A stretch of 63,640 bases of DNA, counting the filler, from Licmophora abbreviata (taxonomy: Eukaryota): assembly GCA_900291995.1 (NCBI GenBank). It is 31 parts of 31 records of this genome, joined end to end, with 100 filler letters (N's around TTAATTAATTAA, not from the genome) between each part and the next. Parts side by side here need not be neighbours in the genome. Positions count along the whole stretch, not along the records: positions 39,811 to 42,282 come from OLMU01005850.1; positions 42,383 to 44,034 come from OLMU01005851.1; positions 44,135 to 45,857 come from OLMU01005852.1; positions 45,958 to 48,323 come from OLMU01005853.1; positions 48,424 to 49,572 come from OLMU01005854.1; positions 49,673 to 51,251 come from OLMU01005855.1; positions 51,352 to 54,214 come from OLMU01005857.1; positions 54,315 to 56,376 come from OLMU01005858.1; 23 more parts are not named here. The stretch is one strand, 5' to 3'. The notes below the pieces were generated by a model. The model did no database searches. It was given only the letters and a program-made list of their open reading frames with translations, and was not told the origin of the DNA. The stretch's first letter is position 1; every line of letters begins with the position of its first letter. This document shows, piece by piece, positions 1 to 63,640 of this stretch. The translations under genes and the position numbers were made by a program.

Positions 1-1
1 A

Positions 2-259
2 TCTGGTATCGGAGTCTTCTTCCTTGTACAGAAATGTACTGTGCTTTTGGTCCACAACAACAAGTCAGCGTACTCGGCAAGTTTGTACGTCGACAAAAAT
101 GGAGAAGAGGACCCCAACTTGCGCAGAGGTCGCCCACTCTTCCTCAACGAGCCTCGGTGCCGCGCGTTGGAATCCTTGTGGCGACAGCATGGAATACCGC
201 GTGAAGTAGCCCAGATTCGTTCGACATCGGATCGAGTCATTCGAGACAATTGGTACTAG
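2..259 (+). CDS. C-terminal end of UBR1/PRT6-type N-recognin E3 ubiquitin ligase (5' partial)
   Basis: Frame open from base 2: SGIGVFFLVQKCTVLL...SLYVDKNGEEDPNLRRGRPLFLNEPR...LWRQHGI, matching the conserved UBR C-terminal YxDxxGEED.xLRRGRPL.L motif. Confidence 0.85.
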   Translation, partial: SGIGVFFLVQKCTVLLVHNNKSAYSASLYVDKNGEEDPNLRRGRPLFLNEPRCRALESLWRQHGIPREVAQIRSTSDRVIRDNWY

Positions 260-360
260 TAATTCTCTCTTTGCGTTCTTTGCGCCGATCAAACGAAAAG
301 CTAAACATATAGAACTCAATACACAGTCTATACAACTCAGTCGGAAGAGTGGGCCTTTTT

Positions 361-1429
361 TTATTCCTTCCCATGCTGACTCTGATTGGGCTTGTCGAAT
401 TCCTCCTTGAAATCACGAATAGTGGCTTCGTGTCGGCCTCCATCTACCCCGTTTCGATGCGCAAAAGCCTTGCTCATGAAGGCACCCGACGCAAAGTCGT
501 CCACAAACTGTGACTTGTCCACCGATGCAACCTGCCGACGATGCGCCTCGTGAATGTCCACCTGCAATTTTCCTTGTCGAGCATTCCGTTCAAATGACTC
601 CTCTTCGACACAAGTGGCCCATACTTCCAAAACATCAACATCAAAGTAGGCTTCCATGTCATCCGACAGGATGGGCCCCGTTTGATATGTGACGTCGATG
701 GCAGACGCGCGACAGCCTTCGAGAGATTCCGTAACGTGAAGTCGGGGACGATCGCACGATATCCCGCCAAAGGCCATGCCTCTCAGATCCTGCGGTCGGT
801 GTTTGGGAGGAAGATTCAAGTACATGTAGTGCTTGCCTTGTCCGGTCGAAGGATACATGGCGAGTTTCGGATACAATGTAAACAAAAAGGAATCTGAGCC
901 TTCCCCGTACCATTTAGTAGAGACCTTCCACGGACAGTCCGTGCCGAATCCAAAGATGTCTCCGGTTTTGGACCGAATGAACATCACAGTAGGACCTTTG
1001 TAGGCAATGAGAGCCATTTGCATGACGCGAAATGAGCAGGCATCTTCATCGCTCGAGTACAACCTTCTCCAGGACCCTCCAAGGTGTGGAGACATGAGTG
1101 CTAGAGTCACAGCGAGTTCTTCACCATTCTCCTTCGAAAGGATTGCAGAGGATTTATCCAGCTGAGGCAGAAGAAGTGGAGGTGTGGACTGTCGAAAGGG
1201 GACAGAGTCTGCAAATAGAGCCAAATGGACAAAGGTAGAGAGCGCCGTATAGGCCTGCGGGACAGTCCACGTTGCCCAGTCGGAAACGGAGTTGTCTGAG
1301 GACCAGGCAGCTGGTGCATGGGAGGGACGAGCATGTTCCTCATCACTCTCGTCACAATAGAGTGCATGGCTGGAAAGGGCCAGCTGATATATCCAGAGCC
1401 GAAACTTGTCGTCATCTGTCTCGCCGTCA
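361..1429 (-). CDS. TLDc-domain protein (frame open to contig end; N-terminus probably in 1530-1778)
   Basis: WRRLYSSDEDACSF...YKGPTVMFIRSKTGDIFG...WK...YG...SFLFTLYP...YMYLN...FGG...FDVDVLEVW is a TLDc pattern. No stop upstream of 1224 up to the linker. Confidence 0.85.
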
Positions 1430-1529
1430 NNNNNNNNNNNNNNNNNNNNNNNNNNNNNNNNNNNNNNNNNNNNTTAATTAATTAANNNNNNNNNNNNNNN
1501 NNNNNNNNNNNNNNNNNNNNNNNNNNNNN
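1430..1529. other. Artificial 100-nt contig linker (44 N + TTAATTAATTAA + 44 N); first of 30
   Basis: Identical block with stops in all six frames. It recurs starting at 3228, 4386, 6042, 7209, 8928, 12060, 13916, 15515, 16991, 25190, 27010, 28286, 29973, 31325, 34464, 35748, 37225, 39711, 42283, 44035, 45858, 48324, 49573, 51252, 54215, 56377, 58163, 60382 and 61674. Confidence 0.99.
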
Positions 1530-1778
1530 GGCGAGATTCTCGGGCAGTACGGACTCTTCGACCCGGCGGACCGCAGAGGAATGGGATTCATCTGCTAAAT
1601 ACGAGGAGAATATGAAATCATCGTTGTTCCGATAAAATTGTTCAAGCTCAAGCAATTTTTCTAGCTCATGCTCGGACAGAGGAAATGTCTCCAGGAGACG
1701 AGCATTTGTCGGGTTTCCTCCGTCGTCGTCGTTGTTGCCGACGTTCTCTTCCCTCATGGTTCGTCGTGTCTCTGACAA
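1530..1778 (-). CDS. Probable N-terminal fragment of the TLDc protein
   Basis: Same strand, runs into the linker, protein-like composition (LLETFPLSEHELEKLLEL). Confidence 0.45.
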
Positions 1779-2239
1779 GAAAAGTGATGCGAGCCGAGTG
1801 CCGCGAGGAGGACATCACTGTCTCTCTTGGATGGAGAACTCTCCAGCGCACCTCGTCAGATGTCGTACCTTCCTAATCAAAATCTCTTGCTCATCACGTA
1901 TCGTGCTCTCTAACGCTTGGTTTTCAGATGGACGCCAGACAGACCCATCGCCAGGCAAGACTGACCTTGCCACCGGTACGACTGACTGACTGACGCGCGG
2001 TGAGAAGGATCATCTCTGCGTTTCGAATGGCCGGCGACGAGAGCGGTGCTGAACAATCAAGCCGTAACAGTATGTGATGAGAGCGCCACAGTGCTGCCAT
2101 AGATGCTATCATACCAGTACCGTCTTCTCCACTGGAGCAGCTGTCCCTCTTGACTTTGTTGATGTTGTCGTCGAAAGGATACTAGCTCTCGGAGAGAAGT
2201 CGTGATCACATTCCCACTCAAGAGCAAGGTCTGTCCAAA

Positions 2240-2801
2240 ATGGTGCGACACAAGACGCGACATTTCCTTCTTCGTTTGGATTTTGAACAGGATCTGCGAA
2301 CAACAACAGGTCGGACTGCACCTGAACGCTCTACGGATGCCTTGACCAAGAAGGACATTTTTAAGCGCATTCGAGATACTCTTTTGTCCTCGTTTGGAGT
2401 TGCTGCTAGCGGTGTAGCCCACGAAATACAAGGTACGAGGAGGGGCGTCCGTTGACACGAATGGCGCTTGGGACGGTACTGGGATTCACAACCTTGTCTG
2501 ACGTCTCATCTATGCTCTTATCTCAGTACGATTCTATGACGACGAGTTTCAACTCGTCATGATGCGTGTCCCTCGCGACGGCGCTGCCCTTGTGCGGTCC
2601 GCTCTCAGTTTGATCACCTCCTTGAATGGACGCCGTGTTGTCATGTCTACCATTTCTGTCAATGGCAGCACCCGAACTGCGAAAATGGCAACTATTCTTG
2701 AATACAAACGAAGGTTAAGAGAGGGAGGTGGCGACAACCGGTCAAGTCAGAGGGTGCGCGAGCTAGAAGAAAGAATTAGTCTTGTTCGTGGCTTGGATTG
2801 A
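2240..2801 (+). CDS. POP5: RNase P/MRP subunit POP5 (Rpp14/Pop5 family); intron 2433-2526
   Basis: MVRHKTRHFLL...IRDTLLSSFG, then a GT-AG intron restores frame to VRFYDDEFQLVMMRVPRDGAALVRSALSLIT...ISVNGSTRTAK. Confidence 0.85.
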
Positions 2802-4015
2802 GACGACTGTGTCCGATAGAGAACGGTTCGATTTTCAGCCTCATACAGTGGCTGTGTTCTCCATGATTCCGAGTTCGGCGTACCAACAGCTTTGTTTGTA
2901 AGGTCACGTTCCGAGTGATACGTTTGCCCATGCTTGCTCCAGTGTTATAAATATCTCGGAGTACGAAACTGCTAAAAATAAGCGAGCAAGACCATTACGC
3001 TGGCCTTGGGGGCATTGATTGAAACAGAGCCAACTGATGCTATACTCGCAGACGACGGTACTACGGAGTAGTTAGGTACTGTACCTGGTACTCCATCACT
3101 CATCAGGCCTCAGGTTTACCTATCTTCTACGCCATCACTCGACAGATGGGCTACGATGCGGAAGGGGCCAGACCATTTCCAAGTGTTTTTCGCAAAAGGT
3201 GTATTGCACGTAGAAAGTGATCGTCAGNNNNNNNNNNNNNNNNNNNNNNNNNNNNNNNNNNNNNNNNNNNNTTAATTAATTAANNNNNNNNNNNNNNNNN
3301 NNNNNNNNNNNNNNNNNNNNNNNNNNNGCATAAATTTCTCTCAGATCGTGGCTACCCCATGCACATCAATATCCTTTGTGTGAGTACCTACAGAAAACTA
3401 CTGCAGTGTCGACGCAGGACTCGAAATGTACAGATACAACGTTGAACGCCCCATGAGGACAAGAAAACTACTAAGCTAACTTGCTACCTGAATGCTGACC
3501 ATGTGCTTGTTTTGCCCCTATGTAGTACAGTCGGCCAGATGGCACCAGGTATCAAATAGCCTACTCGTACCTGGTATGTAACGGTACCTGGTATCGTACG
3601 ATACTCGGAGTACATCGTACCGGTCGAACGGTACGAGAAAACGCGAGGAAAGTGTAAAAATCGGCAGATTTTGGAGCAAACGGAGCGCCTGACTTCTTTT
3701 TCTCTTCATAATATTGAAGATCCCCGTGTATGCAAGAACTTCAAAAGTATATTCCTTCATGTTGATGTCACACTTCATTTGAATATAAACATTCATATAA
3801 TTATATGAATATTACAGGAGAGTTCATGTAAACCTTCATCCGCGAGGGTGGCAATGATAGAACCCAACGGACTGAGCAAATAGAAAAAAGGGGCCAAGAG
3901 AGCTAAAATCAAAAACAAAAACCAAGGTCTCATGTTGCGCTGTCGTTGAGGTTGTTGCTGATCATATCGAGAGCGGCTCTCTTTCAAGAGGATATAACAC
4001 ATTGCAAGCTGACCA

Positions 4016-4385
4016 TGTACGGCAAAGCATCCGCCGAGGGGGAGCCAGCGCGCATTCGCCACGACGATGTGCTTCGCTACCATCCAGGCGTGACAGGGTC
4101 AGGCCGGCCTCTGGCCGGTAGCGACGCACCTCAAATGGTTACCGCGACCAGTGGCGAGGCGTTGTTCTCTCCATCGCGCCCATTTCCCTCCGACCTAACT
4201 CCGAGTAGAGGAATGTATGATCCTTCTCCTGCTCTTCTCGGCAGGCTCCCCAGAGAGAAGAGGTCGAATGGGCAGGCTATGGAGTATGCCGCAGGAATCG
4301 TATTTCGTGAGGTGCTGCATCCCATTCTCATGGGCCTTGACAAGTCGCCCCAATTACAAGCGGATGCAACGAGATTTCTCTGTAT
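4016..4385 (+). CDS. Hypothetical protein, 3' partial
   Basis: ORF from ATG 4016 into the linker; no recognised motif. Confidence 0.4.
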
Positions 4386-4765
4386 NNNNNNNNNNNNNNN
4401 NNNNNNNNNNNNNNNNNNNNNNNNNNNNNTTAATTAATTAANNNNNNNNNNNNNNNNNNNNNNNNNNNNNNNNNNNNNNNNNNNNAGTAGCAAGCTCGTT
4501 GTCTAGATTATCTAGATTATCAGTATGCGGCAGCGTTGGCTATCAACTTCAAACTGTATGATAGCATGCAGCCAGAATGCGTTCCCCGAATCGACTCACT
4601 CGACTCGATTGGCGAACGGCGCACCTCAGCGTCCCACGATGCACAACTATAACTGCACAGTGAAAGTGAAGGTCGAGTGGAAACGACGATGTTGGTCTCG
4701 GGGAAGTGCGATGCTTGTTTAGTATACCACTCGTACTAGGACAGGAAGTGAACTGAATAAAGAAG

Positions 4766-5341
4766 ATGGATCATGCAGCAAAGAAAGGCGAAACCAGCAG
4801 CAGGCGGCGGACGTCCGGCCGCATACAAGAGTGCCGTCGTCGCCGAGAAGACGATGCCGACGTGCTTCCAGAACCCATACCAGTAAAGCGGCGAAGAAAA
4901 AAGAGAAAACTTCCAAAGTATGAAGTTGGAGAAATGGCGCCCACAGAACTGAATGCGGCTGGGCACATCCTTGGCGACCTAGTTCACCAATACTTAAATG
5001 CCGACCGTGAGGGCGGGCAGGATCGAGTATCGCGTGGCGAACGACAGTATCTGACATCATGGGTCGAGGCGGTTCAGCCGAGAATGAACGCCGAGAGCAA
5101 GTCTGTCCTTGAAAGCGTCAAGCTCGTGCAAAAATTCAAGGAGACCAGCGACACATTACAAGACTTGCGAGATGACTTGGTCGTATTGAGAGCGGTCACG
5201 CGCAATCTACATACCGAAACAGGCAAACTGCAAGAACAGGCGGAGCGGTCTAGGAAACTGAATCAAGCAAGGCGTGGAGCGTGTCACTTTCTAGAAGCGC
5301 TGGAGAAGGTTGCTGGATACGATTCTCACGCGTTGGACTGA
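4766..5341 (+). CDS. Hypothetical protein with basic NLS-like stretch and C-terminal coiled coil (may continue the 4016 gene)
   Basis: 191-aa ORF with KRRRKKRK and a heptad-like C-terminus. Confidence 0.45.
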   Translation: MDHAAKKGETSSRRRTSGRIQECRRRREDDADVLPEPIPVKRRRKKRKLPKYEVGEMAPTELNAAGHILGDLVHQYLNADREGGQDRVSRGERQYLTSWVEAVQPRMNAESKSVLESVKLVQKFKETSDTLQDLRDDLVVLRAVTRNLHTETGKLQEQAERSRKLNQARRGACHFLEALEKVAGYDSHALD

Positions 5342-6142
5342 ATTCATGCGTTCTCACCTGCTTGCATCTACAGTACAAGTTGATGACGACCGTCGGCGCT
5401 TTTCAACTGAGGCTAAATTTACTGGCGGTGTCGCATTTGTTGTATGGTGATGGAACCGTCCGTCTATTGTATCTCCTTCAACTTTGTTGGTCCTGTAAGG
5501 GCACTCCTCATGTGTTGCTGACGTCTGGTGACAATGTTCTTACATTGAGTATCTACTACGAGAGCGATATGGAAGCGTAGCAGTTAGCAACTTTTTTCTA
5601 TGTCGTCGAGCGCTTCTGGTTAGATGCAAAGAGCCACGATCGAAGGCAAGAATAGGGATGGGCGGCGATCATTAATCACGATAGGTTTCGGCATTTATAT
5701 GCCGTTGGCACACAGCGACGACGGACGGACAGGCCTGTGTGATGGCGGGGGGCACGCACGACTCGCTCGACTCACGGTGTTCACGACTAAAACAATAGAC
5801 ACGTGACTGACTGGATTCGACTCACTCGACTGCCTCATCGTAGCTGACGAAGGACAGATGCCGTTTATTTGCCACGCGGAACCACCCATTCTTTCTACAA
5901 GAAAGTTCAGTAGAGTTCTACGGACAATGACCCAATGACCCACCAACGGATGCATTTTGCCGCCACGGTTTTCGATCGAGATCTCTCGAGCATTCCAAAC
6001 CCAACACAATCATTGTTGGCCCAGAGTTGCTGTAGTATTCCNNNNNNNNNNNNNNNNNNNNNNNNNNNNNNNNNNNNNNNNNNNNTTAATTAATTAANNN
6101 NNNNNNNNNNNNNNNNNNNNNNNNNNNNNNNNNNNNNNNNNC

Positions 6143-7208
6143 TACTCGACGTTCCTGGTCGCAGACCGAGTCACGGTTGCATCCAAGCACCCCGAGTCGG
6201 ACACGCAGCATGTATGGGAATCGATCAATGGCTCGAGTGAGTTTGTCATTTATCCCGACCCGCGTGGCAATACCTTGAAGCGTGGTACTGAAATCACACT
6301 TCATCTGAAGGAGGACTGCCGGGAATACGAGAGTGCCTCGCGACTCAAGAATCTTGTGACTCACTACTCCGAGTTTGTCACGCATCCAATTCATCTCCGC
6401 ACGACCAAGACGGATATGGTTGAAATCGAAGACGAGGAGGACAAGAAGGAGGAGGACGAAATGAAAGAAGAGGATGATCTCGAAGTAAGTGAGGATGACG
6501 AAGTCGAAGAACCAAAGAAGCAATTCAAAGAGGTTACCACCCACGAATGGGAGGAGATCAACAACAACCCCGCTATCTGGGCCCGCTCCAAGGATGATGT
6601 TTCGAACGACGAGTACCAGGAGTTTTGGAAGGTCCTTTCTAAGGAATCGTTCAACAACGCCACTCGCTGGACGCACTTTGATGCCGAGGGCAAAATCAAC
6701 TTTAGGAGTATTCTCTATCTTCCGGAGGAACTGCCACAGTCGTACCAGTACGGAAACATTGAGCCCATCCCGGGTGGGCTCAAGTTGTACGTCCGTAAGG
6801 TCCTGATTTCTGACGCATTTGATCTCATGCCGAGGTATCTTGGATTCATTCGAGGAGTCGTTGACTCTGAAGACCTTCCGCTCAATGTGAACCGCGAATC
6901 GCTTCAAGAGAGCAAGATCATTCAGATCATCAAGAAGAAGCTCGTTCGAAAGGCCATTGACATGATAAAGGAATTCTCTAAAGAGGAAGCCTCGGACGAA
7001 GAAGAGGTCGAGGCTGAGATTGACGTCGATGGAAACGTGATTGAGACGGAGCCTGCCGAGAAGGAGGCGCCGTACCTGGAATGGTACAAGAAGTTCAGCC
7101 CTAGTCTGAAGATGGGAGTCATCGACGATGAGCCCAATCGCGGCCGCCTGATGAAGCTGCTCCGATTCCAGACTTCCAAGTCAGATGGAAAATGGATCAG
7201 CCTGGAAG
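6143..7208 (+). CDS. HSP90B1: ER HSP90 / endoplasmin (GRP94), internal fragment
   Basis: YSTFLVADRVTVASK, DPRGNTLKRGTEITLHLKED, acidic linker, LKLYVRKVLISD, GVVDSEDLPLNVNRE, IKKKLVRKAIDMI, KMGVIDDEPNRGRLMKLLRF. Confidence 0.92.
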
Positions 7209-7308
7209 NNNNNNNNNNNNNNNNNNNNNNNNNNNNNNNNNNNNNNNNNNNNTTAATTAATTAANNNNNNNNNNNNNNNNNNNNNNNNNNNNNNNNNNNN
7301 NNNNNNNN

Positions 7309-8634
7309 ATCTACATTTGGGTCCAGAACAGAACGATGTGTGATGGCATAAGCGGCTGGGACGGACACAAATGCCAGCAACGCGACAGCCGGAAGCGCTT
7401 CTAGAGCCCTGCCTATTATTGCGGTCGCTCGCCTGACAAGAGAGCAATAGTCTTAGACAACAACGACAATGCCATTCCAACACACGGATGCGCAAACTTA
7501 CACTGGGGTGAACGGATCCTGCCCTCTGGCAGCGATCTGGTCATAGTGGTCCTGCATTGTAATTTTCCCGTACTTTTCAGAGGGAGCGGTCGTTAGCATG
7601 TCCTCTACAGCATAGTATTTCCCGATCCGCGCAGTCTCTGCAGCGTCCTCTAGCTGCTCGCTTTTGAACATGGTAGCAAGACCCTGCATCATCTGAATAA
7701 TTGGATCGAACAAGTACGTGGGAGCGTACACGAACCTGGGCTCTCTCCCAATCGCGCGAAACATCATTTCTCCCAACATCTTGTTGGTGAGAGGCTCATC
7801 CGGTCCGCCAACGTTGAGGATTCTATTTCGTTTGCTGTCGTCTGTCAAGCAATCCATCATGTACTCGGCCAGCTCGCTTTCAGCAATAGGGTTGCATCTT
7901 GTCACTTGCCCGTCTCCAAATAAGACATAAGGCGCCCCTTCCTTGATGGCTTCGAGTTGCCCCGACACGGACTTGAAGAAGGCGGTTGGTCTGACAATGC
8001 TGTAGTCTATGGCGGACTGCTGCTGAAGCTCTGCCTCAAACTTTAACTTTGCTTGCTGCAGATGTAGCAATGGATTTCGACAGCAAAAAGCACTGAGCAA
8101 AACAAAGCTTTTTGCATCCACCTCTTGTCCAGCCTGTAGGCAGTTCATCGTGGCCTGATAGTCAATGGCATGCGCGTCGCTTCGGGTACCCGACGGCGAC
8201 GCCAAACATGAAATGACTGCATCGACCGGATGCTGCTCGCTGACCGACTCGAATGTCTTCGATAGCTGTTGCATATCTGTTACGTTGCATTCAACAACTC
8301 TTGCCCCTCGAAATGAATCTCCAAACATTCTTTGGCCTTGTTCGCTTTCGAGTTTTGAACTATCTCGCACCAACGCCACTGTGTCGTACCCTCTTCTCAC
8401 AGATTCTGCCACAACTGCCTGGCCTATATAACCTGTCGCACCCGCAACAATGACTGTCTTGGTCAGCTCTGCGCCTTCAATATCTTGTTGAGTGCTTCTA
8501 CGAGTCAAGAAGGAGGGCCCTGAGTTCATTGCAGAGGATTGACTCCTCGGAGCGAAAGACTCGCAGAGGACAATTGCCGTGCCGACCAAAAGAAAGATCA
8601 CCCGATGAAATCGTCTCACTGACAGTGTCCCCAT
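7309..8634 (-). CDS. DVR: NADPH-dependent divinyl chlorophyllide a 8-vinyl reductase, plastid-targeted; intron 7433-7501; 3' partial
   Basis: Signal peptide + CES-FAP leader; GATGYIG, SCLASPSG, IDYQATMN, LLSAFCCRNPLLHLQQAKLKFE, IVRPTAFFKSVSGQ, GKYYAVEDML. Confidence 0.9.
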
Positions 8635-9027
8635 GGCACGATCACGCATTATCTCTTTGATCAACACAATAAACAGAACAGAAGTGCACAGAAGACTTCA
8701 CTTCGAACCTTTGCACCGCGATGTGATGGGCGTGAGAGGAAGCAAAATTCGAGGCAAATCTTTTCGCGATCCCATTTCAACTTGAAGTTGGTTCGAGCTT
8801 TCCTTTATCGACAAAAACGCGAGCTCGCAATGAACGAGCTCTGAGCTCCATAAAACGATGGTCATTTCCTCTGTGCCAAGAGTTGTTGTCGACTGCACTG
8901 GCATTTTGTAAAACCATCTTGGACCATNNNNNNNNNNNNNNNNNNNNNNNNNNNNNNNNNNNNNNNNNNNNTTAATTAATTAANNNNNNNNNNNNNNNNN
9001 NNNNNNNNNNNNNNNNNNNNNNNNNNN

Positions 9028-11859
9028 GCAACGGCCGCCAGCCTTATGATTTACAGCAGACAGACAGTGCAAAGGCTCGTCTTACGTTAGCACTAGCCTG
9101 TGTGTGGCCCTTGATTGTCTTGTTCTTTTTGTCCTCGTCGGGACCATCCTCTCCCAGCAGCAGGGGTCTCGCGCTGCCTGAACACACGGATACATCCTTG
9201 CAGCTTCGCAATTTCCTTGATCGAGTCGATATTCTCGGATATGGACCCACACATCCTCGTATAGCGGTCGTACTGGTAGGCGATGACCGAGACAAAATGA
9301 TTCTCTCCGTCGAGAGTATTTTCAGGTGAGCATGTAGTGCAGTTTTTTCAGTTTTTATCGTACCCAATGACTGCCCTGCTGGAGCTATTACCACAGCGCC
9401 AATCGGATCGCACGCTTCTCACTCGCTCTTCATTTCTACTCACAGTAACACGGACCTCAATCGCCTCTTTGTCGTATGTGCTGTCATGGACGGAGTCGAG
9501 AGCGACAGCAAGCTTACGGACCGCTTGAACTCGATTGATGCTGGTGCCGTGCCTCACTGGCATGGACTTCGTCCTGATGTGCACAAGGACAGCGCTGGGG
9601 GCGACCCAGAGGAGCCGCATGGGAAAAAGGTGCATGCTCTGTTTTCAGGGACCAAACAAGGCCTCACGGCATCTCGATCCGATGCCGTAGACTTTATTCA
9701 GCTGCTTGACAAGAAGCATGTGCAGAGCGGTTTGAAGAGCCCGCAGGAAGACTTGATCTTGTTGTTGATGAAACCGGGGACGGAGCTAACGTCCCGTAAA
9801 TGGTTGGGATCCGTCACTTCGGCGCTCATTGTACCACCGCCTCTTCTACATACCGACAAGGAAGAGGACACCGCTTTGGCAATGAAACTGGCCAATGCAG
9901 TCTCGTTCGGCGTCGAGGGTACTCCCACGAACGAGAAGGCCTTGGCGTTTGACTATCACTTGCAGCCTCTTTGGGTCGATCCTAGTGCAAAGGATATGGC
10001 TCTGAGCAACGGCGCGTCGTTTCCAACGCCGGCCCTGCCAGGCATTGCCACAGCGATGCGACTCGACACCTATGTAAATCTTCCGGCGCAAGACGAGGCC
10101 ATCCCGCAAGAATGGCTTGTCGAGGTGGATCTGGCCCTGAACCTTTGGCTGTGCGCTGATGGGGTTGACGTACTATCCGACGTGACCGTGTCTCCCCCGT
10201 CTGATTATGATCCCACCGCGAGTGAGAAGATCACTCCGCATCAAGCGGCACGCTTCGCAGCAGCCTGGGCGAACGATGAGGCCACGAACGTGCTGTATAA
10301 TACGGTCTTGGAAACGCATAGGGAACTCACGCGGCTCGAGTGGGATACCATGATGGCGACTGCGAGTCACAGTCCTGGGTTCCCTTCCGGCCTGCAAAAC
10401 AAGTGCCGTCCTTCTCTTGGTACGCTCAGGAAATCAGTCCTAGTCTCGTGGCACCGGAGTCCCCAGGGGAACAGAACGTTGTCTCGGAAAGCAAAGCTGA
10501 CACGAGTGCAGAGAAGGATACCAATAAAAAGGAGCAATCAAAGGGTGAAGATAGTGATCTCCCTGACAAGCCGCTTCCTGTTCCCGAGGTGAAGGACGAA
10601 CCCGATAACGGAGACACTGGCAATGCGCTGCCTCCTCCACGAAATGACCCGAAGCTTCCTTCCAAGCCATTGACCGAGGCCCGCCTAGAACTTATTCAAA
10701 AGGCCAAACCTGTGGATTTGACATACGTTGACGTGAGCGGCGGTCACAAGGAGCATCCTCACTTGGGAGCGATCGACGAAGACGACAAACCTGGATATGT
10801 TCACGACGAAACGGCTCTTCGTAAGAATCCCGCTCCTTTTGAGTTTGACAACTTGCAGACTGCCTGCAAGAGACGTGACAACCACTACAAGATGCTCACC
10901 GAGAAGGTATTTGTGGATGCGAAAGCGGATGAGGCGGCGGAACAGAGCGGCGAGAAACGTGACAAAATCTTTTGTCTTGTATACACTATCGACAGTGGTC
11001 ATCCCAAGATCCCCGCTATTCGCGAGACGTGGGGACCAAAGTGCGATGGATTCATGGTCGGATCGAACAAGACAGAGACTGCCATTGGGGCTGTAAATAT
11101 TCTTCACGAAGGTCCAGAGGAGTACAACAATATATGGCAAAAGGTCAGGAGTATGTGGAGCTACATTTACGACAACTACTACGAGGACTACGACTGGTTC
11201 CACATCGGTGGTGATGACCTGTATCTTATTGTTGAGAATCTTCGACTGTATCTCGAGAGTGAGGAGATCCGAACGGCGGCGAATGGAGGCATATACCTTC
11301 CGAACGGCGATGAAACGTCGCAAACTCCGCTTTTCTTGGGCCGTCGATTCGCGTACATGGGCGACATGAACGACATTTTCAACTCGGGTGGTTCCGGATA
11401 CACAATGAATAAGGCAGCTTTGAAGGCCTTGGTTGTTGACGGATTTACCAACTACTTCCCACACGCTCACACTTTCTCTGAAGACACCATGGTGGCTCGT
11501 ATATTCCGCAAAATGGGCATTTATGCCTATGACACGAAAGATGAAACTGGAGGAGAACGGTATATGCCGTTCATGGTGAGTCGACTTTATATGGAGAAAC
11601 CCTGTTCAATATTGTAGATCGAAGATATCTAACGCATGGATTTGCTTTCTCTTGTTTTCTTCACCAGCCTGGCCATCACTATGGCTACCGACCACCGGAC
11701 GATCCTAGTAAAGACTGGTACGCCATGTACTCGATCGACATCAAGTTTGGACTGGATCACTGCGCGGCTCGAAGCGTCGCCTTCCACTATGTCAAGGGGA
11801 ACGACATGAAACGGCTACACGCGATCCTGTATCATCTATGTCCCGCTGAAACATTGTAA
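9028..11859 (+). CDS. Type II membrane glycosyltransferase: degenerate ppGalNAc-T (GT27-like) domain + core-1 beta-1,3-galactosyltransferase-like (GT31) domain; introns 9326-9445 and 11576-11667; 1-nt frameshift near 10407
   Basis: N-terminal TM helix. C-terminal IFCLVYT, AIRETWGPKCDGF, IWQKVRSMWSYIY, DYDWFHIGGDDLYLIVENLRLYL, PLFLGRRF, NSGGSGYTMNKAAL, SED, SVAFHYV. GT27-like motifs lie upstream. Confidence 0.85.
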
Positions 11860-12159
11860 CTCCGGAAAATGGTTAACCATTGTTGTTAGAGCCAGCTCTC
11901 TAGAGTTCAATATGAACGTGTTCGTGGCCGCCATAAGATGCTTTGATCACATACGTCTTTCTCTTCATCTTCGTTTCATCGTATGCGACAAATGCATGCC
12001 CAGAACGGGTCGTCACGTGGAATGTCTCCTCTGGCTGCAAAGCCGCCTTGACAGGCACCNNNNNNNNNNNNNNNNNNNNNNNNNNNNNNNNNNNNNNNNN
12101 NNNTTAATTAATTAANNNNNNNNNNNNNNNNNNNNNNNNNNNNNNNNNNNNNNNNNNNN

Positions 12160-13268
12160 ACTAGCCTTGGGCATTTCCAAGTCAACGCCCCGCAACAAGG
12201 CGCCGACAGAATTTTTGACGAGCTCAATCTCAGGCTGCTGGAGTTTCGGGATGCGCGCCAGCGCCAGAGCCGAGTTCTCGGCCAAGTGAACCTCGGAAGC
12301 CGTGCGTGGGATCACCGATATGCCGCTCTGAATGAGCCACGCCAGGACTAGCTGGTAAACAGTAATCTCCACTCCATCGTCCCTGACCGACATGAATGTG
12401 TTCGCTAGAACCTGTAGAGCCGAATGAGCATTGGGCGCTTCGTCGACGTTGCGGAACACTCCATTCACGTTGTAGACCTGAAACTTCACTCCAGATTCGT
12501 AGAATAGCTTGATGAGTGGGGATCATAGACCAAACTCCAGAGGTTCAGCTGGACGAGCATTGGAGAAAACATGGCACTACCCATGAGCGCCTTGGCATCG
12601 TCGATCTCAAAGTTGGAAACTCCAATGCTTGCAACGGGGTACTCCTCACTCTTGTAGATCATCATTTCTTCCAACGCTCTCCACGAATGCTTCCATGCCA
12701 TATCCGGACTGAGATGAGGCGCTGGACCAGCATCCTTGACGTACTGCGGGAGTCTCTCCTCTTCACCCTGACAGTCCATCCATGCAATGTCATCGCGGCA
12801 GCGCGGCCAATGCAGCAATACATGGACACGAATCTTCACATTAGGGTTGGTCGATTTCAATGCCTCCACAGACTCCTTGACACTCAGTTTCGTCCTCTCG
12901 TACCCAAGATGGGTATACCAAACCTTGGTAATCACGTGAATTTCACCACCGTTGAGCTTCTCCAAGGCGTCTCGCACCATTTCTTCATTTTTACTGGCAT
13001 GCGCCGTATCAATCATGCGGTAGCCATGCTCGAACACTCCCTCCGTAACAATCGGATCAATAAGATCGTACGCTAGATTCCCGACGCCCATTCCTACCAA
13101 GGGAAGCTTGACGCGGTTGGTAGAAGTGCCAAGGATCGTTGCGATGTCTTCCGATGCCTGCAATGCCTCGTCATTGGCCTTGACGTAGTGTTTGTCTGCA
13201 TTATTTCCCACGGCAAGGACAATCAGCACTACCAAACTAGCGGAGGCCTTCCACATTCTCGACATCAT
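12160..13268 (-). CDS. Aldo/keto reductase family protein with signal peptide; frameshift near 12515; 3' partial
   Basis: LPLVGMG, GYRMIDTAH, ITKVWYTHLGYE, LLHWP, WRALEE, SIGVSNF, QLVLAWLIQSGISVIPRT...HLAEN. Confidence 0.85.
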
Positions 13269-14015
13269 TCAACTCGGGGAAAGGAGAACAGCTTCTGGCA
13301 GAGACCAATAAAGTGCGGCACCAGAAGAGGGTAGATGTCATTCACCGCCGTGCATTGAGATTGTGGTTTGAAGTTTGAACGGCTACATCCGGGTTTTCGT
13401 TAAATGCGGCGCTCATCTTTTTAGCATTCGGGAAAACCGACCCTACCGGTACTGTCATGAAGGCTCAATGAGCATCAGTGCATGATAGGTTAACCACTTA
13501 GCCCTAAGAGAAGTAAACGGCTACAGTCAGGTGGCGGCCCTGCCCAGGAATGCTTCCCTGGATGCATGCAGGCATGCCGGTACCAATATTTTGGGGCGTC
13601 ATCTGGTGCCGTGCGACTCCAGAAACAGGTACCGTACGACGGTCGAAAGCAGAGGTGGAGGATCTACATCGTTTGCAGGCATCGGGTGATCGAATTTGTA
13701 AAAAGGAGTTAAAAATTGCCATTTGTTTATAAAAATTGTACGCTGCAAGTCATTTCGTTCAAGCAGCAATGGCTGGGTTATTCAAAGAAACCTCTTGTTC
13801 TGCCTAGCTGTCGTCTGTTTCGGAGCAGTCCGTCGAGTTTGTACGTCCCGACACATTCTTCCATGCCGCAACCAAGTCCATATCCACATACTCGGGACGA
13901 CAACAGGATCCAGATNNNNNNNNNNNNNNNNNNNNNNNNNNNNNNNNNNNNNNNNNNNNTTAATTAATTAANNNNNNNNNNNNNNNNNNNNNNNNNNNNN
14001 NNNNNNNNNNNNNNN

Positions 14016-14395
14016 GCTTCTGACATGCCGGTATAATGATATCGAATCAGTCCAAGTTCTTCTTCCGATGCCTCAGGGAATGAATAGGATGGTGCGTGGA
14101 GGAGACTTCGTATTCTGACGGGACTCGCCGTTGCCGGTGCCTGTGCAGTATTGGGACCGGGACACCCGGGGACGCTCGGCACACCATCTGACTCTTCGCC
14201 GCTGGCAGGGTCCTCCTCCAGGAACCGTCCCGATGGTGCAGTATACGCAGACGATGCGACCGTAGTCGTGGATAGCGTGTTCTTGCTATTGTAAGCCCGA
14301 AATCGCTTTGAAGTGGGTTGCTCTGACTTGAGAGGGTGGCTGTCATGCGGTTGTATCGAAAACGAATCGGCTGTAACGGTTTGACAGTTCCCCAT
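14016..14395 (-). CDS. N-terminal fragment of a probably acylated (MGNC) protein
   Basis: Starts MGNCQT (myristoylation/palmitoylation-type), then a Ser/Pro-rich region into the linker; catalytic domain not visible. Confidence 0.55.
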
Positions 14396-15033
14396 GGTTT
14401 CAATCGTTATTCAGACAGATAGGATAGACTATAGGGCCCTTCGAGAGTCAACGGCAGCGGCAAAACAGTCTTAAAACGGCAATGAGAACCGCTGCTGATG
14501 CCATTTTGCCGATGCCAGTGCACTCCTATCAGGCATACGTGTGCGACACGTGAGTTCTGCGCTGGTACAGTTGGTGGCTGTGCACCTGTTGATCTTTCCA
14601 CGGATTCCTGCTTGGGAACACTCCAGAACCATGAGGAAAAGAATCAATAAGTATTAATTGTCCTATACGACACAAAAAGCCATTCTACTGTGCTGATATA
14701 CTTAACTATTTACGAAATTCAGTCATCCTGCATAGAGAGGCGACCAAAAGTTGTGAACATTGCACGAGGGTGACGCCCCACCGCTCAGCTCTGATCACGA
14801 GGTTTCGCTCGAAACTCTGCGGCAATACACCGGAATGTTATGTGACTAGATCAACTCTGGTCTATAGAGCAGAGCTCTTACGCCGTTCTACATACTCTCC
14901 CTGGTAGAATGACTCGCTCCTACTGGTACAATGTACCTATCACCCAACTGAAGCCTTGCCTCACACCACTTCTAGCTATTGTCAATCTAGGAGGTCTAGT
15001 ACTCGTACAGCAGTCGCGTTGCATTATTAATTA

Positions 15034-15514
15034 TTACAACATAACATACTCATCTTCGTCACTCACGTGGCCTTCGTCATCCATAGCAAACGAGTCCGCA
15101 ATGCCCTCCCCCAACATTTCATTCATGACGGAAGACACATTGGCTGAGTAGTCGGGTACGGCATCCGCAATCGTAAAAAGGTCCGGATGGTGATTTTCTT
15201 TCTGAAACTGCGATAATGATTCGCACAAGTCGTTGAATTCACTTTGATCGCGACAGTAAAATCCAAGCGCCAAACTTGGGTCCATGCGATTGAGATTGAT
15301 AGCGTCAGGGTAACTGGTATGGACCGATCGGAGATAGTCTTCTGATAAGACCACTGCCTTCCTTGTCTTGCCGTTGTTCACACCAGCCACCAACTTTCGC
15401 TGTGGGGATGTTTGAATGGTATGAGGATCCAATCCATAAAGCCTCATTCCATTCGAATCAGCTCCATAAAACCATCGAGCGCCGCGAGGTCGTCCTCCCA
15501 ACACACCCACCGAC
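15034..15514 (-). CDS. ATG4: Autophagy cysteine protease ATG4 (peptidase C54), C-terminal part
   Basis: GVLGGRPRGARWFYG, GLDPH (catalytic Asp/His), MDPSLALGFYCRD, C-terminal acidic LIR-like DEDEYVML. Confidence 0.92.
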
Positions 15515-15614
15515 NNNNNNNNNNNNNNNNNNNNNNNNNNNNNNNNNNNNNNNNNNNNTTAATTAATTAANNNNNNNNNNNNNNNNNNNNNNNNNNNNNN
15601 NNNNNNNNNNNNNN

Positions 15615-17984
15615 AGCTCTACAAGGTCCCGTGGCTACTAAAGCGAACGAAGAAACCAATTTCGGAGAGATATCTTCGGTGCCATGGCTTGATGCCATGA
15701 CAAAAGAGCGTTGTCATGAGATACTTGAACATGCTCGAAAGGAAGAGGAGAACAGCGCTGCCATCTTGTTCGAAGACGAAGACACTCCGGCGTTTCTAAT
15801 CATTGAGCTTCCTGACTTTGAAATTCCTATCCTTCACGAAGAAACTCGGTATCCGCCTCAATCTGGTGCGTCGGGGTCAGTTACAGCACTCGATCTCGCT
15901 TTACGGCGTCAGAAAGACAAAGGAGAGAGCAAGACGAACACCAATGAATTCGATTTACTCCGGATGGTTCCATTTTTGGATTACGAGGATGATCTTGACA
16001 ATCCAGTTGAAGACAAGTATCGCACTTTGGCGCATGACTTGCTTCGTGGACTTGTGGATCCGGCATTGAAACCAGATAGAGAGCAGCGCGATCGGCTGGC
16101 CACGATCATTGCTTCGCCCTCACAACATCCTACGCGTGAAGACCGAGACTTGCTGTGGCGATTTCGCTTCAGCTTGGTGGACAATCGGAGGGCACTTACT
16201 AAATTTTTACTGGCAGTCGACTGGACGGTCGAGAGTGAGGTGGTACAAGCGGCAGAGCTGCTAGAACAGTGGAGACGGCGAAGCCCCATTGAAGTAACGG
16301 ACGCATTGAAACTGTTAGGAAAGCATGTGGCCTTTCAGACCAGTCTTGTACGAGACTATGCCATTGATACCCTTGCAGCTGCACCAGACGCGGAGTTGCG
16401 CCTCTACCTTTTACAGTTGGTTCAAGCCATCAAGTACGAGACCGCCGGGGATCACCTCACCTCTGGCGTTGGCAGCACGGACACGGACACGCATGGCGTG
16501 TCGTCTCTCTCGAGCTTTCTGATTGGGCGTGCTGCCAAGAATATTGAGCTATCCAACTATCTGTATTGGTACTTGAAGGTCGAACTGCACGATCCTGCAA
16601 ATGGGGCCAGATATCGTGCTGTACTGGCTGCGCTCAAGGATCGCCTATCCCGCACGCCATTTTCCGATCTCATTGCCGGCTCCTCCGATGGGGGTAGAAT
16701 CTCGGACACGTCTTCACAAACGAAAGAGACCAAGGCCACATTCATGTCGATTGTCGATTCCGTTTCGAAACTCGGATCTTCGTTGCGACACGGTGAACCT
16801 CATACAGATAATGGAGACTCACCCAGAAGGTCGTGGAGGCGGGAGACTTCTCTCTGGGACGTCTTGTTAGCACAGGATCGGTTCATTTCGGGGATTATGA
16901 ACATTCAAATGAAGAGTCGTGAAGCGAGAGGTAAGAAAGACGCGAAAGAAGTACACCTCAAGGAGCTTCTCAGTGCCGAAGGCTACGATCNNNNNNNNNN
17001 NNNNNNNNNNNNNNNNNNNNNNNNNNNNNNNNNNTTAATTAATTAANNNNNNNNNNNNNNNNNNNNNNNNNNNNNNNNNNNNNNNNNNNNGGCCTTGTAT
17101 CAGCATTGATCGAGTTTCATGTGGACTCGTCTATCCATCATGACGAGTTCGCTGACGACGACGGGTCAACTCACCCGGAGGTGCCACAGACAACGTACAA
17201 GGTGATCGTCAAGACTGGAGACGACTTGCGACAGGATCAGCTTGTGATTATGATGATACAGCTGATGGATGGTCTCCTGAAGCGAGCTACCCTTGACATG
17301 TGCCTGCGGCCATACTCGATCATTTCCATGTCCCCTTCTTCGGGACTTGTTGAGTTTGTGGACGGATCTATTCCTATTTCTCAAGTCCTGGCAAACTACA
17401 ACGGCTCGATTCTACATTTTTTCCGAGCCTGTTCTCCGCAGAAAGGAACCAAATGTGACGTCCGCCAGGACGTGATTACTACTTACATCCGAAGTTGCGC
17501 TGGCTACTGTGTCATTACGTATATTCTCGGCGTTGGAGATCGTCATCTGGACAACATAATGCTCCAGCCAACAGGCCACTTCTTCCACATTGACTTTGGC
17601 TTCATCTTTGGCCGAGACCCCAAGCCACTACCACCGGCCTTCCGACTGACGAGAGAAATGGTGGAAGGGATGGGAGGTGTCGATTCGACCGAGTACCGAC
17701 AATTCTGCTCACTCGCTTGTCAAGCCTTCAACACGTTGAGAAAAAGCGCTGGCCTGATTCTCAATCTGTTGCACCTCATGAGTGACGCTGGCATTGAAGA
17801 TCTCTCAAACAACCCGACATCCGACGCGGAAGGCGTCATTTCGAGAGTTGAGGAGCGTTTCCGCCTGGAATTAACGGACGAGCAAGCGGAGGCCTTCTTT
17901 CTGGGTCTTATCAACGACTCGTTAGCAGCGCTGGCTCCTCGGGTTATGGACGTCTTTCACTCACTTGCTGTTGCAAGGCGCTAG
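15615..17984 (+). CDS. VPS34: Class III phosphatidylinositol 3-kinase VPS34 (5' partial, interrupted by linker 16991-17090)
   Basis: NPVEDKYRTL, DLLWRFRFSL, LYLLQLVQAIKYE, KTGDDLRQDQL, SCAGYCVITYILGVGDRHLDN, HIDFGFIFGRDPKP. Confidence 0.96.
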
Positions 17985-18406
17985 TTTTAGAGTAGCTTCT
18001 TTGCAGAGGGTCCTGTCTTTTCTCTACTTCAAATTAGTAGAATACCGGTAGCTAGATTAGCTGTGTATCGGGCCCGTGGACATGAACAATATTTGGTACC
18101 GGCGAACTATAGTTACAGTCAGTCCGATCGTGTTTGATGCTCGAACGTCCTTGATGTTTCGATTTTCCATTCACGACTGACAAGGTCATGGGTTAATCCC
18201 TTCCGACTTCTGACGACCACCCATACTCAAATCCGACTTTCACAAAAAATGCACGTCTGGCGCCAAAATCTGTACCTCAACATCATGATGGTGTCACAAA
18301 ATCTTGAGACCTTTCTTCAGCTTGCCCTTGCCTCCAAAAGCACCACGATTGCGACTTTTTGAACCACCAAACCCTTCCCCCGAGAGTTCTTGCGTCCATC
18401 ACGACA

Positions 18407-19984
18407 ATGAGCACCGACCCTGCACTTGCGGTGACAGAACGAACCCGCCGAAGACCTTCCTCGCATCACAAGAGTCCACCAAAGGATTTTGCCGCGTCTG
18501 TCGCTTGGGTGCTCGATGATCTTCGAAAGGACTCAACGTTTTTCCACCTGAATCCTCCACGAGCGCTTCCGCACTTTCAGCCTTCCGAAGTCAAGATCGG
18601 AACGTATCTAGGCGAGGGGGAATTTGGACTTGTCAAGGAAATTACGGCATTTGATATCGAAGACAAGTGCACCTGTTCGAAATGTACTGGTGAGACTCCG
18701 GAGAAAGCCAAACCCACCGAGCCACCAGCTCAGATAGTATTTGAAGGGCCACTCCCGACTGCTACTGGACACAAAAGACTTGATTCCGTGGGAAGTAGAG
18801 TCAGTTTTGCCATGGACGCCATGACGATTGGCGACGACGACGACGACTGGCTGATCGGGGAGGACGGTGAGGTTAGCCCGGACGTCAAGTCCGATCGAGG
18901 GTATATGGCGGAACACTTTATGCGAGATGGTAGGGCGAGGTATGCCGTTAAACATTTGAAGGATGATATTCCGAGAAAGATGATGCTCGATGCTGCCATA
19001 GACCTCGCATCGGAAGCCAAGTTTTTGGCATGCCTCGGCCACCCGAATATCCTGAAACTGAGAGGAACTGTAAGCGAACCGGGACAACCCAACTTTTGTC
19101 TGATCTTAGATCGTCTTCATTCCACTCTTGTCGAAAATTTGAAAGCTTGGAAAAAGTCTGAGAAGCGATTCCGTGGATTTATGGGACGAATTGGCTCCCA
19201 CAAGGCAGAACTGGAACAGCTGCGTAGCGAGCGACTTGTGGCACTCTTTGATATAGCCCGAGCTATCAAGTATCTGCATGAGCACAAGTGAGTGTTGATC
19301 TACTGTTTGAAAACATGTTCGTTCATTTGACGCTTGTGGGTATGTTTCTTTCGCACCATACGTCTTACCCAATCTGTTGGACCTCATTGCGTTGCTTGTC
19401 GACGCAGAATCATTTATCGTGATCTGAAACCCGAGAATGTGGGCTTCGACGTCCGAGGAGATGCCAAGATATTCGACCTTGGTCTTGCAAAGGAATTGCT
19501 CCCTCGAGATCTGGTGACACCCCCTGATTCTTATCAGGCAACCGGCATTACGGGTTCGCGACGTTACATGGCTCCGGAGGTTATCATGTGCAAAGATTAT
19601 GGCCTGAGCGCAGATGTATTTGGTTACGGAGTCCTGTTTTGGGAAGTTATGGCGTTGAAGACGCCGTATGCAAACTTTGACTCAGACAGACACTTTACGG
19701 AAGTTGTGGTAAAGGAGCATCGCCCTAAAGGTATTCCGTGGCTGAGCAGAGAGGTCCACTCTATGATGGAGGAGTGCTGGAGACCAAACCCAGAAGATAG
19801 GCCTGCGTTTGTGCGAATCTGCGAGATGTTACGAGCTCACCTGAGTGCTCTGGAATATGGCTTCAGCCGTGGGGCTTTGAACAACCGATCGGCTCATCTA
19901 TTGGATATATCTTGGACTTCAAGGTACGGTGGATATCGTTCCAATCCCAGGGACCGAAGTAGCTCCAACAGCTCAGTGAGTTAG
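18407..19984 (+). CDS. Ser/Thr (TKL-like) protein kinase; intron 19288-19407
   Basis: LGEGEFGLV, YAVK, HPNILKLRG, IIYRDLKPEN, DLGLAKEL, GSRRYMAPE, DVFGYG, CWRPNPEDRP. Confidence 0.92.
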
Positions 19985-20113
19985 GCACATGTATCGGAGA
20001 TCAGTCAGTTATCAACTGACGTGTTAGAGTGTTTTAGAATAGAAACGTGTCAATAAACGAGGATTCTACAGTACTGCGTGGTTGAGGCATTTCAAATGTC
20101 CCACCTCCCACAT

Positions 20114-20884
20114 TCATTTACTGCTAGAGTCTCCATAGGTGAGCAGCTGGCTAAGGATAAGGCCAAGAAAAGAAGTGTACATGACTCCCGCGCTCCCATC
20201 CAAAAAATACTCGAAGAAGCGCTCGCCGCATCCCAGGACTCGCCGGCGACATTCTGGGTCTTTGTGGCGGACAAGCCAGGAAGCGTCGTTGCCAGTCTCT
20301 TCCTCTTCCTTGATCAAGTCTCCTAGCTCTGCGTCATCGATGCCTTCTAGACCTCCGCGTTTCAGTACCATCATGGATTGTCGTCGTATATTCTCCATGC
20401 CTTGTTGAAGCTCTTCTTCATTCTCCTTGTGCTTGTTTCTCGAACCAATCAAATGAAAAGAACAAAGTACCGCGATGAGTGTTGTCTCCAGAAGCTCGTA
20501 GATTGTTTCTTTCGTAAAATGGAAGGCAAGAAAGAAGACCACTGTCAAACTCTCTCCCGAAACCGAAAGCCATTTTGAGTGCGTAAAACAGTGAATCAAG
20601 ATCATGTCCAGAAAGACAATGATGGCGTGAATCAGGTAAGCAGGAGGCGACGAATCCAGGTAAAGGCGAACTGTTAGGACGATACCCGAGCTCATACATC
20701 CTAGAATCGTAGTCTTCCAGCGGTCTCGGCACCACTTCGAGCATGGCAGCCTCCACTTCCATTGTCTATCGTCATCCCGGTCTTCCGCAACGACGCTTCT
20801 TCGAGTCGAGGATGTTTCCGAGATGTTGTCCTCTAGATCGAGCTCAACTGATTTCGATACTTCAGAGATGGCTTGGGGAGGCAT
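20114..20884 (-). CDS. Hypothetical multi-pass membrane protein
   Basis: Long ORF with about five hydrophobic segments; likely start MPPQ. Confidence 0.65.
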   Translation of the reverse strand: MPPQAISEVSKSVELDLEDNISETSSTRRSVVAEDRDDDRQWKWRLPCSKWCRDRWKTTILGCMSSGIVLTVRLYLDSSPPAYLIHAIIVFLDMILIHCFTHSKWLSVSGESLTVVFFLAFHFTKETIYELLETTLIAVLCSFHLIGSRNKHKENEEELQQGMENIRRQSMMVLKRGGLEGIDDAELGDLIKEEEETGNDASWLVRHKDPECRRRVLGCGERFFEYFLDGSAGVMYTSFLGLILSQLLTYGDSSSK

Positions 20885-21259
20885 GCTGCTGCTCTTTTTG
20901 GCTGAGAAGGGGACCCACAGTGATGGACTTTGAGGCGAAGCTTGAATGCTGGGACACCACCACAGTGACGAGGTCAGCGGTCGCTGGCATCGGCGACGGC
21001 TGGCAAGCATTTTCAAACTTCAACCCTTCAGTCACAGTTGTTGTAAACTTCAACAAGGGAATCAGCTCGGGACTCACGACGAATTTCGTACGCGAGTACA
21101 TTTTCTACTTCTCGAGGCTCGTAACGATTATCGCGAGGATGTGGGTTAAAAGATCTAGAGAACCTAATGATATACCGTATCTTGTTCACGTGGAAAGATC
21201 TAGCTGCTCTGCATTCGTTCCTGGTGGTAGAGTCCCCTTTCGCTCGTTGATCTGTTCCT

Positions 21260-21934
21260 TCAGAAATTGTCAGGTGTACATATTAGAATATCGTCACGGC
21301 TGTTCGTATCGATGCGCAAGTCCTCGTCAAGGTAGATTGTATCGAACCACCCCTCTCCGACCGGCGGCAACGTAAACGACGCCCATTTTCCCAAATCCAG
21401 GGTTGCAGTGTCAAACTTGAAGTTCGTGCGTACCCCATCTTGGTCTGGAATGTCGAGTGTCCCCATAACCGACAAGAAGCCCCCGCGTCGGAACTCAATG
21501 AGATTCTTCAAAACAGACCCGGTGATCTGCTGTGAGATCTCACCACTAATACCCCAATCACTGAAAAAGTTAATCTCCTTTTCGGTTGTCCACTCCAAGA
21601 TCCAGTTGTTCTGCAGTAGCCGTGAGCTGGCGGCAGCAGGGGTTGGAGACAGAGGTGCGAGCTGGTCGATGATCTCCTCAATACGTTCCCGCTGCGTCGC
21701 TCGTGATGTTTCCCTTGTGCGACACTCGATCAATAGTGCCTCTTTGAGTTCGTTCTTCAAATTCCTTCCGTCCGCTGGCGGAAACAATGAGTCAAGGAAT
21801 CCGCCAAAGGGACTAGCAGCAGGCTTGGGTGCTGCGAACGCAGCTGACCGTGGTGCTCTCCCCAAGACGAGAATCGCCACAAGGCCCATCCAAGTGGCCC
21901 CAGAAGCGCGCCCTCTCTTCTTCTGTAAGTCCAT
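21260..21934 (-). CDS. PAP/fibrillin-family plastid lipid-associated protein
   Basis: Leader ending SAA-FAAP; IEEIIDQLAPLSPT, W.LEWTTEKE, GWFDTIYLDEDLRI. Confidence 0.85.
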   Translation of the reverse strand: MDLQKKRGRASGATWMGLVAILVLGRAPRSAAFAAPKPAASPFGGFLDSLFPPADGRNLKNELKEALLIECRTRETSRATQRERIEEIIDQLAPLSPTPAAASSRLLQNNWILEWTTEKEINFFSDWGISGEISQQITGSVLKNLIEFRRGGFLSVMGTLDIPDQDGVRTNFKFDTATLDLGKWASFTLPPVGEGWFDTIYLDEDLRIDTNSRDDILICTPDNF

Positions 21935-22187
21935 CGCTCCACGGTGAGATAGTGTCGCTTAGCAATGTCGATCGCGACCGCCTTCACCGCGTCGCTTGAT
22001 GTGTGGCGAGTGGCGAAATTATTTCTAGATCATCGTTTTCGCTCCACGAGCTCCTGGTTCAGAGAGTTCGTCGCCTGATAGTCAAAGGGATGATGGCGTT
22101 TGGATTTTGGGTTCGCGATACTCATTAGTTGAAGTTCGAAAGAGGTTCTCTATGTTATCTCTGAAATATTACCGCTTCCATCCTTCT

Positions 22188-24441
22188 CTAAGCTCTATCT
22201 CCACTTTTCTTCCTACGCAGGGCGAGATAAGCCAGGTAACGCGGAGCCAGGATGATGACAAACAGCAAGCCAACGTTAAACCCAACGCTTCCTTGGATTC
22301 CCAGGAACTGAAGGACTTGGTTAGGGGTGGCGAAACCAGTATCAGATCCACTACAGATCTCCTCAAGACCCCCACTTCCATCGCATGGGACATTCTCATC
22401 GAAAACCAGTTGGAGGGACCCGTCGTAAGCGTACTTGAAGGGCGAGAGATATTTGGCCCATTCCACAAACGACGGAACGTTGTCCACGAAAAATCCCCCC
22501 AATAGCATGAGAGCCAAGGCAGCAACGGTCATTATGGTCAAAGCTCGTTCAAGATCGTACACGGAAGCGCCAATGAGCAATCCTAACGACTCGCCGGCAA
22601 GCACACTCATGAGAGTGATGCCCGTACTTCCCACGAAGACGCCGAAGCTCGAGTTCATTCCGCCCATCCAGAACGAGATACACATGTAGATGAACGGCAA
22701 TACCAACCGTGTCGGCGCCTCACTAATGGTTTTTGCCATGAAGTATGCACTAAGCTTGTACGAAGCGCTGGCTCGTTCCTTGAGGATCACGTCGCGTTCT
22801 GCAGGAAACGCCATGAGGGCGTTGAACATGGAGCTACAGGACGTGCAGAGTTCGACACAGTGAGCTCTTTCCTTTTGTTCAATACATCGCCAATCACTGT
22901 CCACTTTTCAAACTTACTCGAACACCCAATACGTCATTGTGAAGAAGTAGTACGAACTACGATCAAACACAGCCGACTCGGTGTAGTCCAGCTGGAACCA
23001 GAGCACACCCGCGACGATACCAATTGCAGCCGATTTGATGAGATTCAGGGTGGTGAAAATCGCCGAACGGCTGTTTTTGAGACTGCGATGTGTCAAGACA
23101 GCAAACTGCGTTGCCCAGCTCGTATTGTACTTTTTCACATTGCTGAATGACGTTGCCTGACTGTCCGTGTCATTGACATCCGACATGGCAGAATCCATCT
23201 GTTCTGCAACGGCCTCACCATCCCAAGCGGCAATCAAACGCGCGCGAGGGGACGACAAAGAAGCACCATTGATAGCACCCGTCCGCCGATGACGCAATGT
23301 ATCAGCTGGAACGTGGGTGTTAGGTTCCATCGTCGTGACCTCAGTCTTGTCCATTTCATCTTGCTCCTCTCGTTCTTCTTCCAAAGCGCTATCGACCACC
23401 AGTAGATCCATCCAGTGATCTGCCGCATTGTATCCATCTGGGCAAACGTAATTCTGCTGTCGTAAGTACAACAACGACTCCACTGGAGTTCCAAAGTACA
23501 CGACACTGCCTTCGGCGAGTAATAGCAGTCGATCAAACGATCGAAAGACCGCAGATGATGGCTGATGGATGCTCGTCACAACCGTCTTGCCATGTTCTCT
23601 GGCTAGACTTGCAGAGTTCGCAGCAACGCCACGGCCGAAGTGCTATCCAAACCACTCGTAGGCTCATCCAACAACAAGACAATGGGATCCGTCAGCAACT
23701 CTGTACAAATGTTGACCCTCTTCTTTTCTCCTCCGCTCAGCATCATAATCGGAGAATCGGCGACCTTGGTCAGCCTCAACAGCCTGATCAGACGATTCAC
23801 TTCCGCATGCTTTTCACTCTTGGGAAGCGATGAAGGCAGTCGCAACAGTGCTGTGTAGGTCAATTGATCCCTCACGGTCAAGTGCCCGAAGAAGATGTCT
23901 GACTGCTTGACGTAGGCAATCTTACTCATGAGCCTTTTCATGCTGTGCGACGTGACCTCCTCTCCATTGATGGAAATCATTCCCGAAGCATAGACACTGC
24001 GGCCTGACAAGACGTTGAGTAAAGTTGTTTTCCCACTGCCTACAATTAGAACAACACACGATGACAACCATGTATGTGAGATTTCGATTTCGAAACAGTT
24101 CATGCTCACAGAGCATAAAAGTGCATTTCAAAAGACTACAACGTACCCGAAGGCCCCATCAACGCGCACACCTCTCCTGGTTTCGCGTATCCCGAGATCT
24201 GATTCAAGATACACTTGAGGACAGGTCCATTCTTCTTCTTTGTACTTCCATCCGATGAAGTCGCGATGCTGCTACGCAGCAGTCCTGACGTGGCCTCGCG
24301 GACTTCGACTGACTTTTCCAAACGACTCCAGCGAACGTGAAAGCCCGAGGAAGATATTTTTTGCTGCGATACCTCCGCCATTTCGCCCCCATGAGAGATT
24401 TCCAAGTTCATGGTTTCTGCTATTGATGTTTCTGGTGGCAT
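22188..24441 (-). CDS. ABCG (white-type) half transporter; introns ~22834-22916 and ~24040-24144; 1-nt frameshift near 23608
   Basis: ALMGPSG/SGKTTLLN Walker A, LSGGEKKRVNI, LLLDEPTSGLDS, SIHQPSS, followed by an ABC-2 type TM domain. Confidence 0.92.
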
Positions 24442-24835
24442 GCTCTGGTGCTTCAAGTCTTTTTGCTGATGACGAGACTGATAATGGCAGTCTTACTTTT
24501 TGTGAGATCGATTGTGTGTGATTTTTGTCAGTCTTGCGCCTTTCCCTCCGAAACGTGTTCGCCACGTCGGCGGGAACTCTCAGGAATCTGTCACTATCCA
24601 GCGTTTTTGAATAGAACCATGTCTAAACAATATATTGCATATTTTCAAGTCAAACGCTTAAAATTGAGGTATCGAGCTCCGAGCTCCTTTAACCATTACA
24701 CAACTCATTGGAGCTCGTCGTTTCGAACACGATGAGAAAAAAGACAGTGCGGACTGTTACACACATACCATCAACGGCCGGCATCGTCTGCATACACTTT
24801 CTACTAGTCGATTCGTACTCATTCTGGCTTACATA

Positions 24836-25189
24836 ATGACACAGGAGACCTTTAGCAAGTGCAAGCTCTTTGGAGGAGCCATGACCTGTGAGATTCCATC
24901 CGCGTGGCGCGACGTGAGCGACCAGCGGCAAGTGCCCAGTCACCAGGAGGTGTTTCAAGAGATAAGTGTAGCACACAGCAGCATGAATGCACCAGGGCGC
25001 ATGTTGGTAGTGGAGATCTTGGAGCGAAGTCCCCAGACATCAGACGCCAAGATCGCAGAGTTTCTGTTTCAGGACTTGGCGGAGGCGAATGAAGTGCGTT
25101 GCGAAACGATCTTCCAAACTCTTGACAGCGGCTCTTCCGTGGATGTGCAGGTATGCGAAAGTACGTGTGTGGCACCGATTCATGTTGCG
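24836..25189 (+). CDS. MOG1: Ran guanine nucleotide release factor MOG1 (3' partial)
   Basis: LFGGAMTCEIP..WRDVSDQRQVPSHQEVF...LVVEILE...FQDLAEAN. Confidence 0.8.
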
Positions 25190-25289
25190 NNNNNNNNNNN
25201 NNNNNNNNNNNNNNNNNNNNNNNNNNNNNNNNNTTAATTAATTAANNNNNNNNNNNNNNNNNNNNNNNNNNNNNNNNNNNNNNNNNNNN

Positions 25290-26489
25290 GTGCAGTGTCT
25301 GCGGTGCACGGCGTTGCGCTCGGCCCATGGGCATACTGGGGACATCTGCAACAGCAGTCTCTTTTTGAACACCTGTTGTATGTATTGTTGGATGGACTCC
25401 ACATCGACCATCGGACCCAGTCGTAGTCGTACTGTCCACAACGACGCAGATAGGTCCCGCCAATCGCCGTGCTCCACGACTGTGATTCATGCGTTCAAAA
25501 TCACTCGTGGCTTCACGCCCAGCATGTACCATGAGCGTATCGGGTGATCCGGGATGATAGTGTAAAAAGGGCGTGAGGTTGTAGATGTTCCCATGCAAGC
25601 CGACCAAACACTGCTGGGAAGTGTTGCATCCTGCCAAGACATAGTTCAAGTACGCTTGACCAAAGACGAAATAAAATGTCTTGTTCATGTTGCTTGGGAC
25701 GGATGTATTGGAGCGCGCCAACGCTTGGCGTCCAATCTCCCACTCTTGAACGAGCCATGCGTAGTCACGGCGCCAGAGGGTGCACCAGAGAATTTCGGAC
25801 GTGTCGCCGTCGTTCACCAGAGCCTTGCAGGACTGACTGACACAGGCCAAGGTGACCACGTCTTTGGGGTGAAGGTGAGACAAAACATGAATCTGTAGGT
25901 CGGAGGGAAGATGGTGTGTAAACAAGTGACGGGAAGGCGTTGAAGTAGCCCTTGTTGTAGGGGAAGAGGTAGACAGAGACAAAGAGTCATTCTCGGGGTC
26001 TTCCGCCCTTCCTCTTCTTGTCGTGTCGTCAGCTCGTGCCACAGTCAAGGGACTTCGTACAGCGCCCAGTTCTTCTTGACTGGGCTGAAAAAAGAGATAC
26101 TCCAGTAGCGACAAAGCAACGGCCAACAATGGCTCTCCCGAACAGTAACGGCCGACACCCTCCAGCAGCTCCTCTGCCTTCTCTTCGTTCCACGAGGACG
26201 GCGACGATGCATTTCTTGAAGTCGCGTGCTCCGTCGTATTTTCCTCATTCCGTTTCGGCGGACTTTCATGGGATGAAGAAGTTTCATCATCGTCGTCTTC
26301 ATTGTACACGTGATTGCAGCTCATTTCGCGACGATATACCGTCATGGCGGACAGGAGTGCCACCAGTACAATCTGAGCTCCGTACAGCTTTGAGTAGTAA
26401 CAGAGCGATACCCCCAGCTCCCATGTCGCGGATGATGTGGACGAGGACGAAGGCGATGGAAGATCAAACAGACGTAACAAACGAATCAT
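25290..26489 (-). CDS. F-box + cytochrome b5-like heme-binding domain protein (3' partial)
   Basis: LPSDLQIHVLSHLHPKDVVTLACVSQ...LW (F-box); VGLHGNIYNLTPFLHYHPGS...AGREATSDFERMNHS (cyt b5 with both His). Confidence 0.8.
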
Positions 26490-26908
26490 TGTAAAATTTG
26501 AAGGAAACAAATGAAAGGGATGAGACAGGAAGACAACAGTGGATTGCAGCGGCCCCCGTCGCCGCGCTGCTCGCCATTGTGTTCGTACCAAAAAGGACGG
26601 GGAACTCTCGCGGAAAGCTGTTCCGTGTCAGCGGTACTGGCTACATAGAAAACCTAAGGCATGAATATGAGCATTCATATGTCTTCGACTACTTCGACTA
26701 AACCTCAACTTCGTTCGCCTCTCTAGTCACTACAAGGCCTTTTTCCTTTTTCACATCATCCCTCAAATTTCATTCGTCTTTTCTCTGATGGTGTGTATGG
26801 TGGCAATCATTGCGTTGCTTCACAGTCATTATCGCCCGCCCGTGTCGTTTGCGCCTCCCAGCTCACTAGTCTGTTCGAGGAAAATAGAGCAAAGCACCAC
26901 TAAGAATC

Positions 26909-29455
26909 ATGTGCAGTCGCAGTGCCTCCAACCAACGAGAGTCAGATGAGACTGGCAGCCACGGAAAACGCTCCGTTTGGAAACTGTGGACCTTCCTCTC
27001 GCTGCTTGGNNNNNNNNNNNNNNNNNNNNNNNNNNNNNNNNNNNNNNNNNNNNTTAATTAATTAANNNNNNNNNNNNNNNNNNNNNNNNNNNNNNNNNNN
27101 NNNNNNNNNAGGCATTGCTGGAAGTCGAGGTGGAAGAGGAGGACTTGGAACAGGGCTCATCAGAGCGTACCGCGATCAAGGACGAAGACGCTCGCGGGAT
27201 CAGTGATATAACGGGAGATTCCAGCTACAAGGCGACGTGGAAGGATCTAGTGTCAATCTGCTATCCTGACTTGTATCTGATTCTATGCGCCTTTGTCTTT
27301 CTGCTCCTGGCGGCAGTAGCACAGATCTACATCCCACGATTTACCGGAAACATACTTGACTCACTGACAGCCACCTTTGGCGACAATGATGACGACGAGA
27401 CGAAAAAGTCCATTTTGTATGTCCCGGGCTTTGTCTCAAATGTGGAAAAACTCGTAGTGGCATCGATCCTCGGTGGAGTCTTCTCTGGCATCCGTGGAAG
27501 TATCTTTACGATCGTGGGAGGCCGTGTGAATGTGCGCCTCCGAGTTCAGCTGATGGACTCCTTGCTTTCACAGGACATTGGATTCTTTGACGTGACCAAG
27601 ACGGGAGATATCACCAGTCGACTCAGCAGCGACACGACGCTGGTCGGAGACCAGGTCACGCTCAATGTCAATGTCTTTTTGCGATCCCTAGTGCAGGCCA
27701 TTGGCGTGCTAATCTTCATGTTTGTTACCTCCTGGCAACTCTCGTTGTTGGCTTTTATTTCAGTCCCGGTCATTACGGTCCTGAGCAAGTGGTATGGCAA
27801 TTTTGTCCGAAGCTTGACGAAGCTTATGCAGAAAAAGCTTGCGGATGGTAACTCAGTGAGTGAAGCGGCCATCGGGTCGATGGCGACTGTGCGCGCGTTC
27901 GACGCCGGGGAGAGCGAACTGCGAGAATTCGAGACTTGCATGGAAACATACTTGTCGTTGAATATTCGCAGCGCCGTTGCCTACTGCGGCTATGCTACTT
28001 GTGTTACGGCATTGCCACAGCTTGTCACGGCACTTGTCCTGTTCTATGGCGGCTTGTTAGTTCGCAACGGTGACATGACGAGCGGAGAGCTTGTGAGCTT
28101 CCTCCTGTATCTCACTTCGCTCTCGGATGCGTTCGGCAGCATCGGGTACATCTTTTCGTCCCTGACCCGAAGCTGTTGGGGCCGCGGACAAGGTGTTTGA
28201 ACTAATGCATCGGAAACCGCAACTGACGCCTCCGGCGACAAACTTGGTGACTGACGGGGATGCCTTGCCGCCCCGTGGCATCATGNNNNNNNNNNNNNNN
28301 NNNNNNNNNNNNNNNNNNNNNNNNNNNNNTTAATTAATTAANNNNNNNNNNNNNNNNNNNNNNNNNNNNNNNNNNNNNNNNNNNNGACGGGGATGCCTTG
28401 CCGCCCCGTGGCATCATGGGAATCAATGCTACGAAGACGGCTTCACATAGATGGAGTGGCATGAAGCCTGATGAGTGTCTCGGGCAGGTGTCATTGCGGG
28501 ATGTGGGTCTATTCTATCCGGCGCGACCGCAGCGTCGCGTACTCGACGAAATGAACCTGAGCATCCCGCCTGGATCGGTGGTCGCACTTGTCGGGGCAAG
28601 TGGCGGAGGTAAATCGTCTGTAATGTCACTACTGCAGCATCTGTATGAAGCATCAGAGGGCGAGGTTCTCATTGATGGCAATAAGGTAAATGTGGATGGG
28701 TCTGTTGTCAACTTCAGGTGCGCCCTGGTACTCAATTCTTGATATTCTACACGATAAACAGGTTAATGACCTTTGTCCACAATGGTTGAGTCGCAACGTG
28801 TCGGTTGTATCACAGGAGCCTACACTGTTTGCTCGTTCTATTCGACGGAACATCATGTATGGACTGGAGGGTACCGACTTTGAGCCAACCGACGAAGAAA
28901 TACAGGAAGCTGCTCGGTTAGCTAACGCGTCATCTTTCATCGAGGTATGTGTCTTATGTGTTTTCGACTGAAGCATACATTCAACAGACTTCTACTTACC
29001 AACCGTACTTCATGCTCGCTCTGCAGAAATTACCATTTGGCTACGAGACGGATGTCGGCGAGCGCGGCGTCCAGTTGTCTGGCGGCCAGAAGCAACGGGT
29101 GGCGATCTCGAGAGCTCTGGTCCGCAGGCCGCGAATCCTGTTACTCGACGAGGCGACTTCGGCCCTCGACGCTGAAAGCGAAGCTCTCGTGCAGGAGGCT
29201 ATCGACGACATGATTGCACGAGGAAGAGGAACTGCGGACGGAACCCATCCAGGAATGACCGTAATCATTGTTGCCCATCGACTGTCGACCGTTCGCAATG
29301 CCGACATCATATTTGTTGTGCAGGACGGGAAGGTCATTGAACAGGGAAATCACGATGAGCTCGTGACTAGGCCGGACGGAGCGTATCAGTCTTTGATTGG
29401 TAGACAGATGAAGGCGCAACAGAAGCTTGAGAGTGGCGGTGCTAGTTTTGGATAG
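26909..29455 (+). CDS. ABCB half transporter (TAP/ABCB9/10-like); crosses two linkers; introns 28686-28761 and 28945-29026; frameshift near 28169
   Basis: [68 protein letters not shown]. Confidence 0.92.
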
Positions 29456-29509
29456 CTCTGTACGTACAAATAGTTTTAGTAGAAGCACGTTACGCATGTA
29501 AGAAACTAC

Positions 29510-29972
29510 TTATAGTCTCTCAAAGAAGTCGTCGTCATCAGAAGTAGGCCACGGCACGATGATCGACAAGAAGAGCATCCCAGTGAAGCAAATAATGACC
29601 GCTACCCACGCAAACCTAATGTCAACATGATCGTCGTCGGACACTCCAGTATTCGCGCCATCGCCACCATGACAACAAAAGTACATCCCACAAGGCACAC
29701 CATGAGAATCAGCAACCTCCCGAAAGATTCTCTGGTATATATCAGGGTGGACTGTTAGTGCGTAGTAAGGATCAAATGACTTGTTATAGAAAGCCTCTTC
29801 GGCAAAGTACAGAATACCGCGCTCTTTGGGATCCAAATTCGGATCTGTCACGAGTTTCACATTGTTCTCAAGCTGCGTCGGAACCATGGCAACGTCATAC
29901 TTGTCCGATGTCTTCCTTACACTGGTAAAGATGTTTTCCGCATTGGTCGCGTTCAAGGCAGCTAAAGCGGCT
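29510..29972 (-). CDS. Hypothetical protein, C-terminal part with one TM helix
   Basis: ORF open to the linker; CCHGGDGA followed by a hydrophobic helix. Confidence 0.6.
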
Positions 29973-30072
29973 NNNNNNNNNNNNNNNNNNNNNNNNNNNN
30001 NNNNNNNNNNNNNNNNTTAATTAATTAANNNNNNNNNNNNNNNNNNNNNNNNNNNNNNNNNNNNNNNNNNNN

Positions 30073-31324
30073 TCTCCCAGTTGGAAAAGAAGGACCCATG
30101 GTGCACAGCGGCAGTGTCGTGGCCACCACTATATCGTCCGGAAGAACCCGTAACGACAAGGAAAAGCGTGACTTCGTCGCGACTGGCGCTGCCGCCGGAG
30201 TCTGTACCGCCTTTTCGGCGCCCATTGGTGGTATCTTGTTTGCCCTGGAAGAAGGCGCCAGCTACTGGGGTCCCAGTTTGACTTGGCGTACCTTCTTTTG
30301 CAGCATGATTGCCTTTACGACCCTACTTGTGCTTAACACCATCGGAAGTGCCTTTGGAAAAGTAGGATTCAACAGGCTCTTCTCTTTCGGAAACTTCATC
30401 TTTGAACAGGGTGGACAGAGCAGCTATGCTGTATTTGAACTGTTTCTCTTTGTTGCCATTGGAGTCGTTGGAGGACTGATTGGGGCCATTTTCAACAACG
30501 CTAACGAGCGAATCACCCGTTGGCGGATGAAGAAGATAAATCACTCCAAGAGCCGACGCTTTCTGGAGGTCATGGCTGTATCTTGCCTGGTTTCAGTCGT
30601 ATCTTTCCTACTTCCGCTGGTGTTTGGCTCTTGCACGCCACTCCCCGACGGTCCAAACTTCTCTGATGTCGAAGAAGAGTTGCTTGATGATCTCGTGCCA
30701 TTCCTCTGTGAACCAGGAGAAGAGTACAACGAACTTGCTTCCTTGATTTTTACGGATGCTGGTGATGCAATCCGTCAGCTCTTTCACCTACGCAGACATG
30801 CCTTCAGTACCATGACGTTGATTGTGTTCTTCGCCTTCTACATCTCGCTGGCAGTCGTCGTGTACGGCATCGCTGTTCCATCGGGATTGTTCGTGCCGAG
30901 TCTCTTGTCGGGAGCTGCGTTTGGTAGACTCTTTGGAAACATGGCCCACAAGCTGTACCCAGACCTCGCCTTCAGCAACACATACGCGCTTATTGGAGCC
31001 GCGGCTGTGCTAGGTGGAATGGCACGCATGACGATCAGTCTGACCGTGATTCTTCTCGAATGTACGGGTAATGAGCAGTTTGTGCTGCCTCTCATGCTGA
31101 CGCTCATGACGGCAAGAATTGTTGGAGGGCTCTTTAACGATGATCTCTACCACATTCACATTCATCTGAAGAAAGGTGTGAACTTTCTCGAGTCAGAAAT
31201 TGGATCCAATACGAGACATCACAAGTAAGTCCCTCATGCAGATGTCATATTCAATGTGAGGAATCCTTGTGCTCATCTCACCCCGTCTCGCCTGTCGTTT
31301 CCTCTCCAGTTTACTTGCTGGACA
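30073..31324 (+). CDS. CLC chloride/proton antiporter (CLC-6/7-like), internal fragment
   Basis: GKEGPMVH (gating Glu), GAAAGV..AFSAPIGGILFALEE (proton Glu), GLFVP, RMTISLTVILLE; intron begins ~31225. Confidence 0.95.
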
Positions 31325-31555
31325 NNNNNNNNNNNNNNNNNNNNNNNNNNNNNNNNNNNNNNNNNNNNTTAATTAATTAANNNNNNNNNNNNNNNNNNNN
31401 NNNNNNNNNNNNNNNNNNNNNNNNTGTGGCGTGCATTGCCAGAGCAGGGCTCGGATACGGAGGAATAGGTCGTGTCATCCAACCGCGACGAAAAGCTGTA
31501 GACACATCATAGCCAAATATCTTTAAAAAAACCGGGCTTGCCTCATTCACGACCA

Positions 31556-33050
31556 CTACAAGCACACAAACCGAACTGGCACGTCCATGACTCTCAGCCG
31601 GAAGCGCTCCACATGACCAACGCTTTCCCCAGAATGTTGAAATGGATATCCCTTCTCCTCTTGATCGTTATTGCCAGCAGACACTTCGACCTCAAAATCG
31701 CCCCCAATAAAGTCAATACAACCGAACATATCGCTCTTGTCTCGATAAGACCCGGCAAATATCTGCGGAATGTTCAAGACTCCCACCATCGGATTGATCC
31801 GACCAAGCCGCAGGTGCATTTTGTCGGTCGTCATGCGTGCAAAAGGAAAAAGCTTGAGCCCACCGCCATAAAATGGCGACGTCCCAGCCGCCAAGATTCC
31901 CGTTGTACCCGAGTACAGCTCTTTTCCGATCGGCACGCGTCGGACACAGTCTCCACGTCGATGATCCACCCACAGTGTCTCGTTGTCTCGCGACGTGAGC
32001 TTGACTTGGATGTTGTGCTCACCTCTCAGGAGACACTTGGGTAATGTTTTGACCACCAATGCCACACAGTACCCCATCACAGAACTCAGCGTTCGAGTCA
32101 AGAACCCCGTTCGCTGGGACCACGCATTTGATTTCCTTAAAGTCATTCAGCATGAGACTATCAAAACCCACACCAGCAAAGAAACACAGGTCGCCCTTTG
32201 ACACTTGGTATTCATCATCTCTGGAATGCCGTGCTACTTGCATCATTGGCAGATCAACGATTTCAAAGTCAACAACCTTGGACGACGACGATGATGATGA
32301 CGAGTCTGGAATACGCCACACGTCTTCTTGTTCGTTCCGCGGTTTACTATACAGCTGTTCGCCCGCCTCTTCTAGGGACTGCAGTGTCGCGCGAAGCTGC
32401 CGACGTCGCCGGCGCTTTGATTCTGGAAGTAGTCTTCTCCTCTTTGCAGAAGGATGACATCCTACAACAGAGCCCACTCCATTACCGGTTCCAAGAGGAA
32501 CGTATCCCATGTACGGCAAAGCCCGCATGGCCTCGTCGAGCGACTCACTATTCGTGCTCATGATTTCCTCCGTCATGCAGTTTATCATGCCACTCAGTGT
32601 TCCATCACCACCCACAGGTATCACCAGATTGTACTGGTCACGAACAATCTTGGCTGCAGCCTGTTGGGCTTGTTCGGCGGTCGTCGTAACAAAGACATGG
32701 TCGTCTCCAAAGACGGAGCGAGCCATTTCGCCGAGGTCTTCCGTGACGGCTCTTGCATTTAAGTTCAGTACAATGGCAGTCTTTCCAAGACCTGCAGCAG
32801 CCGGACTTATCTCCTCTGGGTGTTTCTGGCTGTTGATTCGGGCGGAATTCCCGCGAATCGCATTCGCGTCTGGCATCGTATCATGCTCCGGGAGGCGGCT
32901 CCTCGTTGTCATTCCTATTTTTCCAAAGCGAGACCTCGATGTTGGTGATGACGATGGACTCGTTTTCGAACCCATTCTGACGGCTGAGAAGGCCCTTGTC
33001 CGTATGAAGCTATAAGCTAGGAGTGCAAGTATCAGAGTGTATAAGTCCAT
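31556..33050 (-). CDS. Diacylglycerol-kinase-family (YegS/DAGK_cat) lipid kinase, probably plastid-targeted; frameshift near 32126
   Basis: Signal peptide + TRA-FS leader; VGGDGT, PLGTGN, AGVGFDS, FYGGGLKLFPFA, FQHSGE. Confidence 0.85.
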
Positions 33051-33544
33051 CGTTCGTCGTCGTCTAGGGAATGCAAAAGTAAACATTGACGCGGTCCTTA
33101 GTATGCACACCATCTTGCAATGTGCTGATGTTTTGCGATGTCGACGCGGCTTTTTTCTTCGACTCACGAGCTCGATTTCACAGTAACAAACCCACATACC
33201 TCGCGTGCATGAACTTCGCGGAATCAGAACCACCAGTCGCTCTCCTCATGCGTCTCATCAGAGTTGATCACTCAACCCTACAAAGTCTTCATCAAGGTCT
33301 CTTGTGTCTGTTTAGTGATCGAATTTTGTATTCGTCCAATATCGCTTCACAGGCGCCGAAACACGTCAAGTTTTTTGGAGCGCCAAAATCATTCAAAGAA
33401 TGTCATGACGTTTTGTAAGACGGGAACCCGGACTCATTCATTTTTGGCGCCACAGAGCGAGAATGAATCGAATCGAATAATCGATCCTTAAGATTTCATC
33501 GGTCTCATTCCTTCTTTGCCGATCCCTGATAGCAGCAGTTGACC

Positions 33545-34463
33545 ATGCCCCGTCGCGACGAACGATCGGAACGAGCCTCACAAGACGTGCAGAGACAGAG
33601 AAGTCGGGATGTCTCTTCTTCGGGTGGCAAGCTATGGATCTTTCTCGCCTTTCTCGTGTTCGATGCTGTCTCATCGCTGGTCCTGTTGTCTTCCCTGATT
33701 CGGAGGTTCGTGATGATCCTAGAATAAGGCTTTTCGAGCTTTTCTCTTCAGACACATTCGTCAAACTCACCTGTGCTTCTCTCTCTCGCACCCAACAGAC
33801 TCAAGGTTCTAGAGGACATTTCTACGGATCACTACACGCTGCATGGCTCTCTGATGGATCTGGCGCTCCTATCGATACCTCGCATTCTCTCGGCGATGTT
33901 CTGCGTTCTTCTTTCCTACTTTCGAACGGATATTCCAGCTTCTGAAACGTCTCCATTTGACTTGTACCACAAGAATGGAGAACGGAAAAGCAAAGAAGAA
34001 CTCGAGACGGAGTATCTGGAAGAACCCTTCCTTCCGAAACTACGGCGATGCGTGGGTCGATATTCGTTCGTGTGTGAACTTCTTTCGTTGATTACTGGTA
34101 TTATGCTTGCAATCAAGTGTCTCGCACGATTAAATGTTGAGATTGGAGTCTTTGACGACGCAGAACCCCAGCATCCGCTGTTCTGGCTGGCGCTCGCAAC
34201 GACTGCATTCTGCAGCGCGATCGAAGTTTTCTACGTGGACACCATGGAAACTTTGGCGGGGGCCCTCGGACGCGCCCGGCGGCGGCAACTTGCGGGTGGA
34301 AGTGGAACCTGGATGGAACGCATGGGGCAGACTCTGGCACAGCCGCTGTTGATGAGCGCAGAAAAAGAGGAAGACGGAGACGAAGAAAACGGAGGCACGA
34401 ATTCCGACTCGGTACACGGAGCGACGGTGACCGACGATCGCGCTCGAAGCGACATTGCGGCAG
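33545..34463 (+). CDS. N-terminal membrane region of a probable second ABCB half transporter; intron 33706-33798; 3' partial
   Basis: KLWIFLAFL and terminal DRARSDIAA parallel KLWTFLSLL and [10 protein letters not shown] in the 26909 gene; no ABC core visible. Confidence 0.6.
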
Positions 34464-34563
34464 NNNNNNNNNNNNNNNNNNNNNNNNNNNNNNNNNNNNN
34501 NNNNNNNTTAATTAATTAANNNNNNNNNNNNNNNNNNNNNNNNNNNNNNNNNNNNNNNNNNNN

Positions 34564-35364
34564 TCTTTTTCCGTCAGTGGGGAGTCGACCGTAGTTGGAT
34601 GTAATGGCGGACCCGTCCAGTGTGATGGCTGCCTTGGGAGACGATGAGGGAGGGTTGAGCTGCTGCTGCTGTCGGTGAATTCTGTTTCGATGCACTAGTA
34701 GCAGTCTCGTTTCCAGACAGTCGACTGGCCCAGCCGTCCTTGCCCAAAAAGTGAATCGAGGGCGTTCGACCGTGTTCCATCGTCGCAGACGCAGTAGTCG
34801 ATGACATCACGGCCGCCGGACTAGCCTCAACTTTCTCCTCCTCTGCTCCCGCTTCAGAAGAAGCCACTGCTGTTGCAGTCGCTTCCGTATCCAGCTCGTA
34901 CAGCTTGGATCCCACCTCGACAGTCTCGTCGACTTCTCCAAACACATTGACAATGACGCCATCCATTTCGGCCTTGATATCGACCGTCACCTTGTCGGTT
35001 TCCACAAGCGCCACGACATCACCCTCCTTGACTGCCTGACCGACCCCGGTTGTCCACTCAACAATGGTTCCCTGAAGAAATAGAGAGTAGAGACGACAAA
35101 GAGGTGTGTCGAGTGAGAGGTGTGCTTCTGAAGCTACCAGTTGCCGTTGTAGCTAGTTAAGAAGCTAGCTTCAGTCCGTCCGGGCTATCGTTTGCAGGCG
35201 AGACTTACTTCCGTAATGGAATCTCCCATGGTAGGAACCATGATTTGGTGAGTTTCTTGTAAAACGGACGTGGCGGTAAACACGGAACGACGAAGAGCGT
35301 TGTTGGTACCGCGGAAGCGAGCCACCGATCTTTGGACGATCCGCGAGGTCACGAAGGATGCCAT
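34564..35364 (-). CDS. Mitochondrial lipoyl-domain protein with KGD4/MRPS36-like tail; intron 35072-35208; 3' partial
   Basis: Arg-rich presequence; VPTMGDSITEGTIVEW...VETDKVTVDI (lipoyl-Lys); then RTPSIHFLGK and, after indel correction, YGRLPLTEKE. Confidence 0.8.
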
Positions 35365-35847
35365 TCTTGTCAGATTTGCTTTTCTATGAAACGGATTCAA
35401 GGACGTTTCAGAGGTCGAACGTGCGAAATCAGAGTAAAGAATATAGAAGCGATGAAGGCTGCAAATACCTCGACAAGCCGATGGATCACGGGGACATGAG
35501 ACACTAGGATGTTCCGGCAGCAGATGGATCTTCGCGTCCAGTGGCTATGATCGCGCCGCGATGAGCTGATTACCACGGTGGCACTAGTACTCGTAGCCAT
35601 CTTGCGGGCGGCGGACGGACGCATATTCCTGAAGTCCGAAACGACAAAATGTCATGACACGCTCAATGTTGTCACTGCGACATGTGGGCGGATCGATTTG
35701 GAACGCTGACGAGACGCGAGTTCGGCGCAAGAAGAAAAGAAAAGGATNNNNNNNNNNNNNNNNNNNNNNNNNNNNNNNNNNNNNNNNNNNNTTAATTAAT
35801 TAANNNNNNNNNNNNNNNNNNNNNNNNNNNNNNNNNNNNNNNNNNNN

Positions 35848-36760
35848 TGTACTATTTTTTCCAGAAACCTTGCCGCCCGAGACGGCCGCCGAGGCAGCAC
35901 GGTGTCGGGCCCAAGCTCGAGCTCAGTATGCGTCTACCAGAGACAAGATCCTGTGGAACGTTCTGAGGCCCATACGAGAACTTAGTATTCTAAATCGCAA
36001 CCGGCTGTTTCGACTGTTGTCGGCGCTGGCTTTTTTCAGTGGCATGGTGTCAAGCGCTGATCAGACACTCTTGATTTACTATGTCGAAGAGCGTCTGGAG
36101 TTTAACGATCACGACGTGGCAATCATGTTCTTTCTGATTGGTGCGCTTGGTATAGTGGTTCAGGGCATACTGATCAAACCCTTCAATGATTGCTTGGGAG
36201 AGCGACTGGTGGTGGTCTTTGCGTTCTTCCTCGGTGCCGTGAACAACCTCATGTACGGAATCGCACGGGACAAGGCAACTATATTCATTGCCGTGTGCAT
36301 TTCAAGCTTTAACGGCATGAGTTTTCCGACGATTTCAGCAATCAAATCCAACAATGTGGTATGTATGGAATATTTGAAACTTGACTAGTACACCTGCGAC
36401 TCTAACTTTTTATTGGACTTTTGTTGCCGTCCTTGACTGATTCAATCAAAGAATGAGACCGAGCAAGGTCGAATTCAAGGAGCGCTGTACTCTCTGTCTG
36501 CCCTCGCATCGGGAGTCGGCCCAATGGCGTTACGTGCCGTCTACCGACACACCAAGGACAATCCGTTTCCAGGGCCCGGCACAATGTTCATCTTTGCGTC
36601 GTTTCTGTACTTGATCGCGACAGGCTGTGCCTGCGCGCTCCCCAAGGAGCATGCAAATTCGAGATCCTCGAAGCAAGACGACGAGCAGGACGCTAGTACT
36701 CCCATCCTGGACGAAGACAATGCCGACTTTGGAGAGTCTTATGGAACATCGCTGCTGTAG
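35848..36760 (+). CDS. MFS transporter (TetA/MFSD14-like), C-terminal half; intron 36359-36451
   Basis: YYVEERLEFN, LGERLVV, FPTISAIKSNNV|NETEQGRIQGALYSLSALASGVGP. Confidence 0.85.
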
Positions 36761-37324
36761 GCAGAACTAGTAGACTACTTCAGAACTTTAAACTTACGTC
36801 GTAGAAGTTAGGCCGTTGGTGGAACATGGAGCGACGAACGCCATGCAAAACCGCGCAGGACAGATCCAGGACGTTCTTCGAAAGACGAGGATAAGGAGCT
36901 CGAGAGCTCGCAAGAGCCATAAATAACAACTTCAACAAACTTACGAAGACGGAAAATCCCCCACGCTTGCATAAGGATGTCAGATAATCTCCAGTGTTAA
37001 GTTCTCTGAGGCGAGCGCTGGAGATACTCCGCTTCCAGCATGCAGACTCGCTCGACAACACCAAATCCTAAAGACTCGCGGATAAACCGCACCCCTTGAC
37101 CATGAGGTTGCGACGGGAAGATGGAAACGTCCCCCCGGCAGGGCGGGATCAAGATGTCCAGACACCGGCAGTCATCGAGGCATGGGAACATGAGATCGAA
37201 AATGGGGCGTTGATGAAGCACATCNNNNNNNNNNNNNNNNNNNNNNNNNNNNNNNNNNNNNNNNNNNNTTAATTAATTAANNNNNNNNNNNNNNNNNNNN
37301 NNNNNNNNNNNNNNNNNNNNNNNN

Positions 37325-37695
37325 GCGGGATTTTGGACCCTCTCGGATCACATCAGCAACACCTGCTCCCGAACTTATCCCCTGTCGCGAGTTTGGCAAA
37401 TGACCATGCTTTCGCATCACACTTAGCTCGACTACAGCAGGTGCAGCGGCGTCAGCAGGTTCTCGCACAATCATCTCAACAAATACAGCCTACCATATCT
37501 GTCGCTGCGGCCGCTCTCGCTGGACTGCGGGGTCAGTCCGCTGCTATGAGGGTACCCCAGTCTACCCTCGGGTCTATGTCACTGCAGATGCCACGAGGAA
37601 CGTTATATGCCAACGCACGTTCCCTTGAGGATCTGCAGCTATACCTTGGCCAATCCACTAGTTTCCCAGGATACTTTAATGGCGGAATGGCATAA
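37325..37695 (+). CDS. Hypothetical Gln/Ala/Ser-rich C-terminal fragment
   Basis: Open frame from the linker to a stop; low-complexity Q-rich content. Confidence 0.45.
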
Positions 37696-37795
37696 TATCG
37701 TACATAGGAAAATATATTGACGACAACTGAGAGTGAGATGCTATGACACTTACTTCCTATTCCCAAGTATTCATAAAAACTTGTTTCACCATGCT

Positions 37796-39126
37796 CTAGC
37801 CGGCCACGGCAGTGAGTTGCCTCGTTTTGACAAAGACTCCAACAAGCGAGGCCGTTTGAATCGTCTCGTCCGTTCCAGAGGCAAGGCGATGTTCCACTCC
37901 ACTCATTCCGTCCAACAGATTCGCCAAGACTGGCGATGGCAAATCCAGAGCCGTCACCATGATGGTCAAGTCTTGCAGTACATCCGCCAATGCGTATCCC
38001 TTGGTCTTACACATGTGGACAATCTGCTCATTTGCCGTCTGAAACGAATGGTTCAATAGCAAGTCCAACACAGTCTTCATGTCTTGTGGAAGCGGAGCAC
38101 CGCTTGTCAAGTACACCGAACTCTCATCCACCACATCACTCGACATGGTCGTTGACTGCAAGAGATTCAACACGCGTCGCATGTCCCCTCCGGAGAGACG
38201 AAGAATCGCATCAATGCCATCTGGAGTGTACTTGCACTCCTCTTGCTTGGCAACATCCAAGAGTCGTCCTTGAATCTGCTCCACGCTCAATGGGGCAAAG
38301 CGAAAGCGGGTACATCGTGATTGAAGGGCGGGAATGATTTTGCTGACATAGTTGCAAATCATGCAAAAGCGTGCGTTCTTGGTAAACTTTTCCATGACGC
38401 GGCGCAAGGCAAACTGGGCATCCGATGTCATGGCATCCGCCTCATCCAGAATGATAAGCTTGACGCCGGTACGAAAGAGCTGTCGGGTTCCGGCGAACTC
38501 TTTGATTTCATGGCGAACGACCTGGGGTAGTAATAATAAGGAGAGCGGATTATGCAAGCAGATGAGAGACCATCAAATGGATTTCACAGAATTGCTCTTT
38601 GCGAACAAGTCAGTAGCATGCTTACATCAATGCCACGGGCATCACTCGCGTTGAGTTCGAGGGCCATGCTCGAGTAGGAGGAGCCGTACATGCGCTTCGC
38701 AGCAGCCACAATAGTGGACGTCTGTGCAATACGTGAGGATTGGGACGTGAGATGGAAAGTTCATCAACAAAGGACTTTAGTAGTTCCTGCACCACTGCCG
38801 CTTACCTTTCCGGTTCCGGGTGGTCCGTAAAAGAGCAGGTGAGGAAGGTTGTCATTGTCAATCAGCTTGGTCAGGATCGAAATGATGTCGTCATGAGCCA
38901 CAAGATCCTCCAGCCTATGAAAAGTAAGGTATTCGATGTCAAGACACAAAGTAAGACACAAGGTCGCCCCCAGACCGAAAGTCGTCTTTTTCCAGCAGCA
39001 TTGTTGGATTTACCTTTGTGGACGGTACTTTTCGACCCAGGGCAACTGGAGCTCATCGCTACTCTTTTTCTCATCAATTTGCATCGATGCAGCTCCTCCT
39101 GCTTTGTCCATAGATTGTTCTGCCAT
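37796..39126 (-). CDS. RFC5: Replication factor C small subunit (RFC5/yeast Rfc3 type), three introns
   Basis: LPWVEKYRP, LPHLLFYGPPGTGK, LELNASDARGI, KLIILDEADAMT, ALQSRCTRFRF. Confidence 0.93.
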
Positions 39127-39519
39127 CTTTCTTTTGATCTAGAGAGAGTGCACTGCCACTTTAACCGCAACACAGACCAAACTTGGATGCCATGAAGGCA
39201 AGTGTGATCACAGCTGAGTTTTGTTGTAATCCTGTGCCCGGGTGCCCCCCTAGTCGAAAATTCCAGCATTGGCAAGGAACGGGTGACGGCTGGACGCCTC
39301 GCGCGCCAAAAAGCGAAGATGTGTATTAGCGTATTCCAAGAAAATTGTATGTATATAAACTGCCGTTCAGACAGATACAAATAAAGAAACTGAACCGCGC
39401 GTGGATTAATGAGGTACGTTTCGAAGGCGGGCGCCTTATGTCTCCCTCACACAGCACCACCTTCACAAACACCTTCAACGTCGCAAAGGGTGCCGCGGAA
39501 TCATCAAGCAACGAAGGCG

Positions 39520-39710
39520 ATGGCGTTGGCATCTGCGGTACTGCTGCTCTTGACCGTGTCTGCGCTTTTAACTGAAGCGCTGGCTTTCTCACCATGGACC
39601 ACTTTACCCTGGCGAATATGCTCTTCGAGACAATCCTGTTGCTCGGCCTTGGGAGCATCGGGCCCCCGGGGCGAAGCTCGGCGGGCAGGTCGCGAGCGGA
39701 GGACGACGAC
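39520..39710 (+). CDS. N-terminal fragment of a secreted or plastid-targeted protein
   Basis: MALASAVLLLLTVSALLTEALA-FSP leader running into the linker. Confidence 0.55.
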
Positions 39711-40650
39711 NNNNNNNNNNNNNNNNNNNNNNNNNNNNNNNNNNNNNNNNNNNNTTAATTAATTAANNNNNNNNNNNNNNNNNNNNNNNNNNNNNNNNNN
39801 NNNNNNNNNNGCCAACAGCGCGAGCAAGAGGGTCCTCGTGCTCTTCATCATGGTGCGTGGAATCTGTGAGGGGGAAAGTGTGCATTTTGGCGAAAAGCTG
39901 CGCTCTGGAACTTGAAACTCCGCGCGCCCGCGTCTCGCTTATCGCCGAACGTCACACTTGCCGATGCCCGGCACCAAATGTATAAATCAAACAGACGTAC
40001 ATTAATTACGAAAATTCATAGAGTTTACATTCATCATAAATGTTAGCGAGTATCTATTTACACTTATTCAAACGAATACATGAGGCTGAATAGAGGACAG
40101 ATCTACGTCTTCATCAGCCTGTCGTATTGATCGATCATCATCACATCATTATACACTATCAACACGCCAGAAGCAGTCTTCCGAAGTCTAACGCAATGTG
40201 AGCGACGTCGTGCTCGTCCCATGCCAGGTTGCCAAGCGCGTAATATATACACACGCTTACCGGTACATTTCGTGTCATCACAGAGCAGAGATACTTAAAA
40301 CCAATGACGATTTGGTCGTCAAGTCGTCAAGCCGTCGCAACGGAACGCTTCATCGGCGCCAGCAAACTCCTCGCAAGAATCGGTGCTTAAGGGTTGTAGC
40401 TCACTCTCCAATACATCCAGGAGGCAGTACACCGGAAACTGGTCTTCGCACCTTGCTTCCTACAAACCACACGCTTGAGACGGAAGGCAGTGCCACGTTT
40501 GGTTTGAAAGTCTGTAAGGAAGCTGTTTCCTCTCATTCTAAATTGTCGCGCTATTTCAATATCATCTTTTGTGAAGGTAGAATATAGAACCAGTCCGTTC
40601 TTCGAAATGAGATGCGCCCCGTGCAGTACGAGGAGGACACGGCTATAGAT

Positions 40651-40869
40651 CTATTCTGGTTTGTGCTCCCGGTGGGAAAGTAAGCCTTGGTTTTCGTGGT
40701 GACGAACTCTCTTCAAGTGGCGATTCATGTGGAAGCGGCTCACGTGAGAATCGCCACGCGTCGACTCTTCGCCCTTCCGTTGCGCGACGACTTGCGTACG
40801 GACAAGCAAGGCCCTAGTCCTTGCCACTATGGTAAGCAGGGCTTCGTAGAAGAGCATAGTGTTCGCCAT
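40651..40869 (-). CDS. Small putative secreted peptide, possibly a divergent member of the QVRG/RxL family
   Basis: Weak hydrophobic leader, then AQRKG...SHVSRFHMNRHL; only a loose match to the family. Confidence 0.3.
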   Translation of the reverse strand: MANTMLFYEALLTIVARTRALLVRTQVVAQRKGEESTRGDSHVSRFHMNRHLKRVRHHENQGLLSHREHKPE

Positions 40870-41509
40870 CCTCGCGGAAATATGCTTGGCGATGAGCGAT
40901 GATGGCGACGCCAGGGACATTCCATGCCAATTTCTTGGAAAAACAATGATACTCGCAGATGCGGTGCAGAGGGGCAACGATAACTCTATGGTACCTAGTA
41001 TCACATACCACTTCGTATTGACCTCCACACGATTCGTGCTCTTGTTGACTACATGAAGCTCAGCAGGTGCGGGAGGACAGAATGGTGGAGTCGACCGCGA
41101 ACATACGGCTCCGTTGGCAAGAGGGTGAAGCAGAAGTTGTGAATGGAGTGCAAGAAGCTGCTCTGCGGCAAGGCCAGAGCATATTCAACGTGAGCGATTG
41201 CCACAGTACTACCACCGCAATGACGGAGCTCATTTTACGCGGTACCCGGTTATTTGATGGCGTGTTAGTGGCATTTGTATGGACGGGCGGGACTATTTTC
41301 GTTTGTACGTATTTTTCTTTATCTATACTTGCTAATTACTTCGTAATATCTATCGATTGGGTCCACAAGACCCGTTAATGATGAGCCACAGACGCCACAG
41401 TCCCATTGCAACAAGTAACAATTACTTCAGAACTTCCTACGGTCTTCGGAGATCGCCTTTTCCCCTTGTCATGCTGCGAGGATAGTGTGTCCTCAGTCCT
41501 CGCAGCTAT

Positions 41510-41824
41510 TTAGGCTTGGCCGGCGCGGTGACTAGTGCGGCGACGTTGCCTCTTGCCATTAACGTTCGCTCCCGGAGCGCTTGTCGTAAGTGATGTACCA
41601 CCAACTTTCGCTTCTCCATCCTCACCACCTTTGTTCCCCTTTTCGTCGAATCCGGTGAAGGCGTCTTCGATGGGTTGGTATTCCAACTCCCGACGAATGT
41701 GCCCTCGGCGCATACGTGTCGCATAAGTTGAGCTCCTATCGATTGGGCCTCGAACCTGACCATGGGACAAGGCGACTGCTACAAAAGCAAGCAACGAACA
41801 GAAGATGGCTTTCGTGGTTTTCAT
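41510..41824 (-). CDS. Small secreted protein, QVRG...TYATRM...RxL family
   Basis: MKTTKAIFCSLLAFVAVALSHG|QVRGPIDRSSTYATRMRRGHIRREL|... Confidence 0.75.
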   Translation of the reverse strand: MKTTKAIFCSLLAFVAVALSHGQVRGPIDRSSTYATRMRRGHIRRELEYQPIEDAFTGFDEKGNKGGEDGEAKVGGTSLTTSAPGANVNGKRQRRRTSHRAGQA

Positions 41825-42382
41825 GTTGGCGGCTATGTGAGTGCACAATCGGCGAAAAAGTGAGCGGAGCAATTCGGAGGTGGCAATTTTCAGTCTCAAA
41901 ATCGCCAACAGCGGAAACGGAAAAGGCGATGCCTGGGATTCAGAGCAGTCTTCATAGTCTTTGATCGCTGTAATCTAAAATCGGCGATAGAGTACTAAGA
42001 AAATAATTTACTTAACACAAGTATACTTGTATGATACAAAATTAGTATAATTGAACTTGATGTCTGAATTCACATAAAACATGTTTCAGGGGATTGAACG
42101 TGACTATGAGAAGGTCCATGCCCCACGCCGCCTGTCTCTTGCTTCTGGTCTATTGAACTGGACACAGACATGCTGTTGTTCACGTCAAAGTATGAGCCGT
42201 ATGAGCTGCCGAAAATTTTCCGAAAGTCAAAAAATACTAACGCAGCGTGAGGATCATCCTCGATACATCAGCCGTTGTCATGNNNNNNNNNNNNNNNNNN
42301 NNNNNNNNNNNNNNNNNNNNNNNNNNTTAATTAATTAANNNNNNNNNNNNNNNNNNNNNNNNNNNNNNNNNNNNNNNNNNNN

Positions 42383-42840
42383 CAAGACAATGAGAGATTT
42401 GTTCATTCGCAGTGTGGACATACCGGTACGGAGAACGAGTCAAGGCGTTACTTTGTAAATCATCACACTATTCACTTCTGATATTGTAAAAATAGACGAG
42501 GCTACATTTGGACACTAGACCTAGCTAGAGCACGGTAAGATAATGCCTGCACGGAATGAGTAGGGCTTACCGTGATGTGAGAGTGACGGAAGGGGGATAG
42601 TAGCGAGGCGTAACGAGCGCGGCATCAAGCTTAGGCATGCGAAATATACACTGTTATCGATCGAATGGATGAATGCAGTCTTGCGTGTGGAGCAAAAGTT
42701 TGTGGCGTTCGCTTTTCCACTATGAGGCAAGACAATGAGAGATTTGTTCATTCGCAGTGTGGACATACCGGTACGGAGAACGAGTCAAGGCGTTACTTTG
42801 TAAATCATCACACTATTCACTTCTGATATTGTAAAAATAG
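42383..42840. repeat. Direct repeat: 113 nt at 42383-42495 and 42728-42840 (period 345 nt; first copy truncated by contig start)
   Basis: CAAGACAATGAGAG...GTAAAAATAG occurs twice and reads identically. Confidence 0.92.
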
Positions 42841-43030
42841 GTACTATCGAGGGATCACCATCGTCAATCGACACACAACACAACACAACACAGAACCGAC
42901 AGGGATCTGCTGAAGTACCATACAATATTCAAGGCCTCTCTTGGATGTCATTATCCATTCTGGACGCCACAAAGACACACCACAACTTGATAGATGGTCT
43001 AAAGACCGATTTCTGTCATGGGTGCGCCTA

Positions 43031-43585
43031 TTACTTTGACTTTTTCGATGCCTTCGATGCCTTCGATGCCTTGGACTCCTTGGACGCCTTTGATGCTTTG
43101 GAAGCCTTGGAAGCCTTGGAAGCCTTGGATGACTTGGACTCCTTGGATGCCTTCGATGCTTTGGAAGCCTTCGATGCCTTGGACGCCTTGGATGCCTTTG
43201 ACTCTTTGGACGCCTTGGAAGCCTTGGAAGCCTTGGACGCCTTTGAAGCCTTTGATGCCTTCGAGGCCTTCGAAGACTTCGGTGCTTTCGTTGCTTTTGG
43301 TGCTTTCGTTGCCTTCGGTGCCTTCGTTGCTTTCGGCGCTTTCGATGCTTTCGGTGCCTTTGTGCCCTTCTTTCCTGACGGTGACAGGGTGTAAGTGGCA
43401 ACATAGGCTTCCATGTCTAACGCAGAGGTGTCATCAGAGGAGTCCAGCAGTTTACGATCTCGATCATGGCGCATGCGAGTGGCATATGTGGAGCCTCCGC
43501 CCTCACCTCCACGAACCTGAGCATGTGACCTAGTGGCGGCAACAATGCCAAGCAGGACGATAGAGAAAGCGGTAGAGACCTTCAT
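43031..43585 (-). CDS. Silaffin-like secreted Lys/Ser/Ala-rich protein
   Basis: Signal peptide, QVRG...TYATRM...RKL pro-peptide, short acidic segment, then over 100 aa of K-x-x repeats (KAP/KAT/KAS/KES/KSS) forming continuous KxxK motifs. Confidence 0.85.
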   Translation of the reverse strand: MKVSTAFSIVLLGIVAATRSHAQVRGGEGGGSTYATRMRHDRDRKLLDSSDDTSALDMEAYVATYTLSPSGKKGTKAPKASKAPKATKAPKATKAPKATKAPKSSKASKASKASKASKASKASKASKESKASKASKASKASKASKASKESKSSKASKASKASKASKASKESKASKASKASKKSK

Positions 43586-44134
43586 GTTGAGGTGCCGATC
43601 AAATCAAATTGTGAGAATTGTGTTGCCTTTCTCCAATATTGTGTCGTGTGGAAGAGGTGGGGTGAATTTTTAATTTTTGTCTGGCTGAAGCGTTGGGTCT
43701 TGATATATTTTTCGCGGGACAGCAATGAACGTGTCTGAAGGATGATATAGGCCGCGGAGTCAGATCGGTTAAACGGGAAAAGTATCTTTCCGGTACTCAG
43801 CAGCTAACCAAATAACGATTCAGCAGAAGTCAGTGCCGGAGGTCTGAGAATAAATCCCACCATTTTTTCGCTTCTACCCCAAAAAATCGACGATTCGTAC
43901 GCCCAACCGTTATCAGGTCAAAACACTGACGCGACTCGACTCACGCTGCAACGTAAGTTACAGGCCCACCAGTTAATAAAAATAATAACTCATTGATTAG
44001 TCAGCACGTAATACGCTTATCAGGTATGTGTACTNNNNNNNNNNNNNNNNNNNNNNNNNNNNNNNNNNNNNNNNNNNNTTAATTAATTAANNNNNNNNNN
44101 NNNNNNNNNNNNNNNNNNNNNNNNNNNNNNNNNN

Positions 44135-44695
44135 CAAACGAGAGAAACAATCACCGTCTTCCGGCGTACAGAATTTCGTTCGGTTGTAGACGAAAGTCCG
44201 GATGTACTTCTTGTCCTGTATGACTTTGTTAATGAAAGCCGAAAGCACCCTATCCTTGGGATCCCGCACAAAGATGGCCCTGGTGTATTCTGGAGAGTTC
44301 ATCATCTCTGTCGCTCTGCTAATATTGTATTCATTGAGATATCTGATGCCATTCGTCTTCGGGTTGTGTGGCATGCTCGAATGCCAATCCTCGTACCCCA
44401 TCATGCGTCGAAATAACTTCTTCCAATTTGTTGTGCCCACTTTCGGCACTTCCACAAAAATGAGCTTGTGGCTTTCCACGACCATTGGAGCGGTCCAAAC
44501 GTCTTGATAGACAAAGTCGGATGAATCGACAGAAGTAGTAGTAGTCTGGCGATGATGATCATTCCGATCGTTTACTGCACGTAGACTCAGTAGACTCGCA
44601 ATTGTGTTTGCCAACAGCGCTGCCAGGAGAAGAAACAACGTGATCAAGAACGACCAAGTGCCATGCACCTTCTTGGGTCGGAATGAACGAAGCAT
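44135..44695 (-). CDS. Golgi-type carbohydrate sulfotransferase (Sulfotransfer_2), 3' partial
   Basis: N-terminal TM; LIFVEVPKVGTTNWK (5'-PSB) and IFVRDPKDRVLSAF (3'-PB). Confidence 0.9.
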
Positions 44696-45258
44696 GTCTC
44701 AACTGACTCGACTCGGGGCGACGACGATGCGATCGTCGCAGAAATCAAAGTGAAAGAAGGAAGAGGGGACAGCACAAGTGTTGCCGAGTTCAGGTCAGTT
44801 GACGAAAATCCAACGCATACCAGATTCACAGAGCTCGCCAAAAACAAGAGCGAGGTCGGAAAGATGCCCTCGCATTTGGCGCGACCAACACTTACATATT
44901 TAAGTATTAATTCGCAGAAAGAGAAAAGAGCCTGTCGGACTTGATCGAATCATTGGACTCAGTTCTCGGGATATTTCGATATTTCATATTTCTCTTTTCG
45001 AAAAAATGGAGGGACTCGATTGATTCCATTCATTCATTCGCGCCTGCACCCGACGGTCATGGCTTGAAGCACAGGACGATCATAGATATCTGGTATCGGC
45101 ATCGCGAACGCAGCCAATTCCTACGTTATGGTATCATACCTACCGTACAGACTAGCCACGCGTGTGGTTCCTAAGCAGTTCTGCGTCAAATTTATTCACC
45201 AGTAGGAGTCAGTTGCGTCGCAACATTCTCATGTTGCTTATCTATAACTCTCTTCTGT

Positions 45259-45857
45259 CTATTGTTGTCGTATTAATTGTAGCTGATCTCTTGGAACGCC
45301 CTTTCGCTCCGACACTGGGCCTTTCTGAAACTCAACGTCGTAGACAACCATCTGGTAGGAGCTCGCGGTCACGACGCCCGGCCGATAGTCAACGTCCCAG
45401 AGTGCCAGAACTCGCTGCCCTGGCATAAGTTGGGAGAGCGTTTCCTCTACTACCAATATTTCATTTCGGGCGACTTCGAGTAACACATTGCCGTCATCGT
45501 CGTCTTCACATTGAATATCGAACGCACTTTCTGTTTGATGCGGGTGTTGGACGATGCCTTTCACAGTAGCTTGACAAAAGTCGTCTTGACTTTCTCGGTA
45601 CACGACAACAGCCTGGCCGATGGATAGTTCTGAGAACGTGTGTTTGTCTGAAATCTCATGACGCCGCAATGGCCATTCGGCGCCGCTCTCTTCCTCGTCA
45701 TCATCGGAAGTATCAAACACAACATAGAACCGATCCACTTGGTACATACGCGTGACGGTTGCCGGATGGGACACTATGGCACCATCCATAGCGTATGCGT
45801 AGACTCGTTCTCCAACCGAAAGATTGGCGTCGTTTGCTGTCGGCGCTGTTCGTATTC
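45259..45857 (-). CDS. Three tandem Tudor/Agenet-like repeats; probably the C-terminus of the adjacent aminopropyltransferase fusion
   Basis: Frame open to the linker; LSVGERVYA..HPATVT..FYVVFD / LSIGQAVVV..QATVKG..FDIQCED / LMPGQRVLALW..YRPGVVT..YDVEF..KGVPRDQL. Confidence 0.7.
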
Positions 45858-45957
45858 NNNNNNNNNNNNNNNNNNNNNNNNNNNNNNNNNNNNNNNNNNN
45901 NTTAATTAATTAANNNNNNNNNNNNNNNNNNNNNNNNNNNNNNNNNNNNNNNNNNNN

Positions 45958-48323
45958 TCTCATCCACTTGTACTCGTAGGGAAAGGTCACGTTGAAAGTT
46001 CACCACGCGCCCAATTCCTCGAGGCTGTTCATCGACGAGCGCCACTGTCAGGGTGTCTTGGGGGAACTGCGATGTAAGGATATCCAGAAAAAAGCCGGGT
46101 AGCTCAAAGCTCTCATTGTCATTGGCAAACCAATTCACGTCGATGTGATTCCTACCATCCCACAAGACGAGGAAGCTCCCTCCGGACCATGGGGTTACAA
46201 TCACGCACCCGTCACTGCCCGCGTCGGTGCTTATCTTTGGTGATGCGTCAGCAAGTTCTTCTGAATCCATGAGAGAGAGGGCGACCTCCACGAAGCTCAT
46301 CATGGAATCCAGTGAAAGATGCACCGATGCGGCTACCTCGAGCTGCATCAACACATGATAGGCCAGTGGCTGTTGAGAAAACCATTGACTCAGGGCAGGT
46401 TGCTGATCGTAGTGCTCGGGACCGAAAAAGTACTCCCATTCCCAGTCGGGGTCCTCCACGAACTGCCCGCCTTTGATCATTCGAACTTCAGAATCGATTT
46501 TCGTCGTTTCGTCTTGTTCTATGCGTGCCACTAGCTCAAGCAGTCGACCGACGAAGTTGTCATCTACAGATGTAGACACACCAAGCTCCATGCGGCCTCC
46601 TTCTGTAGTGTTGAAGAGGACCTCTGTTCGGAAATTCGGGTCGTTCACAATGATGGTGCTTCTGAATCTCTCCATCAAGTTCCGACGCCATGATTCGTCT
46701 TCTTCTTCTTCTTCGTCGTCGTCGTCCTCATGTATTAACGAGAGGACAAGCAAATCATCCTCCAACAGACCGACCTGATCCGATAGAATTATCTCATACG
46801 CGATTCGACCGATGGCGTAGGATGCACTCGAGTCAATGACCAGCGCACGGATCTTTTGCTTGTTTGATGCGTGAAAGGCATCCAGACTGTCACCAAGCTC
46901 TAGCTCGCAAGCCGCCATGCGCTCTGTGAAGCCTTGAGAATACTCGTTTGAGTCCGTCGAGAGCCCCGAACACGTCCAAAGGGGCAACACTTTCGCATCT
47001 CCCTTGGCCTTCTTCAACGCGTTTACTCCCTGGCAGGGCTTCCCCTTCTCGCCACAAAGCACGACTGCCACGTACGGATCGGTACCCCCAATCAACTTGT
47101 TGGCGCACTCTTTGAGGATCAAAGTTTCGACGGTCTGCTTCTTCGTGTTAGTAGTAGATGCTCGAGATCCCTCTGTGGGCTCCTCTGCAGTGCAAGGATC
47201 CGTCGCACGGGGGCCTCGCTTCATTTCATCTTCCTTCCATGTCTCTGTCCCGTACATGCCCCCCGCTACGATGCGGTAGGATGACGTGAACCTCCCGATG
47301 GCCCGACCACCGATGGCTTCCACAATAGCGTTCCGCGCCGCATCGTGCTTCTCAAAGGCACTCCAAAGATGAATATCGATTGCGGCGTACCTGTGCTCAG
47401 GCCACGTTCGAACATTGACGTATCCTTCCTGTAGAATCACTGTCACCGTAGGTTTCTCGTGGACCGTTGTCTCCATTCGACTCAATGTGTGGAAGCCTTC
47501 CTCCGCCAAAGTTGTCTCGACGGTCAATAGAAGCGCAGCGGAGTCCTTCAGATTGCCCTTGATGTCCTCTGCCTCGACAATCATCAGGACACCAGGGCTG
47601 CTCGTCTGGTTCTTTGCAGACTCTTCCTCCTGTGCGAACGCGTCATCGGCTCTACAGTGCCGTTGTGCAGTCGTATTGTGGCGATAGTCGTGAACGTACT
47701 CGTATGGATCTTCAATTGACGATAACGGCTGGATGTAGAGAGTGTCAAGCTCATGATCCCTCATCTGATCGTTGAGAAAGTCAATACGGTTGCTTCCGAG
47801 ATTCATGCATTGGGAACACACGACAGGAACGCTGGGATAGTTGATTTGAAGACTGCGGTATAGAAAACAAGAGGACAAGACTTCTGTGTCAGACTGTGTT
47901 ATCAATCAGACACGAGCTGCAACGGAACACTTTCGCACGTACCTGTACTGAAAAAGTTCGCTGAACTTGTCCATGTAGAGTTCGTTCTTAACAAAGATGC
48001 CGTCAGGCTTGAGCAAAAGCGACAGAGCCTGCAGAATGTCCAATTCGCTCGTCACGCTGAGCGACATTACCGTCTCCGACAGATCCACGAGAACCATATC
48101 AAATGATCCAAAGTAGTCAGCGGGGAGCATCAAGAGACTCTTGGCCGCATCGCCGTACCACCACTCAACTTTCTCGTTGTCAAAGTGCGGCTGCGTACCC
48201 ATGTGTAGGAAGCTGTACCGCGTAATGGTTTGGTCAAGCTCAAGACCAACAGCGAGCTCGATGGAAGGGTACTTGAGTATCTCATGGAGAAGCATGGAGT
48301 CTCCTCCACCGACCCACAGCACG
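45958..48323 (-). CDS. Aminopropyltransferase (spermidine/spermine synthase-like) + two degenerate AdoMetDC-like folds (module A); intron 47853-47942; partial at both ends
   Basis: VLWVGGGDSMLLHE, LELD, YGDA, FDMVLVD; ILQEGYVNVRTWPEHRYAAIDIHLW resembles SpeD ESHxSIHTWPE..YAAVD; ends DEQPRGIGRVVNF. Confidence 0.88.
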
Positions 48324-48423
48324 NNNNNNNNNNNNNNNNNNNNNNNNNNNNNNNNNNNNNNNNNNNNTTAATTAATTAANNNNNNNNNNNNNNNNNNNNN
48401 NNNNNNNNNNNNNNNNNNNNNNN

Positions 48424-48560
48424 CTGCCCATAGCGTGCTCGTCGTCGGTGGCTGAGACGAACATCGAAATTAGGCTCATCACCAAAACAGCTCTCATCAG
48501 GCACCATCTTCTAGCATAAGTAGTCGAGGGAAATTGGTCAAATTTGCGTCGCTTCATCAT
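48424..48560 (-). CDS. N-terminal signal/anchor fragment, likely start of the module A gene
   Basis: MMKRRKF...WCLMRAVLVMSLISMFVSA-TDDE runs into the linker on the same strand as module A. Confidence 0.55.
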
Positions 48561-48947
48561 TGCAATCTACTTCTCTACCATATACTTTCAAAAACACCGC
48601 AAAAGATTACATTCAGGGGACACTTCATGTCGACGCCGACATTCAATCTCGCCGAGCGTTGGTGATCAAAATCTTTCGCCTGGCATGCAGATCCCCGAAC
48701 ACCAACATGACTACTTGTACTCCGTGCATGACGTTGTATATCAATATTTCGATATGTGTCCTTCGCAACGGATAGTTTGGCATCGCTGGTGAAATTAACA
48801 AATATATAGTCACTAGTACAATTGAAATGATATACGCGTCGGGCGATACTCTGGCGATGCCATTCTGAGAAAGAGACGTTGCATCCTCACACTGACATCT
48901 CGCCATTGCATTCGTCGCAAAATAAGTTCTACTTGCCCATGCACCTC

Positions 48948-49154
48948 ATGTCCATCACAAAGACCTTTTTTGTCTTTCTCTTGATTGCCGTCCTCGTTAG
49001 CCTGTCGGATGCACAGGTGCGTGGCAGTAGTAGTGGTGGAGAAACCTATGCCACACGCATGCAAAAAAGGGGAAGCAGCTCTTCGACGCGCCGACAGCTC
49101 AAGTCTACGAAAGCTCCAAAGGCTAGTAGGCGGCGTGCGCGAAAGGAATATTGA
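48948..49154 (+). CDS. Small secreted protein, QVRG...TYATRM...RxL family, with short KxxK mature peptide
   Basis: MSITKTFFVFLLIAVLVSLSDA|QVRGSSSGGETYATRMQKRGSSSSTRRQL|KSTKAPKASRRRARKEY. Confidence 0.8.
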   Translation: MSITKTFFVFLLIAVLVSLSDAQVRGSSSGGETYATRMQKRGSSSSTRRQLKSTKAPKASRRRARKEY

Positions 49155-49992
49155 TGACTCTGGCTTTCATTCACAAGGGGAGTGACGACCACAGACCATC
49201 GTAAGATTGAACATGCGACTGTTCGGGGATTGAAGAAGGGACTGTTCGGGGTGTTTGTGGGAGAGAGTGTCGTTGCGAAACGAGAAGGCAAGTTGAGCCG
49301 TGGGTGGGTGGACTTTGGGGATCGTCCATTCGCAGTGGCTGCACCGCAACAAGAATGCTCGACGTTCTGTTTTTGTATGTCCAAGAGGGTCATTCATGAT
49401 GCTCGTACACTATAGATCGGAAGCTATTAGTAGTAGCATGGGAAAATTCTTATAGCTTGGAGACTCGTCATTTCTACGACAGTAGTTCTCTTGCCGTAGA
49501 GATTCTTACCTGGTACTACGTGACACGAAAGAGACATGGGCGCTCGACAGTGGGTCGACATGATGGGACGATNNNNNNNNNNNNNNNNNNNNNNNNNNNN
49601 NNNNNNNNNNNNNNNNTTAATTAATTAANNNNNNNNNNNNNNNNNNNNNNNNNNNNNNNNNNNNNNNNNNNNACGGATGTTTCCCATCGCGACGTCCGTC
49701 CGCCGCCCAACGTTTGCCATCGCCGAAATATTTCAACGATTTTTGACCATGGCACAGTTTACTCTTTCTCTCTGTCGGTTGTCGCTTCACCCCTCGCTAG
49801 CGCGTCTTCTTTAGTTTACAAGAGACACATTGCTCACCAGAGAGCTAGAGACAAGAAAGACTCGTTCTGAAGAAAACCTCTAACTGGTACTCGAAAGAGT
49901 TATATATCCGGGGCCTCTCTATTTTTTTACTCCGAAGTACGCGGCGGCAGCCACTACAGCCACCGGGTCGACCGTTTGCTGCTCGCCTGTAC

Positions 49993-51251
49993 ATGATGGT
50001 GATCGCCTTGGCAGCAGCGACGGCTTGTCAATTACTCGTTGGCACCGGCTTCATAATAGCCTCGCTTTCCGCCGTCGAAATGGAACTTTTCCCCCCCTAC
50101 CAACCTGAGCATGTGGTGCAAGGTCCCCGAATACTGACACAGTCCGATGATGAAGAAGAAGATGGCACTGATGTTGATGCTGTTGATACCTTTAGCTTTT
50201 CGGCTTGTCTGTTGATCAAAGATGACAACCGAATTCTCCCAGAATGGCTTGCATATCATTACACCACTCTTCCGCTCCGGCATCTTGTCGTGGCGGTCGA
50301 TCCCTTTAGTCTCACCGACCCAAGTAAGATCATTCTGGACGAGTGGAGAAACAACGATGACCTGGGTATGAGAATAGACGTGTGGCACGATGAAGACTAC
50401 ATGATCTATGATTCCTCGACCATTCCAAAACCCTTTCCAAAAGATTCAGGAAGTTACAAGATTGCAGCTCATCGAGAACGACAGCCGAGCTTTTACAAGG
50501 CTTGTCTTGATCATCTTCGAAGAGAGAATAGGACTTGGACGGTTCTGATAGATTCAGATGAGTATCTTTTGCTGAACACCTTCAATTTGCCGGGGCTTCG
50601 TGAAGAGCGGTGCGAAAGGAAAGCGGAGGGACAGGCGAAAAAGGCGTGTTTCGATCGGCTGGCGATGCTGTCTGCCTCCTCGAGCAATGCTACTATGATG
50701 ACGGTCGCAGAGTTTATAGAGCGGGACATTCGAAACAACGAAACTCTTTTCAAGAATACCAGCGCTCTTCCCTGCATTTTGGTCCCACGGGTGTTCTTTG
50801 GCGGGCAGGAGACTTCTCGAGAAGAGATTTCCTCGTACGGTACGTTGCGGTTGTATGTGACCTAGGCATGCGTGGTGCAGAGACAAAGCGCACTACTGTT
50901 GTTTGTATCACTGGTCTCTCCCATACTAACGACTCTACCACTTTCTTTGATTCCAACTCTATCAATAAAGTCCCGGCTGGTTTCAATCTTTCCTTGTTTG
51001 ATACGTTGCGCTTTGGCAAGTATCTCAGATACTCTCTGGGAAGTGAGTGGCCCGGCAAGAGCGTCGTCGATGCATCGCGATTCCACGAGAAATCCATTGA
51101 CAACGCGCACCAAGCCATGAGAGATGATCTGTGTGTGGGCGACGTCTTTCCCGACCCTTTCACTTCCGTCTTTCGGGTACAGCACTACTTGGGCAGTCTC
51201 GAAGACTTTCTAACACGACCGGGTGATTCCAGGCGGACGAGCGAGGTACGT
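49993..51251 (+). CDS. GT-A fold glycosyltransferase (GT92/GT2-like diatom family); intron 50840-50970; 3' partial
   Basis: FSACLLIKDDNRILPEWLAYHY, RQ..FYKACL, WTVLIDSDEY (DxD), CILVPRVFFG, FDTLRF, GKSVVD, RVQHYLGS. Confidence 0.8.
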
Positions 51252-51351
51252 NNNNNNNNNNNNNNNNNNNNNNNNNNNNNNNNNNNNNNNNNNNNTTAAT
51301 TAATTAANNNNNNNNNNNNNNNNNNNNNNNNNNNNNNNNNNNNNNNNNNNN

Positions 51352-54214
51352 TCTGTCAGACGTCACGGCTGGTGTAGAGAACATTACAGCATCTTTGTCA
51401 GATGTACTAATGGTTAAGGGAGGGCAGATGCCTGAAGAGCGTGACTGGGCGTGGGAGTATTTCTTTGGTCCAAAGGACTATGATCACAAGCATGCTGCAG
51501 ATCAGTGGCTTTCTCAAGAGCCGTTGGCATACCAGGTTGTGATGCAACTGAAACAGGCCGACGGAGGTAATCTTTCCTTATCGTTGGGTGCGATCAAGAA
51601 AGCGGTCGAGATGGCACTACGTCAGATGAAATCGGATGATATTGCAACGGCAGAGCTGAAAATAAATAGCGACGTGGGAAGTGGATGTACGATTGTCGCA
51701 GTTTGGTCCGGAGGGAGCTTTGTTGTGCTGTGGGACGGCAGGGGTCGGGTAGATATCAACTGGTTTAGCTATGAGGAGCACTTTGACTTACCCGGTTACT
51801 TTCTGGACTTCTTTATGTCTCAGTTTCCTGAGGACGCGATGAAGATTGTCTTCATGGACGAACAGCCCAGGGGAACTGGGCGTGTTGTCAATTTTTTGCG
51901 TGACCTTGAGCCGCTTGTCAATCCGCGCTGGATGGAAGTTGAAGAATATGATGTACTGGCAACGAACAAGACTTCCAGCAATAGAGTCATACAGAATCAG
52001 AATCATCTGGGGAAGCGAGTTGCTCTTCTTCACATCGGTCCCTTTCCGGTATGTCCTATCTCTGTTCTCTCAATGAATGCACCGCTCCGTATCATTTGTC
52101 CAGGCCTCACAACTTAATCTTGTCTGTTTGCGGTAGGCGGGCTCGACCTCGATCCAGGCTGACCTCTGTCGACACGTACGCGACCTGGAGAACTTCAACT
52201 GGACAGTTCCAAACTGCGACTCGTTGTCCCCGTGCGTTCCTGCGTACGATTTTGTCAGTGAGATCGACACCTTTTCTATTGGGTGCTTTGCCGATGCGCT
52301 TGAGAGAGTCCCCGAGGAGAATAGCGTCCTTCTCTCTTCGGAGCTGTTCGTACAATTGATGGAGAAACCTGGTCGGCTCGAATTTCTACGGGGCCTTCTT
52401 AGCGGCTTTCAAGTCAAGATTGTCTACATACATCGGAATAAGGCATCACAGGTTCTCCCGCATTGCGTCCAGGAATCTCAAGGCTCAATCGGGCAAAAAT
52501 TTGAAAGATGTCTCGAAACACTTCGATCGAGCCGCAATCCGGACTTTCACCCGGAAATGCTACAGGCTTATGCAGACGTTTTTGGGGATGAGAATGTGTA
52601 TCTCATGTCACTTGAAAGGCTTCGAGAGTCTGGTATCACGCCATTTCGGGCGTTGATTGAAATCGAATCTTCCCTTCAAGCATTTGTCACGAAGGAGAAG
52701 AGAAATGTCAACCCAAACGTTGATGACGCAGCAGACCAAATGAAAAACTCGTTCGAGAGTTTTTTAGCCTTGAAGTTGCAAGACGAAGGATCTGCGCCGT
52801 TGAGTGACTTCGATTCAGTCTGCATGAATGATCGTCTGGTGGCGTTTGCTGAGTCTGCGTCTCTTCCTAACATTTGTGTGGAAACGGGTGAGAGGTTCAC
52901 CTCCTGGATCCAATCGGACTACGAATGGTGTAAAGACACGAAATACAACTTTCACTACTTCACGTGTGAAGACACGCTCCGAGAAGAAAATCGATCGTGT
53001 GTTGTCAATGTCGGAGCAATGATGGGAGAGGAAGATACCCGTGTTCGTGTTCTGGCGGAGGTTGACAGCATTGTTGAAAACTGTAAGAGGAGCGAAACAA
53101 ACTCTCTAAGCCGAGAGAAGAAAGTCGGGTCCACCCCTGAAGAATTGATTGCTCAGGACTCATATTTTCTTTCCCGGGCTCATGTCATCTATCGATATCC
53201 AAAAGCCCGTTTCGAGAGGCAGAATGCGATTTCCATCGTGGGCGTCTTGAATTACGATGCTAATCGACGACAAATGATCCGAGAAACTTGGGGCCACAAT
53301 CGAACAAATGTGTTCTTCATTGTGGCCGGAAACTGGACCGAAAAGCTGGAGACAGAGTTTTTGTCAACTCAAGATTTGGTCTGGATCGATCGTCCTGAGA
53401 CCTATCGTGGCTTGACGTACAAGACACAAGGTTTTATGACGGCTGTAGTTAAGCACGTCAGTCCGAGCAGTTACAAATATTTGTTCAAGACCGACGACGA
53501 CTCTTATGTGAACTTGGACAAACTGGAGAATCTTCTTGAAGATAGCAGATATCGAGATGCAAACTATATTGGTGGCCTATGCCACTCGAAGTCTAGAGTC
53601 AAGCGGGATCCCACACACAAGAACTACGAGTCAAGAAAGGTGCAACCCGATGACTTCTACAAACCTTATGCAGATGGTGTTGGCTATGCCGTCTCTAACT
53701 GGGCCGCTTCCTGCATGGTGGGTAACATACCTGGAATCAGGTACTTCGCGAATGAGGATGTCGCCACTGGGGACCTAGCTTCAAGTTGCAGAGTTTCGTG
53801 TGTCGCAAGCCTAGACATCCTCGGTGTCGACACGGGATCAAGTGTATCCATTGAAAGGCAGTCCGACAACGTCATCCTTCGGCCCCACTTGCAGTATGAG
53901 AAAGACATGCGAGAGCAACATGCCCGAACCTGTTCGAATATGACATCTTCTGTATCGTGCATCCGCGCCCTTCCCATCCAAGTGGTACCTCATTGTGATC
54001 GCGGCAAAAGAGGCTCAACATGGTGCTACGATGATCTCAGTGACGGCAAGGACCAGCGCTACTACGACCCATACGATTCGTCTGAGTGCGAGACGGAAGA
54101 TTCATTGTCATTCGATGATATGGAGGAGATCGAACCACTGGCATCTCACCACCACGATATAACTTTCTCGAAGGACCCTACGAACGACAATGTATGCTAT
54201 GCGCTGGACGATGA
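51352..54214 (+). CDS. Giant fusion, part 1: AdoMetDC-like tail (module B) - P-loop sulfotransferase-like domain - GT31 galactosyltransferase - start of aminopropyltransferase; intron 52049-52136
   Basis: DEQPRGTGRVVNF, then LHIGPFP|AGSTSIQ, then RRQMIRETWG, LTYKT, YLFKTDDDSYVN, YADGVGY, NEDVATG, then SHHHDITFSKDPTNDNVCYALDD, all in one spliced frame. Confidence 0.85.
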
Positions 54215-54314
54215 NNNNNNNNNNNNNNNNNNNNNNNNNNNNNNNNNNNNNNNNNNNNTTAATTAATTAANNNNNNNNNNNNNNNNNNNNNNNNNNNNNN
54301 NNNNNNNNNNNNNN

Positions 54315-56376
54315 TGTTGAAATGTGTGACAGCTTTCGACCTCAGTACAGCGAAATGATGGTACATTATCCTGCTCGCTACCTTGAGAACGTCAAGCGGG
54401 TCTTGTGGGTCGGCAAAGGTGACTCCATCCTGTTGCAGGAGATTCTCAAGTACCCGTCTATTGAACTGGTCGTGGGGCTAGGCATCGACCAAACACTCAC
54501 TCGGTACACGTTCAAGCACATGGGCGCCCAGCCGCATTTCGACAACGAGAAGGTTGAGTGGTGGTACGGCTATGCATTCGCTACTGTGGCTATGCTTCCT
54601 GCGAACTACTCAGGCACGTTCGATATGGTCCTGGTGGAGGCACCCGAGGCAATCATGTCGCAGCCTGTCGTGAAAGGTGTCGAGATGCTGCAGGCGCTGT
54701 CGGCGCTTCTCAAGCCGAAGGGTATCCTGGTGACGAACGAGCTCGTCATGCACAGGTTCAGTCAAGTATTCCAGTACAGGTATGTTCGATGTGAAGTTTT
54801 GCGTGATGGATGGACTGGTATTTATCTGAGTGTATTTTTAGTGTGTACTGTTTCGAGTGACTTTATACTGACAAGGTTTGTGCCCCCTCTCGCTCGAACG
54901 CAGTCTCCAGGTCAACTACCACAAAGTTCCGATGGTATGTTCACAGCACCTGGTTCTCGGGAGCAACGGAGTAGACTTCCTCAACGATGAGATGCGGGAT
55001 CACAAACTTGACACCCTCTACCTCAAGCCTTTGTCATCTATCGATGACCCCTACGAGCTCGTCCATGACTATCGGCACAATGCGACCGCTCAATGGCCCT
55101 GTCAAGGTCAAGAGCAGGCGCTGGTGGAGCCTACCAAGCAGTCCGTCAGTCGTGGTGTCTTGATGATTGTCGAGGTGGAAGATGCGAGCGGCGATCTGGA
55201 CGACCCCAAGTCAGTTATCACTGCGGTCGAGGCGAGCCTGAAGAGCGAAGGGTTCAGCGTCGTGAGTGGAGTAGAGTCGACGGCCGATAACAGGCCCGCA
55301 GTGACCATCATTCTGCGTGAAGGATACGTCGCAGTGCGGACGTGGCCAGAACACAAGTACGCAGCGATCGACATTCATCTCTGGAGTGCGTTTGACCAGC
55401 ACGGGGCAGCGCGGAAAGCTGTTGTGAAAGCCGTCGGTGGTCGGGTCGACAAATCGACATCGTCGTACCGCATCGTAGCTGGCGGAATGTACGGGACGAC
55501 GACGTGGAAGGACGACGAAAAGAAGCGGGGTCCACAGGCCACCGACGCTTGCGTCGAGACGTCCGCGGTGGTGCCTCTTGCCAAGTCTATGGGGAAAGGT
55601 ACTAGGGAGATAATTGTCCAAGAGGGTGTGGTGCGGCTGGTCGATGAGATCGACTTTGTCGTGGCGGTACTCTGCGGAGCGAAAGGGTCACCCTGTAAAG
55701 ATGTAGACACGCTGAAGAAAGCCAAGGGCGTGGGCCGAGTTGTACCTCTTTGGACTTGTCCTGACCTGGTGGGCAGGAATGGTACTGGCGATACAGTTTC
55801 CACCGAGCGTATGGTGGCATGCGAGCGAGATCTGGCGTCGAGCTTGACCGACTCGATCTGGGTCGGCGATAAGATTCGTGCGCTGGTCGTCGACTCGAGC
55901 GCATCGTACGAGATCGGCCGAGTCGCGTATGAGATGTTAAAAACGAACAAGAATCGCCTGCTGAAGGACAATCTGCTTGTCATGTCTTTGATGCGTGACG
56001 AGGAGGGGGAGTCATGGCGTCGGAACTTGGTGGAGAAATTCCGAACGGAAGTCATTGTGGACGACCCGAACTTCAGGACCGAGGTGGTCTTCAGTAGTAC
56101 AGAGGGCAGCCTGGAGCTGGGCGTGTGCACGTCTGTCGGTGACCATTTCGTTCGTCAACTAACAGAAGTCTCATCGATTGTCCAAGAAAAGACCTCGCTG
56201 GCTTCGGAAGTACGGATGGTTAAGGGCGGGCAGCTGTCCGAAGAGCCTGACTGGATGTGGGAATATTTCTTTGGTCCAAAGGACTATGATCACAAGCATG
56301 CTACAGATCAGTGGCTTTCTCAGGAGCCGTTGGCATACCAGGTTGTAACTCAGCTTAAGTTGGTGAAACGAGCGTC
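54315..56376 (+). CDS. Giant fusion, part 2: degenerate aminopropyltransferase + AdoMetDC-like domain (module C); intron 54780-54903
   Basis: MCDSFRPQYSEMMVHYPARYL..KRVLWVGKGDS; ILREGYVAVRTWPEHKYAAIDIHLW; colinear with module A including intron position. Confidence 0.88.
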
Positions 56377-56476
56377 NNNNNNNNNNNNNNNNNNNNNNNN
56401 NNNNNNNNNNNNNNNNNNNNTTAATTAATTAANNNNNNNNNNNNNNNNNNNNNNNNNNNNNNNNNNNNNNNNNNNN

Positions 56477-58162
56477 CTTTGTATCTCAATTTCCCGAGGA
56501 GGAGTTGAACGTTGTCTTGGTGGACGAACAGCCAAGGGGAACTGGCCGTGTTATCAATTTCTCGCGTGACCTTGACCCAAGCGACACTCCTCATTGGACA
56601 AGCCATGATTATCAAACTCCTGCTGGTACAACGTCCATTTTTGAGTCTGCGAAGAGCCTCACATCATCAGAGGTGACGCGTCAGTTGGAGTACGTTCACA
56701 TTACGAAAGTGGGTGGAACCGCGCTCGAGGATGCTGCACTAGCCCAGGACGGCGTCGTTTGGGGCCGCCAGCATTATCCAGAAAGCGGCTGGGCGCTGCC
56801 ACCCTTGTCGATTCCGCCATCTATTCATGTCGGATACTTGGGTGAACCATGGCACACGCCTCAACATTGGATCACGCCTCACCCGTTGGAGGGCGCAGAC
56901 ACGTTCGCTGTTGTCCGTAACCCGTACGCTCGGTATGTCTCTGAGTATTTCTGCGAGTGGTACCCCTGGAACAGTCCTGAAAATGTGAGAATCGACAAAG
57001 CGGACATTATGAATACGTGGATACAAAAGTTCATCCGTCGCAACCGGGACGTAGAACAGCATGGTCATATGCTTCCTCAGCACTACTATATCTACGATGA
57101 GAAGACGGGGGAGCAGCAAGTGGATCATGTCCTAAAATACGAGGATGATTTGCCCGATAACTTCTCCGTGTTTGTGGCCAAGTATGGCCTCAACATCACT
57201 TTGGAACCCAAGAAGCCCTCCAAGCGAAAGACAGGTATAAAGGATCTATCGGAGGCAACAATTCGACTCATCAATGACTACGCAGCGAAAGACTTTGAAT
57301 TGCTGCAGTATCCCATGGTAAAGTCATCCGTCGAATTCACCGACGCCGATGGCTCCGTCGCTGCGAGTTCGGAGAAAGTTTCAACTGACAAAGAAGAAAA
57401 CCCAACTACGCCACAAGATTTGCTCTTGACTGTCCCTTTCTACATTTACGACGACTTTGGTTTACCCGACGACGTCACCCTCGACGGCAAGCGGTTCGTC
57501 ATGGAGGACATTGATCCAGAGAAGCCGCTTCATTCCGTGTCCCCGCTGCTGAGCAAACACGCGGACGATGTCTTGTTCGCCAGAGCTGCAATGAAACATC
57601 CCATGAGGACGCTCGATCCCAGCAAGGCCGAGCTGTTCTTAATCCCTACGCCCTTTAATATGATCATGGATCGGATGAAATTCGGGGGCAAACTGTGCGT
57701 CAAGAAGATTTGCAATATGGACCTGGTTCGACACGTGGACCAGGTCCTGTCGTCCACAAGTTGGTTTCAAAGGCACGGTGGAAAAGACCATGTTGCGGTG
57801 TTGAGTCACTGGGGTTGGCACGATGACTGGTTTTGGAACAAGTTCATTGGTGATTGGTGGCCTAAACACATTCACCGGTGTAATGCCATTGGCTTTGAGG
57901 ACAAGTTCCGCCATCGCGCCAAGGACCGCATTGTGTTTCCATCCTACTACGTCGGCAGACCATGTCCACCACCGACTAGTAGTGGAGACAATAAGAAGAG
58001 ACCTCACGATTTTGCCATGATCACGACACTGGAACGGAGAGACCAAGATGTAAAATTCCAAGACCGCATGAATATTTGCAAGTGGATCCAGAAGGAGACG
58101 ACACATTCTATGCCTTCGTGTGGGGAAGGAAGTCAGTGCCCGGCGCTCTCCCAAGCCAAGTA
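56477..58162 (+). CDS. Giant fusion, part 3: module C tail - Sulfotransfer_2 domain - exostosin/GT47-like domain; 3' partial
   Basis: DEQPRGTGRVINF; LEYVHITKVGGTALE and FAVVRNPYARYVSEY; PFYIYDD, HPMRTLDPSKAELFLIP, WFQRHGGKDHV in one ORF. Confidence 0.85.
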
Positions 58163-58262
58163 NNNNNNNNNNNNNNNNNNNNNNNNNNNNNNNNNNNNNN
58201 NNNNNNTTAATTAATTAANNNNNNNNNNNNNNNNNNNNNNNNNNNNNNNNNNNNNNNNNNNN

Positions 58263-58833
58263 AAATCGGAACGCTACTGCAAGACGAGCGGAGTCGCATC
58301 GAAAATCGAGTTCACGAAGCCAGCAGTCCTTCTTGTCGAATATTGGGCGGTCTCTCTCGGATGCGCTAGTCGTACCGGACGACGTGGAAATCAGTACGGA
58401 TGGTTCGGATCGGCAATCGTATACGGATGAAGATCGATCCCATTCTCCCGATCCTGATGATTCGAGGACTCGCGATCGTCGGGACGAAGACTCTCGACCG
58501 TCTTCTCCCGGCGGTAGCGAAGCGAACGTTAGCACTACGGAGGTAAGTGCCGTGAAAAATCTTGCTTTTGTCTAGTATCTTCGCTGGGTCTTGTCTAACG
58601 CTGGTTTTGCTCTCTTTCCGTCACTTGCTTCTGTCTCAGTCCATGTCACTGCAGGAGCGGCAGCATGTGCAGCGTGCGCAACAGTTGCGCTTTTTGAAGG
58701 AGCAGGGATTGATCCGGGACGAAAAGGCCATGAATGGTGGCCCGGGCCCTGCATCTCCCAAGAGGAGAACAACCTCCGACTCGGGGTCCATCATTTCGTT
58801 GACTGGAACTTCTACAACGGATGCGAACCGATA
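58263..58833 (+). CDS. Hypothetical Ser/Asp/Arg-rich C-terminal fragment; intron 58543-58639
   Basis: GTAAGT...CTCAG intron joins two ORFs (…VSTTE|SMSLQERQ…LRFLKEQGLI). Confidence 0.55.
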
Positions 58834-59081
58834 GCTACGCGTAGTAATGGTAGTCACAAATAGTTAAAAAGATGGTGCGGCTCCCATCACATGGCGTGTA
58901 TATTCCAAGCCCTTGAGAAACAAAAATTGCTCCCAACAGAGACGACATCAATTTTCTTTTTAATTTCTAGTTATGCTCTCGTCCCTACTCATAGATTCGA
59001 CCACCTGCTGCACCGTTGCCCGCTACCGTACCAGGTACAAACTTCAAACTGTAGTCGTCGTACCTGTTAGTCTGTCGATGA

Positions 59082-59337
59082 CCGAATGTACAATCATGAC
59101 GTATTAGCACCATCGATGACCGATGACCAATATCAGTGCGTCGCACCATCGACAAGCACACCGAATGTACAATTATGCGTAGTCTTTTAGCACCATCGAT
59201 GACCGATGACCAATACCAGTGCGTCGCACCATCGACAAGCACACCGAATGTACAATTATGACGTAGTCTTTTAGCACCATCGATGACCGATGACCAATAT
59301 ACGAGTATACCAGTGCGTCGCACCATCGACAAGCACA
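59082..59337. repeat. Minisatellite, three imperfect units of about 80-95 nt
   Basis: CCGAATGTACAAT...TAGCACCATCGATGACCGATGACCAATA...CAGTGCGTCGCACCATCGACAAGCACA starts at 59082, 59161 and 59244. Confidence 0.92.
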
Positions 59338-59562
59338 ATGACCACCTGGTAGTTGGCATGAAGACTCAATGACACCATCTACTTTCTCTGTACTTAAACG
59401 ACCGACCCATGAGATCCCCTAATCTTCAGGGCCGACACCTTCCCTCTACATGGTATGATTGTCGCGAAAACGATTCTCTAAAATATTTGCTACAGTAGCA
59501 ACAAGACGCTGCGCTACCAAGGCATCGGCACTATCGAACACATGCCCTGCTTACCCGTATGC

Positions 59563-60381
59563 TCAGCTGAGAAGTTTCTTCCGTGCCACCTCTGCTTGCT
59601 TGGTAGTGTGCCGGTTAATGGTCAATTCTCCGTTCGTGTGCATTCGCTCTAATACCAGATGCTCACGAAAGATTGAGTGGCCGGGGCTTTTGGGGTTGAA
59701 CTGAAAGTTTGCATCACCAATGCCCTTGACCCTTGAACAATCCTTTGGCTTTGGCATATTGAAGTGATATGGATAGCACGGGTCTTCCTCCCTTCCGAAG
59801 AGAGTCACAGACTTGCAATTCTCAACAGCCCACATTACAGCCATCATTCCAGAACTGCAATACTGACCCTTACGTAGAGACACGAACTTTGTACAAGCCA
59901 ACCATTTCGACAACGGTAAAAGCGTCCATTTGGAAGATGTCTTGGCGCTCCATTTCTTGTATTGCGCTGACGATTCTTTGGCCGTAGTCTGGTATGTGAT
60001 ACCGGTCAGTTTAGGATTGTTTTGCTTAGCGAACCAGACGCCTGGTGAGGAGTAGTTGCTCTGCTGAAATGCTCCAAAGTGGACAAGCCAATGTGTGGTT
60101 TTGCTCCCCACGTACTCTTCAAAGCCATCCGGAACGGCGCCATTGATTCTGAGAACTTTATCAAACGAGTCGATGAGTGGGCCATCGTGGAACTTGAGTA
60201 AGCTCCCGGAGCTGAAAACGACAGCGCAGGACCCTGGAGGCTTCTTCGCGGGGAGGGTTTTCTTGCTATCGGCGGTGATTGGTACCTTCTTGGAAACGGT
60301 TTTAGGGTCCTTGAAAGGGTTCCATTTCTTGGGATGTTTGTCCTTGCTCTTTCTGAGCGGGTTTCGTATCGGAAGAGTCAA
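59563..60381 (-). CDS. GT29 sialyltransferase-like protein (5' partial)
   Basis: Sialylmotif [11 protein letters not shown]...[13 protein letters not shown]...VGSKTT, motif [22 protein letters not shown], motif III-like YHF, VS-like HSIFREH. Confidence 0.88.
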
Positions 60382-60986
60382 NNNNNNNNNNNNNNNNNNN
60401 NNNNNNNNNNNNNNNNNNNNNNNNNTTAATTAATTAANNNNNNNNNNNNNNNNNNNNNNNNNNNNNNNNNNNNNNNNNNNNCCCCTCTTCACTGGCGTAT
60501 GCCAGAGACAAGAAAAGACAAGCTACGGCGTATCGAAAAGGAGGCATGGTGGCGAATGTGTGTCTCCGCTACTCCGGTATGGTCGTCCCAATCAAAACAC
60601 GAACCCGAAATCAGAAATCACACTAGAAATCACGCAGCAAGATTCAGAAGGATGATTCTCAACGCGCGCGATTACCAACATGTACTCTAAGACGCTAATA
60701 CATGGATTGGTGGACTTAAGTCCCGTACATATATTACATTATAGACGTTGCCAATATTATGTATAAGATTGTTGCCCGGGACTTGACCGGTCTACAAACG
60801 AAGCTCAAACCTCGTTCAAACGTCAATACCGTTTTCAAGTCGTCAAGGGTGTGACCGCTGAAATGGACACCAAACCATTCATTGCCAAATCGGCTTTGCA
60901 ATCCCTGCAATCACTAACTCCCACATTGTCTCACACTATTTTGAAAGCACACAAGAAGACCACGAAATCAGCCAAGACTGCATACC

Positions 60987-61430
60987 ATGAGCACCACTAC
61001 GAATCTCCAAGTACCCTCCAATGAAGAGTGCTTGGCACTCTTCGATCGTTTCGACTACAACGGCAATGGAATCCTGTCTCTTGCCGAACTCGATAAGACC
61101 GTCGTGGAACTTTGGCCCAACTTCAACCACAAGCCGGCCATTATGCGAGCCTACAAGAGTGCCGACAAGAACGACGATGGCTTTATTCGGCGCAATGAAT
61201 TTCGACGATTCTTGAAGTTTCTCGAGTACTACAACAATCTATGGGAAGACTTTAGTCTGGCTGACAATGATGGGGACAGACGTCTGACGAAGGAAGAATT
61301 TACCAATATTGCTGCTCCTAAACTTGACCTTGCTGATGCGGATGCAGTTTGGAAGGAAATGGACTCGAATCAAGGAGGTTTCGTTCTCTTTGATGAGTTC
61401 TGCGCCTGGATGTCGAAAAGAGAGGCGTAG
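60987..61430 (+). CDS. Four-EF-hand Ca2+-binding protein (calflagin/FCaBP-like)
   Basis: DYNGNGILSLAE, DKNDDGFIRRNE, DNDGDRRLTKEE, DSNQGGFVLFDEF. Confidence 0.88.
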   Translation: MSTTTNLQVPSNEECLALFDRFDYNGNGILSLAELDKTVVELWPNFNHKPAIMRAYKSADKNDDGFIRRNEFRRFLKFLEYYNNLWEDFSLADNDGDRRLTKEEFTNIAAPKLDLADADAVWKEMDSNQGGFVLFDEFCAWMSKREA

Positions 61431-61773
61431 AGTCGAAGGGGTGTTTTGAGAATTGAGAAGGTAGAAAACATATGAAACAAATCATTATTGACGATGTCAA
61501 TCGCTTTCCAATTGGAGTGGTAGCTTCTCTTTCGTATATCTCTTGTCACGGGATCAAGAGTACTACTGTAGATTATGTATAACCAGTGCTTCAATTGATG
61601 TCTCTACGCTGCTTTACGAATATTCTTTGCGTACGAGTACTTTGTGAGACACACCGAGACGTCGTCTGTCCACNNNNNNNNNNNNNNNNNNNNNNNNNNN
61701 NNNNNNNNNNNNNNNNNTTAATTAATTAANNNNNNNNNNNNNNNNNNNNNNNNNNNNNNNNNNNNNNNNNNNN

Positions 61774-62010
61774 AGCGCGCGCTGCTGGAGCCGCCTTGGG
61801 AGGAGCCGGTGCAGACTCTGCTGGAGATGCCGACACTGCATCCGATGGCAGCTCGGCTTTGGGCGGAGGAGCCACGGCCGGTGCCGGGCTACTAGCTGGT
61901 TGCTTCTTCTCGGTTCCTTTCTCACCGGGAAGCGTGACAGCGCTAGTCACACTGTCTATATCGATCTCGTTCAAGATGAGAAGTGATGAAGATCGTGGAG
62001 GATGCTGGAA
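61774..62010 (-). CDS. Hypothetical Pro/Ala-rich fragment running into the linker
   Basis: Open frame PASSPAPAVAPPPKAE; start exon not resolved. Confidence 0.35.
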
Positions 62011-62514
62011 GGTAGGAAAAGATACGGGCAGCAGCAGGGGGTGAGTCTAGGCCCAAAATTCGACTTTCACGGTAGGCTCTTCAAAGTTTCACCCGTACCA
62101 GCATCGCAGGTCTCTGGACCGTAAACCCTGCCACAAGGGGCAAGAGGACGACTACGGGGAGCACTCGCATCATCATTGGTAACTAGTGTGTGTGTATTAT
62201 CGTGGCACCAAGTGAGACACAGTTGTTTGCATTGTTCCAAAGATCTGTTCCAAGTTGAGGCAAAAAGATACGTTTGGTTGACACTCATGATTCAGAAGCT
62301 CTTTGAAACACGACTGAGTGCACATCACCCGGAACATACGAACTCCCTCCGAGCGTAACTTTGAACTCTTGGTGAATTTCGAATTTCACGTTCGGAGAAG
62401 CCGCTCTCACAATGACACACACATGTACCGCGCCGTTCGTTCTCGTTGCATGCACATCACGCCCCTTTCGCCTTGGCTCGTCCGCAATTCGTCTCTTTGG
62501 TGTTCTGAAAGACG

Positions 62515-63640
62515 ATGGATCTTCTTTTGTCGTTTTCGGCTCTACTCTTACTCTCATTCTCGCGTACTACTACTACTTGCGCCGTGAAAAACTCGGCCTT
62601 TTTGATCCGTACAACAAGAAGCACCCGCCTCTACCCGTTTCCTCTTGGACGGCAGCAAAGACACCTCTTACGCTCTGCGTTTGAAGATGGTGTCAGCCCT
62701 GAAGAATGTTCGTTGGAGGAGGAGGATGCCGAGAACTGCTTGGTGGAGACTGGATACATCAAGATGTCCGAGTCCTTTGCGACAGTCCAGGAAGTGTACG
62801 TGGCACCGGTCGAGAGCCTCCGCGATCGCGGATTCCCCTCCTTTGAAGCAGAAGGCAGCAACAGCAGTAGCAGCGACGGATCGAATGTGATCAAGTACAA
62901 CAAGCGACGTAAAACACAAATCACGAATAAAAATGACGTGTCTTCGCATGTGGCGAATCTGCACTACAATGAGCTTGTGTCGAATCGAGAAGTGGTTCTA
63001 GTTGATTCAGTACGTCAGCCTGGTATGAAAGGTGTCTCGCGAGCCTTTTCGAGAGCAGGACCACGGAAGTCTTTGCATTTTGATCCATCCACCGTGAATG
63101 CAGCCATTGTGACTTGTGGGGGGTTGTGTCCGGGTGAGTGTGCGTTTTCAGGCGGTTCGAATGAATGGCTTCTCACAATGATGGCTTATGACATATCATG
63201 CATTCCCTATATTTCCCCACCTACAGGACTCAACAATGTGATTCGAGAGCTGGTACATTCTCTATATTATTTGTACGGCGCGAATAGAGTGTACGGTATC
63301 AAAGGTGGCTTTCGTGGCTTTCTGGGTGATCCGGACTATGAGCCGGTCGTCCTCACCAATGAGCTCGTCGAAAACATCCATCACGAGGGAGGAACCATAC
63401 TGCGATCGGCACGAGGTGGCTTTGATATGGACAAGATTATCAATTTTCTGCAACAACACGATATCAGTCAATTGTACATTATCGGAGGGGATGGAACTCA
63501 TCGAGGGGCATATGCGATAGGCCAGGAATGCTTGAAGCGCAACTTGAATATCGCCATTGCAGGGATACCCAAGACTATCGACAACGATGTTGACTTCATT
63601 GACCGTTCGTTTGGATTTGCGAGTTCAATCGAAGCGGCTC
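62515..63640 (+). CDS. PFK: ATP-dependent 6-phosphofructokinase (plant/group X type), probably plastid-targeted; intron 63134-63226; 3' partial
   Basis: Missing from the ORF track because no stop occurs in the window. MDLLLSFSALLLLSF...NSA-FL leader; RAGPR, AAIVTCGGLCPG|LNNVIRE, GGTILRSARGG, IGGDGTHRGA, GIPKTIDND. Confidence 0.93.
   Translation, partial: MDLLLSFSALLLLSFSRTTTTCAVKNSAFLIRTTRSTRLYPFPLGRQQRHLLRSAFEDGVSPEECSLEEEDAENCLVETGYIKMSESFATVQEVYVAPVESLRDRGFPSFEAEGSNSSSSDGSNVIKYNKRRKTQITNKNDVSSHVANLHYNELVSNREVVLVDSVRQPGMKGVSRAFSRAGPRKSLHFDPSTVNAAIVTCGGLCPGECAFSGGSNEWLLTMMAYDISCIPYISPPTGLNNVIRELVHSLYYLYGANRVYGIKGGFRGFLGDPDYEPVVLTNELVENIHHEGGTILRSARGGFDMDKIINFLQQHDISQLYIIGGDGTHRGAYAIGQECLKRNLNIAIAGIPKTIDNDVDFIDRSFGFASSIEAA

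Follow-up and report, generated by a model that had tools for sequence, protein, structure and literature searches.

A predicted fusion of polyamine-transferase-like, sulfotransferase and glycosyltransferase domains that probably adjoins genes for small lysine-rich secreted proteins in Licmophora abbreviata

A single long product, that of gene B, is predicted from its sequence to combine a polyamine-transferase-like module with sulfo- and glycosyltransferase domains—a new result—and the fusion probably adjoins genes for small lysine-rich secreted proteins. The original prediction had described silaffin precursors co-located with tailoring enzymes; several of these "tailoring enzymes" are domains in one reading frame, which is a stronger functional link than adjacency.

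The window, that is, the whole stretch of DNA analyzed (63,640 nt), consists of 31 contigs (1058–8099 nt) joined by 30 identical linkers, N44-TTAATTAATTAA-N44, which are artificial 100-nt spacers; positions are numbered along the joined window. The proposed cluster interval (39811–60381) corresponds to exactly ten contigs, S20–S29. Their DNA is eukaryotic and nuclear, of diatom type, its GT-AG introns are short, and the sequence was found in no RNA run. The source resembles a metagenome-type assembly of low coverage, in which chimeras occur. A Pfam scan of 74 ORFs of S20–S29 bore out the domain inventory predicted earlier. The predicted switch in gene content is also real, because the remaining 21 contigs carry unrelated functions: TLDc, HSP90, NmrA-like reductase, aldo/keto reductase, ATG4 (peptidase C54), PI3-kinase, protein kinase, ABC transporters, PAP-fibrillin, an F-box/cytochrome b5 protein, CLC channel, diacylglycerol kinase, a biotin/lipoyl protein, MFS transporter, RFC, an EF-hand protein, and PFK. 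That this switch marks one contiguous locus is supported only in part.

Gene B extends over S26, S27, and S28 as an uninterrupted frame of ~2,200 codons (51353–58160), stop-free over 924 + 645 + 561 codons, in the order family C-end, sulfotransferase-like region, GT31, aminopropyltransferase, dead AdoMetDC, family C-end, sulfotransferase, and GT47:

51353..52048 (+), S26: unit 1, a third aminopropyltransferase/dead-AdoMetDC family member, C-terminal domain only; 5′ end open at contig edge
52049..52136 (+): predicted 88-nt GT-AG intron, linking unit 1 and the following ORF in frame
52137..52970 (+), S26: sulfotransferase-like region, a weak call from a language-model lead alone
52971..53975 (+), S26: GT31 galactosyltransferase-type catalytic domain (Galactosyl_T, Pfam E 1.9e-26), without membrane anchor
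54027..54212 (+), S26: N-terminal part of the aminopropyltransferase module (YDDLS...NDNVCY), continuing on S27
54316..56374 (+), S27: middle part, 645 codons after splicing, ending in the start of the family C-terminal domain
54343-54777 (+): aminopropyltransferase domain (Spermine_synth), four canonical positions changed
54780-54903 (+): intron
55166-55435 (+): dead AdoMetDC domain (AdoMet_dc)
56478..58160 (+), S28: distal part, 561 codons, no stop
56478 to about 56650 (+): end of the family C-terminal domain
56679-57323 (+): Sulfotransfer_2 catalytic domain (Pfam E 4.5e-5, 24.1 bits versus cut-off 22)
57381-58160 (+): GT47 (Exostosin) domain, cut by contig end

Were the intron at 52049–52136 retained, unit 1 would terminate at a stop at 52115, and translation of the frame beyond it would depend on an internal Met with no anchor. 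The region at 52137–52970 scored 0.94 against bacterial sulfotransferase clusters in the language model, with no Pfam or PDB match, and is a weak candidate for a third sulfotransferase-like region; of the three sulfotransferase(-like) domains originally listed, Pfam upholds two (S22 and S28). The S28 GT47 domain scores under the Pfam cut-off (26.5 versus 33.4), yet shares 49% identity with P0052, in which PF03016 is present. None of the transferase domains has the anchor and stem borne by its stand-alone membrane relatives, with the sulfotransferase spanning residues 56–317 of the anchored 320-aa P0059, the GT47 domain residues 40–290 of the anchored 415-aa P0052, and the GT31 domain residues 74–348 of the 445-aa P0017. 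Interdomain linkers are ~17–19 residues long.

The predicted modules on S23, S26, and S27 belong to the secreted diatom SET-aminopropyltransferase-dead-AdoMetDC family, confirming both their assignment to the diatom fusions of Michael (2011) and their number, three: Pfam Spermine_synth and AdoMet_dc were detected on S23 and on S27, and S26 opens with a C-terminal fragment only. S23 and S27 each have a GT-AG intron at the same conserved position, where the spliced junction restores the family consensus. In the AdoMetDC domains, Gly occupies the position of Ser63, the processing serine in the Thermotoga enzyme; with this serine missing, the S23 and S27 modules are therefore not the polyamine-synthesizing AdoMetDC fusions that had been proposed. 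Gene B has furthermore lost four canonical aminopropyltransferase residues, which the neighboring gene A copy retains. The relatives, found in this search only in diatom-labelled or unlabelled marine eukaryote sequences, are ~1200–1500 aa long, with an N-terminal SET domain in 9 of the 16 long ones. A signal-like start (Met plus a hydrophobic stretch, judged by eye) in 13 of these 16 supports a secretory location; the long frame lacks its N-terminus, so that the signal peptide of gene B is inferred only from relatives.

Of the related loci in other organisms, 55 extend as far as the family C-end; 54 of them stop 0–158 codons past it (median 13) and the remaining one runs off its contig, with none showing a sulfotransferase or glycosyltransferase extension. 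Such Pfam domains are likewise absent from all 16 long relatives. Synteny elsewhere, raised with the original prediction, failed to appear: a scan of 49 ORFs on 15 related loci of other organisms found no sulfotransferase or glycosyltransferase domain, and 60 related loci yielded no silaffin-like or propeptide-motif ORF. The arrangement is not conserved there.

Gene A, on S23 and probably ending on S22, comprises the following:

45959..48322 (-), S23: gene A, partial, 758 codons after splicing, both ends open
47981-48319 (-): aminopropyltransferase domain (Pfam Spermine_synth), canonical motifs retained
47853-47942 (-): GT-AG intron
47306-47581 (-): dead AdoMetDC domain (Pfam AdoMet_dc)
45259..45855 (-), S22: three Tudor-like repeats with stop, 5′ end open at contig edge

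Gene A also contains the family C-terminal domain and a Rossmann-like region. The S22 repeats (DUF4537/Tudor-like, Pfam E 4.6e-6, 27.1 versus cut-off 27) are probably the C-terminal end of gene A, and would thus follow its C-terminal domain, whereas in L049 and L051 the repeats are inserted within that domain. Michael reportedly described a class that combines a Tudor domain with a dead AdoMetDC. In structure, the gene A model matches human spermine synthase best (PDB 3c6k; Foldseek E 1e-7), with poor global superposition (TM 0.17–0.29); the AdoMetDC-like part gives TM 0.77–0.81 against Thermotoga and Aquifex AdoMetDC.

Three or four small secreted paralogues had been predicted; three were found, on S20, S21, and S24, and a fourth was not:

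41510..41824 (-), S20: 104 aa; signal peptide, QVRG...STYATRM pro-region, RREL
43031..43585 (-), S21: 184 aa; QVRG...STYATRM-type pro-region, RKLL, (KAxK/KASK)n domain
48939..49154 (+), S24: 71 aa; QVRG...STYATRM-type pro-region, RRQL, then KSTKAPKASRRRARKEY

All three share a signal peptide and QVRG-x6-(S/E)TYATRM, after which come basic residues and RxL; this motif is otherwise absent from the six frames of the whole window, and was not found as a described silaffin feature in the literature searched. The family has no relatives among 1.84 billion representatives. As predicted, one paralogue is KxxK- and Ser-rich: downstream of RxL, the S21 protein contains 29% Lys, 25.5% Ser, and 37 KxxK motifs, its best 100-residue window holding 29 Ser and 35 Lys, and its gene has a 9-nt/27-nt tandem repeat at 43044–43360. 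S21 is the only one of the three to pass the published silaffin-like screen; it is silaffin-like by composition, and the putative link of the family to silica is a compositional one.

Three further Golgi-type enzymes are encoded separately:

44135..44695 (-), S22: type-II-anchored Sulfotransfer_2 gene (Pfam E 9.5e-17), 3′ part off contig
49993..51251 (+), S25: type-II-anchored GT2-like (Glyco_tranf_2_4) gene (Pfam 28.0 versus 27.5)
59563..60381 (-), S29: GT29 (sialyltransferase-family) gene (Pfam E 3.6e-22), C-terminal part with stop, 5′ end off contig

The S22 enzyme starts with Met and a hydrophobic anchor and has a PAPS-loop-like KVGTTNWKK; the S25 gene shows a frame change near 50860 (probable intron), and its 3′ end is off contig.

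Diatom multi-domain polyamine "machines" (Michael, 2011, FEBS Lett 585:2627) are paraphrased in passages of PMC3820600, PMC12029483, and PMC6356823. The present proteins resemble them in uniting an aminopropyltransferase with a bacterial-type AdoMetDC domain in one secreted protein, in lacking the processing serine, and in having Tudor domains in some members. Unlike in those machines, a SET domain is absent from S20–S29, gene B has a sulfotransferase-like region and GT31 in place of its relatives' SET, and it adds a sulfotransferase and GT47 past the point at which relatives stop, with degenerate aminopropyltransferase motifs. Human spermine synthase likewise pairs a non-catalytic AdoMetDC-like domain with a Rossmann-type aminopropyltransferase-like one, but the diatom family adds an upstream aminopropyltransferase domain and a C-terminal domain, is secreted, and is here fused to Golgi-type transferases. 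Bifunctional Golgi enzymes include the heparan N-deacetylase/N-sulfotransferase and two-domain exostosins. As is proposed for gene B, these and the GT31 fusions P0019, P0020, and P0022 place several lumenal catalytic domains on one polypeptide with a single anchor, but none joins glycan or sulfate transferases to a polyamine-transferase-like module. With silaffins, the small proteins share a signal peptide, pro-region, and RxL site, a KxxK-rich, Ser-rich repetitive domain (S21), and the want of sequence relatives elsewhere that is usual for silaffins; unlike silaffins, S20 and S24 fall outside the composition screen. Physical clustering of silicon-responsive genes is described in Phaeodactylum tricornutum (Sapriel et al., 2009, PMC2758714), where small clusters hold roughly one quarter of the regulated genes. 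Putative matrix-protein paralogues stand side by side there too, but the clusters are of co-regulated paralogues, with no substrate–enzyme neighbors or enzyme fusions reported in the sections of that paper considered here.

The reading favored as a whole, held with about even confidence, is that of a fused gene B within a real locus serving as a silica-peptide modification system. A distinctly less probable view is that true adjacency is limited to S26-S27-S28, and perhaps S22-S23, with the "cluster" reflecting file order and the small secreted, GT2-like, GT29, and anchored sulfotransferase genes lying elsewhere in the genome. The window is indeed an artificial concatenation, gene continuity was seen at none of the other seven of the nine linkers in S20–S29, and at S21|S22, S23|S24, S25|S26, and S28|S29 the expected continuation is absent from the following contig. 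Yet four linkers cut single genes with the halves in order and orientation, so file order carries positional information, at least locally: S10 (PI3Ka domain) continues in S11 (PI3/PI4-kinase domain), S13 (ABC_membrane) in S14 (ABC_tran) with an exact 33-nt overlap of ends, and S26|S27 and S27|S28 interrupt one gene. The S26 end and S27 start match consecutive residues of relatives (P0001 349–443, then 449–602), and the S27 end and S28 start are colinear with S26 51353–52036 and S23 46510–45983, with ~240 nt missing. This strengthens co-location within that gene; linkage across the other seven linkers is putative. The orphan family and the enzyme family moreover each have three members in this run of ten contigs and none in the rest of the window, which argues for a real locus, and shared assembly words leave the grouping unexplained, since exact matches between contigs are ≤18 nt except for S26/S27 (39 nt) and S13/S14 (33 nt).

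Equally doubtful is a real locus for general cell-surface or mucilage glycoconjugates (sulfated glycoproteins or polysaccharides) rather than silica peptides, in which the aminopropyltransferase-like module of gene B would be a dead scaffold and the Lys/Ser-rich proteins ordinary extracellular matrix proteins. GT31, GT47, GT29, and Sulfotransfer_2 are typical of glycan synthesis, GT31 fusions with sulfotransferase, GT47, or LicD exist without a polyamine module (P0022, P0020, and P0019), and the four residues lost in gene B fit this view; against it, the fusion partner comes from a family with the distribution noted above, for which polyamine transfer to silaffins has been proposed, the S21 protein carries an RxL site and passes the silaffin-like screen, and silaffins are themselves sulfated and glycosylated according to passages of PMC3820600 and bioRxiv 10.1101/2021.09.18.460806. 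It is improbable that the long frame is non-functional, whether because metagenome assembly made a chimera or because local duplications produced it recently and it is now decaying. The fragmentary, low-coverage source, an error-prone type of repeat for assemblers between S26 and S27 (39-nt exact word, 90% identity over 143 nt), the degenerate motifs, and the lack of the fusion in any relative would suit such an origin, but the ~2,200 codons are stop-free, anchors and stems are cleanly removed from all three transferase domains with short linkers between, and on S26 and S28 separately the family C-end runs into further open frame—a sulfotransferase-like region and a Pfam-confirmed sulfotransferase, respectively. 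In addition, the domain junctions lie outside the repeated stretch, and two are spanned by matches from independent metagenome runs (151–177-nt DNA pieces across 52007–52157, which takes in the predicted intron, and 53745–53984), and dN/dS is 0.27 over the 67 codons common to the two C-terminal copies.

In the favored silica-peptide reading, the gene B product would be a lumenal multi-enzyme of the ER, Golgi, or silica-deposition vesicle, whose degenerate aminopropyltransferase-like module would mainly bind lysine-rich or polyamine-bearing secreted proteins for the fused domains to sulfate and glycosylate. Tudor repeats are readers of methylated lysine. Gene A, with intact catalytic motifs and probable Tudor-like repeats, may perform or guide aminopropyl transfer onto lysines, and the likeliest substrates would be the adjacent pre-pro-peptides of S20, S21, and S24. 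Overall, the arrangement offers a testable lead on how peptides of the silica-forming cell wall may acquire their modifications.

The window holds three copies of the secreted SET–aminopropyltransferase–dead-AdoMetDC family of diatoms, all on contigs S20–S29 of the 31 contigs (S1–S31): gene A, a partial gene on the minus strand of S23 with both ends open; gene B, a long fused frame (51353–58160) spread over S26, S27, and S28; and unit 1, the C-terminal end of another family member that opens S26. The family formed by the S23 frame and its relatives is reportedly the one described by Michael (2011). The S23 frame has 16 long relatives of 1,186–1,394 aa, with a best identity of 42%; of the labelled ones, the best come from Thalassionema nitzschioides, at 42%, and from Cylindrotheca fusiformis, at 30%. 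Among these 16 relatives, PF01564 was found in all, a SET domain in nine, PF02675 in six, and a sulfotransferase or glycosyltransferase family in none. In the relative P0001, the SET domain occupies residues 58–244, the aminopropyltransferase residues 458–590, and the AdoMet_dc domain residues 693–790. A signal-like N-terminal start was recognized by eye in 13 of the 16; none of the three window copies includes its N-terminus. Residues 1–348 of P0001, which include the SET domain, have no match anywhere in the window; the N-terminus of gene A lies off its contig, and in gene B the place of the SET domain is occupied by the sulfotransferase-like region and GT31. The family C-terminal domain, ending in QPRGxGRVVNF, is present on S23, S26, and S28, and the last residues of the relatives align there, their end point corresponding to 45974, 51946, and ~56600–56650, respectively. 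A language-model atlas searched with this domain was uninformative (best score 0.86).

The spermidine/spermine-synthase-type domain (PF01564) was detected on both S23 (E 9.8e-13) and S27 (E 4.8e-14), being 53–75% identical to 14 relatives over the domain, and the bacterial-type AdoMetDC domain (PF02675) was also detected on both. At the self-processing position of the latter, Gly is present in all 15 aligned sequences (both window copies and 13 relatives), within an EGY motif in the window copies and nine of the 13 relatives, the other four having EGF, QGF, QGY, or HGY. In Thermotoga AdoMetDC, the residue aligned with this Gly is Ser63 (ES(63)H); PDB 1tmi is the non-processing S63A mutant of that enzyme. 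With the self-processing serine absent, the AdoMetDC domain of both window copies is dead. When the structure of gene A was modelled from 15 sequences (pLDDT 72), human spermine synthase was the best match, and the AdoMetDC-like part of the model matched bacterial AdoMetDC with a TM of 0.77–0.81. In human spermine synthase, too, an AdoMetDC-like domain that is not catalytic is combined with a Rossmann domain.

Four canonical aminopropyltransferase positions (GGGD, E(I/L)D, GD(A/G), and D-x-S-(D/E)), which we take to bind decarboxylated AdoMet and the amine, were scored by alignment to Plasmodium spermidine synthase. All four are kept in gene A (GGGD, ELD, GDA, and VDLSE) and in each of 14 aligned relatives; the corresponding residues of gene B on S27 are GKGD, GID, GYA, and VEAPE.

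In gene B, the family domains lie in a frame with sulfotransferase and glycosyltransferase domains, as follows:

51353–52048, contig S26: C-terminal end of unit 1, followed by a predicted canonical 88-nt intron (GTATGT...GGTAG) leading in frame into a 692-codon frame
52137–52970, contig S26: putative sulfotransferase-like region within the 692-codon frame, proposed by a language-model lead only
52971–53975, contig S26: GT31 domain, corresponding to residues 74–348 of the anchored protein P0017 (445 aa)
~17 residues past GT31, contig S26: N-terminal part of an aminopropyltransferase module, continued on S27
56679–57323, contig S28: complete Sulfotransfer_2 catalytic domain, the sulfotransferase part corresponding to residues 56–317 of the stand-alone protein P0059 (320 aa)
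57381–58160, contig S28: GT47 domain, 19 residues past Sulfotransfer_2, corresponding to residues 40–290 of P0052 (415 aa) and cut by the contig end

On S28, 561 stop-free codons lead from the family C-terminal end into the Sulfotransfer_2 domain and beyond. The predicted spliced frame over S26, S27, and S28 comprises 924, 645, and 561 codons without a stop, amounting to ~2,200 codons with both ends open.

At related loci the family gene ends near its C-terminal domain: in 54 of the 55 loci that reach this end, a stop follows 0–158 codons on (median 13), the remaining one running off its contig. The longest of these extensions, at L043 (4320–7811), is the only long one (158 codons), and contains no Pfam domain. 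The stand-alone proteins P0059 and P0052 both start with a hydrophobic anchor that is missing from the fusion. This clean loss of anchor and stem, together with the short linkers between domains and a frame staying open past the family C-terminal end on both S26 and S28, argues for gene B being a functional fusion rather than a read-through of neighbours or a chimera. Pieces from independent metagenome runs cover two of the junctions (52007–52157 and 53745–53984), and a dN/dS of 0.27 was obtained over 67 codons for two copies of the C-terminal domain. GT31 is also fused in proteins of other assemblies, namely with Sulfotransfer_2 (P0022), GT47 (P0020), and LicD (P0019), and multi-domain Golgi-type enzymes seem to recur in the organisms carrying these proteins. 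Public reads on S26 comprise 12 short pieces of 151–267 nt, none of which spans the contig. Neither 52137–53261 nor the S28 frame matched PDB sequences, BLASTP revealed no significant similarity between the S26 sulfotransferase-like region and the S28 sulfotransferase, and a single-sequence structure model of 52137–53000 had a mean pLDDT of 35.

Around genes A and B, separate genes for small secreted proteins and for further enzymes were identified:

41510–41824, minus strand, contig S20: small secreted protein of 104 aa with RREL
43031–43585, minus strand, contig S21: small secreted protein of 184 aa with RKLL
start 44695, contig S22: type-II-anchored Sulfotransfer_2 gene
48939–49154, plus strand, contig S24: small secreted protein of 71 aa with RRQL
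start 49993, contig S25: anchored GT2-like gene
contig S29: GT29 gene, end only

Just downstream of the GT29 stop, an 83-nt tandem repeat (59081–59300) is present in 2.7 copies with 92% matches. Sulfotransfer_2, GT31, and GT29 were identified by Pfam above the curated cut-off or by clear homology, and GT47 by homology to P0052 only. The domain list of the original prediction is borne out, and the other 21 contigs encode unrelated functions; the sequence features of S20–S29 are real.

The three small proteins share a layout consisting of a signal-like start (by eye: Met, a hydrophobic core, and small residues at −3/−1 before QVRG), the motif QVRG-x6-(S/E)TYATRM, basic residues, and a predicted RxL site (RKLL, RREL, or RRQL) 8–15 residues past the conserved motif. 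Past RKLL, Lys, Ser, and Ala make up 29%, 25.5%, and 24% of the S21 protein, which has 37 KxxK motifs there, and its composition passes a silaffin-like screen (29 Ser and 35 Lys in the best 100-residue window). The proteins on S20 and S24 fall short of this screen, the latter having only KSTKAPKASRRRARKEY past RRQL. Biochemically, silaffins are defined by their extraction from biosilica, by lysines bearing polyamine and methyl groups, and by phosphoserines. A search of 1.84 billion representative proteins with a profile of the conserved pro-region gave three matches, all of them spurious repeats or hydrophobic stretches and none a true relative. Pfam matches to Collagen and Plasmodium_HRP on S21 (42804–43603) were discarded as wrong-frame or antisense readings of the 9-nt repeat coding for KASK. 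Downstream of the silaffin-like gene, S21 also carries an exact 113-nt direct repeat (42383–42495 and 42728–42840).

Whether these genes lie together depends on the order of the contigs. Those of the 63,640-nt window measure 1,058–8,099 nt each and are separated by 30 linkers of 100 nt, all alike (44 N, TTAATTAATTAA, 44 N); the region 39811–60381 coincides exactly with S20 to S29. Short conserved GT-AG introns show that the DNA is eukaryotic and nuclear, and Rfam gave no match over the whole window. Marine metagenome runs from three studies contain short pieces 95–100% identical to the window at low depth, and a sequencing-run search listed seven DNA runs with parts of the sequence (up to 0.22 of the sampled words) and no RNA runs. 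Two genes elsewhere in the window, for a Vps34-type PI3-kinase (15615–25189, S10|S11) and an ABCB-type transporter (27110–29972, S13|S14), are each cut by one linker: a PI3Ka accessory domain closes S10 and a PI3/PI4-kinase catalytic domain opens S11 on the same strand, and the end of S13 (ABC membrane domain) overlaps the start of S14 (ABC ATPase) by an exact 33 nt. The file order therefore follows the genome order, at least in places.

Within S20–S29, S26 closes with 60 codons and S27 opens with 154 that align to consecutive residues of relatives (P0001 349–443, then 449–602), with the motif YDDLS...NDNVCY, an E of 7e-11 against a small set, and at most a few residues missing. Sequence from either side of the S27|S28 linker is likewise colinear with the paralogous stretches 51353–52036 on S26 and 46510–45983 on S23, leaving a gap of ~240 nt. 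Expected continuations are absent from the adjoining contig at S21|S22 (the remainder of a sulfotransferase), S23|S24 (~476 N-terminal residues of gene A), S25|S26 (~1,000 residues of unit 1), and S28|S29 (~125 residues of GT47), pointing to large gaps or non-neighbouring contigs there. The exact words common to two contigs are at most 18 nt long, except for S26/S27 (39 nt) and S13/S14 (33 nt), so the grouping is not explicable by the assembly graph. All three members of the orphan small-protein family and all three of the enzyme family fall within these ten consecutive contigs and none elsewhere in the window, which favours a real locus. For the proposed cluster of silaffin precursors and tailoring enzymes, continuity was shown at two of the nine internal linkers, is plausible at one (S23|S22), and was not seen at the other six. 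A cluster is proven for S26, S27, and S28, its extension to a fourth contig is plausible, and its extension over the rest of S20–S29 is probable but unproven.

The plausible join concerns the C-terminus of gene A. At its left end, S23 cuts the frame of gene A while still open, and the adjoining contig starts on the same strand with an open frame of three Tudor-like repeats (stop 45259), which quite probably form this C-terminus. A class combining a dead AdoMetDC with a Tudor domain has reportedly been recognized in the family. The related loci L049 and L051 were considered as confirmation of the join and set aside: their Tudor domain is inserted elsewhere, inside the C-terminal domain, so the join is not confirmed by relatives.

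Conservation of the arrangement was assessed at 15 related loci with flanks (49 ORFs scanned) and by a search of 60 loci for Lys/Ser-rich and propeptide-motif ORFs. The neighbours encode a proteasome ATPase and TBC/TLDc, EamA, FHA, PX/Vps5, RING, THO1, EXS/SPX, Misato, and DAO oxidoreductase proteins; none of the 49 ORFs contains a sulfotransferase or glycosyltransferase domain, and no Lys/Ser-rich or propeptide-motif ORF was found at the 60 loci, which are mostly short transcript-like contigs and so limit the comparison. The arrangement is therefore not conserved among the loci examined. On the metagenome contig L052, a SET-domain ORF (3865–4731, minus strand) lies tail-to-tail just after the family gene; this ORF possibly represents another member of the family, in which case local duplication would occur in other organisms too. 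An opposite-strand TBC/TLDc gene follows the family gene at L040 (3677–5308) and L041 (3724–4749), and a TLDc gene is also present on S1 of the window (364–1428, minus strand), a likeness that may be due to chance. In Phaeodactylum, paralogues of silicon-responsive matrix proteins are reported to be physically clustered (PMC2758714). A search of a limited literature library found no report of a polyamine module fused with sulfotransferase or glycosyltransferase domains, nor of a substrate-plus-enzyme locus for silaffins.

Aminopropyltransferase/dead-AdoMetDC fusions have, since 2011, been no more than a bioinformatic proposal, and we know of no enzyme, kinases excepted, for the transfer of polyamine, methyl, sulfate, or sugar groups to silaffins. 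The fused multi-enzyme frame of gene B would tie this polyamine-transfer family to secretory-pathway sulfation and glycosylation: as a "Rosetta-stone" fusion to Golgi-type sulfotransferase and glycosyltransferase domains that lack an anchor, it suggests that the family acts inside the secretory pathway and shares targets with both modifications. Function, expression, and silica association are what we infer from these features. In its fullest form—one giant lumenal enzyme, encoded beside its own substrates, that recognizes or aminopropylates lysine-rich pro-peptides as well as sulfating and glycosylating them—the reading is possible, if in our judgement unlikely; it would represent a RiPP-like eukaryotic "assembly line" that modifies biosilica peptides, and would for the first time connect the proposed polyamine-transfer family genetically with the sulfation and glycosylation of silaffins. 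Should the neighbouring pre-pro-peptides prove to be the substrates, the region would be a rare protist locus combining substrates with their tailoring enzymes.

Follow-up and report, generated by a model that had tools for sequence, protein, structure and literature searches.

Gene A, on the minus strand of a 63,640-nucleotide stretch of Licmophora abbreviata DNA (the window), encodes a protein, P0001, in which a signal-peptide-like start, a leader ending in an RXL site and an acidic stretch are followed by lysine at every third residue up to the last. On balance, its product is probably an RXL-processed, silaffin-like polycationic biosilica protein. P0001 satisfies the operational definition of a silaffin-like protein and appears to be a real, selected, low-complexity protein that is predicted to be secreted; its cleavage, its modification, its targeting to silica and its part in silica formation are what we infer from these features. 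The parts of the gene are as follows.

43031..43585, minus strand: gene A (P0001), a complete ORF of 184 aa, stop codon included.
43520..43585, minus strand: signal-peptide-like segment, residues 1-22 (MKVSTAFSIVLLGIVAATRSHA), assigned from hydrophobicity and the -3/-1 rule.
43448..43519, minus strand: leader (pro-peptide), QVRG-x6-TYATRM..., residues 23-46, 24 aa, shared with two paralogues.
43373..43447, minus strand: acidic stretch containing Ser, Thr and Tyr, residues 47-71, 25 aa, net charge -5.
43034..43369, minus strand: K-x-x array, residues 73-184, uninterrupted, with 38 Lys and a net charge of about +37.

The ORF is terminated by TAA with TAG directly after it, and an in-frame stop lies 7 codons 5' of the ATG. 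An earlier note on this DNA had described a signal peptide, a pro-peptide ending in RKL and an acidic spacer, and all three were recovered. The N-terminus carries Lys2 in the n-region and a hydrophobic core at residues 6-17 with a Kyte-Doolittle mean of 2.75. Small residues occupy -3 and -1 (S-H-A before Q), and cleavage is predicted after S-H-A; this signal peptide call is a heuristic one, based solely on hydrophobicity and the -3/-1 rule. In the AF2 model of P0001, residues 5-21 form a helix. The leader ends at R44-K45-L46(-L47), an RXL or dibasic-x-Leu site, which is the single R.L in P0001. The spacer corresponds to residues 47-71 with its net charge of -5. For residues 66-184 AF2 gives no structure and draws the array as coil at low confidence (pLDDT 53); such an extended, flexible chain would be compatible with the proposed role in silica. 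Pfam returned just PF05403 for P0001, a low-complexity match below threshold (29 bits against a cut-off of 45.8). Linker histones contain a globular linker-histone domain and are nuclear proteins without a signal peptide. A Lys/Ala/Pro tail of the linker-histone kind was ruled out for P0001 by the lack of any Pfam domain above threshold and by its signal-peptide-like N-terminus.

The array is the most conspicuous part of the protein. Lysine occupies residues 73, 76 and so on to 184, which gives 38 lysines in one register over 112 residues, in agreement with the earlier claim of Lys at every third residue for more than 100 aa. The 37 triplets comprise KAS (22), KAP (5), KAT (3), KES (3), KSS (2), KGT (1) and KKS (1), and their order grades from KAP/KAT in units 2-10 to KAS in units 11-36; these counts match the described grading into KAS with occasional KES and KSS. 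Ala fills the first x in 30/37 units, and the side chains available in the array are 38 Lys and 30 Ser. Shuffling residues 23-184 10,000 times produced no period-3 Lys run longer than 8, compared with 38 in the protein itself. At the DNA level, Tandem Repeats Finder detects 35.2 copies of a 9-nt period at 43044-43360, with 79% matches.

A DNA repeat of this kind raises the question of whether gene A is a gene at all. It might be a non-functional open frame, produced by the 9-nt tandem repeat behind a chance ATG and a hydrophobic stretch. Across the repeat every one of the six frames is open, so the openness of the ORF proves nothing, and P0001 is absent from the protein collections that were searched. 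The pattern of nucleotide differences speaks against this explanation. From the unit consensus AAG GCA TCG, 51/68 differences fall at third codon positions (binomial p 2.5e-12 for an expected one third), a statistic that carries the caveat that the units of the array are not independent observations. Across the 37 units the first two bases of the Lys codon and the second base of the Ser codon are invariant, and between-unit identity is 0.42 at third positions against 0.86 at positions 1/2. Synonymous to non-synonymous changes stand at 42:17 in the frame of gene A, compared with 23:40 in the best other frame (F-D-A on the opposite strand), so that the synonymous excess belongs to the gene A frame only. 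This bears out the earlier suggestion that synonymous variation among the repeats reflects selection on the protein.

Codon use in the array points the same way. Lys is encoded by AAG (29) and AAA (10), Ala by GCA (17), GCT (7), GCG (5) and GCC (1), and Ser by TCC (15), TCG (8), TCA (6) and TCT (1). All 30 array Ser codons are therefore TCN, whereas AGY accounts for roughly 27% of the Ser codons in eight other window ORFs. The use of TCN alone is consistent with units that share one origin and whose later drift was synonymous only. Recent slippage has left no sign: 9 different 9-mers encode the 22 KAS units, no clear higher-order period was found in the array, and third positions of neighbouring KAS units agree at a rate (0.55) that is not significantly above that of pairs drawn at random (0.48; permutation p 0.13). 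Because the differences lie mainly at third positions, the array appears to be kept by selection on the protein and to be no young microsatellite. The DNA repeat resembles the by-product of a constraint on the protein rather than a recently expanded microsatellite.

Further evidence comes from two paralogues, which were found by tblastn of P0001 residues 1-72 against the window.

41510..41824, minus strand: gene B, 104 aa, 48% identity over residues 1-48 (E 3e-9).
48948..49151, plus strand: gene C, 67 aa, 49% identity over residues 1-39.

Genes A, B and C have in common a hydrophobic N-terminus followed by QVRG-x6-TYATRM. The -3/-1 region reads SHA in A, SHG in B and SDA in C, with Gln next in all three, and the dibasic-x-Leu site is RKLL in A, RREL in B and RRQL in C. 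Twelve positions are invariant in the three paralogues: Q23, V24, R25, G26, T33, Y34, A35, T36, R37, M38, R44 and L47. The conservation of the N-terminal 48 residues in two paralogues, with codons of TYATRM that differ among A, B and C at third positions only, is a further point against a non-functional frame, and we regard that explanation as very improbable. A fourth leader-like match at 61345-61404 (E 0.063) lies in an ORF without a signal peptide and was put down to chance. In diatom plastid pre-proteins (ASAFAP-type), the residue at +1, directly after the cleavage site of the signal peptide, is aromatic or Leu. Plastid targeting of gene A was rejected on this ground, given the Gln after the predicted site in each paralogue.

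The mature parts of the three proteins are mutually unrelated. That of gene B is largely acidic and Gly-rich with a basic end, and that of gene C begins with KSTKAPKAS directly after RRQL and continues into a basic tail. A conserved N-terminus in front of unrelated mature parts supports reading the N-terminus of genes A-C as a conserved pre-pro module and their RXL-type site as functional. The same layout is known from animal antimicrobial peptide families, and genes A-C might belong to a prepropeptide family for secreted cationic defence or signalling peptides, in which a conserved signal-plus-leader precedes hypervariable mature peptides freed at the dibasic-x-Leu site. The 48-49% identity within residues 1-48 next to unrelated mature parts is what such a family would display, and cleavage of the gene C product would yield a 17-residue, strongly basic peptide. 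However, the largely acidic or Gly-rich mature part of gene B is at odds with a cationic peptide, and a 112-residue, non-amphipathic K-A-S polymer, which is coil in the model, is unlike known membrane-active peptides. A peptide family of this kind would also leave the enzyme context of the locus (see below) unexplained, and we consider it improbable.

The silaffin-like reading of gene A can be set against published screens. According to PMC3478156, the screen of Scheffel et al. (2011) requires an ER signal peptide together with at least 18% Ser and at least 10% Lys per 100 aa. P0001 falls within it: its best 100-residue segment (from residue 85) has 35 Lys and 29 Ser, and the ER signal peptide is given by the heuristic call, on an N-terminus whose features recur in both paralogues. 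The pentalysine-cluster pattern K..K..K.{1,2}K..K (Poulsen 2013, as given in the preprint 10.1101/2021.09.18.460806) is present, according to that preprint, in 29% of the soluble silica proteins, compared with 1.5% of background diatom proteins, and a 13-mer pentalysine cluster with a signal peptide is described there as sufficient for silica targeting. P0001 has 34 overlapping matches to this pattern, and the six-frame translation of the 63.6-kb window holds no others. In the same preprint, the enrichment in silica proteomes is put at more than 20-fold for PKA.K, SKA.K and KS.KA and at 77-fold for KSSKA; P0001 contains 4, 22, 2 and 2 of these, respectively. RXL is described as the motif at which the precursors of silaffins, cingulins, frustulins and silacidins are generally processed (RRIL and RRNL in Sil1p), and KXXK as the likely recognition element for lysine-modifying enzymes (PMC4557024).

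One screen gives a different answer. As described in PMC5501833, Brembu et al. (2017) looked for recurrent KXXK motifs in which X is S or G and which lie 1-6 residues from one another, and for at least one RXL. P0001 has one canonical RXL site (RREL and RRQL in its paralogues), but it contains only 2 K[SG][SG]K, at residues 103 and 151 and 45 residues apart; its generic K..K, 37 in number, are mostly KASK, KAPK and KATK. The cingulin plan, in which KXXK regions alternate with Trp- and/or Tyr-rich ones, is likewise not that of P0001, which has 0 Trp and 3 Tyr in 184 residues. The earlier reading of gene A as silaffin-like thus stands as regards the composition screen, the pentalysine pattern, the RXL site, the KxxK spacing and the richness in Ser, and does not hold for the KXXK screen with X = S/G.

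Several known systems resemble gene A in part. Silaffins, as described for Sil1p of Cylindrotheca fusiformis and tpSil1-4 of Thalassiosira pseudonana, have like gene A an ER signal peptide, a pro-region cut at RXL, and a Lys/Ser-rich, low-complexity mature part with KxxK spacing and the pentalysine pattern. In the strict biochemical sense, silaffins are described as proteins that NH4F or HF frees from cleaned biosilica, that bear phosphate on Ser and methyl groups or polyamines on Lys, and that precipitate silica in vitro (10.1101/2021.09.18.460806, PMC4557024). Gene A has no sequence homology to silaffins, which in these descriptions likewise share none among themselves. It differs from them in its strict spacing of 3 over 38 lysines, in Ala rather than Ser/Gly at the first x, and in having no internal RXL and no PT repeats. 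Cingulins of T. pseudonana (CinY/CinW) also have K(X)nK runs, which are given as up to 40 residues long (PMC9650480). According to the same source, a 'UM' motif that is common to the paralogues CinY1-3 lies right after the signal peptide and is needed for frustule targeting. In position it parallels the QVRG-x6-TYATRM leader of genes A-C; the two are likened by description only. The lysine regions of cingulins are described as having spacings of 2-4 residues and S/G fillers and as alternating with Trp/Tyr-rich domains (PMC9650480), in all of which gene A differs. Because of this variable spacing and these S/G fillers in cingulins, the strict period of 3 with Ala at the first x in gene A appears unusual. 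Soluble silica proteins in the proteomes of three species (10.1101/2021.09.18.460806) have the motifs SKA.K, PKA.K and KSSKA in common with gene A. As reported there, these are proteins of Thalassiosirales extracted from silica, whereas gene A is a predicted sequence with no detectable homologue among the proteins searched.

Database searches found many look-alikes of the array and none of the leader. A whole-protein search with P0001 gave 13 matches at E<=0.001 (8000 scored candidates), which cover 16-79% of the query (79% in P0003); these are K-rich repeat sequences, none with the leader motif. An exhaustive search of 1.84 billion representatives gave 126 matches, of which 3 reach E<=1e-10 and none E<=1e-30; when these and the whole-protein matches are taken together, 0/130 look-alikes have the leader motif. 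For residues 1-72, the search of 5.8 billion protein clusters returned 9 word-sharing candidates, none at E<=10 (lengths 101-322 only). As residues 1-72 have no homologue in these searches, they provide no link to any experimentally silica-associated protein. A metagenome scan with residues 1-90 confirmed at least 18 loci, among 590 pattern matches listed. Among the matches listed, 16/18 loci align only within residues 65-90, L010 aligns over 54-90 and L014 over 44-90; tblastn of residues 1-72 against the 18 listed loci gave nothing at E<=1. The ESM Atlas yielded no usable match for P0001 or for the neighbouring fusion enzyme, and a literature string search found no paper with the repeat and none with the leader motif. 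As for sequencing runs, 11 are listed, 9 of which contain part of the stretch and none half its words; none is recorded as RNA. Four of the 11 runs (X1, X2, X6 and X9), all of them contigs, were compared with 43361-44034, the repeat being left out. X6 gave no alignment, and X2 has one contig that is identical over 43397-43731; that X2 is RNA is a guess, and this match indicates neither transcription nor strand.

In composition, the array has relatives among these look-alikes. Their longest period-3 Lys runs among the 126 are 32, 28, 28 and 25; the array of P0001 is the longest and most regular lysine run found in these searches and is of the same order as the others. By a crude test, 34/126 look-alikes have a signal-peptide-like start, and RXL stands no more than 3 residues before a K..K..K run in 14/126, against 0.89 expected from shuffles. 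For example, P0050 follows a polyprotein plan like that of Sil1p, with a signal peptide and then six RXL-bounded units, each made of a cationic K-x-x peptide and an acidic peptide. Each of L011, P0153 and P0136 is a small protein that combines a signal peptide with RXL and a K array. On the other hand, KAPKAT-type tails are also carried by a range of secreted enzymes and domains from marine metagenomes (loci L009, L017 and L014) and by proteins with bacterial-type domains (P0011 and P0013). For this reason the array of P0001 is not, by itself, diagnostic of silica.

The genomic neighbourhood of gene A adds candidate modifying enzymes.

44135..44698, minus strand: Sulfotransfer_2 gene (E 9.5e-17), directly upstream of gene A, its 3' part hidden by N runs.
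45902..48322, minus strand: aminopropyltransferase-AdoMetDC fusion gene (i), with a 90-nt intron, its N-terminus hidden by N runs.
54316..56377, plus strand: aminopropyltransferase-AdoMetDC fusion gene (ii), Spermine_synth E 4.8e-14 and AdoMet_dc E 1.2e-6.

In fusion gene (i), a Spermine_synth ORF (47909-48322, E 1.3e-8) and an AdoMet_dc ORF (45959-47905, E 2.6e-7) are joined by a canonical 90-nt GT..AG intron at 47853-47942, and the spliced junction agrees with the consensus of homologues. Gene C and fusion gene (i) are divergently transcribed. The two fusion genes lie 2.3 kb and 10.7 kb from gene A and are 55% identical to each other over 514 columns, the best database relative being 42% identical. 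Among their 34 relatives, both that carry an organism label are diatoms, and it is this enzyme family alone that marks the source of the DNA, by its sequence, as a probable diatom. Five relatives were scanned: P0017, P0019 and P0029 have the Spermine_synth fusion, P0029 with a ShK domain as well, and P0047 has a SET fusion. Signal-peptide-like starts in the relatives P0017, P0047 and P0048 fit fusion enzymes that would act in the secretory pathway. For fusion (i), a model of the C-terminal 445 residues built from a 35-sequence alignment reached pLDDT 76.8. This model matches prokaryotic AdoMetDC with probability 1.00 and a target-normalised TM of 0.60-0.66, and the spermidine-synthase / class I methyltransferase fold with TM 0.35-0.44. 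The combination of Spermine_synth with a bacterial-type AdoMet_dc is that of the diatom aminopropyltransferase-AdoMetDC fusions (family of Michael 2011, cited in PMC6356823 and PMC12803844); these enzymes are neighbours of gene A, separate from P0001 itself. GT2-like, Galactosyl_T, Sulfotransfer_2/Exostosin-like and GT29 genes follow, and the neighbour enzymes all lie within about 15 kb of gene A.

The paralogues B and C and the nearby polyamine-enzyme fusion genes, with the sulfo- and glycosyltransferase genes around them, are new observations of this work. Aminopropyltransferase-AdoMetDC fusions are described as likely long-chain-polyamine enzymes of diatoms that are uncharacterised (PMC6356823, PMC12803844), and two such genes together with sulfotransferases near gene A fit the proposed polyamination of its lysines. 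The linkage of gene A and the fusion genes was noticed post hoc, and up to 32 proteins with fusions of the aminopropyltransferase domain are reported from one diatom (PMC12803844); in view of so large a family, the adjacency to gene A could be due to chance. Small clusters of Si-responsive genes are reported from Phaeodactylum (PMC2758714), and our literature search found no paper describing a silaffin-like gene physically linked to such polyamine enzymes. In the 18 listed metagenome loci, the flanks of which are short, there were no relatives of aminopropyltransferase, AdoMetDC or sulfotransferase.

The same neighbourhood can also be read without silica. Gene A may encode a secreted polycationic matrix protein, the array of which binds sulfated or acidic extracellular polysaccharides, such as those of mucilage, organic casing or adhesive strands, and the neighbouring sulfo- and glycosyltransferases would then make that polyanion. 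The predicted signal peptide and the net charge of about +37 suit such a protein, as do the neighbours themselves (two Sulfotransfer_2, GT2-like, Galactosyl_T, Exostosin-like and GT29 genes), and the KAPKAT-type tails on the diverse secreted enzymes of L009, L017 and L014 could be a general anchor in the wall or matrix. A matrix protein, however, leaves the two polyamine-enzyme fusion genes unexplained, as well as the reported enrichment of SKA.K and PKA.K in silica-extracted proteomes, and pentalysine clusters are described in the literature as sufficient to target silica. We therefore hold this alternative to be unlikely, though it deserves more weight than a peptide family.

If gene A does encode a silaffin-like biosilica protein, its path may be sketched as follows. 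The product would be imported co-translationally into the ER, and the signal peptide 1-22 would be removed after A22. During passage through the ER and Golgi, lysines of the array could be methylated or aminopropylated and serines phosphorylated, and the leader (23-46/47) would be removed at R44-K45-L46(-L47) by a diatom RXL endopeptidase. The mature product of about 138 aa would be a diblock, in which a short acidic head is followed by a tail of 112 residues made up of pentalysine clusters in series, and these clusters may direct its delivery to the silica deposition vesicle, where biosilica forms. The role of the tail is modelled on the KxxK clusters of silaffins and cingulins, in which regularly spaced lysines are offered for modification. 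The acidic head (net -5) and the phosphoserines might then self-assemble electrostatically with the tail (about +37), and so template or speed the formation of silica. The modified chain would be a zwitterionic polyamine scaffold on which silicic acid condenses faster.

A bolder proposal takes in the whole region of 41.5-58 kb as a eukaryotic 'biosynthetic neighbourhood' for polyamine-modified silica peptides, in which the shared leader of three precursors recruits lumenal enzymes that are encoded nearby. We put it forward tentatively, as a rather doubtful extension. The recruited enzymes would be the two aminopropyltransferase-AdoMetDC fusions, the sulfotransferases and the glycosyltransferases, and the leader would be cut at RXL after modification. 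The periodic (K-A-S)n tail would be a natural, near-minimal substrate for oligo-propyleneimine chains.

Should gene A prove unrelated to silica, it would be one more orphan low-complexity secreted protein. If the proposal of a biosynthetic neighbourhood is true, it would identify the enzymes, long sought, that modify silaffin lysines and synthesise long-chain polyamines. The enzymes that add polyamine chains to silaffin lysines and make the long-chain polyamines of diatoms are described as still uncharacterised (PMC6356823, PMC12803844). The locus puts a very simple candidate substrate, with 38 lysines in perfect register and Ser as nearly the sole other functional side chain, a few kilobases from two candidate enzymes of that proposed pathway. 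The enzyme-substrate question of silaffin modification thereby becomes directly testable, which is the main value of the gene A locus. Its natural (KAS)n polymer would also offer a clean model of the way in which the precipitation of silica is controlled by the spacing of lysines and the phosphorylation of serines.

The N-terminal leader of the silaffin-like gene (gene A, 43031-43585, minus strand) is shared with two small genes in the window:

41510-41824, minus strand: gene B, small ORF of 104 aa
48948-49151, plus strand: gene C, small ORF of 67 aa

All three products begin with a signal-peptide-like segment, continue into the leader QVRG-x6-TYATRM and have a dibasic-x-Leu site. Unlike this common leader region, the mature parts of genes A, B and C are unrelated to one another; in gene C, KSTKAPKAS lies immediately C-terminal to RRQL. 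No homologue of the QVRG-x6-TYATRM leader was found in any of the collections searched.

Two further genes encode fusions of a Spermine_synth (aminopropyltransferase) domain with a bacterial-type AdoMet_dc domain, and these are paralogues with 55% identity:

45902-48322, minus strand: fusion gene (i)
54316-56377, plus strand: fusion gene (ii)

Fusion gene (i) contains a 90-nt GT..AG intron (47853-47942). The C-terminal 445 aa of its product have no match in Pfam, and are modelled as a further AdoMetDC-like domain and one resembling spermidine synthases and methyltransferases.

The small genes are also surrounded by a series of genes for secretory-pathway modifying enzymes:

44135-44698, minus strand: Sulfotransfer_2
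49849-50862, plus strand: GT2-like
52137-54212, plus strand: Galactosyl_T/Fringe-like
56478-58160, plus strand: Sulfotransfer_2 and Exostosin-like
59566-60381, minus strand: GT29 sialyltransferase-like

No similarity was detectable between the two sulfotransferases (44135-44698 and 56478-58160) when they were compared with each other. Between the first of them and fusion gene (i) lies a 176-aa ORF (45262-45789, minus strand) with weak, sub-threshold Tudor/DUF4537-like matches. Because an N run parts it from fusion gene (i), this ORF may be either the last exon of that gene or a separate gene. N runs of 44 bases occur in the window as 30 pairs, with 12 bases between the runs of a pair; the pairs are spaced 1-8 kb apart, mostly 1-3 kb, and many of them lie where an ORF ends. 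Their look is one of deliberate masking, not of gaps in the assembly. Because of them, neither the N-terminus encoded by fusion gene (i) nor the 3′ end of the gene at 44135-44698 can be read.

Elsewhere, the look-alike protein P0050 (383 aa) has a signal peptide and then six repeats, in each of which a cationic K-x-x peptide is paired with an acidic one rich in Ser/Asp/Glu; RXL sites flank both peptides. This is the plan of a polyprotein in silaffin/silacidin style. Among the marine metagenome matches listed, TKAPKATKAPK-type tails terminate differing secreted proteins in L009, L014, L017, L010 and L004, and several of these proteins are Cys-rich or have a large N-terminal domain. In marine protists, such tails may be a portable tag for wall or silica anchoring.

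Follow-up and report, generated by a model that had tools for sequence, protein, structure and literature searches.

A very long gene of the diatom Licmophora abbreviata (or of a close relative) appears to have lost the stop codon of a diatom-specific polyamine-type module, so that module and glycan-modifying domains are now joined in one frame, with at least two such fusions in tandem. It lies in a window of 63,640 nucleotides, i.e. the whole stretch of DNA analysed (assembly GCA_900291995.1), which consists of 31 contigs in scaffold order and 30 identical artificial linkers of 100 bases (N-run, TTAATTAATTAA, N-run). The fusion covers three contigs, B (51352-54214), C (54315-56376) and D (56477-58162), and would read on the plus strand as ...tail, P-loop-like domain, GT31, module 2, Sulfotransfer_2, GT47... 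That the in-frame fusions are real at the DNA level can be stated with considerable confidence. A single frame longer than 2,000 codons, known from DNA alone and across C and D by scaffold order, is somewhat favoured, as is the giant fused gene with its proposed mechanism as the best overall explanation. The combination of a polyamine-type module with glycan enzymes is new among everything searched.

Module tails running on into further domains

Contig B is read as two frames, 51353-52048 (232 codons) and 52137-54212 (692 codons), separated by a GT..AG intron. It opens within a first polyamine module whose upstream part lies outside the contig, with 51353-51931 encoding the end of the middle domain and a second, dead AdoMetDC-like tail (...NPRW). 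Pfam finds no match across 51353-52048, and the tail is recognised only because it resembles the C-termini of related proteins: in tblastn, 51353-51931 matches residues 1020-1217 of P0036 and 1104-1347 of P0050, and phmmer retrieves 459 relatives. Past the relatives' end follows a stop-free linker of 39 codons (51932-52048) that finishes in LHIGPFP, and an 88-nt intron (52049-52136, GTATGT...GGTAG) then splits LHIGPFP/AGSTSIQ exactly. Retention of this intron would introduce a stop at about 52115, and the 692-codon frame would then have no start ahead of its P-loop motif.

The domain of about 340 residues that begins at this P-loop-like motif (52137-53156) had been called a sulfotransferase, which its comparison with Pfam, NCBIfam and the PDB does not bear out, as all three gave zero matches. 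In addition, the motif lacks the Lys of sulfotransferase PAPS loops. The term "sulfotransferase-like" is a lead from the language-model-based ESM Atlas, in which the nearest clusters are bacterial "sulfotransferase family" proteins (score 0.94). Next comes a GT31 domain (Galactosyl_T, 53262-53801, Pfam E 1.9e-26, 93.5 bits, cut-off 23) with an FKTDDDSYV motif at 53484-53510. Its stand-alone relatives P0001, P0002 and P0005 carry an N-terminal hydrophobic (type II) anchor, whereas the fused GT31 has none. The contig closes with the conserved N-terminal region of a second module (54021-54214, WCYDDL...KDPTNDNVCYALDD), which aligns without gaps to 4/4 relatives. The proposed succession of tail, LHIGPFP|AGSTSIQ domain, GT31 and next module N-terminus within one contig is therefore confirmed.

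A comparable arrangement is found in contig D, in a frame of 561 codons (56478-58160). The end of a module tail (56478-56597, ...DEQPRGTGRVINF...TPHW), which matches the extreme C-terminus of relatives, passes into a linker without stop or Met (56598-56696), where PAGTTSI (56619-56639) echoes the PAGSTSI of contig B and where RQL stands just ahead of the sulfotransferase loop. Neither a Met nor a hydrophobic anchor occurs between ...PHW and this loop. The Sulfotransfer_2 domain (56697-57311) scores 24.1-27.2 bits in Pfam against a cut-off of 22 (match at 56850-57311, E 4.5e-5, 24.1 bits; sub-fragment alone, 5.1e-6) and contains HITKVGGTALE at 56697-56729 and VVRNPYARYVSEY at 56910-56948. The spacing from HITKVGGT to RNPYARYVSEY is that expected for Sulfotransfer_2, and a functional role of both motifs, as of FKTDDDSYV in the GT31 domain, is putative. 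Next comes a GT47 (exostosin)-like domain, truncated by the contig end so that its N-terminal half (57381-58160) is present; its Exostosin_GT47 match (57594-57824) stays at 26.5-28.3 bits under the cut-off of 33.4, and it is 34% identical to the PF03016 segment of P0004. Of the succession claimed for this contig, tail to Sulfotransfer_2 is thus upheld, while GT47 is below cut-off and incomplete. Among the expected Pfam families, Spermine_synth, AdoMet_dc, Galactosyl_T and Sulfotransfer_2 are matched and Exostosin_GT47 falls short of its cut-off.

A repeated [polyamine module]-[P-loop-like or sulfotransferase domain]-[GT] unit is hence present much as suggested earlier, with a first sulfotransferase slot that is only P-loop-like. 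Since an intron splits the motif in B and neither Met nor anchor precedes the sulfotransferase loop in D, neither downstream domain can start alone.

Contig joins and a possible assembly artefact

Within single contigs, the stop-free frames comprise 232+692, 645 and 561 codons. Removal of the artificial linker between B and C (54215-54314) yields ...CYALDD-D-VEMCDSFRPQY with one codon created at the join, and most likely no bases are missing between the two contigs. In agreement with the seamless in-frame join that had been claimed, the joined frame runs for 1,570 codons without a stop and aligns without gaps across the join to P0036, P0042, P0050 and P0051 (4/4 tried). If C and D are one gene, the linker at 56377-56476 hides 81 tail codons with contig B as ruler or 80 with a minus-strand paralog, close to the roughly 80 first estimated, so that the frame would span at least 2,212 codons with both ends open. 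Scaffold order is the sole basis for the adjacency of C and D, for their belonging to the same gene copy, and for everything upstream of 51352. The latter concerns a GT2-like gene (49993-51251, plus strand, Pfam Glyco_tranf_2_4 2.1e-6) that starts with a hydrophobic anchor and whose frame is still open where the contig ends. It had been considered as the start of the fusion, to which no tie was found; as contig B starts mid-module, about 1,000 codons would be needed in the A-B gap.

The assembly is strongly fragmented (contig sizes 1-8 kb), and the contig breaks of the fusion all fall in or adjoin a segment of about 90% identity common to the module copies (X2 record 7 being the other copy). 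Chimeric contigs formed at such shared sequences, or wrong scaffolding, could therefore have brought together modules, sulfotransferase and glycosyltransferase genes that are truly separate, with the module genes ending in the usual way. The uniqueness of the architecture (see below) would fit such an artefact, as would the independent DNA pieces aligned to the fusion (151-305 nt long), none of which covers 51627-52006 ahead of the first junction or bridges a contig end. However, 52007-52157 is matched with a single mismatch by one independent metagenome contig (X1 record 2), at the very junction where the intron splits the motif. The same type of junction moreover occurs in two contigs with unrelated linker sequences, after which the frame stays open for another 521-731 codons, and the domains behind the junctions possess neither a start codon nor an anchor. 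The B-C join agrees with relatives residue by residue. The scaffold order is itself credible, because other genes, too, can be followed from contig to contig with their domains in correct order and strand, as seen for PI3Ka and the PI3K catalytic domain, for ABC_membrane and ABC_tran, and for the minus-strand paralog with its three pieces; in total, five such continuations were found outside the fusion. Taken together, an artefact is improbable.

The polyamine-type module and its relatives

In contig C, frames 54316-54779 and 54904-56376 encode the remainder of module 2 up to the start of its tail. The aminopropyltransferase (54315-54779; Spermine_synth, Pfam 3.6e-14 at 54343-54744) is followed by a phase-2 intron of 124 nt (54780-54903) and by the AdoMetDC-like domain, middle domain and tail start (54904-56376), with an AdoMet_dc match at 55166-55435 (E 1.1e-6, 29.3 bits, cut-off 25) in which EGY replaces ESH. 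The module is collinear with 60 diatom proteins over 99% of 490 residues (E down to 3e-125). Alignment to solved spermidine synthases and 60 relatives reveals the variants GKGDS, GLGIDQ, YGYAF and VLVEAPE, i.e. K, G, Y and E in place of G (58/60), E (60/60), D (59/60) and D (60/60). Four near-invariant cofactor or catalytic residues are thus gone from the fused aminopropyltransferase, and alignment to PDB entries indicates that the pyruvoyl-forming serine is absent from both AdoMetDC-like domains; the preliminary description had overlooked both points. Because of these losses, the "polyamine synthase" part seen in the fusion is, judging by its residues, probably not a synthase, and this module copy is probably non-catalytic.

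The residue loss could equally be a sign that a recently fused gene is non-functional and decaying. The DNA may accordingly be real without specifying a working giant enzyme, either as a decaying recent fusion array or as the source of separate products arising through internal promoters, splicing, polyadenylation or proteolysis. The degenerate aminopropyltransferase, the expected Lys missing from the P-loop-like motif, the restriction of the evidence to DNA, with the stretch present in none of the RNA runs, and the lack of any relative with the same architecture would all be compatible with this, and the RQL in contig D recalls the RXL sites at which diatom cell-wall precursors are cleaved according to excerpts of PMC4557024. 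Yet about 2,130 sequenced codons across the fusion contain zero stops and zero frameshifts, the introns retain canonical GT..AG ends and phase, the motifs of GT31 and Sulfotransfer_2 are preserved, and the 692-codon frame would be startless if the first intron were retained. Furthermore, a comparison of contig C with the minus-strand paralog (F) over 609 codons gives a dN/dS of about 0.18, and the two share the intron position (47853-47942 in the paralog), which indicates purifying selection as coding sequence. A locus that yields no working giant enzyme is therefore unlikely.

Paralog F (45262-48566, minus strand, three contigs) is a stand-alone module gene that ends with a stop. It encodes a hydrophobic signal-like N-terminal peptide (48426-48566), an aminopropyltransferase whose residues are canonical, then a dead AdoMetDC, the tail and a Tudor-like region (45262-45855), and thereby represents the classical form of the diatom AdoMetDC-aminopropyltransferase fusions. 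Michael 2011 (FEBS Lett 585:2627) is said to describe a variant whose AdoMetDC is catalytically dead and whose partners are SET or Tudor domains. Multi-domain fusions of this kind are attributed to that work in passages of PMC3820600 and PMC6356823. The module of the giant frame shares with them its collinear layout and AdoMetDC-like domains without the processing serine. In contrast to them, it is not the end of the protein but continues into a P-loop-like domain and GT31 or into Sulfotransfer_2 and GT47, GT31 stands before it where they have SET or a signal peptide, and the aminopropyltransferase of module 2 is devoid of the four near-invariant residues.

Among 199 relatives fetched, 195 were alignable to the tail end. 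Beyond the point where the fusion runs on, 166 of these end within 15 residues, 19 after 16-40, 9 after 41-100 and 1 after more than 100; of the ten that extend by more than 40 residues, six were scanned and have no domain after the tail. In 60 long relatives, the partner families are SET (25), Tudor/Agenet-type (3) and ShK (3), which agrees with the SET and Tudor partners named at the outset, and PF03567, PF01762 and PF03016 occur in 0/60. At metagenome loci, the frame stops directly after the tail in 10 of 13 examined, with L022, L027 and L028 shifting frame before the tail end, and look-alikes of the window's sulfotransferase or glycosyltransferase domains were seen at 0/50. The architecture is not a common one: neither the 199 relatives (the 60 long ones included) nor the 50 loci provide it in another organism.

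P0036, P0042 and P0050 start with hydrophobic signal-like peptides (judged by eye). As stand-alone GT31s have type II anchors, all fused domains fit one lumenal topology. Like Golgi type II carbohydrate sulfotransferases (PF03567), the fused sulfotransferase is above the Pfam cut-off with motifs present; it differs in lacking its own N-terminal anchor or stem and in its position between module tail and GT47-like domain. An anchored stand-alone member is also found on the scaffold (44135-44698, minus strand, Pfam 9.5e-17); it has a Met and a hydrophobic anchor of its own and is cut by a contig end. Fusions involving GT31 are represented in the database by P0004 (Exostosin and Galactosyl_T), P0006 (Galactosyl_T and Sulfotransfer_2) and P0003 (two Galactosyl_T and LicD), and animal EXT1/2, NDST and chondroitin synthase are multi-domain glycan enzymes. 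While these likewise unite several glycan-building or sulfating domains on one lumenal polypeptide, none contains a polyamine-type module.

Possible substrates and cell-wall context

Silaffins are not conserved in sequence. A putative candidate, recognised by composition, is encoded at 43028-43585 (minus strand) as a secreted protein of 184 aa with a signal-like peptide, RKL and a 114-aa (KAS/KAP/KAT)n region containing 37 KXXK motifs, 26% Ser and 35% Lys. It passes the screen given in PMC3820600, which asks for an ER signal peptide and for 100 or more residues with Ser at 18% or above and Lys at 10% or above. Signal-like peptide, RXL-type site and KXXK-rich region resemble those of silaffins and cingulins, from which the very simple tripeptide repeat sets it apart. 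Its tie to the fusion is adjacency on one scaffold only. A GT29 (sialyltransferase-family) gene fragment lies at 59566-60381 (minus strand, Pfam 3.6e-22). The downstream neighbours at 13 related loci are unrelated genes, hence there is no conserved cluster.

Sulfotransfer_2, GT31, GT47 and GT29 are carbohydrate-directed families. A real fusion could thus target polysaccharides such as sulfated exopolymers or mucilage, with the dead module being merely structural or polyanion-binding. This would suit the probably inactive aminopropyltransferase, and in Seminavis, sulfotransferases and glycosyltransferases are also tied to exopolymer production, as stated in parts of bioRxiv 10.1101/2020.11.23.393678. 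From the same source, however, AdoMetDC-aminopropyltransferase genes of Seminavis are seen to peak at cytokinesis together with cell-wall genes, and the module relatives carry protein-lysine-directed domains (SET 25/60, Tudor-type 3/60). The KXXK-repeat secreted protein on the scaffold also speaks against polysaccharides. Moreover, silaffin glycans are sulfated too (PMC4557024, in part), so carbohydrate-directed enzymes fit both readings alike. A polysaccharide target is thus rather doubtful, and a silaffin-type substrate is itself put forward tentatively.

According to excerpts of PMC4557024 and bioRxiv 10.1101/2021.09.18.460806, silaffins bear polyamine or methyl groups on Lys, their hydroxy-amino acids are sulfated, glycosylated and phosphorylated, and KXXK may serve modifying enzymes as recognition motif. 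Conceivably, the product of the giant frame, in which the diatom-specific lumenal module comprises aminopropyltransferase, dead AdoMetDC, middle domain and second dead AdoMetDC-like tail, acts in the ER, Golgi or silica-deposition pathway on secreted Lys/Ser-rich (KXXK) cell-wall proteins, e.g. silaffin-like ones. The polyamine-type module may dock the enzyme onto Lys-rich or polyamine-modified stretches, GT31 and GT47 could then build O-glycans, and the Sulfotransfer_2 domain would sulfate them. If true, modification types that co-occur on silaffins would be brought together on one polypeptide, and the fusion could connect three modifications of cell-wall proteins for which no enzymes are known.

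Reading frame across contigs B, C and D

In two contigs, the reading frame runs without a stop from the AdoMetDC-like tail of a polyamine module into a further domain, as proposed in the preliminary description. In contig B (51352-54214) it leads into a P-loop-like domain and GT31, and in contig D (56477-58162) into Sulfotransfer_2 and a GT47-like domain. Past ...NPRW, the frame of contig B stays open for another 731 codons or more, and in contig D a further 521 codons follow ...TPHW. In contig B the frame is already open at the first codon and reaches 52048; after a canonical 88-nt intron on the plus strand (52049-52136, GTATGT...GGTAG), it continues for 692 codons up to the contig end. This intron divides the stretch LHIGPFP|AGSTSIQ, which places the tail exon and the following domain in a common exon-intron structure. 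Retention of the intron would lead to a stop near 52115 and leave the 692-codon frame without a start ahead of its own motif. An independent metagenome DNA piece covers 52007-52157, including the intron, with a single mismatch. Contig D is a single frame of 561 codons with both ends open, and harbors neither a Met nor a hydrophobic anchor between PHW and HITKVGGT. N-terminal anchors are found in the stand-alone GT31 relatives P0001, P0002 and P0005 as well as in the stand-alone sulfotransferase of the scaffold, but are absent from the fused domains.

The scaffold joins 31 contigs of 1.06-8.1 kb each by 30 identical 100-base linkers (N-run, TTAATTAATTAA, N-run). The order of its contigs appears genuine, since the linkers are crossed by several genes whose parts keep the correct sequence and strand. 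A PI3K accessory domain (15616-16989) is followed across a linker by a PI3/PI4-kinase domain (17091-17981) and, likewise with order and strand kept, ABC_membrane (27112-28197) by ABC_tran (28922-29452), while a minus-strand module gene is placed on the scaffold as three pieces in the correct order. Contig C (54315-56376, plus strand) consists of an exon (54316-54779), a 124-nt intron (54780-54903) and a second exon reaching 56376. The splice product ...QVFQY-S-LQVNY aligns to relatives without a gap (IFDYSIQIHY), and the intron occupies the same position as that of the minus-strand paralog (47853-47942).

The last codons of contig B read ...KDPTNDNVCYALDD and leave two bases over; contig C opens with a single base and then VEMCDSFRPQY. 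When the two contigs are put together at zero gap, they give 1,570 stop-free codons, and the join is gapless in all four relatives tried, for example P0036 (KDPKNDNVCFDISNIIQMCGSYRPHY). Contigs B and C are therefore neighbouring parts of one coding sequence, and the seamless in-frame join anticipated at the linker 54215-54314 holds. Contig C ends within a tail (...YQVVTQLKLVKRA) and contig D begins further along a tail (FVSQFPEE...). The linker at 56377-56476 had been estimated to hide about 80 codons, and the missing part amounts to 81 codons with contig B and 80 with the minus-strand paralog as ruler. If the adjacency of C and D is accepted, for which scaffold order is the one basis, the frame comprises at least 2,212 codons with its ends still open. 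The GT47-like domain of contig D is only half present, and the following contig is not its continuation.

All contig breaks of the fusion region fall in or beside a segment of about 90% DNA identity common to the module tails of B (51410-51540) and C (56216-56346; MVKGGQ...LAYQVV), the C version of which is found independently in a metagenome contig (X2 record 7). Independent reads place 15 DNA pieces of 151-305 nt from four runs on contig B, one of them being the paralogous C copy; none of the 15 crosses a contig end or covers 51627-52006. Should the fusion be an assembly artefact, it would still illustrate the way in which arrays of paralogous modules fragment short-read assemblies of diatoms.

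Domains of the fused frame

Domains were assigned by Pfam profiles against curated cut-offs, along with NCBIfam and PDB sequence searches. Of the families expected for the spliced translation, four were recovered: Galactosyl_T (GT31, PF01762) in contig B (1.9e-26, 93.5 bits versus a cut-off of 23), Spermine_synth (3.6e-14) and AdoMet_dc (1.1e-6) in contig C, and Sulfotransfer_2 (PF03567) in contig D (4.5e-5; 24.1 bits for the whole ORF and 27.2 bits for the fragment versus a cut-off of 22). The fifth, Exostosin (GT47, PF03016), stayed below its cut-off of 33.4 (5.1e-6, 26.5-28.3 bits). It matches profile positions 48-116 of 293 in a domain that is cut short where the contig ends (58162), and it is 34% identical to the part of P0004 that bears PF03016. 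The GT31 domain has the acidic DDD motif of its family in FKTDDDSYV (53484-53510), and the Sulfotransfer_2 domain keeps HITKVGGT and RNPYARYVSEY. NCBIfam gave no match beyond a sub-threshold AdoMetDC, and no Pfam family was found in antisense ORFs within the fusion region or in the plus-strand ORF 58264-58572. For the contig D protein, none scored in a set of 5.8 billion proteins, and a metagenome scan with contig D yielded no match.

The domain that follows the tail of contig B (340 residues, 52137-53156) had been read as a first sulfotransferase, an assignment that was not confirmed, and the domain is left unassigned here. It matched nothing in Pfam (E up to 10), NCBIfam or PDB sequences, showed no similarity to the contig D or stand-alone sulfotransferases by BLASTP, and had no relative in a pattern scan of prokaryote genomes. 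Measured against a sulfotransferase loop motif of HIGxxKTGTTSLQ, its P-loop-like loop would lack the lysine. The nearest ESM Atlas clusters are bacterial (similarity 0.94) and some are named sulfotransferase, with 14-23% of the members of the nearest named clusters carrying a sulfotransferase Pfam family; this similarity serves as a lead only. Single-sequence AlphaFold2 models reached a mean pLDDT of 34.3 for this domain and 31.2 for 56478-58160 of contig D, a region that was likewise without a match in the PDB sequence search. After the contig D tail, the heptapeptide PAGTTSI (56619-56639) echoes, with different codons, the PAGSTSI that opens the P-loop-like domain of contig B (52134-52157); it could be what is left of a B-type domain in contig D, or else an element conserved at the junction.

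A diatom module family and its C-terminal ends

The polyamine module combines an aminopropyltransferase (APT) with a dead AdoMetDC, a middle domain and a second AdoMetDC-like tail. Sixty diatom proteins (861-1,589 aa) match the contig C exon of 490 residues over 99% of its length, at E-values down to 3e-125, and Spermine_synth is followed by the AdoMet_dc-like domain collinearly with these family members. Every relative of the central module that has a name comes from a diatom (Thalassiosira, Seminavis, Epithemia, Corethron, Odontella, Chaetoceros, Cylindrotheca and Skeletonema), so that the DNA can be ascribed to a diatom or one of its close relatives. By homology, the fusion module can be placed in the diatom family of AdoMetDC/aminopropyltransferase fusions. 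In its AdoMetDC, ilrEGYvavRTWPEH aligns to llaESHisiHTWPEH of the solved proenzymes 2iii and 1tlu; with EGY in place of ESH, the pyruvoyl-forming serine is therefore absent.

The APT residues were compared with solved spermidine synthases and the 60 relatives. In spermidine synthases, the GGGD, EID, GDA and D-x-S-E residues serve dcAdoMet binding and catalysis. Module 2, the copy that starts in contig B and lies mostly in contig C, has K for G in the glycine loop GGGD (G in 58/60 relatives), G for Glu at the EID site (E in 60/60), Y for Asp at the GDA site (D in 59/60) and E for Asp at the D-x-S-E site (D in 60/60). The minus-strand paralog keeps all four residues that are replaced in module 2. 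It shares 60% identity with contig C, with a dN/dS of about 0.18 over 609 codons and dS near saturation; this ratio argues that the module has been kept as a protein.

With the contig B tail as query, HMMER retrieved 459 relatives from 1.84 billion representative proteins; the best 150 of these relatives were inspected. Tail ends could be counted in 195 of 199 fetched relatives, which were alignable to ...DEQPRGxGRVVNF...PHW: 166 end within 15 residues past the tail, 19 within 16-40, nine within 41-100 and one at 156. Six of the ten longest extensions were scanned and contained no domain after the tail, being acidic tails or, in P0148, low-complexity read-through. The remaining long extensions are those of P0093, P0095, P0064 and P0225; three of these proteins have precomputed families, with no sulfotransferase or glycosyltransferase among them.

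Fifty metagenome loci were fetched with a seven-sequence tail alignment, and the 13 with downstream sequence were examined. The frame stops directly past the tail in ten of them, and the other three (L022, L027 and L028) are uninformative due to frame changes ahead of the tail end. In L027 (519-947, plus strand) and L028, the tblastn match of the tail query extends out to residue 228 with frame changes, and one of the two shows a weak Methyltransf_25 after the tail (E 3.9e-4, below cut-off); these two loci may represent other tail extensions. The genes downstream of the module in the 13 loci are unrelated. Their ORFs match helicase, proteasome ATPase, EamA, SDR, alpha-kinase, bestrophin and aldolase families in Pfam, in addition to one SET and one weak methyltransferase, with no sulfotransferase or glycosyltransferase. 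The sulfotransferase, glycosyltransferase, Tudor and GT29 domains of the window had no tblastn match in the 50 loci. In L030, a SET-domain ORF (1301-1768, plus strand) lies about 1 kb downstream of the module tail, a hint that module genes are arranged in tandem in another diatom as well.

The fusion partners already named for the family, SET and Tudor domains, were indeed those encountered among 60 long relatives (SET in 25/60, Tudor/Agenet-type in 3/60), together with ShK (3/60), while none of the 60 carries a sulfotransferase or glycosyltransferase Pfam family. The fused module departs from two regular features of its family, namely the C-terminal end and, in the single copy that could be checked, the APT residues. 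On the side of the fused GT31, multi-domain glycan enzymes seem common among relatives. P0003, P0004 and P0006 (818-1,113 aa) are GT-GT and GT-sulfotransferase fusions in which Galactosyl_T is combined with Exostosin, Sulfotransfer_2 or LicD, but none of them includes a polyamine module. We found no description of a fusion between a polyamine module and a sulfotransferase or glycosyltransferase in the open-access literature searched, and the architecture is new among the sequences and open-access papers examined.

Neighbouring genes and a possible role in cell-wall protein modification

The minus-strand paralog (45262-48566) is a classical module gene spread over three contigs, with canonical APT and dead AdoMetDC. 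It comprises a signal-like N-terminus (48426-48566), the module (45959-48322) and a Tudor-like region with the stop (45262-45855). The same strand carries, directly downstream of this Tudor-tailed gene, a separate Sulfotransfer_2 gene of the type II kind (44135-44698, Pfam 9.5e-17). A fusion of the two was considered and ruled out by the stop at 45262 and the sulfotransferase's own Met and anchor. Divergent from the paralog, with about 1.4 kb between the starts, a GT2-like gene with an anchor is encoded on the plus strand (49993-51251). This gene had been suggested as the possible beginning of the fusion and was rejected as a demonstrated start of its frame: contig B begins mid-module, so about 1,000 codons would be needed in the gap ahead of contig B. 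Beyond contig D, the minus strand carries a fragment of a GT29 (sialyltransferase-family) gene (59566-60381, Pfam 3.6e-22).

A further minus-strand gene (43028-43585) encodes a 184-aa protein that looks secreted, its N-terminus being hydrophobic and followed by an RKL site. Downstream of these, a 9-nt unit repeated some 35 times encodes a 114-aa (KAS/KAP/KAT)n region with 35% Lys, 26% Ser and 37 KXXK motifs. The protein passes the silaffin-like screen quoted in PMC3820600 (signal peptide by eye), and is a candidate for a silaffin-like substrate adjoining the modification genes.

The relatives and the fused enzyme families all fit a topology within the secretory lumen, judging by eye from signal-like N-termini; these hydrophobic N-termini are visible in the relatives and the minus-strand paralog, and the N-terminus of the fusion lies outside the contigs. 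On the favoured reading, the fusion product would be a lumenal multi-enzyme that acts on secreted Lys/Ser-rich cell-wall proteins. Its degenerate polyamine module would serve for docking, with KXXK or polyamine-lysine stretches as the target; sugars would be added by GT31 and GT47 and sulfated by Sulfotransfer_2. According to passages of two sources, silaffins and related biosilica proteins bear polyamine or methyl groups on Lys, and sulfate, sugars and phosphate on hydroxy-amino acids; KXXK is suggested there as a recognition motif for silaffin-modifying enzymes, and in these passages only the kinase tpSTK1 is described as shown to act on silaffins, other modifying enzymes mentioned being candidates (PMC4557024; bioRxiv 10.1101/2021.09.18.460806). 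AdoMetDC-aminopropyltransferase genes of Seminavis are expressed in the cell-wall phase, according to another study (bioRxiv 10.1101/2020.11.23.393678). The envisaged mechanism matches this modification set, the KXXK suggestion and the cell-wall-phase expression. The main functional rival is that the fusion serves exopolymer production instead, and the same study of Seminavis links glycosyltransferases and sulfotransferases to that process (bioRxiv 10.1101/2020.11.23.393678).

With regard to cell-wall protein modification, the architecture may, as a tentative and rather doubtful proposal, be taken as a 'Rosetta-stone' fusion, i. e. the first genomic link of diatom polyamine/lysine-modification modules to enzymes of silaffin-type glycosylation and sulfation in one lumenal assembly line. 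The catalytically dead polyamine module would recognise KXXK or polyamine-lysine, with anionic modifications installed alongside, and a single polypeptide would thereby fix the zwitterionic pattern that controls silica precipitation. The fusion, the KXXK-repeat substrate candidate, the Tudor-tailed paralog and the further sulfotransferase and glycosyltransferase genes might then form a small cluster. A natural fusion of this kind would name testable candidates for silaffin sulfation and glycosylation, and a lumenal, protein-directed role of 'dead AdoMetDC' modules would be supported. It would also suggest that such modules can serve for docking instead of synthesis, a point of use for reconstituting the maturation of silaffins in vitro.
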